Below, piece by piece: positions 1 through 12,290 of a stretch of DNA of 12,290 nt. Every line of letters starts with the position of its first letter. The first letter of the stretch is position 1. Source of the stretch: a virus. Where the stretch lies: IMG/VR virus record IMGVR_UViG_3300009285_000039, positions 1 through 12,290 of that record. One strand, given 5' to 3'. The notes below the pieces were generated by a model, which was not told the DNA's origin, did not search any database, and worked only from the letters and a program-made list of their open reading frames with translations. Both the position numbers and the translations under genes were made by a program.

Positions 1-77
1 AGCTTATTAATTAATAATTCTATCTCGAATGTGAATACTTTAGGTATAAGAACACAAACAGGATGCTACTATAATAC
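1..77. repeat. Left copy of an exact 77-nt terminal overlap (identical to 12214..12290), indicating circular closure and a unique length of 12,213 bp
   Basis: Base-by-base comparison of the first 77 nt (agcttattaattaataattc...ctactataatac) with the last 77 nt shows no mismatch. The reading frame is continuous across the join. Confidence 0.9.
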
Positions 78-1041
78 TATCGCAAATAATTCTGTCAATA
101 ATAGTCAATGGAATTGTTATGATGCTGATGGATACTATAATAATTATACTACAAACATAGCTTATAATTGTTACCATAATAGTCTAGATATCTGTGGAAT
201 GACTACCCCGAGCATAAGAGCAGTAGGTGGTGTCATATCAGGAAATATTGTTTATGGCAGAGCATTAGCATATTTTTGTTATGGGATAAATATGACACTT
301 AAAAATAATATTGGATACTCTTTAACTGATAATGATGCTGGTGCTTATGGTATAGGTGTAGAGGGTTATCCCGCTAATATGTCTAATATATTGATAGAAA
401 ATAATACTTTGCATCAATATAACATTACAAGATTCATCGCTGTTGGCGGGAATGGTGTTATAATTAAAAACAATAAGTTTAATGGTTCAGGGTATGGTGC
501 GAAGATATATGCTTATCCGCCGAATCCTATAATGGTAAATATTACATTTATTAACAATACTATGATTAGTGATGATGACTTAATTTATGAGGTTGAGCAG
601 AACAATAGAAGCAATATAACTATTTATCAGAATAGTAATTATACATTTCGGGCAGTCTCAGTCGCAGGTCGGGGAGCATATTATACATTATATGCTACAG
701 GAGACTATAATGATGCCTTTAATGCTACTGGTGGGATAATTCAAGCGAACTTTACTATCTTAAGTGGCTATTTAAGTAATGGTGAGGTAATTAATGTGAC
801 AGCATTAGAGAATGGTTCGGCTCCGCCTGGAGGATCCTGTTCTTATGGTGGTTCGGGTGTCTGGATCATTAATATGTCTCTTAATTGTAATATCACTGCA
901 CCATTCACTGGCAACATATCGTTGATTGATAATGGAAATGTTTATATTAATTCCACTGTTAATGTGAGCAATAATTGGGCTCCATTAATGGGACAAATTA
1001 GGTGGTTCCTATCAGGAGCTAGGGTTAATAGGGTATATTGA
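1..1041 (+). CDS. C-terminal 346 aa of the 695-aa exported LamG-like / parallel beta-helix protein, continuing from 11167..12213 (putative receptor-binding protein, adhesin or depolymerase)
   Basis: Position 1 starts a codon in the same frame as ATG 11167 once the 77-nt overlap is collapsed. There are repeated N-rich beta-helix-type turns (NNSVNN, IENNTLH, IKNNKFN, FINNTMIS). Stop TGA is at 1039-1041. The GTG start at 31 in the ORF track is an artefact of the linear cut. Confidence 0.8.
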   Translation, partial: SLLINNSISNVNTLGIRTQTGCYYNTIANNSVNNSQWNCYDADGYYNNYTTNIAYNCYHNSLDICGMTTPSIRAVGGVISGNIVYGRALAYFCYGINMTLKNNIGYSLTDNDAGAYGIGVEGYPANMSNILIENNTLHQYNITRFIAVGGNGVIIKNNKFNGSGYGAKIYAYPPNPIMVNITFINNTMISDDDLIYEVEQNNRSNITIYQNSNYTFRAVSVAGRGAYYTLYATGDYNDAFNATGGIIQANFTILSGYLSNGEVINVTALENGSAPPGGSCSYGGSGVWIINMSLNCNITAPFTGNISLIDNGNVYINSTVNVSNNWAPLMGQIRWFLSGARVNRVY

Positions 1042-1050
1042 GGTGTAAAA

Positions 1051-1314
1051 ATGAAAAAGGATACTAGTTTGAGTAAGTCAGGATCTATGAAGGGTTATAG
1101 TCTTAAGGTATGGCTTGTGAAGAATAAGAATACTTTGAAGACTTTGGCTGCTGCTGTTGTGGCTATAGGGACGTTCTTTATTCCGAGTGTTGAGAGTATA
1201 GAATTGTCAGCATCGTTGGCTGTGGTTACTGGATCATTGTCTAAGTTAGGTCTTGATGCATTAGATTTCTATTTGTCTGATGTGTGGGTGAAGGTTGATC
1301 CACCTATTATCTAA
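1051..1314 (+). CDS. Small membrane protein (87 aa), function unknown, holin-like or anchor-like topology
   Basis: Strong SD GAGGTG at 1040-1045, 5 nt before the ATG. Basic N-terminus, then a hydrophobic segment TLAAAVVAIGTFFIPSV and a second weaker one, LSASLAVVTGSL. It is the last gene of the rightward arm. Confidence 0.6.
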   Translation: MKKDTSLSKSGSMKGYSLKVWLVKNKNTLKTLAAAVVAIGTFFIPSVESIELSASLAVVTGSLSKLGLDALDFYLSDVWVKVDPPII

Positions 1315-1325
1315 AGAAATTATTA

Positions 1326-1345
1326 GGGGACGTGATATCGTCCCC
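1326..1345. terminator. GC-rich hairpin between the convergent arms (stem GGGGACG, loop TGATAT, stem CGTCCCC), a candidate bidirectional terminator
   Basis: A perfect 7-bp stem read directly from the sequence. It lies in the 52-nt gap between the stop of 1051..1314 (+) and the stop of 1367..1696 (-). There is no clean T-run on the plus side and only a partly T-rich tail on the minus side. Confidence 0.5.
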
Positions 1346-1366
1346 CCAGATGTTCTTCCCCCCAAC

Positions 1367-1696
1367 TTATCTAGCTAGCATAGGAATCGGGATACCTATG
1401 ACTGTATCTTTTCCATTGCTTTTGCCTATCTGTAGCTTGATTATCTTACCGACCCATAGATCAGAATCTACACCATACTCTTCACTAATATTTTTTACGC
1501 TGTCTTTGTTTGGTGACCACTTCTTCATTTTATGATCTATTTCTACGGTCATTTCAAACTTGTTATATGCTTTCCCTTGATATTCTGCATCAACATATTC
1601 GCCACCGTCTATGATGACACACCTCTTTGTCGGGCTTGCCCTAACTAAATCCACATTTAAATAGCTGCTTTCCATTGCTTTCGTTACATCTACCAT
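1367..1696 (-). CDS. Small beta-rich protein (109 aa), possibly an OB-fold nucleic-acid-binding protein; function uncertain
   Basis: SD AGGTGA lies upstream of the ATG at 1696. The gene is tightly coupled to the ERCC4 gene (6-nt gap). The pattern YLNVDLV..(beta-rich)..KKWSPNKDSVKNISEEYGVDSDLWVGKIIKL resembles small phage proteins I associate with OB-like folds. This is recognition only. Confidence 0.5.
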   Translation of the reverse strand: MVDVTKAMESSYLNVDLVRASPTKRCVIIDGGEYVDAEYQGKAYNKFEMTVEIDHKMKKWSPNKDSVKNISEEYGVDSDLWVGKIIKLQIGKSNGKDTVIGIPIPMLAR

Positions 1697-1702
1697 TTTT
1701 AT

Positions 1703-2137
1703 TCACCTTCCGTATAGTTCGTTTAAGTTCGTTTCGAGTGTTTCAATAATCTTCTGAGCCATGATCTTGCGTGTTCTGCACTCAATAACTATGAGTTGAT
1801 ATCGTTCAATCATTGTATCCAGGATCCTTCTTAGTGTTTCTGGCCTGGTGCATATTGGTCTATTAGTCCATCTCAGGTCCATGAACTCCTGGATTGTTCC
1901 TTCTATGAAAATATAAAAAGTTTTACCCTGAAGTCTAGATCGGGTTATTTCGCGTTTAAATCTATCATGTCCCTTAATGATGCTTCCATATAGGTCCGCA
2001 AGACTTTTGCGTTCTAACACAATGTAAGGTACTAAATCAGGTGTATTATAGTCTCCTTCTTCTAGTTTGCGCCTGAGTGTCTTGTGTCTAGTGAATGATA
2101 AGGGTTTTTGTTCTCTAGTATCAATTATGATCTGCAT
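1703..2137 (-). CDS. ERCC4-type (XPF/Mus81/Hef-like) structure-specific nuclease, 144 aa
   Basis: Hallmark motifs are IIDTREQ near the N-terminus, then GDY, then VLERKSLADLYGSI, which matches the GDxn-ERKxxxD signature of the ERCC4 nuclease domain. Confidence 0.8.
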   Translation of the reverse strand: MQIIIDTREQKPLSFTRHKTLRRKLEEGDYNTPDLVPYIVLERKSLADLYGSIIKGHDRFKREITRSRLQGKTFYIFIEGTIQEFMDLRWTNRPICTRPETLRRILDTMIERYQLIVIECRTRKIMAQKIIETLETNLNELYGR

Positions 2138-2216
2138 GTAGCTTCTCTAATTGCGCATTGATCGCCCTAAGTTGTTCTAGTAACACTGCCTTTTCATGCT
2201 CATACACACTTATCAT
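2121..2216 (-). CDS. Possible 31-aa helical micro-ORF (MISVYEHEKAVLLEQLRAINAQLRKLHADHN)
   Basis: Hand translation. It fills the gap between the wHTH and ERCC4 genes and overlaps the ERCC4 start by 17 nt. There is no convincing SD. Confidence 0.2.
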   Translation of the reverse strand: MISVYEHEKAVLLEQLRAINAQLEKLHADHN

Positions 2217-2229
2217 GTGTTCGTCTAGT

Positions 2230-2559
2230 TCATTGATTGTCGGGTCCACTCTTAACCTCAGGATCAGGATCTACAAACGTGCTTAACAGGTTCTGTTGTA
2301 AGCTAGATGTGCTCAGATCTGCCATTGCTGCCTCAACAGGCGCGAGTGCAGTTAGATCATAAAACATATGCCTGCGGTATTGATGTTTCTTTAGCCATCC
2401 CCTGTATACCATTGATTGCAGTATCTTCATTGTGTAGCTATAATCTATTGCTAGCTTATTGCTTATTGCTGTCACATTCTTTCTTGTGTTGTGCACTATG
2501 TTTAGGTATACTAGTATCCTGGCTTCACTTTCTTTTATTAACTTTTTTGGTCTTACCAT
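2230..2559 (-). CDS. Winged helix-turn-helix transcriptional regulator (109 aa)
   Basis: Perfect SD AAGGAGG upstream of the ATG at 2559. The segment ARILVYLNIV..NVTAISNKLAIDYSYTMKILQSMVYRGWLKK fits an ArsR/MarR-like helix-turn-helix plus wing layout. The C-terminal tail is acidic and probably disordered. Confidence 0.6.
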   Translation of the reverse strand: MVRPKKLIKESEARILVYLNIVHNTRKNVTAISNKLAIDYSYTMKILQSMVYRGWLKKHQYRRHMFYDLTALAPVEAAMADLSTSSLQQNLLSTFVDPDPEVKSGPDNQ

Positions 2560-2562
2560 ATC

Positions 2563-2973
2563 TTATTCCTCCTTAACTACTTCTAATATTACGCCGAAAT
2601 TGAAATAGAATCTACCTTTTGCATCTGTCAAGTCTGCACCTCTCAAGTCTGCACCTCTCAAGTCTGCTCCTGTTAAGTCTGCAGCTGTCAAGTCTGCACC
2701 TCTCAAGTCTGCTCCTCTCAAGTCTGCACCTGTCAAGTCTGCACCTGTCAAGTCTGCACCTCTCAAGTCTGCACCTCTCAAGTCTGCATCTCTCAAGTCT
2801 GCACCTCTCAAGTCTGCACCTGTCAAGTCTGCATCTGTCAAGTCTGCATCTCTCAAGTCTGCACCTCTCAAGTCTGCAATTTCCAATAATATTTTTCCTG
2901 TAATCCTATTAGTTATTTTCATTTTGTCCTCATTATCTTGTTCATGTATCGGTTGAATTTTCTCATGCTCCAA
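2563..2973 (-). CDS. Pentapeptide-repeat protein with 17 consecutive A-D-L-(R/T)-(G/D/A) units and an acidic net charge
   Basis: The translation is ADLRG/ADLRD/ADLTD/ADLTG x17, with 21 Asp versus 10 Arg inside the repeat. The track start at 2973 is TTG. An in-frame ATG at 2922 preceded by GAGGA is the more likely start, giving 119 aa. Confidence 0.85.
   Translation of the reverse strand: MEHEKIQPIHEQDNEDKMKITNRITGKILLEIADLRGADLRDADLTDADLTGADLRGADLRDADLRGADLRGADLTGADLTGADLRGADLRGADLTAADLTGADLRGADLRGADLTDAKGRFYFNFGVILEVVKEE
2621..2875. repeat. Tandem array of 17 x 15-nt units (consensus gcacctctcaagtct) encoding the pentapeptide repeats
   Basis: Unit-by-unit count: 7 units are identical to gcacctctcaagtct, 3 to gcacctgtcaagtct, 2 each to gcatctgtcaagtct and gcatctctcaagtct, and 3 are singletons. 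Very few differences are synonymous. Confidence 0.95.
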
Positions 2974-3015
2974 TCTTTGATATCAACCTTTTCAACCTTT
3001 TTAACGATCTTTTTC

Positions 3016-3192
3016 TTAGCTTTTGTTGTAGTCACTTTTGCCTCTACTGAACACTACTGCTGTGTATTGGATTGTCATGCCTGATTCTTTGTTTACGTGT
3101 GTTTGTGTTGCGAATACGTTAACGGTTTTTTCGTATTCATTGACTAATTTGTCAAATTCTTCTGCACTATCACTTGTTATGGTTTTTATCAT
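3016..3192 (-). CDS. 58-aa small protein, first gene of the leftward arm (MIKTITSDSAEEFDKLVNEYEKTVNVFATQTHVNKESGMTIQYTAVVFSRGKSDYNKS); function unknown
   Basis: Hand translation; it falls below the 60-aa cutoff of the ORF track. SD GGTGAT (3198-3203, minus strand) lies 5 nt upstream of the ATG. The layout resembles small Cse60-like alpha/beta phage proteins, which is weak recognition only. Confidence 0.5.
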   Translation of the reverse strand: MIKTITSDSAEEFDKLVNEYEKTVNVFATQTHVNKESGMTIQYTAVVFSRGKSDYNKS

Positions 3193-3228
3193 TTTCGATC
3201 ACCTTAATACTACTTATAGTATAGGTTA

Positions 3229-3236
3229 TATTTAAA
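3229..3236 (-). promoter_or_regulatory. Candidate promoter element for the leftward arm: TTTAAATA on the minus strand (archaeal TATA-box-like)
   Basis: The minus strand reads aacaTTTAAATAtaacc. The element ends 37 nt upstream of ATG 3192, leaving room for a transcription start just upstream of the SD. A split ATACT-N6-AGTAT inverted repeat (3207-3222) sits between it and the SD. Confidence 0.3.
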
Positions 3237-3293
3237 TGTTGTGAAAGATATTTCCATACATCCAAAAAAGTAGTTATATATGTGACGTGAACT

Positions 3294-3347
3294 AAAAGAG
3301 AAAAAAGAAGAACAAAAGAAGCAAAAAAAGAAGAAAAAAGAGAAAAA
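3294..3347. repeat. Polypurine (A/G) tract, 54 nt with only two pyrimidines on the plus strand
   Basis: Read directly: aaaagagaaaaaagaagaacaaaagaagcaaaaaaagaagaaaaaagagaaaaa. It is non-coding. The 60-aa minus-strand ORF 3170..3352 is its low-complexity mirror. Confidence 0.8.
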
Positions 3348-3642
3348 CACACACCCTGCTAACTAAGCAAACACTCATTAGACGTATATAATAATAAAAA
3401 AGTGCATAACTTATATATAAGGTTTATGAAAGATAAATCATTACTACTTAAAAATACAACAACGTTTTATGTCTTTTTTACCATGTTTCCACACGAAATC
3501 AAGCATTTATGTTTTTTAAGCACAATATAAGAACAAAAAACTACCTGTAGTAATAATCCCCAACAAAGATTTTTGTCAGTTTTTTGATCAAATACACATT
3601 ATAATCGTGTGGTGTGTATGAACATATAAAGAGTAGTGCAAC

Positions 3643-3666
3643 ATCATGCACTAGCGCGTGCATGAT
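3643..3666. promoter_or_regulatory. Perfect inverted repeat ATCATGCAC-tagcgc-GTGCATGAT (9-bp stems, 6-nt loop)
   Basis: Read directly. The CATGCAC core recurs a third time at 3685-3691. It lies in the centre of the non-coding control region. Confidence 0.6.
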
Positions 3667-3754
3667 CACAACACAATTAATACTCATGCACAACCAAACA
3701 AACACATAAATAGATCAAAAAACTTCGATCAAACTGTCACTGATGACTAATGGT

Positions 3755-3874
3755 GTATACTAATATGTCATTATCACTACTAGTATACGTTTATCCATTC
3801 TGTTCACTCATAATCAATGACGTATACTAGTATACAAATAGCTATACTAGTATGTCACTAAGTATACTATTCAC
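3755..3874. promoter_or_regulatory. Array of about 5 palindromic sites built on ATACT/AGTAT half-sites (best copy GTATACTAGTATAC at 3822-3835), interleaved with TGTCAC and CACTAAG motifs
   Basis: Copies: GTATACTAATAT 3755-3766, CTACTAGTATAC 3777-3788, GTATACTAGTATAC 3822-3835 (a perfect 14-bp palindrome), TATACTAGTATG 3843-3854, GTATACTATT 3862-3871. There is an extra half-site, CTAGTATA, at 3942-3949. Confidence 0.7.
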
Positions 3875-3888
3875 TAAGCGACAGTTAA

Positions 3889-3909
3889 GGGGGGGGATAA
3901 AGGGGGGGG
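3889..3909. promoter_or_regulatory. G8-ATAAA-G8 homopolymer doublet 46 nt upstream of the terL start
   Basis: Read directly: G at 3889-3896, ataaa, then G at 3902-3909. By eye these are the longest G runs in an otherwise AT-rich unit. Confidence 0.8.
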
Positions 3910-3954
3910 TTAGATGTCACAAAAATTATTATTAATGATGTCTAGTATATTTTT

Positions 3955-5214
3955 ATGATTCTTGATCAATGGCAGAAGGATGTTTTGGAAGCTGAGGGGA
4001 ATATTTGTATTTGTTCTGGTCGTCAGGTTGGTAAGTCTGAGATTATTGCCCTAAAAACTGCTACCTTCATCTCTAAGTATCCCAACAAAAAGGTTCTTAT
4101 TATCTCGGTGACTGAGGCTCAGGCTGAGAATATGCTTATTAAGATCTTGTTGCATTTGCATGCTATTGATAAGCGGTTGATTGCTAGGGGTGGTAATCGT
4201 CCTACTAAGCATAAGGTTGTTCTTATGAATGGGAGTTATGCTATCACTAAAGCAGTCGGACAATATGGCTTAGGAGCTCTTGGTTTGACTATGGACGTGG
4301 TTGTTCCTGATGAGTGTGCTTATCTTCCTGAGACTATTTGGGCGTCGATCACCCCTATGCTCTTGACCACTGGTGGTTCTTTGTGGTTATTGAGTACGCC
4401 TAATGCTCAGGAAGGATATTTTTATAAGGCGTATACTGATCCGTCTTATGGTTTTAGGACTTTTCATGTGAATTCTGAGGATGTGGCTAATGCTCGTGCT
4501 GAGCCTATGCGTTCTCTTATGTTAGCACACTTGGAAAGGGAGAAGTTGCGTATGTCTCCTATGCAGTATGCTCAGCAATACCTAGCACAATTTCAAGAAG
4601 AATTGGGACAATTGTTTTCTGATGAGCTAATTCAGGGTGCGCAGGTTATGGATCGTGTGCCTCTTGTTAAGGGTGATTATTATTTGGGTGTGGATGTTGC
4701 TAGGATGGGCGGTGATGAGACTACTTTCGAGATCCTGGAGCGTAAGGATAAGAAGTATTATCAAAGAGAAAATATTACTAATAAGTATACGCTAACAACT
4801 GAAACCATCAGCAAGATTTTAGAATTAGATCGCATTTATGATTTCAAACAAATATATATTGATGATGGTGGCTTAGGCGTGGCTGTGTTTGATCAATTAT
4901 TGAATACTAATCAGACAAAGAATAAAGTGGTTGCGATTAATAATGCTGCTAGATCTATAGAAATGGATAACAACCGCAGACGTAAACTCTTGAAGGAAGA
5001 TCTTTACCTTAACTTCTTAAACCTCATCGAGAAACAGGAATTATTTTTGTTGAAAGATCCCGAAATTTTTACTAGTTTAAAGTCTATTATGATTGAACAT
5101 GATGTGCAAAAACAAAACATTAAAATATATGGGCGTTATAGTCACATTACAGAAGGCTTAATTCGGGCTGCTTGGAGTAATCACTCGACGAGACTAAACC
5201 TTTGGGTTAGGTAA
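3955..5214 (+). CDS. terL: Terminase large subunit (ATPase plus RNase H-like nuclease), 419 aa
   Basis: Walker A is CSGRQVGKSE, Walker B with the catalytic Glu is DVVVPDECAY, and the coupling motif is LLSTPN. Nuclease acidic motifs are YYLGVDVARMGGDETT and IYIDDGGLGVAVFDQL. No SD is present, so this may be a leaderless first gene. Confidence 0.9.
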   Translation: MILDQWQKDVLEAEGNICICSGRQVGKSEIIALKTATFISKYPNKKVLIISVTEAQAENMLIKILLHLHAIDKRLIARGGNRPTKHKVVLMNGSYAITKAVGQYGLGALGLTMDVVVPDECAYLPETIWASITPMLLTTGGSLWLLSTPNAQEGYFYKAYTDPSYGFRTFHVNSEDVANARAEPMRSLMLAHLEREKLRMSPMQYAQQYLAQFQEELGQLFSDELIQGAQVMDRVPLVKGDYYLGVDVARMGGDETTFEILERKDKKYYQRENITNKYTLTTETISKILELDRIYDFKQIYIDDGGLGVAVFDQLLNTNQTKNKVVAINNAARSIEMDNNRRRKLLKEDLYLNFLNLIEKQELFLLKDPEIFTSLKSIMIEHDVQKQNIKIYGRYSHITEGLIRAAWSNHSTRLNLWVR

Positions 5215-5221
5215 AAAAAAA

Positions 5222-5371
5222 ATGGCATTTCGAGACAAATATACCACTGATGCGTTAATTCTTAAAGATCCTGATCCAAAAAAACCTGAGAAGAATAAGA
5301 TTATATTATCTAATGATGCTTTAGCTATTGGTGAATTGCTTGAATGTTTAATAAATCGGATGGTGAAATAA
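5222..5371 (+). CDS. 49-aa hypothetical protein (MAFRDKYTTDALILKDPDPKKPEKNKIILSNDALAIGELLECLINRMVK)
   Basis: Hand translation. It fills the gap after terL, and its stop overlaps the next ATG (TAATG). An A10 run lies immediately upstream. Confidence 0.35.
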   Translation: MAFRDKYTTDALILKDPDPKKPEKNKIILSNDALAIGELLECLINRMVK

Positions 5372-5475
5372 TGGTGTATCCACTAACAATATATTTTAAG
5401 TCAGAGAAAGAGCGTGATGAATTTAAGATGCCTGCACCTACGGTTGCAGTAGTTGTTGCGAAAAAAAAGAAGTGA
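5371..5475 (+). CDS. 34-aa hypothetical protein (MVYPLTIYFKSEKERDEFKMPAPTVAVVVAKKKK)
   Basis: Hand translation. It is translationally coupled to the previous ORF and ends 4 nt before the next gene. Confidence 0.3.
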   Translation: MVYPLTIYFKSEKERDEFKMPAPTVAVVVAKKKK

Positions 5476-5479
5476 TTGA

Positions 5480-5863
5480 ATGGCTGTTACTTATGCTTTA
5501 GCTACGGAAATGGTATATAAGGCTGGTGCTAATGTAAATAGTACAGCGACTGCTGCAGCATATACTCTTGCTTTTGGCTTAATGGTTGAAGGAAATATTA
5601 ATACTGCTTCAGGGTATAATTGGTCTGATTGGTATACAGCGTATGCTGCTACTTATCCCGACGTGGCAGGGTTATTAGTTGATTGCGCAACAAATCTTGG
5701 AGCGATCTACATAATAAATTATGATATGAGCGGTTTTACTAATATTCAAGAGGCTGTTGCTAGGATTAACACATTGTATGCGTTGTATGTTTCTGAGATC
5801 GCATTATTGAAAGAGGAATCTAAGAAAGACTTTGTTCGACTAGGCGGGGGAACTTATCCATGA
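5480..5863 (+). CDS. Putative head-tail adaptor/connector-like protein (127 aa)
   Basis: The size, the alanine-rich helical N-terminus (YALATEMVYKAGANV...AAAYTLAFGLMVEGNIN) and the layout are reminiscent of gp6/gp15-type head-tail connector families. This rests on recognition and position only. Confidence 0.35.
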   Translation: MAVTYALATEMVYKAGANVNSTATAAAYTLAFGLMVEGNINTASGYNWSDWYTAYAATYPDVAGLLVDCATNLGAIYIINYDMSGFTNIQEAVARINTLYALYVSEIALLKEESKKDFVRLGGGTYP

Positions 5864-6486
5864 GCGGTGTACCACAAAATTTTCAGGCTATAAGCAGTGT
5901 GTTAGCGAATTATAATTTTGTAGACATAGCTTCAGGAACTGGATATATCAATTTTTATGCGGGTAAGACTGTGGATCTAGCATTATTATCTAATTTCACG
6001 TACTATTCTGACACGATAACTACTGATTTCACTGTTGCTAGTGCTGCGTATAATAAGATTGTTGATCAAGATTTTGATGTACTCCTTAATCGTCCTCTGG
6101 ATTTGAAGGGTTTAGGGATTGTTAATGTTCCAGTGTTTGGTTTGAGTAATCAAGTGCACTTATATGCTGTAGCTACTCTTAGGAAGTGGACTGGTGCTGT
6201 AGAGACGGATATAGTGAGCAATACTAGCAGTGTATTGGATTCTGCTGGATCAAGTTATAAGATGCTTGCTGTGGACTTAAATATTCCATTAACACATTTT
6301 AAAATCGGTGAATATCTTAGATTAACCATTGAGATTTGGGAAAAGACTACTGGCGCAGCATCTAGTGGTAAGTATGCTCATGATCCAAAGAATCGAACTA
6401 CTGGTTTGGGCACTGATGTGTGGGATAGTACTGGCGCGTGTCCTAGTCAATTATCTTTTCAGTGTCCTGTGAGGTTAAACTTATAA
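5860..6486 (+). CDS. Beta-rich protein of unknown function (208 aa), presumed virion component
   Basis: ATGA start/stop overlap with the upstream gene. The composition is beta-strand-like and I recognise no motif. Confidence 0.5.
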   Translation: MSGVPQNFQAISSVLANYNFVDIASGTGYINFYAGKTVDLALLSNFTYYSDTITTDFTVASAAYNKIVDQDFDVLLNRPLDLKGLGIVNVPVFGLSNQVHLYAVATLRKWTGAVETDIVSNTSSVLDSAGSSYKMLAVDLNIPLTHFKIGEYLRLTIEIWEKTTGAASSGKYAHDPKNRTTGLGTDVWDSTGACPSQLSFQCPVRLNL

Positions 6487-6488
6487 AA

Positions 6489-7577
6489 ATGGCGTACGGA
6501 TTATCAAACACAGCAACAGGGAATATGACAACTACAGTGACGGATGTTACCGTTACAGCGTTGAATACTGACGGATCTGGCGCGTCTAAGGAATCTTACT
6601 GGCAGAATACTAAGTGGAGCACTTATTGGGGATATTTTAATTGCATCCCAGAACTAAAATCTGCTCTCTTAATGAAGGCAACATGGGATGTAGGCAAAGG
6701 ATATACCACCGATCCTGCAACTGCTGTATTATTGGATAGTATTTCTGGGTGGGGTAAAGACACATTCCTGGATATTCTCTTTAATATGGATTTGATCTCT
6801 CGACTAGCTGGGGATGCATTCGCAGAAATTATTATGGATAAAAAGGCCGATACATTGCTAAATATTAAGGTGCTTGATCCTGGAAGTATAAAGATAGTCA
6901 CCGACGATAAGGGGATTATTAAGCGTTATGAACAGAATAGCAAGATCACTGGGAGTGTAATAACATTTAAGCCTGAACAAATATTTCATTTATCACACAA
7001 TAGATTAGCAGATCAGATTCATGGGATGAGCGATATTATCTCGATGGAAAACACCATCTTAGCCGAGCTTGAGAATTTTACTGATTTAAAAAAGATTATG
7101 CACCGTCAAGCACGTCCAATGATCATGTTCAAATTAGGCACTGATGATCCAGCAAAGATCTCTGCGTTCGTTGCTAAGATGGATCAAGCTGTGAATAAGG
7201 GTGAAAACATTTATATTCCTGACGATAAGAACACCGTTTCCTACGAAGTAATCCAAGTAGACGTAGGTGCTAGCGTTATGGCGTGGCGTGAGGATATCAG
7301 GAACAAGTTTTATCGTACTCTAGGACTGCCACTTATAGTGTTTGGCAGCTCTGGAAGTACGGAAAGCGGTGGAAAGATAGAGTATCTCGCTCATGAGCAA
7401 GTATTTAGTCATGACCAAAAGTTTATAGAAGAGCAAATCTGGAATCAACTCTACTTGAGAATTAAACTTAATTCTCCTGTAACTCTTCTAGAAAACTTGC
7501 AGAAGGATCAATCTAAGGATGCTAATCAGGGTATGGAAATGCAACAGAGTGATATTACTGCTGGGAGTGGTGCATAA
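6489..7577 (+). CDS. Portal protein (362 aa from ATG 6489)
   Basis: The segment AGDAFAEII..LNIKVLDPGSIKIV.DDKGIIKRYEQ....ITFKPEQIFHLSHNRLADQIHGMSDI...LENFTDLKKIMHRQARPMIMFKLG matches the conserved core layout of HK97/SPP1-type portals. It lies downstream of terL. The GTG start at 6462 would overlap the upstream gene and lacks an SD. Confidence 0.75.
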   Translation: MAYGLSNTATGNMTTTVTDVTVTALNTDGSGASKESYWQNTKWSTYWGYFNCIPELKSALLMKATWDVGKGYTTDPATAVLLDSISGWGKDTFLDILFNMDLISRLAGDAFAEIIMDKKADTLLNIKVLDPGSIKIVTDDKGIIKRYEQNSKITGSVITFKPEQIFHLSHNRLADQIHGMSDIISMENTILAELENFTDLKKIMHRQARPMIMFKLGTDDPAKISAFVAKMDQAVNKGENIYIPDDKNTVSYEVIQVDVGASVMAWREDIRNKFYRTLGLPLIVFGSSGSTESGGKIEYLAHEQVFSHDQKFIEEQIWNQLYLRIKLNSPVTLLENLQKDQSKDANQGMEMQQSDITAGSGA

Positions 7578-8507
7578 ATGGCAAACTATAAAGAGTATAT
7601 GGGAAATCAGGTGAGCAAATTCTTACCTAAAACAAAAAAGAAATCAGTTACCCTCCCAGAGAAGGAGAATACCCCACTTCCCGATCCTAGAATGCAGGGA
7701 AGCATGAAATCATTATATGAGGATATTAAGAAGAATAAGTCTGCTCCTGAAGGTTATCATAAAGCTGGGACTTATGCTTCAGATTATAAGCCAATCATAG
7801 AGCCTACAGTTAGAGAGAAGGTGCAGGCAACTATTGATCAAGCAAATTTAAAGAAACAGATGGAGACAGAACAGGCAACCCCAAATGTTTCTCAAGAACA
7901 ATTATCACAGCTCGGACAATTAACACCTGAACAGCAAGCAGTAGCTAATAGTAATTCTAAACTAGCAGGTAAATTTAATCTTGGTGCTGTTGGTGCGGCT
8001 GTTGCTGAACGTGCAAGTATAGGTGCTGTTACTGGAGCAGTAGGCGGTGCAGGTATTGGCGCATTGGCTGGCGGTGTTGGTGCAGTTCCTGGAGCTGTGG
8101 CTGGTGGTATTGGTGGGGCTGCGGTTGGGACTATTAGTGCATTCTTTACAGGTTTTAAAGATGTCAATTATGATAATATCGCAGGGATAGATAGTAATGT
8201 TGCTAATGCTAAATGGAAGATAAATAATGCTGCTTCAATAGCGTTAAAAGGTGCGAGTTATGAGGATGTGAAAAAGGAAGTAGGTGATAGTATAGCACAA
8301 CTTGATCTTGCTGAACGTCAATATAAGCGTGCTAGTAAGAATGTTTATGCTGAGAGAACTCATACTATGCAGAAGATGGAGGATATTATTAAGTATCGAA
8401 GGGATATTCTTCCTGATAAGATATTGCGTGTAGAGTTAGCACTACAGAGACCTAATCCTTCAGGGATAGATAATGGAGTTGATGAGGTAGGTGTGACTTA
8501 TGGTTGA
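7578..8507 (+). CDS. Protein with a basic N-terminus, a central glycine-zipper hydrophobic block and a C-terminal helical region (309 aa); scaffold-like or ejection/pilot-like
   Basis: GAVGAAVAERASIGAVTGAVGGAGIGALAGGVGAVPGAVAGGIGGAAVGTISAFFTGF is a long GxxxG/AxxxG run. The gene is immediately downstream of the portal. SD GGAGTGGTG is present. Confidence 0.55.
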   Translation: MANYKEYMGNQVSKFLPKTKKKSVTLPEKENTPLPDPRMQGSMKSLYEDIKKNKSAPEGYHKAGTYASDYKPIIEPTVREKVQATIDQANLKKQMETEQATPNVSQEQLSQLGQLTPEQQAVANSNSKLAGKFNLGAVGAAVAERASIGAVTGAVGGAGIGALAGGVGAVPGAVAGGIGGAAVGTISAFFTGFKDVNYDNIAGIDSNVANAKWKINNAASIALKGASYEDVKKEVGDSIAQLDLAERQYKRASKNVYAERTHTMQKMEDIIKYRRDILPDKILRVELALQRPNPSGIDNGVDEVGVTYG

Positions 8508-8688
8508 AATAAATTATCGTATAGTAATCGCAGGCATGGTATGTCTCACACTTATATATATCGCATTGCTATTAACTGAGCATGTAGATGGAACAATAGG
8601 CGCAATGATCGTAGGATTAATAGGTATTGCGATGGGAGTGGTTATTCCATCACCAAAAATCGATAGGCGAGGGGTGTTAAAATGGTAG
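8500..8688 (+). CDS. 62-aa protein with two predicted transmembrane helices
   Basis: IVIAGMVCLTLIYIALLL and IGAMIVGLIGIAMGVVI are separated by the short polar loop TEHVDGT. SD GAGGTAGGTG is present, and the gene has an ATGGTTGA overlap with the upstream gene. Confidence 0.55.
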   Translation: MVEINYRIVIAGMVCLTLIYIALLLTEHVDGTIGAMIVGLIGIAMGVVIPSPKIDRRGVLKW

Positions 8689-8942
8689 AAGAACAAAAGA
8701 AAGATTTAGACATTATTGATAAGGCACATCTAGCAGCTGAAAGACTAGAAATGGCAAACAGAGTAAAGAAAGAGTTATTAGATCGCGAAGAAGAACTAGA
8801 GAAACGCATGGAAGGAAGAAGACTACTAGGCGGTGAATCAGCTGCAGGCATGCCAACTAGGGAATTGACAGAAGAAGAAAAGATGCAGATAGGACTAAAG
8901 ACATACTGGAAGGGCACAGCACTAGAAGGAGTGTTTAAATGA
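8682..8942 (+). CDS. 86-aa charged helical protein, candidate scaffolding protein
   Basis: Glu/Lys/Arg-rich helical sequence (AAERLEMANRVKKELLDREEELEKRMEGRR). It lies upstream of the decoration-like and capsid genes, and the MCP lacks an N-terminal delta-like extension. Confidence 0.4.
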   Translation: MVEEQKKDLDIIDKAHLAAERLEMANRVKKELLDREEELEKRMEGRRLLGGESAAGMPTRELTEEEKMQIGLKTYWKGTALEGVFK

Positions 8943-9094
8943 TTCCAGTAGAAGAATGGCGAACAGGCCTAAAGGCCTGGCAGAATATAAAGAAACAATC
9001 AGAGATAGACGGGGAACAAGCAGACTTAATAATCCCCGTAATAGAACAAAAAATAATGGAGCTAGAAGCTCAAGAGGTAAAAGATGGCAAATGA
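8939..9094 (+). CDS. 51-aa hypothetical helical protein (MIPVEEWRTGLKAWQNIKKQSEIDGEQADLIIPVIEQKIMELEAQEVKDGK)
   Basis: Hand translation. ATGA overlap with the upstream stop, and an 11-nt overlap with the downstream gene. Confidence 0.35.
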   Translation: MIPVEEWRTGLKAWQNIKKQSEIDGEQADLIIPVIEQKIMELEAQEVKDGK

Positions 9095-9476
9095 AGCAGT
9101 ATGTTTAATTGCACCAACAAAGTTTCACACTTACACTGTGGCAGATGGTGCTGGAATAGCAAAAGGCACACTCCTTGCATTGACAGATCCAAACACTGCG
9201 GCAGCGTCAAGTGCTGATAATGACGTGTTTGCAGGTATTGCAATGGAAGAAAAGGTAGCTAGTGATGGTATAGTAAGAATGACCGCAGCACTTGATGGCG
9301 TATGGGCTTTAGTAGCTACAGCCGCAGGGATCACAGTAGGCAACCAAGTAACAGTAGGTGGAGCAAACACAGTGAAGGTATACACTACACTTGATGATGA
9401 GAAGGGCTATGTCGTAGGACGAGCACTAGAAACGACAGCTGGTAGCGAATCAATAATGGTTCGCTTAGGGTGGTAA
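9084..9476 (+). CDS. Head decoration / capsid-cement-like protein (DUF2190-like), 130 aa
   Basis: The size, the position immediately upstream of the MCP, and the pattern VFAGIAMEE..DG.V..TAALDGVWAL......ITVGNQVTV....VKV.......GYVVGRALETTAGSESIMVRL resemble the small beta-rich family usually found next to HK97-type capsid genes. Confidence 0.55.
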   Translation: MANEAVCLIAPTKFHTYTVADGAGIAKGTLLALTDPNTAAASSADNDVFAGIAMEEKVASDGIVRMTAALDGVWALVATAAGITVGNQVTVGGANTVKVYTTLDDEKGYVVGRALETTAGSESIMVRLGW

Positions 9477-9479
9477 AAA

Positions 9480-10364
9480 ATGGCAGACACAGTAGGAGAA
9501 CAAGATTTGAGAGCAGAATACATCGACGCAACAATCAAAGCAATAGCGTTGAGAGAATATGTCCTAAAAGACTTATGCACAATAGAATCGTCTAGCGCAT
9601 GGACTGAGACATATTATAGGGAGACAAATACTGATCCAACGGACCAGACAACAGGTGGCGGAGCATTTGTCAAGATTAAGGGTATCCCTAGACTATCACC
9701 ATTCCCATTCGGACAAGCAAGCTGGACAAAGGTATCAGGTATCAATCAGAAGTATGGAGCAGAAGGCTTAGTGTCTTATGAGGATGAGTTGATGAGCAAT
9801 ATCAGCGTAATCCAGAGAACAATGCTAAGAGTAGCTAGGGCACCTGTTTTGGCTGTGGATAGCGATATTGCAGCATTAATGCTTGCATCGGCTGGTAATG
9901 TTGTTACTATAGGTGCTGGTAATGAGTGGAATAGTGCGACGGTAGCCAATAGGTTACCAATCAAAGACATCCTAGATGCTATACAATTGATTAGGGCAGA
10001 CAACCTAAACGCACTAGGTGGAAACGGGTACTTATGCGTTAATGGTACAGACTACACAAACCTAATAAGCAATAGTCAGGTAGTGAATAATCCGACATTC
10101 AAGAGCGGAGTATTAGAGAATGGTGTAGTCGGAGAACTTTGCGGACTAAAGATTAAGGTCACAGAATCCTTAGAATTTGGTACTCCTGATAAGGCATATG
10201 TTGTGATAGCAAAAGAGGCTATGACATGGAAAACAGTTGTCCCCCTAACTACTATGACAATAGTTGATCCTGGAATCAAAAAGACAATCAGGGCATGGGA
10301 GTTAGGACAAGCCCAGATGGTTGTACCAAATGCTGTTGCAAGAATAGACAATACGAGGGCTTAA
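9480..10364 (+). CDS. Major capsid protein, probable HK97 fold (294 aa)
   Basis: Its size, its position after the scaffold-like and decoration-like genes, the strong SD (GGGTGGT) and a mixed alpha/beta sequence are typical of tailed-virus MCPs. An oligo-T terminator follows shortly downstream, consistent with a highly expressed unit. Confidence 0.7.
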   Translation: MADTVGEQDLRAEYIDATIKAIALREYVLKDLCTIESSSAWTETYYRETNTDPTDQTTGGGAFVKIKGIPRLSPFPFGQASWTKVSGINQKYGAEGLVSYEDELMSNISVIQRTMLRVARAPVLAVDSDIAALMLASAGNVVTIGAGNEWNSATVANRLPIKDILDAIQLIRADNLNALGGNGYLCVNGTDYTNLISNSQVVNNPTFKSGVLENGVVGELCGLKIKVTESLEFGTPDKAYVVIAKEAMTWKTVVPLTTMTIVDPGIKKTIRAWELGQAQMVVPNAVARIDNTRA

Positions 10365-10366
10365 AG

Positions 10367-10546
10367 ATGTCAGAAGACATACTCTATCCTAAGTCTTTAG
10401 TGCTTCCAGTATTAACCACAGCAGTCATAGATACATTAGTGGCAGATGTAGGCACAATAGTTTATGATGCTACAAAGAATAAGATATCTGTATGCGTGAC
10501 TAAGGCTGCTGGTGCTGGTAATTGGGAAGACGTAACAAGCGCATAA
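10367..10546 (+). CDS. 59-aa protein (MSEDILYPKSLVLPVLTTAVIDTLVADVGTIVYDATKNKISVCVTKAAGAGNWEDVTSA)
   Basis: ATG 10367 lies 2 nt after the MCP stop, with GAGGG upstream. The track start at 10295 would overlap the MCP gene. The G-x-I-V-Y-D-x-T-x-N-K...W motif resembles fibre or glycine-rich repeat units of phage tail and head fibres (weak). Confidence 0.45.
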   Translation: MSEDILYPKSLVLPVLTTAVIDTLVADVGTIVYDATKNKISVCVTKAAGAGNWEDVTSA

Positions 10547-10568
10547 TTTATTTTTTTTATATTTTTTT
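10547..10568 (+). terminator. Oligo-T block (TTT-A-T8-AT-A-T7), a candidate hairpin-less (archaeal-type) terminator, with a possible internal promoter region
   Basis: Read directly. It is the only long non-coding T-rich gap inside the rightward arm and is followed by GAGGTG plus ATG 10581. Confidence 0.4.
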
Positions 10569-10580
10569 GAGGTGTTCAAA

Positions 10581-10955
10581 ATGTCGGATGTGAAACAAAT
10601 ATTTGGAATCAGAGAATCAAGCGGTATGCTTGTCAGACCTGAGAGGCAGTCTATAGAGCAGACTGAAGATTATGCTTTTAAGCAGGTGATTCATACTAAA
10701 GAATTATACGTTAATGGTGCAGCCATAGCAGGCGCAGGAAATATTCATGAGCCAACAACATATCGAGGCACAGACTTTGCTGGAGTTAATCCCAACAAGA
10801 CATTAACACATTCTAGGACGCTACCTGTTTCTATGCAATTATTTATTGGTGGGCGTATGATGATCAGAACCGTTGAGTATACCATAGCTGGTGCTGTGAT
10901 CTCAATGGTTGATGTAACTATTGATGACGACGATTACGTCGTGGTGTGTGATTAG
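10581..10955 (+). CDS. 124-aa protein of unknown function, presumed structural
   Basis: SD GAGGTG lies 6 nt upstream of ATG 10581. The GTG start at 10572 falls inside the SD itself. I recognise no motif. Confidence 0.5.
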   Translation: MSDVKQIFGIRESSGMLVRPERQSIEQTEDYAFKQVIHTKELYVNGAAIAGAGNIHEPTTYRGTDFAGVNPNKTLTHSRTLPVSMQLFIGGRMMIRTVEYTIAGAVISMVDVTIDDDDYVVVCD

Positions 10956-10956
10956 A

Positions 10957-11160
10957 ATGAGAAGGACTATAATCTTTTTGATGCTTGCATTATTGCTTAT
11001 AGGATCTGTGTTGGCTATTGCGTTCACTCCTAAGGGTGATGTGAATCTTCAGAGGTATTATAAGATAATCAATGCTACAGGAATATCTCTAGTGAATGGG
11101 AATATTACTGGCGTGAATTGTGTGATCTACCAGTCTGGCGGGATGGATTGTTCGGGATAA
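10957..11160 (+). CDS. 67-aa exported or membrane-anchored small protein
   Basis: From ATG 10957, MRRTIIFLMLALLLIGSVLAIAF has a classical n-region, h-region and AxA-like layout of a Sec signal peptide or N-terminal anchor. The track start at 10921 overlaps the upstream gene. Confidence 0.5.
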   Translation: MRRTIIFLMLALLLIGSVLAIAFTPKGDVNLQRYYKIINATGISLVNGNITGVNCVIYQSGGMDCSG

Positions 11161-11166
11161 GATCCT

Positions 11167-12290
11167 ATGAATAAGGTACTATTATTTTGGGGATTATGTA
11201 TAGTTATTAGTACGAGTATGGTTTATGCTGCTGTGCCTTTGCCTAAATATTTTTGGAATGGTTCATCGGTGGTATCTCAAGGCACCCCTATTGTTTTAAA
11301 GAATTATAATTCTACAAATTTTCATGCTGATGGGACACTTGATTATTATAATTTTAGTGAAACAACACAAAGTTTTTTAGGAAACACAACTATTAGTTTG
11401 TTAGATTTTAATATTACTTCTGTTGGTGCTATAGCTTCATGTTTTAGTGGCAACAAATTTAGTGCTACAGATGTCTTATTTGTTAATACTCAGGATCCAA
11501 AGAATAGTACTGTCGCTGTGACCTTTGCTAGTGGTGGAACATCTGTTAGGTTTGGATTAGAAAATGGCAGTACTTCAAAAGTTTCTGTTAGTAGTGGAGT
11601 GTTAAAGAATTTTACTTGGTACTGTATTGTAGGAAACATTTTCGATATTTCTAATGTTGATTTGTTTTTGAATGGTGTTAATCAGACTGGGACTTCAGCG
11701 ATACCTGCATTAGATACTCAGGGTGTTTATATCGGTGGTTTTCCTAAATACATTTATTATAGTAATCTATTGGTAGCCTATATTGCTATCTATAATACCA
11801 CCTTATCTGCTTCTGAGATAGCGGAATTAAATATTACATGGACGAGTTATGACCCTTATAATTCTAATGAAACTAATGGTTCTTGTGTTTCACCTTCCGA
11901 AAATTTATATATTAATAACGCTACAGTGTTATGTCCAGGCGTTTTTACTTTGGTTGATCCTGATGATAATGGTGCTATAATTATTAATGCAAGTAATATT
12001 GTTCTAACCTGTAATGATACTGTATTGAAGGGTGATTATGGTGCTGGAAGTATAGGAATATATATTTCTAATAAGAATAACGTTACTGTAGAGAATTGCG
12101 GTATAAGAGAATACTTTAGGGGAATATACACTTATGGGACTATATCAAATACTATAAAGAATAATGTTTTTAATCATACAGATTATGGCATTGATACACA
12201 ATACACTAATGACAGCTTATTAATTAATAATTCTATCTCGAATGTGAATACTTTAGGTATAAGAACACAAACAGGATGCTACTATAATAC
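11167..12290 (+). CDS. N-terminal part of the 695-aa exported protein: signal peptide, LamG/concanavalin-like lectin domain, then the start of the parallel beta-helix (continues at 78..1041 after collapsing the overlap)
   Basis: Hand translation shows no stop from ATG 11167 to the window end. The N-terminus MNKVLLFWGLCIVISTSMVYA-AV looks like a cleavable signal peptide. W.CIVGN...VDLFLNGVNQTG......GVYIGGFP.....LVAYIAIYNTTLSASEIAELN is a typical LamG_3-type signature. IVLTCNDTVLKG...GIYISNKNNVTVENCGI...GIYTY.TISNTIKNNVFN matches PbH1/NosD-like beta-helix repeats. Confidence 0.8.
   Translation, partial: MNKVLLFWGLCIVISTSMVYAAVPLPKYFWNGSSVVSQGTPIVLKNYNSTNFHADGTLDYYNFSETTQSFLGNTTISLLDFNITSVGAIASCFSGNKFSATDVLFVNTQDPKNSTVAVTFASGGTSVRFGLENGSTSKVSVSSGVLKNFTWYCIVGNIFDISNVDLFLNGVNQTGTSAIPALDTQGVYIGGFPKYIYYSNLLVAYIAIYNTTLSASEIAELNITWTSYDPYNSNETNGSCVSPSENLYINNATVLCPGVFTLVDPDDNGAIIINASNIVLTCNDTVLKGDYGAGSIGIYISNKNNVTVENCGIREYFRGIYTYGTISNTIKNNVFNHTDYGIDTQYTNDSLLINNSISNVNTLGIRTQTGCYYN
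12214..12290. repeat. Right copy of the exact 77-nt terminal overlap (identical to 1..77)
   Basis: See the feature at 1..77. Confidence 0.9.

Follow-up and report, generated by a model that had tools for sequence, protein, structure and literature searches.

Tailed phages with genomes of 11.6-11.7 kb have been isolated, the satellite P4 has a genome of 11.6 kb, and a genome-size peak at 12.6 kb corresponds to capsids of T~3 (PMC7762592). Small, tail-less circular elements bearing HK97 genes are also on record; because they carry integrases and lack TerL and portal, they form a different group from the genome described here, which has both and no integrase (10.1101/2025.06.18.659913). The window, a viral DNA stretch of 12,290 nt from IMG/VR record IMGVR_UViG_3300009285_000039, is read by us, at a probability of roughly 55%, as an uncultivated, autonomous miniature head-and-portal virus, very short-tailed or tail-less, which would be replicated by host enzymes. 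Its placement is in the realm Duplodnaviria, Caudoviricetes-like. What distinguishes this 12.2-kb genome is a TerL combined with the absence of a replicase.

A closed genome in a lineage of uniform size

The two ends of the window share 77 identical nucleotides (1..77 = 12214-12290), and collapsing this overlap gives a circle of 12,213 bp, whose junction was found by ORF reconstruction to fall within an intact 695-aa ORF.

1..77, no strand: assembly overlap (exact 77-nt terminal repeat, with independent contigs over the junction)

Contig L042 (Logan SRR3989309) matches the circularised window at 100% identity over the arc that runs from 4300 across the junction as far as 2654, and contig L039 (JGI 3300002097) spans the junction at 99.86% identity. 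For the same virus, MEGAHIT also yielded a separate circle, L038, whose ends overlap by 141 nt. With the junction spanned by independent contigs from other datasets, the window is a complete genome, neither fragment nor chimera, as the original prediction had stated. Its further claim, that the virus stands at the extreme small end of terminase-dependent viruses, is fair, with the correction that the size has precedent in the isolated phages of 11.6-11.7 kb. An overlap of 77 corresponds to one of the k-mer sizes that assemblers use as standard.

Relatives of the capsid protein fall into at least 574 clusters, whose longest contigs never exceed 12.35 kb. Nine independent circular assemblies measure 10.8-12.2 kb and are closed by k-mer overlaps of 55, 77, 99, 114, 127 and 141 nt, and every complete genome of the group lies within this range; genome size is hence conserved. 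Just two contigs among 230 metagenome relatives are longer than one genome unit, and both are tandem concatemers (one a 23.2-kb dimer with a unit of 11,687 nt, the other a 1.33-mer whose unit measures 11,213 nt). No integrated copy, or copy within a longer contig, was found in any collection searched (hundreds of contigs). Gene order is fixed, and a core gene set is common to dozens of relatives, which come from oxygen-poor waters (the Rifle aquifer, anoxic lakes and sediments).

Nothing similar was detected among 50,697 GenBank phages or 72,556 plasmids. The best TerL match among the GenBank phages is Halogranum tailed virus 1, at 28.6% identity, and for the capsid protein there is essentially none; the anticipated remoteness from every classified virus thus stands. 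No paper describing the group was found in the literature. The genome belongs to a large, globally distributed lineage, apparently undescribed, whose members rank among the smallest viruses pumping DNA into a shell in tailed-phage fashion.

Head, packaging and candidate appendage proteins

The predicted terminase-portal-HK97 head module is present, as TerL, portal and capsid protein match PHROGs, Pfam and PDB profiles.

3955..5214, + strand: TerL, large terminase subunit, 419 aa, ATPase plus RNaseH-like nuclease (phrog_2, E 1e-31)
5222..5475, + strand: two overlapping mini-ORFs of 49 and 43 aa (gene calls in all strains, L038-L042)
6489..7577, + strand: portal protein, 362 aa (phrog_12, E 1e-15)
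8682..9094, + strand: charged helical proteins of 86 and 51 aa, directly preceding the cement and capsid genes (position, composition)
9084..9476, + strand: cement/decoration protein, 130 aa (PF09956, E 6.5e-5; in 40 loci)
9480..10364, + strand: HK97-type major capsid protein, 294 aa, without delta domain (phrog_1650, E 1e-10)
10367..10546, + strand: 59-aa protein after the capsid gene (in 19 loci)

Pfam matches cover both the ATPase and the nuclease half of TerL (Terminase_6N, Terminase_6C, T7 RNaseH-like), which also matches the solved ATPase domain of P74-26 TerL (PDB 4znj, E 8e-5). The portal of relative L043 exceeds the Pfam Phage_portal cut-off, the capsid family profile matches solved major capsid proteins in the PDB, and capsid homologues carry precomputed PF25209. 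The cement protein scores 23.7 bits against a PF09956 cut-off of 24; L044 carries an unmarked match to the same family. The 49- and 43-aa mini-ORFs have no family match, and a head-completion role for the 59-aa protein is only a guess. From their position and composition, the 86-aa protein, whose family is present in 39 loci, and the 51-aa protein would be scaffolding proteins. The capsid may assemble around the portal with the help of these small, separate scaffolds and without a protease, in the manner of P22, T7 and phi29. A genome of ~11-12 kb would fit a T=3-sized shell, the capsid size being deduced from the genome.

The lack of other phage functions, also foreseen, held in sensitive searches of the genome and its relatives. 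Pfam, PHROGs, NCBIfam and PADLOC revealed no tail tube, sheath, tape measure or baseplate, no polymerase, primase, helicase, Rep or integrase, and no protease, TerS or lysin in the genome, where neither a tRNA nor an Rfam match turned up. Replication, integration, protease, TerS, lysin and canonical tail genes were likewise missing from 118 accessory proteins of ~30 relatives, and inspection of 24 further loci found no replicase, integrase, protease or tail tube. The remaining rightward genes are as follows.

5480..5863, + strand: 127-aa all-helical core virion protein, adaptor/neck-like module (in 37 of 43 loci; AF2 pLDDT 89)
5860..6486, + strand: 208-aa jelly-roll protein with a disordered, flexible N-terminal arm (AF2 pLDDT 88, pTM 0.82)
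7578..8507, + strand: 309-aa protein, hydrophobic and Gly/Ala-rich at its centre, with a charged helical C-terminus (DUF6861, E 1.4e-8)
8500..8688, + strand: 62-aa protein with two transmembrane helices, conserved behind the post-portal protein (homologues in 13 loci)
10581..10955, + strand: 124-aa short fibre, conserved ~45-aa N-terminal anchor plus small C-terminal domain (shared N-terminus)
10924..11160, + strand: 78-aa protein with an N-terminal hydrophobic segment, in the exported-protein module (gene calls)
11167..12290, then 78-1041 (3' part listed as 1..1041), + strand: 695-aa junction-spanning ORF (ORF reconstruction)
1051..1314, + strand: 87-aa membrane protein after the exported protein (hydrophobic segment in translation)

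The 127-aa protein is a predicted virion structural module. It has 621 representative clusters, is joined to fibre or cement domains in some relatives, and matches phrog_541 weakly (E 0.004); its predicted fold weakly resembles Mu gp36 (TMq 0.55), with no significant match among solved structures. The model of the 208-aa protein gave Foldseek matches to the CocE jelly-roll domain (E 5e-7) and TNF-like folds, a generic jelly-roll resemblance, and all of its 121 homologues lie on contigs of <=12.35 kb; it may form a portal-proximal or surface appendage. The N-terminus of the 124-aa protein matches two proteins of relatives, one in L001 with collagen repeats and 632 aa (E 6e-10), the other in L031 with 242 aa (E 2e-18), and this anchor is common to long fibre proteins, collagen-like and trimeric, of relatives, which encode LamG, collagen and beta-helix proteins. 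Most relatives have a positional analogue of the 309-aa protein (300-590 aa) after the portal, and an internal or ejection, membrane-active role is suggested for it.

The 695-aa protein consists of a Sec-type signal peptide and a lectin-like LamG domain (Laminin_G_3, E 3.9e-6) in its 5' part, and a right-handed beta-helix (NosD, E 6e-6) and C-terminal region in its 3' part. It carries 42 N-x-S/T sites against 15.8 ± 3.6 expected, and the enrichment persists outside the beta-helix (z 4.3); beta-helix repeat patterns could account for part of the excess. The original prediction had overlooked both the signal peptide and the sequon count. Together with the protein's restriction to the closest relatives, these two features make an exported, N-glycosylated accessory protein more probable than a core tail spike. 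In L043 the homologue of the 78-aa protein has 283 aa, a signal peptide and a sequon z of 3.1. The 87-aa protein, with a homologue in L043 only, may have a holin-like or membrane-anchor role.

The original prediction assembled a minimal tail from the 127-, 208- and 124-aa proteins and the 695-aa protein. The first three retain their place, as virion module, jelly roll and fibre anchor, and the last drops out for the reasons just given. No nozzle or tail hub was identified in the genome. The "tail" would then be pared down to a few portal-proximal parts, namely the adaptor-like 127-aa module, the 208-aa jelly roll and modular short fibres held by the conserved 124-aa N-terminus, while the 309-aa Gly/Ala-rich protein and the 62-aa membrane protein might help the DNA to cross the envelope.

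Leftward operon and the region upstream of TerL

The opposite strand carries a leftward operon, separated from the TerL operon by an AT-rich region.

1367..1696, - strand: 109-aa protein (adjoins the ERCC4 nuclease in L026-L028 and L043)
1703..2137, - strand: ERCC4/XPF-type structure-specific nuclease with GD...ERKxxxD motif (Pfam ERCC4, E 2.7e-9, above cut-off)
2230..2559, - strand: TrmB-like winged-helix DNA-binding protein (Pfam TrmB, E 9e-7; HTH_27, E 4e-5)
2563..2973, - strand: pentapeptide-repeat protein (Pfam Pentapeptide, E 2e-35)
3016..3192, - strand: 58-aa protein that opens the operon (homologues in L028 and L031)
3193..3954, no strand: 762-bp AT-rich non-coding region between divergent operons (cumulative GC-skew minimum)
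3756..3854, no strand: four clustered TATACTAGTATA-type palindromes (similar repeats in relatives)
3887..3912, + strand: two G8 tracts 13 nt apart (AAGGGGGGGGATA / AAGGGGGGGGTTA), 46-66 nt upstream of TerL

The nuclease also matches phrog_3490 (E 1.8e-19), and other members have an SNase-type nuclease in its place. The 109-aa protein always neighbours it in the closest relatives and has no PDB or Pfam match. Underlying the pentapeptide protein is a tandem repeat, 15 nt x 17 (2620-2878, TRF), whose copy number varies among near-identical strains (86, 116 and 136 aa).

The 762-bp region is a putative origin, promoter and packaging-signal region. It contains a purine tract (3289-3351) and inverted repeats, elements conserved in relatives; repeats of the form GTGACATACyAGTATACAAA, similar to the TATACTAGTATA palindromes, occupy the equivalent place in L031 and L026. 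The paired G-tract element is conserved in the diverged relatives L026, L030, L031 and L043, and contigs L040 and L043 terminate at it. Host enzymes alone would copy the DNA, starting from this region, and the winged-helix protein, likely a regulator, may act on the palindromes and control the divergent operons. The ERCC4 nuclease, or its SNase-type counterpart, might trim concatemers and resolve branched replication intermediates ahead of packaging, and TerL would cut and package the concatemers, probably beginning near the palindrome/paired G-tract element.

Autonomy and host

Autonomy, capsid size and genome termini are deduced here from sequence alone. Variable adsorption parts (the 124-aa anchor, the 127-aa fusions and the LamG, collagen and beta-helix proteins) were counted for an autonomous virus; the missing replication gene and recognisable tail were counted against autonomy, as they also fit a satellite. 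Such a satellite would make its own capsid, TerL and portal, take tails and perhaps replication functions from a larger co-infecting head-tailed virus, and persist as an episome between infections. We consider this, the main rival, unlikely. Its size of ~11-12 kb matches known satellites such as P4, capsid-forming PICIs are similar in size, the head and packaging module comes without recognisable tail tube, hub, tape measure or replicase, and the adaptor-like 127-aa protein could dock to a foreign tail. Against it stand the lack of an integrase and of any integrated copy among hundreds of contigs, of a plasmid replication or partition gene and PLSDB match, and of recognised helper-interference genes; the lineage itself is very diverse and widespread, and it encodes its own variable fibre and lectin proteins on a conserved anchor, normally needless for tail-stealing satellites.

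For the autonomous virus, an archaeal host is probable, and a DPANN-type cell living in anoxic groundwater plausible. The signal peptide and N-glycosylation-site enrichment of the 695-aa protein point to an archaeal host; only proteins with a signal peptide show the sequon excess (z from 4.3 to 7.3, compared with 0.13 ± 1.04 in 97 core cytoplasmic proteins). No enrichment of sigma-70-like promoter sites was seen, which was counted on the same side. A virus of the same kind infecting ultra-small CPR (Patescibacteria) bacteria instead is a doubtful alternative. MAGs with the labels Saccharibacteria, Paceibacterota, Spirochaetales and Nanoarchaeota contain binned relatives, and one of the first two labels applies to three of the five GTDB bins concerned; the Rifle aquifer, anoxic lakes and sediments abound in CPR, and the GGTG/GGAGG ribosome-binding sites suit bacteria as well as archaea. 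However, binning is weak host evidence because the bin contigs are all short, stand-alone and virus-sized, and the absence of a peptidoglycan hydrolase from every member, the N-x-S/T sites enriched in secreted proteins, the TrmB, ERCC4 and HVO_A0261_N domains and the haloarchaeal virus as best TerL match all argue for archaea.

A non-infectious domesticated or plasmid-like element, a GTA-like or encapsulin-like capsid producer kept as a circular episome without viral spread, would agree with the circular assembly, the lack of replicase and lysin and the recorded tail-less HK97 elements, yet is very improbable: the complete TerL with intact nuclease half and the portal imply packaging of its own unit-length DNA, the genome is closed and self-contained, unlike gene-transfer agents, which reside in the chromosome and leave their own cluster unpackaged, its length is held at 10.8-12.2 kb as a capsid-size limit would produce, and the rapid evolution of the fibre and lectin genes points to selection on host recognition.

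Genome closure and unit length

The window comprises 12,290 nt with a G+C content of 37.9%. Its first 77 nt are identical to its last 77 nt, 77 being a standard assembler k-mer, and collapsing this overlap gave a 12,213-bp circle whose junction lies within the uninterrupted 695-aa ORF. A Logan contig of the same virus (L042) matched the circularised window at 100% identity from 4300 through the junction to 2654, and a JGI contig from the Rifle aquifer (L039) was 99.86% identical over the junction-spanning stretch of L042. Meanwhile, an ENA contig assembled by MEGAHIT (L038) formed an independent circle of the same virus with a 141-nt overlap. Because other public assemblies cross the junction at 99.9-100% identity, the window is neither a fragment nor a chimera, and the original prediction of a complete circular genome of about 12.2 kb was borne out.

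The capsid protein retrieved at least 574 relative clusters (E<1e-5), and none of the 120 matches listed lay on a contig longer than 12.3 kb; likewise, relatives of the 208-aa and 127-aa proteins were on no over-length contig among the matches listed. IMG/VR contained 30 relatives of 10.4-12.2 kb, seven of which (10.8-11.3 kb) had exact k-mer-length terminal overlaps and were hence regarded as independent circular assemblies. A metagenome scan added 230 further relatives, with only two contigs exceeding one unit length. Both were head-to-tail tandem concatemers: a 23,200-nt contig (L103 plus L106, JGI25134J35505_10000219) amounted to 1.98 times an 11,687-nt unit, and a 14,923-nt contig (L056) to 1.33 times an 11,213-nt unit. 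The copies within them were inexact (99.98% and 99.76% identity); such contigs may be concatemeric replication forms, or wrap-around assemblies of mixed strains.

Across the loci compared (L001-L124), G+C content ranged from 31% to 50%, yet length was constant at 10.8-12.2 kb, so that genome size proved to be conserved with only the concatemers being longer. Sample identifiers indicate that the sources probably range over groundwater, lake sediment, stratified lakes of Antarctica, fens and low-oxygen marine water. The G+C spread and this range of sources suggest that a single strict limit on capsid size applies across many different hosts.

Relatives in GTDB genomes occurred solely as short stand-alone contigs in inconsistent bins (Saccharibacteria, Paceibacterota, Spirochaetales and Nanoarchaeota), and no integrated copy was found in GTDB or the metagenome scan. 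As the GTDB contigs stand alone and the metagenomes gave unit-length contigs plus the two concatemers, an integrated provirus or island was ruled out. A plasmid was also dropped as a reading since a PLSDB search returned zero matches.

Gene order, head module and intergenic region

The genes are arranged in two operons.

Operons and repeat-bearing genes of the window
3955 round to 1314, + strand: rightward operon, with TerL first and an 87-aa membrane protein last
3192 to 1367, - strand: leftward operon, encoding 58-aa, pentapeptide-repeat, TrmB-like winged-helix, ERCC4 nuclease and 109-aa proteins
2563-2973, - strand: pentapeptide-repeat gene, a 15-nt unit repeated 17.3 times at 2620-2878
11167-12290 plus 78-1041, + strand: 695-aa gene, LamG plus NosD/beta-helix protein

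The rightward operon encodes, in order, TerL, two mini-ORFs, the 127-aa and 208-aa proteins, the portal, a 309-aa post-portal protein, a 62-aa protein, 86-aa plus 51-aa charged helical proteins, the cement protein and the capsid protein; past the capsid gene follow the 59-aa, 124-aa, 78-aa hydrophobic and 695-aa proteins and the 87-aa membrane protein. Relatives keep the order TerL, 127-aa, one to four small proteins, portal, a protein of 300-590 aa, 86-aa, cement and capsid, followed by a protein of about 60 aa, variable fibre or lectin proteins and small non-structural genes. TerL, 127-aa, portal, 86-aa, cement and capsid constitute the core set across relatives.

According to the ICTV profile (PMC12451611), the hallmarks of Duplodnaviria / Caudoviricetes include a major capsid protein with the HK97 fold, a portal and a large terminase subunit with ATPase and nuclease. 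TerL matched phrog_2 (E 1e-31, residues 3-398) as well as the solved ATPase domain of P74-26 TerL in the PDB, and the Pfam Terminase_6N and RNaseH-like C-terminal domains, both under their gathering cut-offs, were consistent with a large terminase subunit. The portal matched phrog_12 (E 1e-15), and its homologue in the relative L043 passed the Pfam Phage_portal cut-off (42.5 bits vs 39.1). The 294-aa capsid protein matched phrog_1650 (E 1e-10), its family profile matched the solved major capsid proteins 9jwb (6.5e-6) and 8i4l (8e-5), and homologues carried precomputed PF25209 assignments, which points to the HK97 fold. The lineage therefore has these three Duplodnaviria hallmarks, but no protease: a capsid maturation protease, likewise listed as a hallmark, was absent from the window and from 118 accessory proteins of relatives. 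P22, T7 and phi29, all accepted Caudoviricetes, lack one as well, and its absence hence does not exclude membership.

The cement protein matched PF09956 (Phage_cement_2; E 6.5e-5) at 23.7 bits, just under the Pfam cut-off of 24, and its homologues in L044 and L043 had precomputed PF09956 matches. The post-portal protein is Gly/Ala-rich with a DUF6861 match. The ERCC4 nuclease was supported by both Pfam (E 2.7e-9) and phrog_3490 (E 1.8e-19). Close relatives of the window carry this nuclease with the linked 109-aa protein, and at least eight more distant members have an SNase-type nuclease in its place; some nuclease seems to be needed, its type being interchangeable. The pentapeptide-repeat protein measured 86, 116 and 136 aa in near-identical strains, and several contigs break within the repeat, so repeat number appears to change quickly. 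This protein might be a DNA mimic or an anti-defence factor, although this is a guess.

A putative origin, operator and packaging-start region is proposed between the operons from its sequence features.

Features of the intergenic region
762 bp: intergenic region between the operons, AT-rich, with the cumulative GC-skew minimum
3289-3351, + strand: purine tract of about 60 nt, almost pure A/G
3756-3854: palindromes, four copies of TATACTAGTATA
3889-3909, + strand: pair of G8 tracts, 13 nt apart, shortly upstream of TerL

The element upstream of TerL (3756-3912) runs from GTGACATACyAGTATACAAA-type palindromes through GCGACAG to the paired G7-8 tracts, which lie 13 nt apart. This element is kept in relatives with a TerL identity of just 40-78%, lying at about 1750-1900 in L031, about 400-560 in L026 and 1-30 in L043. 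The contigs L040 and L043 end at or beside G tracts; such ends may be either physical genome ends or assembly breaks at a homopolymer. The sequence of the purine tract is shared with L043, a relative with an 89% identical capsid protein; a blastn comparison of its DNA with the window found no match.

Missing functions, candidate delivery proteins and host

Searches of the window with Pfam, PHROGs, NCBIfam and PADLOC detected no polymerase, primase, helicase, Rep, integrase or protease, and no TerS, lysin, tail tube, sheath, tape measure or baseplate. The gene lists of the original prediction, present and absent, were thus correct. A tRNA search and Rfam gave nothing for the window, and PADLOC returned nothing meaningful on defence or anti-defence roles of the small genes. 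Pfam was run on 118 unassigned proteins (90 aa or longer) from some 30 loci and recognised SNase-type nucleases (8) and LamG domains (6), the remaining matches being collagen, F5/8-type C, CcdA, HeH, HVO_A0261_N and a methyltransferase. For relatives' proteins, PHROGs further yielded endonuclease, methyltransferase and fibre-like matches. In 24 further loci, the unmatched large ORFs were post-portal-type proteins, methyltransferases and winged-helix proteins. The largest non-structural ORFs of the window and its relatives are nucleases and methyltransferases. Neither a nozzle family nor one for a tube, sheath, tape measure or baseplate was detected in the window or the relatives' accessory proteins searched, no integrase, primase/Rep or TerS in the window or relatives, and no hidden replication or tail gene among the relatives' loci examined. 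Sensitive profile searches therefore uncovered no canonical tail or replication gene, and the lack of such genes is, on this profile evidence, a lineage-wide property and not one of the window alone.

The AlphaFold model of the 127-aa protein has five helices (pLDDT 89). Foldseek gave no significant match in the PDB, and in BFVD only weak ones: an unnamed protein (TMq 0.69), a Mu gp36-like protein (TMq 0.55) and a T7-type tail tubular protein A. Searching PDB sequences with profiles of the 127-, 208- and 109-aa families and the ERCC4 nuclease gave no match. A full-library profile search recovered 621 representative clusters of the 127-aa family, about 15 of which have an additional N-terminal beta domain. 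In one member the fusion partner is a tail-fibre C-terminus (phrog_9017, E 2e-16), in another a cement/head-decoration domain, and one cluster touches the head-tail adaptor phrog_541 (E 0.004). In L044, a 127-aa fusion gene lies among fibre genes past the capsid gene, with a NosD beta-helix protein filling the TerL-portal slot. Owing to the fibre and cement fusions and this fibre-region position, the 127-aa protein was taken as an exposed virion module and ruled out as TerS; its matches make it best described as a candidate adaptor- or neck-like protein.

The 208-aa protein was modelled as a jelly roll with a disordered 28-residue arm (pLDDT 88, pTM 0.82). Foldseek returned only generic jelly rolls, such as the C-terminal domain of CocE-type hydrolases and TNF-like trimers; the predicted fold is compatible with an appendage without identifying one. 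Residues 1 to 41-52 of the 124-aa protein match the N-termini of two relatives' proteins, one of 632 aa with collagen repeats (E 6e-10) and a trimer-type one of 242 aa (E 2e-18). By this alignment the 124-aa protein is of classic fibre design, with a putative conserved anchor and an exchangeable tip. Of a tail, another Caudoviricetes hallmark in the ICTV profile, the fibre anchor and the adaptor-like 127-aa module are the candidate parts.

Analogues of the post-portal protein, identified by position in most relatives, run from a polar N-terminus through a hydrophobic centre rich in Gly/Ala to a charged C-terminus, which suggests an internal or ejection function. Together with the 127-aa module and the 208-aa jelly roll, the post-portal protein represents families with hundreds of members, all unannotated. 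Directly past the post-portal gene, the 62-aa gene (8500-8688) stays in the structural operon; its product has two transmembrane helices and a conserved PSPK motif, with homologues in 13 loci, and may serve as a holin or pierce membranes as part of the virion.

The 695-aa protein starts with a typical signal peptide and contains 42 N-x-S/T sites, compared with 15.8 ± 3.6 in shuffled sequences. In its LamG part outside the beta-helix, 14 sites were found vs 5.4 expected, the reversed motif occurring 3 times. Signal-peptide proteins of L043 share the excess (z 5.2 and 3.1), while core cytoplasmic proteins do not (z 0.13 ± 1.04, n=97). The 695-aa module is confined to the closest relatives. It therefore fits best as a predicted exported, N-glycosylated accessory protein, which may modify the surface of host cells or the attachment between cells, and is probably not a tail spike. 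Small membrane proteins flank the gene, and L043 (7099-9587) encodes its LamG-side and beta-helix portions separately, each as a signal-peptide protein. An exported glycoprotein encoded by a tailed-type virus is unusual. Of the minimal tail originally proposed from the 127-, 208-, 124- and 695-aa proteins, the virion module and the fibre anchor stood, the 208-aa protein contributed only a generic jelly roll, and the 695-aa protein probably falls away on account of its signal peptide, sequons and restricted distribution.

The best TerL match among 50,697 GenBank phage records was the haloarchaeal Halogranum tailed virus 1 (HGTV-1; 28.6% identity, E 5e-21), vs 3e-13 for the best bacterial phage. 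No peptidoglycan hydrolase was found in any member searched, sigma-70-like promoter sites were not enriched, and TrmB, ERCC4 and HVO_A0261_N domains, which we count as pro-archaeal, occur in the lineage. Given these observations and the glycosylation signature, the host is likely an archaeon. Archaeal BRE/TATA elements with a leaderless TerL were suggestive in the window and close relatives; they were inconsistent across the family and were therefore taken as weak evidence. The source sites include the Rifle aquifer and, judged by sample identifiers, probably anoxic lakes, fens and sediments, and are presumably rich in DPANN. A CPR bacterial host, a question separate from whether the element is autonomous, a satellite or non-infectious, is unlikely beside these archaeal indications.

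Relation to known systems and proposed way of life

We consider an autonomous virus the main reading, at slightly better than even odds (roughly 55%), based on the self-contained head-and-packaging genes, the strict length ceiling, the absence of integration and the lineage's own variable fibre genes. Such a virus would assemble its capsid with a scaffold and no protease. Host machinery would replicate the DNA into concatemers, to be tidied by the ERCC4 nuclease (SNase in other members), and TerL would drive packaging; the tail would be very short or none. The shell would be T=3-sized, because PMC7762592 assigns a genome peak of 12.6 kb to T~3 and predicts T=3 capsids for tailed-phage-type viruses.

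A more specific version is only tentative, and we would not bet on it: a free-living virus of a DPANN-type archaeon, with the long-sought T=3-sized, terminase-packaged HK97 capsid, no true tail and no replication gene of its own, delivering its 11-12-kb genome by a portal vertex with adaptor, short fibres and a membrane-inserting ejection protein. If true, it would be the simplest known terminase-dependent virus, in a separate family-or-higher lineage.

A tail-stealing satellite is the next reading, with cf-PICIs as the known system to compare. Such elements measure about 10-15 kb and supply an HK97 capsid protein, a portal, TerL and head-tail connectors from their own genes; a tail is missing, and the small capsids are fitted to their own genome. 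The lineage resembles them in size, in its own head and packaging genes and in the lack of tail genes. However, cf-PICIs reside within bacterial chromosomes, equipped with integrase, regulators, a replication module, TerS and protease, none of which was found in the lineage, which also has no integrated copy and encodes its own fibre-like proteins. With the defining integrase, chromosomal residence, replication module and TerS all absent, the satellite reading is improbable; if it held, this would be a capsid-forming tail-stealer outside the chromosome, possibly the first such archaeal case. A non-infectious element is most improbable; gene transfer agents are chromosomal clusters that do not package themselves, in contrast to a closed 12.2-kb circle of conserved unit length with none embedded in a chromosome.

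Tailed-phage-type viruses are thought to require fairly large genomes, and the smallest ones studied (phi29-like phages, Mycoplasma P1) bring their own protein-primed polymerase. The phi29-like viruses (Salasmaviridae and relatives) and other tiny podoviruses share with the window a genome size at the lower limit of tailed viruses, very few tail parts and, as proposed for the window, a separate scaffold without protease. Their genomes are linear with a terminal protein, their family-B polymerase is protein-primed and their packaging ATPase lacks a nuclease, whereas the window has a full TerL with its nuclease half and a circular or permuted assembly. Neither that polymerase nor a terminal protein was found in the window (all profile libraries) or relatives, and sequence similarity was zero. 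Among very small podoviruses, Mycoplasma phage P1 has 11.7 kb and Salmonella phage astrithr 11.6 kb (PMC7762592), and a 2024 review regards the phi29 group as the smallest known tailed viruses (PMC11476376).

About 11 kb suffices for a capsid-portal-terminase machine without replication, integration, protease or conventional tail genes, in a lineage both abundant and diverse across anoxic waters and sediments. Should the virus be autonomous, terminase-dependent viruses would have a new lower bound of complexity, and a tractable minimal model of packaging and DNA delivery would be at hand; with DPANN hosts, it would add a common virus type for a group with poorly characterised viruses.

Archaeal head-tailed viruses share the hallmark head module and the likely archaeal host. 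They are many times larger (HGTV-1, 143.9 kb), with recognisable tails and replication genes, and their TerL identity to the window is <30%. No near-identity to a classified phage or virus family emerged, TerL reaching 28.6% at best and capsid similarity being undetectable. The lineage's sequences stand unannotated in IMG/VR and other public collections, and the literature on small HK97 genomes and CPR/DPANN viruses yielded no description of it, within an incomplete coverage that leaves an earlier one possible. Aguilar et al. 2025 (10.1101/2025.06.18.659913) described metagenomic HK97 genomes <11.6 kb with direct terminal repeats, mostly tail-less. Their 'twilight-zone' clade, from the human gut with a mean of 8.9 kb, carries integrase plus RepA or helicase and no terminase or portal (10.1101/2025.06.18.659913); this gene content is opposite to that of the lineage, hence a different clade.

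Cemented capsids of the Bordetella phage BPP-1 type likewise have a small beta-rich cement protein adjoining the capsid gene. BPP-1 is a roughly 42-kb podovirus. In contrast to that type, several relatives of the window (L002, L003, L011, L019, L036 and L044) carry two cement paralogues or a cement domain within a larger protein, for example a 394-aa fusion in L044 and P0503, which joins the 127-aa module to a cement domain. It seems that surface structures draw on the cement fold repeatedly as a component.

What the first reader, a model, noticed from the sequence alone, without database searches (positions are those of the whole stretch)
2563..2973. Acidic pentapeptide-repeat protein encoded by 17 nearly identical 15-nt DNA units: candidate DNA mimic or anti-defence factor with a built-in expansion mechanism
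The protein is almost nothing but A-D-L-(R/T)-(G/D/A) x17, just over four coils if it adopts the known four-pentapeptides-per-coil quadrilateral beta-helix. Inside the repeat there are 21 Asp against 10 Arg. Known pentapeptide-repeat proteins such as Qnr and MfpA mimic B-form DNA and bind topoisomerases. Other viral DNA mimics (Ocr, ArdA) block restriction and other DNA-targeting defences. A small acidic viral version placed second in the early-type operon fits an anti-defence or host-takeover role.

Independently, the DNA itself is striking. Seven units are base-for-base identical and nearly all variation is non-synonymous, falling at the two variable residue positions, with very few synonymous changes. 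That pattern argues for recent slippage or recombination-driven expansion and contraction and selection on surface residues, not for an ancient repeat. Copy number could therefore vary within populations.
Basis: partly seen in the sequence, partly recalled or inferred. Interest (0 to 1): 0.8.

Follow-up and report, generated by a model that had tools for sequence, protein, structure and literature searches.

The report
Small viral pentapeptide-repeat protein, length-variable
A tiny groundwater virus carries a 119-residue acidic pentapeptide-repeat protein whose 15-base coding units are so alike that the repeat number differs between otherwise identical genomes; the protein type is well known, and the suggested role as a DNA mimic or anti-defence factor is still untested.

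Summary
There are 17 in-frame 15-nt units at 2623-2877 (minus strand), seven of them identical, with 21 Asp and 10 Arg. The gene is 2563-2922 with an ATG start, not the TTG at 2973, and it is third in its operon.

It is a canonical pentapeptide-repeat protein (Pfam E = 1e-35). The AlphaFold model is a confident beta-solenoid of about 4.25 coils with hairpin caps at both ends. It falls far below the Qnr and MfpA family cut-offs and has no C-terminal helix.

It belongs to a small family of capped mini pentapeptide-repeat proteins found in early-type operons of unrelated viruses. It is absent from close relatives of this 12.2-kb circular virus.

Public assemblies of the same virus show 17, 13 (the majority), 7, 6 and 3 units, and some contigs break inside the array. 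The 17 versus 13 difference is real: one 60-nt block, equal to one coil, carrying private substitutions. It is most simply a deletion. The shorter forms may be low-coverage assembly collapse.

The claim of selection on surface residues is not statistically supported. A DNA-mimic or anti-defence role is plausible but unshown. One preprint offers a phage precedent.

Verdict: a new member of a known kind, of moderate interest.

The parts
2563..2922 (-). Gene for the 119-aa mini pentapeptide-repeat protein (ATG 2922, stop TAA 2565-2563)
   Evidence: Pfam PF00805 at 121 bits, E = 1e-35. GAGG motif 4 nt before the ATG and none before TTG 2973. Public gene calls of 99, 69 and 64 aa use the same ATG. 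AlphaFold2 pLDDT 88, and 94-98 in the repeats.
2623..2877 (-). Array of 17 tandem 15-nt units, each encoding A-D-L-(R/T)-(G/D/A)
   Evidence: Seven units are identical. Every Ala codon is GCA and every Asp codon is GAC; Leu is TTG in 16 of 17 units. The longest exact internal repeat is 43 nt.
2654..2713 (-). 60-nt block (four units, one solenoid coil) present in the window but absent from the 13-unit majority allele. It holds all four private substitutions (GGA, GCT = Ala, TTA, GGA).
   Evidence: BLAST difference map against scaffold_3184 and others; unit-by-unit comparison.
2878..2922 (-). N-terminal cap MKITNRITGKILLEI, predicted as a beta-hairpin
   Evidence: Strands 2-4 and 11-14 in the model. 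The same I-x-(N/K)-x-x-TG-x-(V/I)-L start is seen in P0044, P0064, P0066, P0101, P0291 and P0319.
2566..2622 (-). C-terminal cap AKGRFYFNFGVILEVVKEE, predicted as a beta-hairpin. Its last codons contain the AGGAGG ribosome-binding site of the next gene.
   Evidence: Strands 104-107 and 111-114. G, F, FN, GV, L and V are invariant in P0274, P0281, P0291 and P0319. Shine-Dalgarno context.
2919..3035 (-). Upstream 38-aa basic gene whose stop overlaps the start of the repeat-protein gene (ATGA)
   Evidence: Translation. A homologue with ...DWSMKKFNRVMKNL is present in relatives L013/L033. Called as a gene in L003, L005, L006 and L008.
3016..3192 (-). First gene of the leftward operon (58 aa, no known family)
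   Evidence: An identical protein occurs on about 22 public contigs.
2230..2559 (-). Downstream winged-helix (TrmB/HTH_27-like) regulator, 3 nt after the stop of the repeat-protein gene
   Evidence: Pfam PF01978 at E = 9e-7 and PF13463 at E = 4e-5.
1703..2137 (-). ERCC4-type structure-specific nuclease in the same operon
   Evidence: Pfam PF02732 at E = 3e-9; phrog_3490 at E = 2e-19. Conserved in relatives L020, L021 and L022.
1325..1346 (-). Terminator-like hairpin that closes the leftward operon after the 109-aa gene (1367-1696)

Best explanation
The gene (2563-2922, minus strand) encodes a minimal, capped pentapeptide-repeat beta-solenoid. It has an N-terminal hairpin, 17 ADLxx units (about 4.25 coils, roughly 20 Å long) and a C-terminal hairpin. 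Asp ladders run along all four faces, and the net charge is about -10.

It is an accessory gene in the leftward, non-structural operon of a complete 12.2-kb circular head-tail-type virus from groundwater metagenomes. It belongs to a small family of similarly capped mini pentapeptide-repeat proteins that sit in early-type operons of unrelated viruses.

Because the 15-nt units are nearly identical, slippage or unequal recombination adds or removes whole units, always in frame. At least two alleles exist in nature, with 17 and 13 units. They differ by exactly one coil.

The most likely mode of action is inferred, not shown. The rigid acidic solenoid would act early in infection as a stoichiometric binding decoy for a host protein that handles nucleic acid, such as a defence nuclease, a topoisomerase or a chromatin protein. 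Partial DNA mimicry is one way it could do this.

My confidence in each step: fold and family 0.95; at least two real length alleles 0.85; decoy, anti-defence or takeover role 0.3.
For: Fold and family:
- Pfam Pentapeptide E = 1e-35.
- AlphaFold2 pLDDT 88 overall and 94-98 in the repeats, with no helices.
- All top Foldseek hits are pentapeptide-repeat structures: Rfr23 at 0.4 Å over 85 columns, HetL at TM 0.75.

Acidity: pI 4.4. Repeat-region charge is -13.3 per 100 aa against a median of -6.1 in 121 similar proteins.

Accessory status and context:
- Absent from seven relatives with 40-83% terminase identity.
- Homologues with the same caps lie in small-gene operons of other viruses. One is divergent from the terminase and upstream of Ku and a ligase.
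- Many phage pentapeptide-repeat proteins exist, all uncharacterised.

Length alleles:
- 17, 13, 7, 6 and 3 units, plus contigs that break in the array.
- The window and the majority strain are identical over about 9 kb except for the array and one 63-nt patch.
- Three of the four private changes in the extra block are synonymous.

Precedent: deleting the pentapeptide-repeat gene 24_60 of Vibrio phage 24 sensitises the phage to the Sucellos defence (bioRxiv 10.1101/2024.07.02.601686).
Against: - There is no functional data of any kind.
- Acidity and Asp at the second position are generic features of pentapeptide repeats, including those with no link to DNA (HetL, thylakoid-lumen Rfr proteins).
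- The Asp ladders run parallel to the solenoid axis rather than helically. A monomer would cover only about 6 bp. Both points are inferred from standard Rfr geometry and were not measured on coordinates.
- The pentapeptide-repeat 'DNA mimics' McbG and QnrB did not inhibit BREX (PMC7261183).
- The host is unknown.
- Alleles of 7 units or fewer may be assembly artefacts: coverage is 0.97-3.0x, and their junctions fall where low-k graphs collapse.
- The 7-unit protein gives a weaker model, pLDDT 73.
Confidence: 0.4

Rival explanations
1. The protein is a generic protein-protein adaptor with no link to DNA mimicry or host defence. For example, the solenoid could bind and modulate a viral partner (the neighbouring winged-helix regulator or the ERCC4 nuclease) or a host metabolic or structural protein, as HetL, PipB2 and SV2 do through their repeat domains.
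For: The closest matches by sequence and structure are HetL, Np275/276 and consensus-design solenoids, not Qnr or MfpA. Translation is tightly coupled to the regulator gene: a 3-nt gap, with the ribosome-binding site inside the repeat-protein gene. Known pentapeptide-repeat functions are diverse (established knowledge; NCBIfam names).
Against: The neighbours differ in the other viruses that carry this mini family, so a fixed viral partner is unlikely. The protein is unusually acidic for its class.
Confidence: 0.3
2. The ORF has little or no selected function. It would be a dispensable passenger gene whose minisatellite drifts in length.
For: The gene is absent from all close relatives. Very short alleles, if real, would barely fold. 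Event counts give no sign of positive selection.
Against: The caps are conserved across divergent viruses, with invariant G, F, FN, GV, L and V. All alleles stay in frame with intact caps. Three of four private changes are synonymous. The gene sits in a compact, translationally coupled operon of a 12-kb genome that has little room for junk.
Confidence: 0.14
3. It is a Qnr/MfpA-type topoisomerase protector or inhibitor that binds the host type II topoisomerase as a DNA-segment mimic.
For: It shares the fold class, and MfpA and Qnr appear among the structural matches. It has an acidic surface.
Against: Qnr model: 44.5 bits against a cut-off of 240. MfpA model: 42 bits against 360. The protein has 119 aa and about 4 coils, against about 180-220 aa and 8-10 coils. 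No C-terminal helix is predicted. The host may be an archaeon and may lack gyrase, but this is not known.
Confidence: 0.07
4. The 15-nt array works mainly as a DNA element (iterons, operator sites or a packaging signal), and the coding capacity is incidental.
For: There are 17 near-identical direct repeats in a very small genome, and synonymous positions are almost invariant.
Against: The frame encodes a perfect canonical motif with family-specific caps. The unit is absent from the intergenic control region, where a different palindrome (TATACTAGTATA) recurs. Private changes are mostly synonymous. Relatives lack the array altogether.
Confidence: 0.04

Closest known systems
Pentapeptide-repeat family (Pfam PF00805, Rfr fold), for example Rfr23, Np275/Np276, HetL and the designed 'beta1' consensus solenoids
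   Same: Canonical A(D/N)LXX units with four units per coil. Predicted right-handed quadrilateral beta-helix. Best matches by both sequence and structure.
   Different: Much smaller (119 aa, about 4.25 coils). Caps are hairpins at both ends. The units are almost identical at the DNA level: 5 distinct pentapeptides among 17 units, a ratio of 0.29-0.33 depending on where the run is delimited, against a median of 0.73 in 120 similar proteins. The gene is encoded by a virus.
Qnr / MfpA / AlbG / McbG topoisomerase-interacting pentapeptide-repeat proteins
   Same: Same fold class and an acidic surface. This is the basis of the DNA-mimic idea.
   Different: Far below the family cut-offs. Half their length, with no dimerising C-terminal helix and no Qnr loops. 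No link to gyrase is known here.
Uncharacterised phage pentapeptide-repeat proteins (phrog_7713 and others; BFVD entries such as Eggerthella phage PMBT5 and Rheinheimera phage Barba13A)
   Same: Small viral pentapeptide-repeat proteins of unknown function: phrog_7713 at E = 5e-37 and Foldseek E about 1e-10.
   Different: None of them has a shown function. The cap-defined subfamily found here (P0274, P0281, P0291, P0319) comes only from metagenomes.
Vibrio phage 24 gene 24_60, a pentapeptide-repeat protein postulated to counter the Sucellos defence (bioRxiv 10.1101/2024.07.02.601686)
   Same: A phage-encoded pentapeptide-repeat protein with genetic evidence for an anti-defence role.
   Different: Its sequence relationship to this protein was not tested. 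It comes from a bacterial phage, its mechanism is unknown, and the claim is preliminary.
DNA-mimic anti-restriction proteins Ocr and ArdA
   Same: Small, very acidic and expressed early.
   Different: No shared sequence or fold. Their carboxylates follow the DNA helix, whereas here the Asp residues form straight ladders (inference). DNA mimicry alone did not suffice against BREX.
In-frame variable-number tandem repeats (minisatellites) in microbial genes
   Same: Near-identical tandem units. Length differs between otherwise identical genomes and stays in frame.
   Different: The locus lies in a viral non-structural gene and changes the length of a solenoid. It does not switch a surface protein on or off. 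No phenotype is known.

Membership tests
Pentapeptide-repeat family (PF00805) | Tandem A(D/N)LXX pentapeptides that score above the Pfam gathering threshold | tested here: met
   17 of 17 units are ADLxx. Score is 121.3 bits against a cut-off of 20.2.
Pentapeptide-repeat family (PF00805) | Right-handed quadrilateral beta-helix (Rfr fold) | tested here: met
   This rests on prediction only. AlphaFold2 gives pLDDT 94-98 across the repeats. The top 40 or more PDB matches are all pentapeptide-repeat structures.
Qnr / MfpA topoisomerase-protecting pentapeptide-repeat proteins | Score above the NCBIfam family cut-off | tested here: not met
   Qnr: 44.5 bits against 240. MfpA: 42.3 bits against 360. 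All Qnr sub-families score below 45 bits against cut-offs of 425-500.
Qnr / MfpA topoisomerase-protecting pentapeptide-repeat proteins | About 180-220 aa with 8-10 coils and a C-terminal alpha-helix that forms the tail-to-tail dimer | tested here: not met
   The protein has 119 aa and about 4.25 coils. DSSP finds no helix in the model, and the C-terminus is a beta-hairpin.
Qnr / MfpA topoisomerase-protecting pentapeptide-repeat proteins | Binds or protects DNA gyrase or topoisomerase IV | not testable with these tools
   This needs a biochemical assay, and the host topoisomerases are unknown.
DNA-mimic anti-restriction proteins (Ocr, ArdA) | Homology in sequence or fold | tested here: not met
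   No such hit in Pfam, PHROGs, NCBIfam, PDB or BFVD. Every match is a pentapeptide-repeat protein.
DNA-mimic anti-restriction proteins (Ocr, ArdA) | Strong net negative charge | tested here: met
   pI 4.4 and net charge -9.5. The repeat holds 21 D and 10 R. This feature is not specific to DNA mimics.
DNA-mimic anti-restriction proteins (Ocr, ArdA) | Carboxylates spaced like B-DNA phosphates, and inhibition of DNA-binding enzymes | not testable with these tools
Viral capped mini pentapeptide-repeat subfamily (defined here) | N-terminal hairpin (I-x-(N/K)-x-x-TG-x-V/I-L), then only pentapeptide units, then the C-cap (A/V)(K/S)G(R/E/K)F(Y/I/F)FN(F/W/Y)GV-x-L-x-V | tested here: met
   Alignment with P0274, P0281, P0291 and P0319 shows invariant G103, F105, F107, N108, G110, V111, L113 and V115.
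In-frame variable-number tandem repeat | Repeat number differs between otherwise near-identical genomes | tested here: met
   17 against 13 units, with 100% identity over about 9 kb elsewhere apart from one 63-nt patch. The extra block carries private substitutions, so it cannot be an assembly artefact.
In-frame variable-number tandem repeat | Several alleles coexist in populations (7, 6 and 3 units) | tested here: inconclusive
   These alleles recur in independent assemblies made with three assemblers. However, they occur at 0.97-3x coverage and at junctions that graphs with k of 45 or less, or 30 or less, could collapse. No reads were available.

The most novel reading that the evidence does not exclude
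The array is a contingency locus in a viral counter-defence gene. By gaining or losing whole units or whole coils, the virus population would hold a standing set of acidic solenoid decoys of different lengths and face registers. These would be tuned to variable host DNA-sensing defence or topoisomerase targets. That would make it a length-adjustable DNA mimic, shared by a family of capped mini pentapeptide-repeat proteins across unrelated viruses.
Probability: 0.08. Interest if true: 0.75.

Novelty: new member of a known kind. Interest (0 to 1): 0.4.

Why it matters
Pentapeptide-repeat proteins are common in phage genomes, yet almost none has a known role. This one gives a compact and tractable case: 119 aa, nothing but caps and repeats, natural alleles that differ by exactly one coil, and a recognisable cap-defined family in the early operons of unrelated viruses.

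If such proteins prove to be decoys for host DNA-handling or defence proteins, a widespread class of hypothetical phage proteins would gain a function. The length alleles would then be a natural structure-function series.

For metagenomics it is also a caution. The array is where assemblies of this virus break or disagree, so repeat numbers taken from short-read contigs should not be trusted without spanning reads.

Tried and rejected
- **Exact-protein look-ups.** The 119-aa and 136-aa window proteins and the 99-aa and 116-aa alleles are not in the protein collection. Alleles were recovered through the neighbouring genes instead.
- **Collection scans.** DNA-pattern scans of viral contigs and metagenome contigs with the array flanks found nothing. 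A genome-contig scan with the terminase found no relative, so there is no provirus or host clue.
- **tblastn of the repeat protein against isolate phages.** No match, probably because of the low-complexity filter. The capsid protein also had no match.
- **Plus-strand ORF 2619-2903 (MHLSSLHLSSL...).** Rejected as the antisense shadow of the repeat. It has no family hit and no ribosome-binding context, and it opposes the direction of the operon.
- **TTG-2973 start.** Rejected.
- **Iteron or operator reading of the array.** Rejected as the main function.
- **Defence-system models (PADLOC).** No hit for the repeat protein.
- **RNA genes.** No tRNA or Rfam family in the window.
- **Flank haplotypes as a test of allele reality.** Uninformative. 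Alleles of 13, 7 and 6 units sit in identical 1.3-kb flanks, and both terminase haplotypes carry several alleles.
- **Literature searches.** No characterised archaeal-virus pentapeptide-repeat protein, no pentapeptide-repeat anti-CRISPR and no reported repeat-number variation in pentapeptide-repeat genes.

Full report
**1. The observation**

The minus-strand ORF 2563-2973 is present. Tandem Repeats Finder reports a 15-nt period with 17.3 copies and 91% matches at 2620-2878.

Parsing the frame gives exactly 17 units at 2623-2877, each A-D-L-(R/T)-(G/D/A). Seven units are identical (GCAGACTTGAGAGGT). Every Ala codon is GCA and every Asp codon is GAC. Leu is TTG in 16 of 17 units. Only columns 9, 11, 14 and 15 vary. 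The repeat contains 21 Asp and 10 Arg. The unit occurs nowhere else in the window at up to 2 mismatches, against 0.21 chance matches expected.

**2. Gene boundaries and operon**

ATG 2922 is the real start, for four reasons:
- It is preceded by GAGG, whereas TTG 2973 has no such motif. Five of the other six leftward genes carry a similar Shine-Dalgarno-like motif; the ERCC4 gene shows no clear one.
- Most public gene calls use this ATG.
- Related proteins start at the same hairpin sequence.
- The stretch 2919-3035 encodes, in another frame, a 38-aa basic protein. Its ...DWSM(R/K)KFNR... core is conserved in a relative with 77% terminase identity. Its stop overlaps the start of the repeat-protein gene as ATGA.

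The protein is therefore 119 aa, and the gene is third in a translationally coupled leftward operon. The order is: 58 aa, 38 aa, the repeat protein, a TrmB-like winged-helix protein, 42 aa, an ERCC4 nuclease and a 109-aa protein. A terminator-like hairpin closes the operon. The operon diverges from the terminase-portal-capsid module.

**3. The replicon**

The two ends of the window share an exact 77-nt overlap, so this is a complete circular or terminally redundant assembly of 12,213 bp.

It belongs to a large group of head-tail-type virus genomes. More than 1500 terminase relatives were found, and their contig lengths pile up at 11-12.3 kb. Two relatives also close into circles.

Samples that carry this virus include groundwater metagenomes. 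The host is unknown. Weak hints point to archaea: a TrmB-type regulator, ERCC4 matches to Hef and Xpf, and the best isolate terminase hit in Halogranum tailed virus 1.

**4. What the protein is**

- Pfam Pentapeptide scores 121 bits, E = 1e-35.
- The closest solved sequences are designed consensus solenoids, HetL and Np275/276. Qnr and MfpA are far weaker.
- AlphaFold2 gives pLDDT 88 overall and 94-98 through the repeats. It predicts an N-terminal hairpin, a C-terminal hairpin and no helix.
- Foldseek returns only pentapeptide-repeat structures from the PDB, and dozens of uncharacterised phage pentapeptide-repeat proteins from BFVD.
- NCBIfam places it far below the Qnr cut-off (44.5 against 240 bits) and the MfpA cut-off (42 against 360 bits).

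It is therefore a true pentapeptide-repeat protein but not a member of the topoisomerase-protecting families.

A full HMMER scan with the caps plus three units found small proteins with the same design and a conserved C-cap, (A/V)(K/S)G(R/E/K)F(Y/I/F)FN(F/W/Y)GV-x-L-x-V. Two of them could be placed in context. Both lie in runs of small genes in viral contigs. One is divergent from the terminase of an unrelated virus of at least 28 kb (partial contig) with an SU10-type capsid, and sits upstream of Ku and a ligase.

Close relatives of the window virus lack the gene. Another gene occupies the slot after the conserved 38-aa gene. The gene is therefore an accessory gene, apparently mobile between viruses and located in early-type operons.

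**5. Repeat-number variation**

The neighbouring proteins occur unchanged on about 22 public contigs. Reading the array in each contig gives the following:

| Units | Where seen |
|---|---|
| 17 | The window only |
| 13 | The majority: at least six loci shown, with 6 and 6 more similar places collapsed under two of them (these groups may overlap), from three assemblers. One copy has an N exactly at a variable column. |
| 7 | Three contigs |
| 6 | Two contigs |
| 3 | One contig |
| Contig ends inside the array | Three contigs, one of which both begins and ends in the array |

Compared with the majority strain, the window is 100% identical over about 9 kb except at two places. One is a 60-nt indel in the array (2654-2713). 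The other is a 63-nt intergenic patch.

The 60-nt block equals four units, which is one coil. It carries four private substitutions, three of them synonymous. It therefore cannot be an assembly artefact. The simplest history is a single deletion from 17 to 13 units between the identical starts of units 11 and 15.

The longest exact internal repeat is only 43-44 nt. The 13-unit form could be a graph shortcut only at k of 30 or less, and the 7-unit form only at k of 45 or less. However, the 7- and 3-unit contigs whose names report coverage come from 0.97-3.0x coverage, and multi-k assemblers can pass low-k collapses on to later rounds. I put the chance that the short alleles are real at about even.

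The 7-unit protein also gives a weaker model, pLDDT 73.

**6. The selection claim**

Counting units exaggerates the pattern, because units are copied. Counting minimal mutational events in the window gives about 3 non-synonymous (R/T, G/D, G/A) and 2-3 synonymous (TTA, and GGA once or twice). The unit has 3.67 synonymous and 11.33 non-synonymous sites.

Adding the two homologous arrays, which also use one Ala codon per array, gives roughly 19 non-synonymous to 3-4 synonymous events. This leans toward diversification of the outward-facing positions but is not significant. What is clear is DNA-level homogenisation: 5 distinct pentapeptides among 17 units, a ratio of 0.29-0.33 against a median of 0.73 in 120 similar proteins.

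**7. Function**

Nothing here tests function. Points in favour of a decoy, host-takeover or anti-defence role:
- The gene lies in early-type operons in at least three unrelated viruses.
- It is an accessory gene.
- The rigid surface is unusually acidic: -13.3 charges per 100 aa against a median of -6.1.
- A preprint reports that deleting a pentapeptide-repeat gene makes Vibrio phage 24 highly sensitive to the Sucellos defence.

Points against a specific DNA-mimic reading:
- Asp at the second position is generic to the family.
- From standard Rfr geometry, the charges form straight ladders and a monomer spans only about 20 Å, roughly 6 bp (inference).
- The protein lacks the length and the dimer helix of Qnr and MfpA.
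- McbG and QnrB did not affect BREX.
- A review of gyrase inhibitors lists phage peptides but no phage pentapeptide-repeat protein.

The array is unlikely to be a DNA-level element. The control region uses a different palindrome, and relatives lack the array altogether.

**8. Verdict**

This is a real, cleanly defined feature: a new member of the pentapeptide-repeat family in a small virus. It carries an in-frame repeat array that is prone to gaining and losing units, and at least two natural alleles differ by one coil.

The DNA-mimic or anti-defence idea remains a reasonable but untested hypothesis.

Noticed in passing
window 1-77 and 12214-12290; loci L020, L032: The window is a complete circular or terminally redundant assembly (exact 77-nt end overlap, 12,213 bp unique) of a head-tail-type virus. 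More than 1500 terminase relatives exist, with contig lengths clustering at 11-12.3 kb, and two relatives also close into circles. This looks like a large family of very small tailed-virus-like genomes.
   Followed up: partly
window 3593-3655: A 63-nt hypervariable patch in the divergent intergenic region (15 differing columns, overlapping a hairpin at 3634-3653). Apart from the repeat array, it is the only difference from the majority strain over about 9 kb.
   Followed up: partly
window 4162-4299: Contigs L004, L005 and L008 carry 28 substitutions packed into about 140 nt of the terminase gene and are otherwise near-identical. This looks like a recombination patch between strains.
   Followed up: no
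window 2919-3035 (-): An unlisted 38-aa, very basic gene (VTTTKAKKKIVKKVEKVDIKDWSMRKFNRYMNKIMRTK). It overlaps the 58-aa gene's end and the start of the repeat-protein gene, and it is conserved in a relative with 77% terminase identity (L013/L033, 214-348).
   Followed up: partly
window 2507-2518, 3823-3834, 3843-3854: The palindrome TATACTAGTATA occurs three times (0.12 expected). Two copies are in the divergent promoter region and one is inside the 5' end of the winged-helix gene. It is a candidate operator for that regulator.
   Followed up: no
window 3887-3912: Two tandem AAGGGGGGGG(A/T)TA motifs (G8 tracts) lie about 45 nt upstream of the terminase start.
   Followed up: no
window 11167-12213 joined to 1-1041 (+): A 695-aa protein wraps across the contig ends. 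It has a signal-peptide-like N-terminus, Laminin_G_3 and NosD/beta-helix domains, and 42 N-X-S/T sequons, and is probably the receptor-binding protein. In contig L004 the sequence beyond about window position 1304 is replaced by unrelated genes (a 429-aa gene and others).
   Followed up: partly
L037 8001-8417 and neighbours: An unrelated virus (SU10-type capsid; partial 28-kb contig, the same protein also seen on a 43-kb contig) from the same set of assemblies carries a 138-aa mini pentapeptide-repeat protein with the same C-cap. It sits in the operon divergent from its terminase, a few genes upstream of Ku and an ATP-dependent DNA ligase.
   Followed up: partly
window 7578-8507 (+): A 309-aa protein with a Gly/Ala-rich repetitive core (33-nt tandem repeat at 8046-8115) matches DUF6861. 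It lies between the portal and capsid genes.
   Followed up: no

Follow-up and report, generated by a model that had tools for sequence, protein, structure and literature searches.

A phased array of GTATAC dyads upstream of terL is conserved among small tailed viruses independently of the viral winged-helix gene

Results and Discussion

The stretch of DNA analysed here, called the window throughout, is 12,290 nt long; bases 1-77 are an exact repeat of 12214-12290, a 77-nt assembly overlap, and the window is therefore one circularly assembled genome of 12,213 bp, the complete genome of a tailed virus. Its structural (late) operon on the plus strand opens with terL (3955..5214) and includes the genes for the portal (6462-7577), a cement-like protein, an HK97-type capsid protein (9480-10364), and a 695-aa LamG/beta-helix fibre protein with many N-x-S/T sequons. 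The fibre ORF (11168-12213, continuing into 1-1041) crosses the window junction, so the seemingly gene-free 11160-12290 is actually coding. The early operon is read on the minus strand from 3192 down to 1367 and encodes a 58-aa protein, a pentapeptide-repeat protein, a TrmB-like winged-helix protein (wHTH; 2230..2559), an ERCC4 nuclease, and a 109-aa core early protein (1367-1696). A 60-aa ORF at 3170-3352 looks spurious, a low-complexity tract that has been translated, which apparently leaves 3193-3954 as the sole large non-coding region of the genome.

Database searches returned no Rep-like family for any scanned ORF (Pfam, PHROGs, NCBIfam), and Rep, primase, helicase and polymerase were all looked for and not found in the 12.2-kb genome. 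No TerS family matched among the ORFs scanned, in agreement with an earlier reading of the sequence alone (the sequence-only reading), which had recognised no small terminase gene; nor is an initiator or a small terminase recognisable in the fully readable family members, window included. Rfam, searched with the window at a permissive E-value, gave nothing relevant, no tRNAs were found, and GenBank phages contained no near-identity match for the whole window. TerL searches of viral and metagenome collections showed the family to be large, with contigs of ~11-12.7 kb that come from aquifer, sediment, vent and marine metagenomes; a literature search found no description of this small tailed-virus family.

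Several features elsewhere in these genomes are recorded here as observations in their own right. The pentapeptide-repeat gene (2563-2973, minus strand) is made of 17 tandem 15-nt units (2560-2923); in near-identical strains the ORF at this position is 64-116 aa long, as against 136 aa in the window, with a Pentapeptide match in two, and repeat number thus appears hypervariable, while the gene is missing from other clade members. Between the convergent 87-aa and 109-aa genes, 1329-1363 holds a terminator-like hairpin, GGGGACG-N6-CGTCCCC and then C6, which is followed by a T-rich tail when read on the minus strand. GATC occurs 0 times against 13 expected in one relative (L091) and 10-13 times against 32-35 in three others (L001, L002 and L094), whereas the window shows no avoidance (68 vs 50 expected); this contrast suggests that restriction systems differ between the hosts.

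At the terL-proximal end of 3193-3954, between the divergent early and late operons, lies an array whose unit is the hexamer GTATAC, spaced alternately by 8 and 12 bp. The hexamers make up 14-bp dyads, GTATAC-NN-GTATAC, with a free central dinucleotide and a distance of 20 bp from start to start, laid out as a pair (3755/3775) and a triple (3822/3842/3862). In the pair, site 1 (GTATACTAATATGT, 3755..3768) and site 2 (CACTACTAGTATAC, 3775..3788) each match the dyad at 9/12 positions; site 1 aligns with the first pair site in all relatives, and the CATTAT spacer that follows it is the counterpart of a spacer, (G)TCACTAT, that is conserved in them. The triple opens with site 3 (GTATACTAGTATAC, 3822..3835), a perfect 14-bp dyad, and continues with site 4 (CTATACTAGTATGT, 3842..3855; 9/12), after which comes the conserved spacer CACTAA, and with site 5 (GTATACTATTCACT, 3862..3875), a half-site with its left half intact and its right half degenerate. 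The 17-mer TATACTAGTATGTCACT at site 4 also occurs in L002 and L091, as found by DNA search, and in L007, as found by reading the locus. Two further sharers of this 17-mer, L090 and L093, were set aside as chance, each having a single copy inside the coding sequence of an unrelated phage.

Much of what the sequence-only reading had described at this locus is borne out. It had counted five full or partial copies of a palindrome within 120 nt, one of them a perfect 14-mer, and these are present; TGTCAC stands at 3735, 3853 and 3915 and TGTCAT at 3766, as it had said. Its two CACTAAG motifs need one correction, since that at 3872 is right and that placed at 3855 is really at 3856. Its premise that palindromes such as GTATAC and ACTAGT are depleted in viral genomes does not hold here, both being at or above expectation outside the array (GTATAC 7 vs 2.9 expected, ACTAGT 3 vs 3.2); the array is notable through its clustering and conservation, not through escape from restriction-site avoidance. 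TGTCAC by itself shows no enrichment, with 4 occurrences genome-wide and ~2.3 expected outside the array, and is kept in relatives as part of the paired-site spacer (GTATGTCACTATGTATAC).

The enrichment of the sites is evident from comparison with shuffled sequence, a check that the same reading had proposed, and the clustering lies above every dinucleotide shuffle: a 250-nt span contains five matches of 9/12 or better, and none of 200 dinucleotide shuffles has more than 4. If one mismatch is allowed, ATACTAGTAT has 6 matches against 1.08 expected, a number reached by 0 of 200 shuffles, and 4 of the 6 are within 3757-3853; GTATACNNGTATAC is matched at 10/12 or better 4 times, with 0.64 such matches expected. 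An isolated 11/12 site (GTATACTAGTATCC, 2506..2519) lies inside the wHTH gene, where it covers the codons for ILVY; it is not conserved in L091 or L007 and is probably a chance occurrence. A literature search for the array motif found no relevant paper.

An array of this kind is present at the same place upstream of terL in seven independent relatives whose TerL proteins are 76-81% identical (L001, L002, L007, L091, L094, L095 and L104), which with the window make eight genomes. Shuffle statistics were computed for six of these, window included, L095 and L104 being read but not shuffled; each of the six has 4-7 strong sites where 0.3-0.6 are expected, clustered beyond all shuffles. The remaining intergenic DNA aligns poorly, with a mean column identity of 53%. 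The earlier suggestion that the clustering implies function has thus survived the comparison that could have refuted it, since the array is found in 7/7 other genomes of the clade and exceeds composition. Where TerL is at most 68% identical the array is absent, and some of the array-less relatives have instead one or two long palindromes, e.g. TTATTCGGTAYACCGAATAA or GTTAATCGG-N4-CCGATTAAC. In a neighbouring clade (TerL 62-68%; L009, L013, L014, L015 and L018) both the array and the G-runs described below are missing, TerL has a lysine-rich N-terminal extension, and a small hydrophobic ORF often lies upstream.

Within the arrays the half-sites are conserved and the central dinucleotide varies (TA, TG, CA, GA, TT), a combination typical of sites at which a symmetric dimer would read the outer half-sites. 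A non-palindromic centre can occur in both orientations (CTGG and CCAG in L001). The pair spacer (G)TCACTAT is conserved in the relatives, while the number of pairs and the distance between them vary and one pair is inverted in L001; copy number, spacing and orientation of this kind indicate an orientation-independent function, as for binding sites. We also considered hairpin or cruciform formation as the selected feature and rejected it. The centres of paired sites are non-complementary (CA/CA in L002, GA/TA in L007), and in the window A9 of site 1 stands opposite C6 of site 2 without compensation; since deviations and central dinucleotides are uncompensated between partners, selection appears to act on each dyad and not on a folded structure.

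Near-identical strains of the window's virus have 0 substitutions in the array. When the window is compared with five near-identical assemblies (L097-L102) over the 768-nt region, all 15 differences fall in 3593-3655, a 63-nt variable patch just upstream of a hairpin at 3643-3666; no difference occurs in the remaining 705 nt of intergenic DNA, and the patch looks like a swapped segment or a local hotspot.

The variable orientation also bears on a bacterial interpretation of the array as tandem promoters, with the TGTCAC/GTGACA spacers as -35 elements and the TATACT of the next site as -10. A sigma-70 scan does find such combinations in the array, GTGACA-18-TATACT and TTAACT-16-TATACT on the minus strand and CTGTCA-16-TATACT on the plus strand, but their count is not above that of shuffles (8 vs 4.9 +/- 2.6), their direction is not conserved given the inverted module of L001, and those on the minus strand would be >470 nt from the first early gene. 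As the evidence points to an archaeal host (see below), where sigma-70 is inapplicable, we regard this interpretation as highly improbable.

A constant association of the array with a downstream module is evident in all eight genomes. In 8/8 the array is followed, from a start within 4-40 nt, by GCGACAG, a double G-run, an A/T-rich box and terL, in that order. The GCGACAG box (3878..3884, plus strand) is invariant in the eight, and distant relatives have CGACGTT at the equivalent place. The double G-run, G8-ATAAA-G8 in the window (3889..3909, plus strand), is clade-wide and occurs also in some relatives with ~40% TerL identity; in L091 GCGACAG and the runs occupy 3729-3763, and the runs, G5AAAG3AAAG3ATAG5, match a G-quadruplex motif. 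Distant relatives combine CGACGTT boxes with pairs of G- or C-runs in either orientation. Several contigs break at or inside the G-runs, the run loci including L005 1277-1297, L067 1-22 and the ends of L095. A run of six C residues paired with another (C6-N10-C6, 1342-1363) was considered as a partner for the G-runs and discarded, as it is part of the terminator-like hairpin and is absent in relatives.

The A/T-rich box (CAAAAATTATTATTAA, 3920..3935, plus strand), which has equivalents in relatives, stands 20-35 nt before the terL ATG and is a putative late-promoter element of BRE/TATA-like type; the array lies 45-200 nt upstream of it and ~100-250 nt downstream of a further, upstream TATA-like box. 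A 14-codon ORF (3914-3958, MSQKLLLMMSSIFL), whose final ATGA overlaps the terL start codon, is not conserved as a uORF: its ATGTCAC start recurs in L091, but there in the reading frame of terL. On the 3' side of a TATA-like box the window has a 9-bp inverted repeat, ATCATGCAC-N6-GTGCATGAT (3643..3666, plus strand), and 8/8 genomes have an equivalent after their TATA-like box, with a stem of 8-10 bp, a loop of 3-6 nt and z-scores of -2.5 to -7.3; stem sequences differ between genomes. This hairpin could be either a structured RNA 5' end or terminator, or a variable operator. It was rejected as an operator specific to the wHTH protein, similar AAAAnnGC-ATA-GCnnTTTT hairpins being found in genomes with and without that gene alike.

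On the early side, a conserved minus-strand box, TATCTTTCACAAC-ATTTAAAT (3232..3252), precedes the first early gene by ~40 nt and is a candidate early promoter. It has a second copy at 3414-3434; the duplicated box reads TATWTAAAKGTTKTGAAAGATA (minus strand TTTCACAAC plus TATA), and the two copies are probably a pair of leftward early promoters. Between them lies a conserved A/G-rich tract of ~60-90 nt, polypurine at ~3290-3350 in the window, and other relatives have (TA)n or (CT)n in its place. A short leftward RNA that ends in the T-runs is possible. All of these promoter assignments come from inspection of the sequence and presuppose a host that we ourselves infer to be archaeal.

For the wHTH, a candidate array binder of the sequence-only reading, a profile was built from five wHTH proteins and the genomes were searched with it in all reading frames. 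It matches the window, L007, L091, L095 and L104 only, with no match in any frame of L001, L002 or L094; a peptide search for wHTH relatives had returned nothing by that method, and the homologues came from direct reading of the loci. In place of the wHTH, L001, L002 and L094 have a protein with a coiled coil (and a Zn-ribbon) that is absent from the wHTH genomes, and whose sequence pattern and weak CcdA match point to an RHH-like fold, so that wHTH and RHH are mutually exclusive among the array genomes. The sequence TAGTGTGG is frequent in the RHH genomes and may be an operator there. Terminal overlaps of 55 and 123 nt show L001 and L094 to be closed circular genomes, with arrays equal in quality to those found alongside the wHTH. 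Maintenance of the array thus does not depend on the wHTH, and no co-variation of the two is seen, the gene being present in five array genomes and absent from three with arrays of equal quality.

These results weigh against the array being the operator of the virus's own TrmB-like wHTH repressor (2230-2559) in the style of classical phage immunity, which we now consider very unlikely. Several features would suit it: the gene belongs to the divergent early operon, dyads of 14 bp would accommodate a wHTH dimer, one more site (11/12) is found within the gene's own sequence, and TACTAGTA is part of the perfect site, where it may be compared with the TACT/AGTA half-sites (TACTN3AGTA and others) that TrmB-family proteins recognise (PMC4158304). 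The array also shares with TrmB operators (TACTN3AGTA, TGM) a TAC(T)/(A)GTA half-site palindrome. It differs from them in a half-site spacing of 0 as opposed to 3-8, and the T and A beside the centre, which a TrmB half-site needs, are the least conserved positions. The intragenic site is unconserved in L091 and L007, and above all equal arrays persist in L001, L002 and L094, two of them closed genomes, with no viral TrmB-like gene in any frame.

Other viral proteins fare no better as binders. The 49-aa and 127-aa ORFs are conserved also in array-less genomes and so cannot set the specificity of the array. Among array genomes whose early operon is fully covered, the only early genes in common are those for the ERCC4 nuclease and the 109-aa protein (the L007 locus stops at its ERCC4 gene and so bears only on the nuclease). 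The 109-aa protein is predicted to adopt an OB-fold (mean pLDDT 82), with PrgE, RPA and SSB proteins as its best, though weak, structural matches and no sequence-level match in PDB, Pfam or NCBIfam; on this model it is probably a single-strand-binding protein, and it was put aside as an unlikely array binder. With no conserved viral duplex-specific binder left, a host protein is the simplest candidate.

The same results bear on packaging. The array lies directly upstream of terL, ending 80 nt before the ATG, which is the usual place of pac or cos, and no TerS is recognisable; the array may accordingly be imagined as a recognition site (pac or cosB-like) on which terminase, or an unrecognised small subunit, assembles before cutting nearby, e.g. 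at GCGACAG or the G-run. It resembles the clustered short repeats found beside terminase genes in other phages, such as the hexamers of P1 pac, which are methylation-regulated, and the R-sites of lambda cosB. In these viruses a variable specific part, found only where TerL identity is at least 76% and absent at 68% or less, stands beside a box conserved family-wide (CGACRKT), recalling cosB beside cosN. Circular or permuted assemblies are as expected of headful packaging, and the two ends of one complete contig, L095, fall within the G-run pair and share a 9-nt repeat.

We nevertheless judge a packaging site unlikely. Unlike in the known pac and cos systems, a small terminase was not found in the window's virus, and no candidate for a recognition subunit is at hand: the sequence-only reading had offered the wHTH or one of the small ORFs after terL as TerS, of which the former is excluded by the arrays of L001, L002 and L094 and the latter by the array-independent, family-wide conservation of the 49-aa and 127-aa ORFs. 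Contig ends were also weighed as evidence for cos and found unconvincing. They lie at G/C runs but at differing positions (L067, L043, L039, L048, L095), homopolymer runs are common assembly break points, and the window and five near-identical contigs, six assemblies of one virus in all, continue through the region and break elsewhere, with no fixed genome end near the array in any of the six; the breaks at G/C runs are probably technical.

The virus is probably archaeal, as several lines of sequence evidence suggest. The best named relative of its TerL by E-value is that of the haloarchaeal virus HGTV-1 (5e-21), the best matches of the ERCC4 nuclease are archaeal Hef and Xpf models, and the early-gene boxes can be read as BRE plus TATA (CACAAC-ATTTAAATA in the window, CACAAAC-TTTATATA in L095). 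Reference genomes contained no provirus or close relative, and gave only distant bacterial TerL matches. The exact mini-ORB TTCCAGTGGAA occurs 5 times in four relatives where 0.2 are expected in 429 kb, and all copies are upstream of terL (L001 432-442; L065 2299-2309; L077 981-991; L080 625-635 and 1101-1111). That of L001 sits between GTATAC pairs, and that of L065 extends to the extended ORB TTCCACTGGAAATGAA, a type also present in Pyrococcus ORB1 (PMC1904270). These mini-ORBs suggest an archaeal host and an Orc1/Cdc6-dependent origin in the region. The window has no significant ORB, its best match having 2 mismatches, with 6 such matches against 3.1 expected.

A genome without an initiator gene must recruit host replication proteins to 3193-3954, and the array could be part of the replication origin, its GTATAC dyads serving as iteron- or ORB-like loading sites for a host initiator or accessory factor. 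Consistent with this, 3193-3954 is the only sizeable non-coding region, and the early module offers only the SSB-like OB-fold protein and the ERCC4 nuclease. The lowest GC (26% at 3201-3600) and the polypurine tract at ~3290-3350 are in the same region, and a conserved host-type binder would explain how the array outlives swaps of viral regulators. Like Orc1/Cdc6 ORBs and mini-ORBs, the array consists of short repeated dyads in non-coding DNA near G-runs, in a replicon that needs a host initiator; G-strings belong to known ORBs (PMC4010727), and canonical mini-ORBs are present in the same region of relatives, once inside the array itself (L001). With five to eight copies and a periodic unit of ~20 bp it is also reminiscent of iteron origins.

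This role is possible but somewhat unlikely on present evidence. GTATAC-NN-GTATAC is unlike known ORBs and matches no ORB consensus, and a significant ORB is missing from the window and from 6/7 array relatives. The A/T-rich tract lies 150-500 nt from the array, and an adjacent A/T-rich unwinding element appears to be missing from the window. Iterons are normally read by a Rep that the element encodes, of which there is none here, and, unlike those of iteron origins, the units are palindromic and not directional and stand in separated pairs, not in contiguous tandem. The GC-skew minimum is uninformative because it coincides with the switch of coding strand.

As it is non-random and shared by all close relatives, the array is almost certainly a set of protein-docking sites in the single control region of the virus. 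Our preferred reading, which we put forward tentatively and at somewhat short of even confidence, is that of a phased dyad array that serves late-operon control, its sites bound by a dimeric protein which all members of the clade share and which the host may encode. It fits best with the dyad architecture, the phasing, the independence of orientation and, above all, the constant attachment of the array to the late-start module. A dimeric DNA-binding protein would fill adjacent sites cooperatively on one face of the helix, 20 bp being about two turns, and would build a nucleoprotein block just upstream of the GCGACAG/G-run/A/T-box module from which the terL-to-capsid operon would start, and downstream of the upstream rightward TATA-like promoter. 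Such a block could switch the late operon either by activation from upstream of the late BRE/TATA or by blocking read-through. In archaea, regulator sites upstream of BRE/TATA typically activate and those downstream typically repress (PMC4158304). The array sites do not appear to overlap a recognisable core promoter.

The binder in this regulatory reading would be a factor shared by the whole clade and not the lineage-variable wHTH or RHH; a host-encoded protein would be simplest, and the viral wHTH, where present, may compete for the same sites. The missing binder is the main weakness of the regulatory reading: wHTH and RHH are the two recognisable regulators, and the conserved OB-fold and ERCC4 proteins are atypical as site-specific duplex binders. 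In its several 14-17-bp dyads with short spacers, its phasing for cooperative dimers and its position between divergent operons the array resembles the OR/OL operators of lambda. It differs from them in that no cognate repressor co-varies with it, the wHTH and RHH being swapped while the array sites stay, in that no overlap of its sites with core promoter elements is visible, and in a host that is probably archaeal.

Origin and packaging signal must likewise lie in 3193-3954, and the operator array, origin iterons and pac-type site that the sequence-only reading had listed as its options are all still live candidates. A combined arrangement, which we think quite unlikely, would have the array, the CGACRKT box and the quadruplex-capable double G-run form one compact start site, where a host factor (e.g. 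a winged-helix protein of the TrmB family or Orc type) recruits the machinery and the G-run module opens or cuts the DNA for replication priming and/or terminase entry. If true, this would mean a TerS- and Rep-independent start of replication and packaging at a single locus in archaeal tailed viruses of ~12 kb.

Conclusions

Taken by itself, an array of conserved palindromes in the control region of a virus is nothing out of the ordinary. What is unusual in this case is that the array outlasts the exchange of the regulators next to it, and that a conserved, potentially quadruplex-forming G-run module goes with it in viruses without recognisable Rep and TerS. The array shows where the control hub lies in a widespread, uncharacterised family of very small tailed viruses, and the identity of the array's binder would show how late-gene timing and the start of replication or packaging are arranged in a minimal virus, and could point to the host.

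What the first reader, a model, noticed from the sequence alone, without database searches (positions are those of the whole stretch)
10957..12290. Three-gene exported or membrane cassette at the end of the late arm (10957..11160, 11167->1041, 1051..1314)
The largest gene of the element encodes a protein with a classical cleavable-looking Sec signal peptide (MNKVLLFWGLCIVISTSMVYA|AV), a LamG-type lectin domain, a NosD/pectate-lyase-like parallel beta-helix and an unassigned C-terminal region. It is flanked upstream by a 67-aa protein that also has a signal-peptide-like N-terminus. Downstream lies an 87-aa protein with an internal TM segment.

Capsids packaged by a terminase assemble in the cytoplasm, so a Sec-type signal on what would otherwise be called the receptor-binding protein is unexpected. 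There are three alternatives:
- A secreted cell-wall or S-layer glycan depolymerase acting as the missing lysin, with the small TM proteins as holin-like partners. The end of the late operon is the usual location of a lysis cassette.
- A host-surface adhesin or superinfection-exclusion factor expressed from the element, resembling the adhesin-like beta-helix proteins of methanogens.
- An uncleaved N-terminal hydrophobic helix, with the protein acting as a fibre after all.
Basis: partly seen in the sequence, partly recalled or inferred. Interest (0 to 1): 0.75.

Follow-up and report, generated by a model that had tools for sequence, protein, structure and literature searches.

The report
Exported glycoprotein cassette replacing tail fibre
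A tiny (12.2 kb) head-tailed virus, probably of archaea, carries in the genome slot where its relatives encode their receptor-binding protein a conserved set of proteins built to be secreted and sugar-coated outside the cell, which is hard to reconcile with a particle that is assembled inside the cell.

Summary
The window is a circular 12,213-bp genome with a 77-bp assembly overlap. The 695-aa gene runs 11167..12290 and continues at 78..1041. It and the 67-aa gene upstream have canonical Sec-type signal peptides. The 87-aa gene downstream is a single-pass N-in/C-out membrane protein.

The same cassette occurs in six distinct related genomes. All nine exported proteins keep the same signal-peptide design. 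Their N-X-S/T sequons are 2.2-2.65 times over expectation, against 0.97-1.09 for all other proteins of the same genomes. They are also about three times richer in cysteine.

The cassette is translationally coupled to a 124-aa "stub". The stub is the N-terminal anchor module of the family's tail fibre. Relatives carry either a long fibre without a signal peptide, or a stub followed by LamG partners without a signal peptide.

The cassette evolves far faster than the capsid (16-22% against 85-92% identity).

My best reading (about 0.4) is a receptor-binding spike module matured through the secretory pathway and joined to the virion outside the cytoplasm. The rivals are an exported egress or receptor-destroying factor, a surface adhesin, and an envelope glycoprotein. 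No catalytic signature supports a lysin. The host is probably a DPANN-type archaeon, but this is unproven.

The parts
10548..10568 (+). Oligo-T / TATA-like tract (TTATTTTTTTTATATTTTTTT) between the 59-aa gene and the stub. It may be an archaeal-type terminator, attenuator or promoter element at the head of the stub+cassette unit.
   Evidence: Read directly from the sequence. Function not tested.
10581..10955 (+). Fibre-anchor 'stub', 124 aa. The start is the ATG behind GAGGTG; the ORF list's GTG at 10572 is probably not used. Its N-terminal ~45 aa (PERQSIEQTEDYA) is the conserved virion-attachment module of the family's tail fibre.
   Evidence: The same N-terminal module is fused to a 632-aa collagen-repeat fibre in L001 and to a fibre of at least 464 aa in L037. 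It occurs as a short stub in 41 database proteins.
10957..11160 (+). 67-aa exported protein. Signal peptide 10957..11016 (MRRTIIFLMLALLLIGSVLA|I). The mature ~47 aa carry a conserved N-terminal peptide, 2 sequons and 2 Cys.
   Evidence: Homologues in L031 (283 aa), L032, L034 (123 aa), L036 and L043 (201 aa). The -1 Ala is invariant.
11167..12290 (+). 695-aa exported glycoprotein, first part (residues 1-375). Signal peptide 11167..11229. LamG-like region about 11470..11823. Beta-helix from 11878.
78..1041 (+). 695-aa exported glycoprotein, second part (residues 375-695 plus stop). Bases 1..77 duplicate 12214..12290. Beta-helix to about 663. Unassigned C-terminal region 664..1038, with a 60-aa motif from 838 that is shared with L032.
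1051..1314 (+). 87-aa single-pass membrane protein. Basic N-terminal motif S.SGS.KGY..K. TM segment 1141..1194. Acidic C-terminal tail D..DF...DV. Predicted topology N-in/C-out.
   Evidence: Homologues in L031, L032, L034 and L043 at 44-47% identity in the three-sequence alignment. Charge asymmetry is conserved.
1325..1346 (-). G+C-rich hairpin at the junction of the convergent late and early arms. Terminator-like.
   Evidence: Consensus scan only. Sequence seen.
10367..10546 (+). 59-aa protein just after the MCP, homologous to the C-terminal tip domain of mini-fibres that carry the same anchor module. It is context: a possible binding domain independent of the cassette.
   Evidence: BLASTP against P0186 and P0188: 39-41% identity, E 2e-6 and 6e-5.

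Best explanation
The four tightly packed genes (stub, 67 aa, 695 aa, 87 aa) form the host-recognition module of a minimal head-tailed virus. In this module the distal, glycan-binding part of the tail fibre has been moved to the secretory pathway.

Shown:
- The stub is the fibre's virion-anchor module.
- The two proteins after it carry conserved cleavable Sec-type signals. They are selected for N-X-S/T sequons and cysteines, so they mature outside the cytoplasmic membrane as N-glycosylated, disulfide-bonded proteins.
- The large one combines a LamG lectin domain with a carbohydrate-binding-type parallel beta-helix. It belongs to a class of exported archaeal surface proteins.
- The 87-aa protein is an N-in/C-out membrane protein.
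- The module is the fastest-evolving part of the genome.

Inferred:
- The exported proteins are held at the outer face of the membrane, perhaps by the ectodomain of the 87-aa protein.
- When the membrane is breached at the end of infection, they dock onto the stub of released capsids. Docking may use the conserved peptide that signal-peptide cleavage exposes at the N-terminus of the small exported protein. The particle is thus completed outside the cytoplasm.
- The reason for export would be that these host-derived surface domains fold only with glycans and disulfides.
For: (1) Export is under selection. Nine proteins in six genomes keep the same tripartite signal despite 8-22% full-length identity.

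(2) Extracytoplasmic maturation. Sequon observed/expected is 2.2-2.65 for exported proteins, against 0.97-1.09 for all other proteins of the same three genomes. Cys is about 2.0 against 0.6 per 100 aa. The enrichment holds in each domain of the big protein, and control motifs are flat.

(3) Receptor-binding-protein slot. The stub's N-terminal module heads long fibres without a signal peptide in L001 (collagen repeats) and L037. In L002, L044 and L046 a stub is followed by partners without a signal peptide, including a LamG protein, with no sequon enrichment. Cassette-free relatives end their late arm with strong Laminin_G_3 proteins that lack a signal peptide.

(4) Operon-like coupling to the structural stub gene: gaps of 1, 6 and 9 nt here, with comparably tight spacing in L031, L034 and L043 (gene coordinates).

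(5) Evolutionary rate typical of host-range genes. MCP is 85-92% identical; the big protein is 16-22% identical and its domains are shuffled.

(6) Published architecture. An anchor-only first RBP plus a separately encoded beta-helix RBP that docks through a conserved N-terminal peptide is established in podoviruses (PMC6872550).

(7) The beta-helix fold matches tailspikes and depolymerases as well as glycosidases.
Against: No head-tailed virus is known to load an exported protein onto its particle, so the prior is low.

Docking is not shown. No docking motif is shared by all the large proteins. The co-variation between stub type and the small protein's mature N-terminus can be explained by linkage of adjacent genes.

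All cassette genomes form one clade (MCP at least 85% identical where known). 'Stub plus cassette' may therefore be a single evolutionary event rather than a repeated association.

The virion may have other binding domains: the 59-aa tip-like protein and the 208-aa protein at 5860..6486.

A membrane-tethered complex would have to be released in order to join a particle.

The host, and hence the N-glycosylation machinery, is inferred rather than identified.
Confidence: 0.4

Rival explanations
1. Late exported egress factor. The LamG/beta-helix glycoprotein is secreted ahead of lysis and weakens the S-layer or another envelope glycan from outside the membrane. The 87-aa membrane protein acts like a holin or pinholin that triggers or completes lysis. 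This would be an archaeal counterpart of Sec-exported endolysins.
For: Signal-peptide endolysins working with holins or pinholins are established in phages (PMC6116005).

The cassette lies at the end of the late arm, next to a small TM protein.

The beta-helix fold matches GH28, GH87 and GH110 enzymes, lyases and depolymerases.

No lysin is recognisable elsewhere in the genome.

Archaeal tailed-virus egress enzymes and holins are unknown (PMC10791045).
Against: No lysin or glycosidase family is hit. NosD proper is excluded at 20 bits against a 300-bit cut-off.

Conserved positions across 250 homologous domains are Cys pairs, Gly-Ile turns and an Asn ladder, with no conserved acidic residue in the helix body. 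There is no invariant D/E/K/R/H among the viral orthologues.

Fold matches are weak (TM 0.15-0.37).

Cassette-free relatives have no equivalent, yet must also exit their hosts.

A more holin-like protein (8500..8688: 2 TM segments, basic C-terminus) is conserved family-wide.

The 87-aa protein's charged region is N-terminal, not C-terminal.

Divergence to 16-22% identity with domain shuffling is unusual for a lysin.
Confidence: 0.18
2. Late exported receptor-destroying or receptor-masking factor. The complex sits on the infected cell's surface and binds or removes the glycan receptor. Progeny are then not lost on debris or on already-infected cells. It is not part of the particle.
For: The proteins are clearly extracytoplasmic and of a glycan-binding type.

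A membrane partner could hold them on the cell.

Fast evolution fits tracking of a variable surface receptor.

Late co-expression with structural genes fits a role at release.

From my own knowledge: the Llp and Cor lipoproteins of T5 and T1-like phages, and the neuraminidase logic of influenza.
Against: It leaves the virion with only a stub in the receptor-binding-protein slot (78-84 aa in L034 and L036).

No enzymatic signature was found.

It would take about a quarter of a 12-kb genome for an accessory role.
Confidence: 0.15
3. Host-benefiting surface adhesin or superinfection-exclusion factor, of the 'auxiliary' gene kind. The virus supplies a LamG/beta-helix surface protein that changes how the (possibly DPANN) host cell sticks to partners or resists other viruses.
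For: LamG/concanavalin proteins of DPANN and CPR viruses have been read this way (PMC11310336).

The closest cellular homologues are giant exported LamG/beta-helix surface proteins of a small-genome archaeon.

The viral genes share the layout of a signal peptide followed directly by the beta-helix cap.
Against: The cassette is translationally coupled to a structural gene and has no separate promoter or terminator.

No integrase or lysogeny module was seen.

The gene's GC3 tracks each virus, so it is a long-resident core gene rather than recent cargo.

Its position in the receptor-binding-protein slot is unexplained by this reading.
Confidence: 0.1
4. The hydrophobic N-termini are not functional export signals. 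The proteins stay in the cytoplasm and act as ordinary fibre parts.
For: No signal-peptide predictor could be run. Relatives use LamG proteins without a signal peptide at the same locus.
Against: The tripartite signal with an invariant -1 Ala is conserved across nine proteins.

Sequon and Cys enrichment is confined to exactly these proteins.

Partners without a signal peptide in L044 and L046 show no such enrichment.
Confidence: 0.03

Closest known systems
Anchor-branch receptor-binding systems of podoviruses (K1-5/K1E/SP6 adaptor gp37; Klebsiella KP34-, KP32- and JD001-group phages with a truncated 'anchor-only' first RBP)
   Same: A short protein homologous to the N-terminal anchor of a full-length fibre is followed by one or more separately encoded beta-helix proteins. 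The N-terminal peptide is conserved and the rest is highly variable (PMC6872550).
   Different: In those phages all parts lack signal peptides and assemble in the cytoplasm. Here the downstream proteins have cleavable Sec signals, sequon and Cys enrichment, and a membrane-protein partner. There is no sequence homology to T7 gp17 or to T4 gp10-like docking domains (none hit).
Sec-exported endolysins with holins or pinholins (fOg44 Lys44; SAR endolysins of P1, phage 21 and phiKMV)
   Same: A late-expressed phage protein with a genuine signal peptide is exported by the host before lysis, and a small membrane protein is encoded next to it (PMC6116005).
   Different: No muralytic or other catalytic domain was found, and no catalytic residues are conserved. 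The protein is 695 aa, heavily sequon-enriched, and sits directly after a fibre anchor. The host is probably a murein-less archaeon.
Giant exported LamG/parallel-beta-helix surface proteins of small-genome (DPANN-type) archaea, and the 'adhesion' LamG genes reported in DPANN/CPR viruses
   Same: The same domain pair. The same layout of a signal peptide followed directly by the 'C-V-x-P...L-C' beta-helix cap. N-rich, sequon-rich composition (PMC11310336).
   Different: The viral proteins are far smaller. They come with two dedicated small partners found only in these viruses (no hits). They are embedded in the structural operon.
Spike glycoproteins of membrane-containing archaeal viruses such as pleolipoviruses, and envelope glycoproteins of herpesviruses (own knowledge)
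   Same: Virus-encoded, signal-peptide-bearing, N-glycosylated receptor-binding proteins. Herpesviruses combine these with an HK97-fold capsid, a portal and a terminase.
   Different: Nothing here indicates an envelope or a budding machinery. No homology was tested or found. The fibre-anchor stub points to a tail.

Membership tests
Sec-type (class I) cleavable signal peptide | Positively charged n-region, hydrophobic h-region, and a c-region with small residues at -3 and -1 | tested here: met
   Rule-based analysis of nine proteins. n-region M[KR][KR] (MNK in the 695-aa protein), h-region 18-22 aa (only 11 by my segmentation rule in the truncated L036 protein), (V/A)-x-A| site at position 19-22. 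The -1 Ala is invariant.
Sec-type (class I) cleavable signal peptide | Positive call by a trained predictor (SignalP, archaeal or bacterial models), and experimental cleavage | not testable with these tools
   No predictor is installed. N-terminal sequencing of the mature protein is needed.
Lipoprotein (class II) or prepilin-like (class III) signal | A lipobox [LVI][ASTVI][GAS]C at the end of the h-region, or a [KR][GAS]| cleavage site before the h-region | tested here: not met
   Read from the sequences. WGLC, FSLC and LAVC do not fit a lipobox. No G/A/S follows the basic residues.
Archaeal N-glycoprotein (substrate of the AglB oligosaccharyltransferase) | Extracytoplasmic location and excess of N-X-S/T sequons over composition | tested here: met
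   Observed/expected 2.2-2.65 against 0.97-1.09 for other proteins of the same genomes. z 7.7 for the big protein overall and 4.0-5.1 per domain. Actual glycosylation and the host's AglB were not testable.
Laminin_G_3 / concanavalin A-like lectin (PF13385) | Score above the Pfam gathering threshold (27.6 bits) | tested here: inconclusive
   Window protein 27.5 bits, E 3.9e-6. Orthologues L034 (34.9 bits) and P0035 (34.3 bits) pass. AF2 did not model this region.
Right-handed parallel beta-helix (CASH-type; PF05048 / PF13229 / TIGR03804) | Repeat-family score above cut-off, and a beta-helix fold | tested here: met
   PF05048 26.3 bits above 23.6. TIGR03804 20.3 above 19.45. AF2 pLDDT above 90 for residues 240-390, with stacked short strands. 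Foldseek matches to beta-helix proteins.
NosD (nitrous oxide reductase maturation protein, TIGR04247) | Full-length equivalog-level score (cut-off 300 bits) | tested here: not met
   20.4 bits. Only the generic beta-helix repeats are shared.
Glycoside hydrolase or polysaccharide lyase beta-helix enzymes (GH28, GH87, GH110, PL families) and phage depolymerases | Conserved catalytic carboxylates or basic residues in the helix groove, and family-level sequence match | tested here: not met
   No family hit. Foldseek gives only E of about 1e-3 to 1e-6 and TM 0.15-0.37. No conserved acidic position in the helix body among 250 domains. No invariant charged residue among the viral orthologues. Enzymatic activity itself was not testable.
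Podovirus anchor-plus-docked-RBP system | First protein is homologous to the N-terminal anchor of full-length fibres | tested here: met
   The stub's N-terminal module is found at the N-terminus of the L001 632-aa collagen fibre and the L037 fibre of at least 464 aa.
Podovirus anchor-plus-docked-RBP system | Downstream RBP carries a conserved N-terminal docking peptide and a variable distal part | tested here: inconclusive
   The small exported protein family has a conserved ~20-aa peptide directly after the cleavage site and a variable remainder (67 to 283 aa). No binding test is possible. The large proteins share no common N-terminal peptide.
Podovirus anchor-plus-docked-RBP system | All components are cytoplasmic and present in the particle | tested here: not met
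   The downstream components carry export signals and extracytoplasmic signatures. Presence in the particle is not testable here.
Holin (for the 87-aa protein) | Small protein with at least one TM domain, a highly charged hydrophilic C-terminus, and a position adjacent to the lysin | tested here: inconclusive
   One TM segment and small size are met. The charged domain is N-terminal (+4 to +6) and the C-terminal tail is acidic and amphipathic. No Pfam, PHROG or NCBIfam hit. The criteria are as given in PMC10791045.
C-terminal cell-surface anchors (archaeosortase PGF-CTERM type, C-terminal TM) | C-terminal hydrophobic helix after a sorting motif | tested here: not met
   The only hydrophobic segment of the 695-aa protein is at the N-terminus.
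Moron / lysogenic-conversion gene | Own promoter and terminator, with expression independent of the late operon | tested here: not met
   Gaps of 1, 6 and 9 nt to the neighbouring genes. The only intergenic tract lies upstream of the stub. Transcription was not measured.

The most novel reading that the evidence does not exclude
These are head-tailed (HK97-capsid, portal, terminase) viruses whose host-recognition apparatus is a secreted, N-glycosylated protein complex added to the particle outside the cytoplasm.

In the extreme version, the 87-aa N-in/C-out protein links cytoplasmic capsids through its conserved basic tail to an external glycoprotein spike. The particle would then leave wrapped in, or attached to, spike-studded membrane. 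That would be a prokaryotic counterpart of the herpesvirus arrangement of an HK97 capsid with envelope glycoproteins.
Probability: 0.4. Interest if true: 0.9.

Novelty: new variant of a known kind. Interest (0 to 1): 0.72.

Why it matters
If the exported proteins are virion parts, particle assembly in a head-tailed virus would not be purely cytoplasmic. Tail-fibre evolution could then draw directly on host surface glycoproteins that fold only outside the cell.

If instead they act on the envelope, this would be a first concrete candidate for how archaeal head-tailed viruses deal with the S-layer at exit. A recent review says that no S-layer-degrading enzymes or holins have been identified for these viruses (PMC10791045).

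Either way, it cautions against reading LamG-type genes in viruses of ultra-small archaea simply as host-adhesion 'auxiliary' genes (PMC11310336). In this family the same domain sits in the receptor-binding-protein slot, with or without a signal peptide.

The system is also very small (12.2 kb, near the lower size limit for head-tailed viruses) and recurs in many samples, so it is tractable.

Tried and rejected
Protein searches. The word-indexed searches with the 695-aa protein and with a four-sequence profile found 0 and 1 hits. That index is blind to these N-rich proteins; the exhaustive phmmer search was needed.

Scans that found nothing. The IMG/VR scan with the big protein. The IMG/VR and metagenome scans with the 87-aa family.

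Host assignment. The MCP scan of genome contigs gave three MAG hits in Spirochaetales, Bacteroides and Pacearchaeota. I rejected these as evidence because they are inconsistent, which fits mis-binned small contigs.

Structure. AF2 modelled only the beta-helix core (mean pLDDT 56). The fold searches could therefore only confirm a generic beta-helix and could not separate a binder from an enzyme. The PDB sequence search found nothing.

Rejected readings.
- The 'split' big gene in L033 (157 + 526 aa) is a scaffold-gap artefact, not a real variant.
- Recent capture of the big gene from the host: its GC3 tracks each virus.
- The oligo-T tract as the stub's TATA box: the spacing puts the expected transcription start after the ATG.
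- NosD membership.
- Lipobox and C-terminal anchor.

Sigma-70-type promoters are not enriched: 40 found against 46 expected.
Full report
**What the window is.** The 12,290-bp window ends in a 77-bp direct repeat of its start. That is the usual mark of a circularly assembled contig, so the genome is 12,213 bp.

- The late arm (+ strand) encodes TerL (3955..5214), a portal (6489..7577), a cement-like protein (9084..9476) and an HK97-type MCP (9480..10364).
- The early arm (- strand) encodes an ERCC4 nuclease, a TrmB-type wHTH protein and a pentapeptide-repeat protein.
- The best TerL match among isolated viruses is a haloarchaeal tailed virus at 28.6% identity.
- IMG/VR, ENA and Logan hold a family of at least 40 related contigs of 10-12 kb, several of them circular.

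**Check of the observation.** With the overlap removed, the big gene reads 11167..12290 and then 78..1041, giving 695 aa. The 67-aa and 87-aa genes are at the stated coordinates.

Both N-termini fit a class I signal peptide by explicit rules (MNK / VLLFWGLCIVI / STSMVYA|A and MRR / TIIFLMLALLLIGS / VLA|I). AF2 makes residues 2-17 of the big protein a helix.

The domain calls hold with nuances:
- LamG is 0.1 bit under the Pfam threshold here but passes in orthologues.
- The beta-helix passes PF05048 and TIGR03804 and is modelled at pLDDT above 90 for residues 240-390.
- It is not NosD proper.

**Independent evidence for export.** The big protein has 42 N-X-S/T sequons against 15.6 +/- 3.4 in composition-preserving shuffles (z 7.7). 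Four control motifs are at expectation. The excess is present separately in the LamG part, the beta-helix and the C-terminal part (z 4.0, 5.1, 4.7).

Pooled over three genomes:
- Exported proteins: observed/expected 2.2-2.65 and about 2.0 Cys per 100 aa.
- All other proteins: observed/expected 0.97-1.09 and about 0.6 Cys per 100 aa.

Archaeal N-glycosylation by AglB takes place on the outer face of the membrane (established knowledge). These signatures therefore place the mature proteins outside the cytoplasm.

**Conservation.** The cassette recurs in the following contigs:

| Contig | Cassette genes |
|---|---|
| L033 | Same virus at 99.7% identity; its 'split' gene is a scaffold-gap artefact |
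| L031 | 283 aa / 546 aa / 80 aa |
| L032 | 79 aa (65 aa from the likely start) / 757 aa / 87 aa |
| L034 | 123 aa / 547 aa / 94 aa |
| L036 | Partial |
| L043 | 201 aa / 447 aa / 89 aa, plus an extra 66-aa tail-anchored protein |

- All nine exported proteins have the same signal design. The -1 Ala is invariant.
- The large proteins shuffle their domains: LamG then helix in the window and L034, helix then LamG in L032, helix only in L031 and L043.
- The 87-aa family keeps a basic N-terminal motif, one TM segment and an acidic tail, which predicts N-in/C-out.
- Neither small family was found outside these viruses.

**What surrounds it.** The gene just upstream (10581..10955, 124 aa) was not part of the finding, but it is the key to it.

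- Its N-terminal ~45 aa (PERQSIEQTEDYA) also head a 632-aa collagen-repeat fibre in L001 and a fibre of at least 464 aa in L037. Neither has a signal peptide. So this is the fibre's virion-anchor module, here cut down to a stub.
- A database search found 41 such proteins of 59-203 aa.
- In L002, L044 and L046 a different stub subtype is followed by partners without a signal peptide, one of them a LamG protein, with no sequon excess.
- Cassette-free relatives (L026-L028, L004, L040) end their late arm with strong Laminin_G_3 proteins that lack a signal peptide.

The slot after the anchor is therefore the family's receptor-binding slot. In one clade it is occupied by exported proteins.

The stub and the three cassette genes are separated by 1, 6 and 9 nt. 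Spacing is similarly tight in L031, L034 and L043 (gene coordinates). They are expressed as one late unit.

Between the window, L034 and L031 the full-length identities are as follows:

| Protein | Identity |
|---|---|
| MCP | 85-92% |
| Stub | 28-61% |
| TM protein | 37-41% |
| Exported proteins | 8-22% |

The big gene's GC3 follows each virus's own composition, so it is a long-resident gene.

**Origin of the domains and the host.**
- The exhaustive search found 527 relatives of residues ~230-400 only, inside proteins of up to 4,291 aa.
- 99 of the 142 with an M start begin with a signal or TM segment, and many have the beta-helix cap directly after it, as in the viral P0012 and P0035.
- The best cellular hit lies on an 868-kb contig among archaeal ribosomal proteins, aEF-2 and an archaeal prepilin peptidase. 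It sits next to a LamG/beta-helix protein of more than 4,800 aa.
- This points to a small-genome, DPANN-type archaeon as the source lineage.
- The virus's own host is not established. The three MAG-binned family members are in taxonomically inconsistent bins.

**Mechanism.** I commit, at about 0.4, to the reading that this is the virus's receptor-binding spike module routed through the secretory pathway.

Steps shown:
- anchor-stub identity;
- export signals;
- extracytoplasmic maturation signatures;
- glycan-binding-type domains;
- coupling to the stub;
- host-range-like evolutionary rate.

Steps inferred:
- retention at the membrane by the 87-aa protein;
- docking to the stub after the membrane is breached, possibly through the conserved peptide that signal cleavage exposes on the small exported protein;
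- the rationale that host-derived surface domains need glycans and disulfides to fold.

The closest documented architecture is the anchor-only first RBP with a docked beta-helix second RBP, as in K1-5, SP6 and several Klebsiella podovirus groups (PMC6872550). Those systems are entirely cytoplasmic.

**Caveats.**
- All cassette genomes belong to one clade, so the association may be a single event.
- Stub and peptide subtype co-variation can be explained by linkage.
- The 59-aa protein at 10367..10546 is homologous to the tip domain of mini-fibres. The particle may therefore bind cells without the cassette.

**Rivals.**
- An exported lysin with a holin has a precedent in bacteria (PMC6116005) and would answer an open question in archaeal virology (PMC10791045). 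It is weakened by four things: no catalytic family or conserved catalytic residues; weak fold matches; the absence of the cassette from most of the family; and a better, family-wide holin candidate at 8500..8688.
- A receptor-destroying or receptor-masking factor, and a host-adhesion gene (PMC11310336), remain possible. Neither explains the position in the receptor-binding slot, and the adhesion reading does not fit the operon coupling.
- A non-exported fibre is essentially excluded by the sequon and Cys signatures.

**Novelty and score.** I found no description of signal-peptide-bearing, sequon-enriched proteins in the receptor-binding slot of a head-tailed virus (searches found none). I rate it a new variant of a known kind: an anchor-plus-docked-RBP system, or alternatively an exported late protein system. 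It would be categorically new if assembly outside the cytoplasm is confirmed. Interest 0.72.

Noticed in passing
window 1..77 and 12214..12290: A 77-bp terminal direct repeat shows a circular assembly. The true genome is 12,213 bp, at the lower size limit known for head-tailed viruses (isolates: 11.6 kb). Several relatives close into circles of 10.8-11.3 kb.
   Followed up: yes
window 8500..8688 (+): A 62-aa protein with two TM segments and a short basic C-terminus (SPKIDRRGVLKW), which is a classic small-holin layout. It sits inside the head-morphogenesis block and is conserved in cassette-free relatives (L026, L027, L002, L024). It is a family-wide candidate for the membrane-breaching step.
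   Followed up: partly
window 7578..8507 (+): A 309-aa protein after the portal with a ~65-aa Gly/Ala-rich hydrophobic stretch (DUF6861, 34.9 bits). A PHROG 'endolysin' hit covers only that stretch. It may be an ejection or pilot protein. Its counterparts in relatives range from 300 to 590 aa and show no detectable similarity to it.
   Followed up: no
window 10367..10546 (+): A 59-aa protein after the MCP is homologous to the C-terminal tip domain of 160-170-aa mini-fibres that carry the same anchor module as the stub (P0186, P0188). It is a free-standing fibre-tip-like domain present across most of the clade.
   Followed up: partly
window 3193..3954: A 760-bp non-coding region at about 30% GC lies between the divergent arms. 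It holds A-rich direct repeats (3296..3351), two tandem AAGGGGGGGG(A/T)TA units (3887..3912) and nested palindromes built on TACTAGTATAC (3754..3869). It may be the origin of replication or a promoter region. No replication protein was recognised in the genome.
   Followed up: no
window 2563..2973 (-): A 136-aa pentapeptide-repeat protein (Pfam E 2e-35) with very regular ADLRG/ADLTG units in the early arm. It may be a DNA mimic or an anti-defence protein. The long ORF on the opposite strand (2619..2903, 'HLSSL' repeats) is a mirror artefact of these repeats.
   Followed up: no
window 10548..10568 and 1325..1346: An oligo-T/TATA-like tract lies just before the stub gene, and a G+C-rich hairpin lies between the convergent arms. 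The T tract would be a strong archaeal-type termination signal, which suggests the stub+cassette unit is transcribed separately or by read-through.
   Followed up: no
whole window against L001-L004, L026-L028, L034: Module mosaicism. TerL and portal are closest to L026-L028 (77-80% and 55-79% identity). The MCP and cement module is closest to L034 and L031 (86-92%) and to L001-L004 (62-65% for the MCP), but only 30-34% to L026-L028.
   Followed up: partly
L004 3057..4352; L003 6461..6964: LamG domains without a signal peptide also occur elsewhere in relatives. In L004 one is fused, with a PKD domain, to a copy of the conserved 127-aa protein of window 5480..5863. In L003 one sits as a separate ORF inside the head block. 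LamG is a recurrent virion-linked module in this family.
   Followed up: no
L043 4318..4518: One cassette genome has an extra 66-aa protein with a C-terminal TM segment (tail-anchored) after the 87-aa homologue. It is absent from the window.
   Followed up: no
L038, L039, L040: Family members are binned into MAGs labelled Spirochaetales, Bacteroides and Pacearchaeota. These small viral contigs are probably mis-binned, so MAG-based host calls for this family are unreliable.
   Followed up: partly
L041 21944..31874: Next to the closest cellular beta-helix homologue, on an 868-kb archaeal contig, lies a gene of more than 4,846 aa that combines Laminin_G_3 and Beta_helix. This is the same domain pair as in the viral protein.
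   Followed up: no
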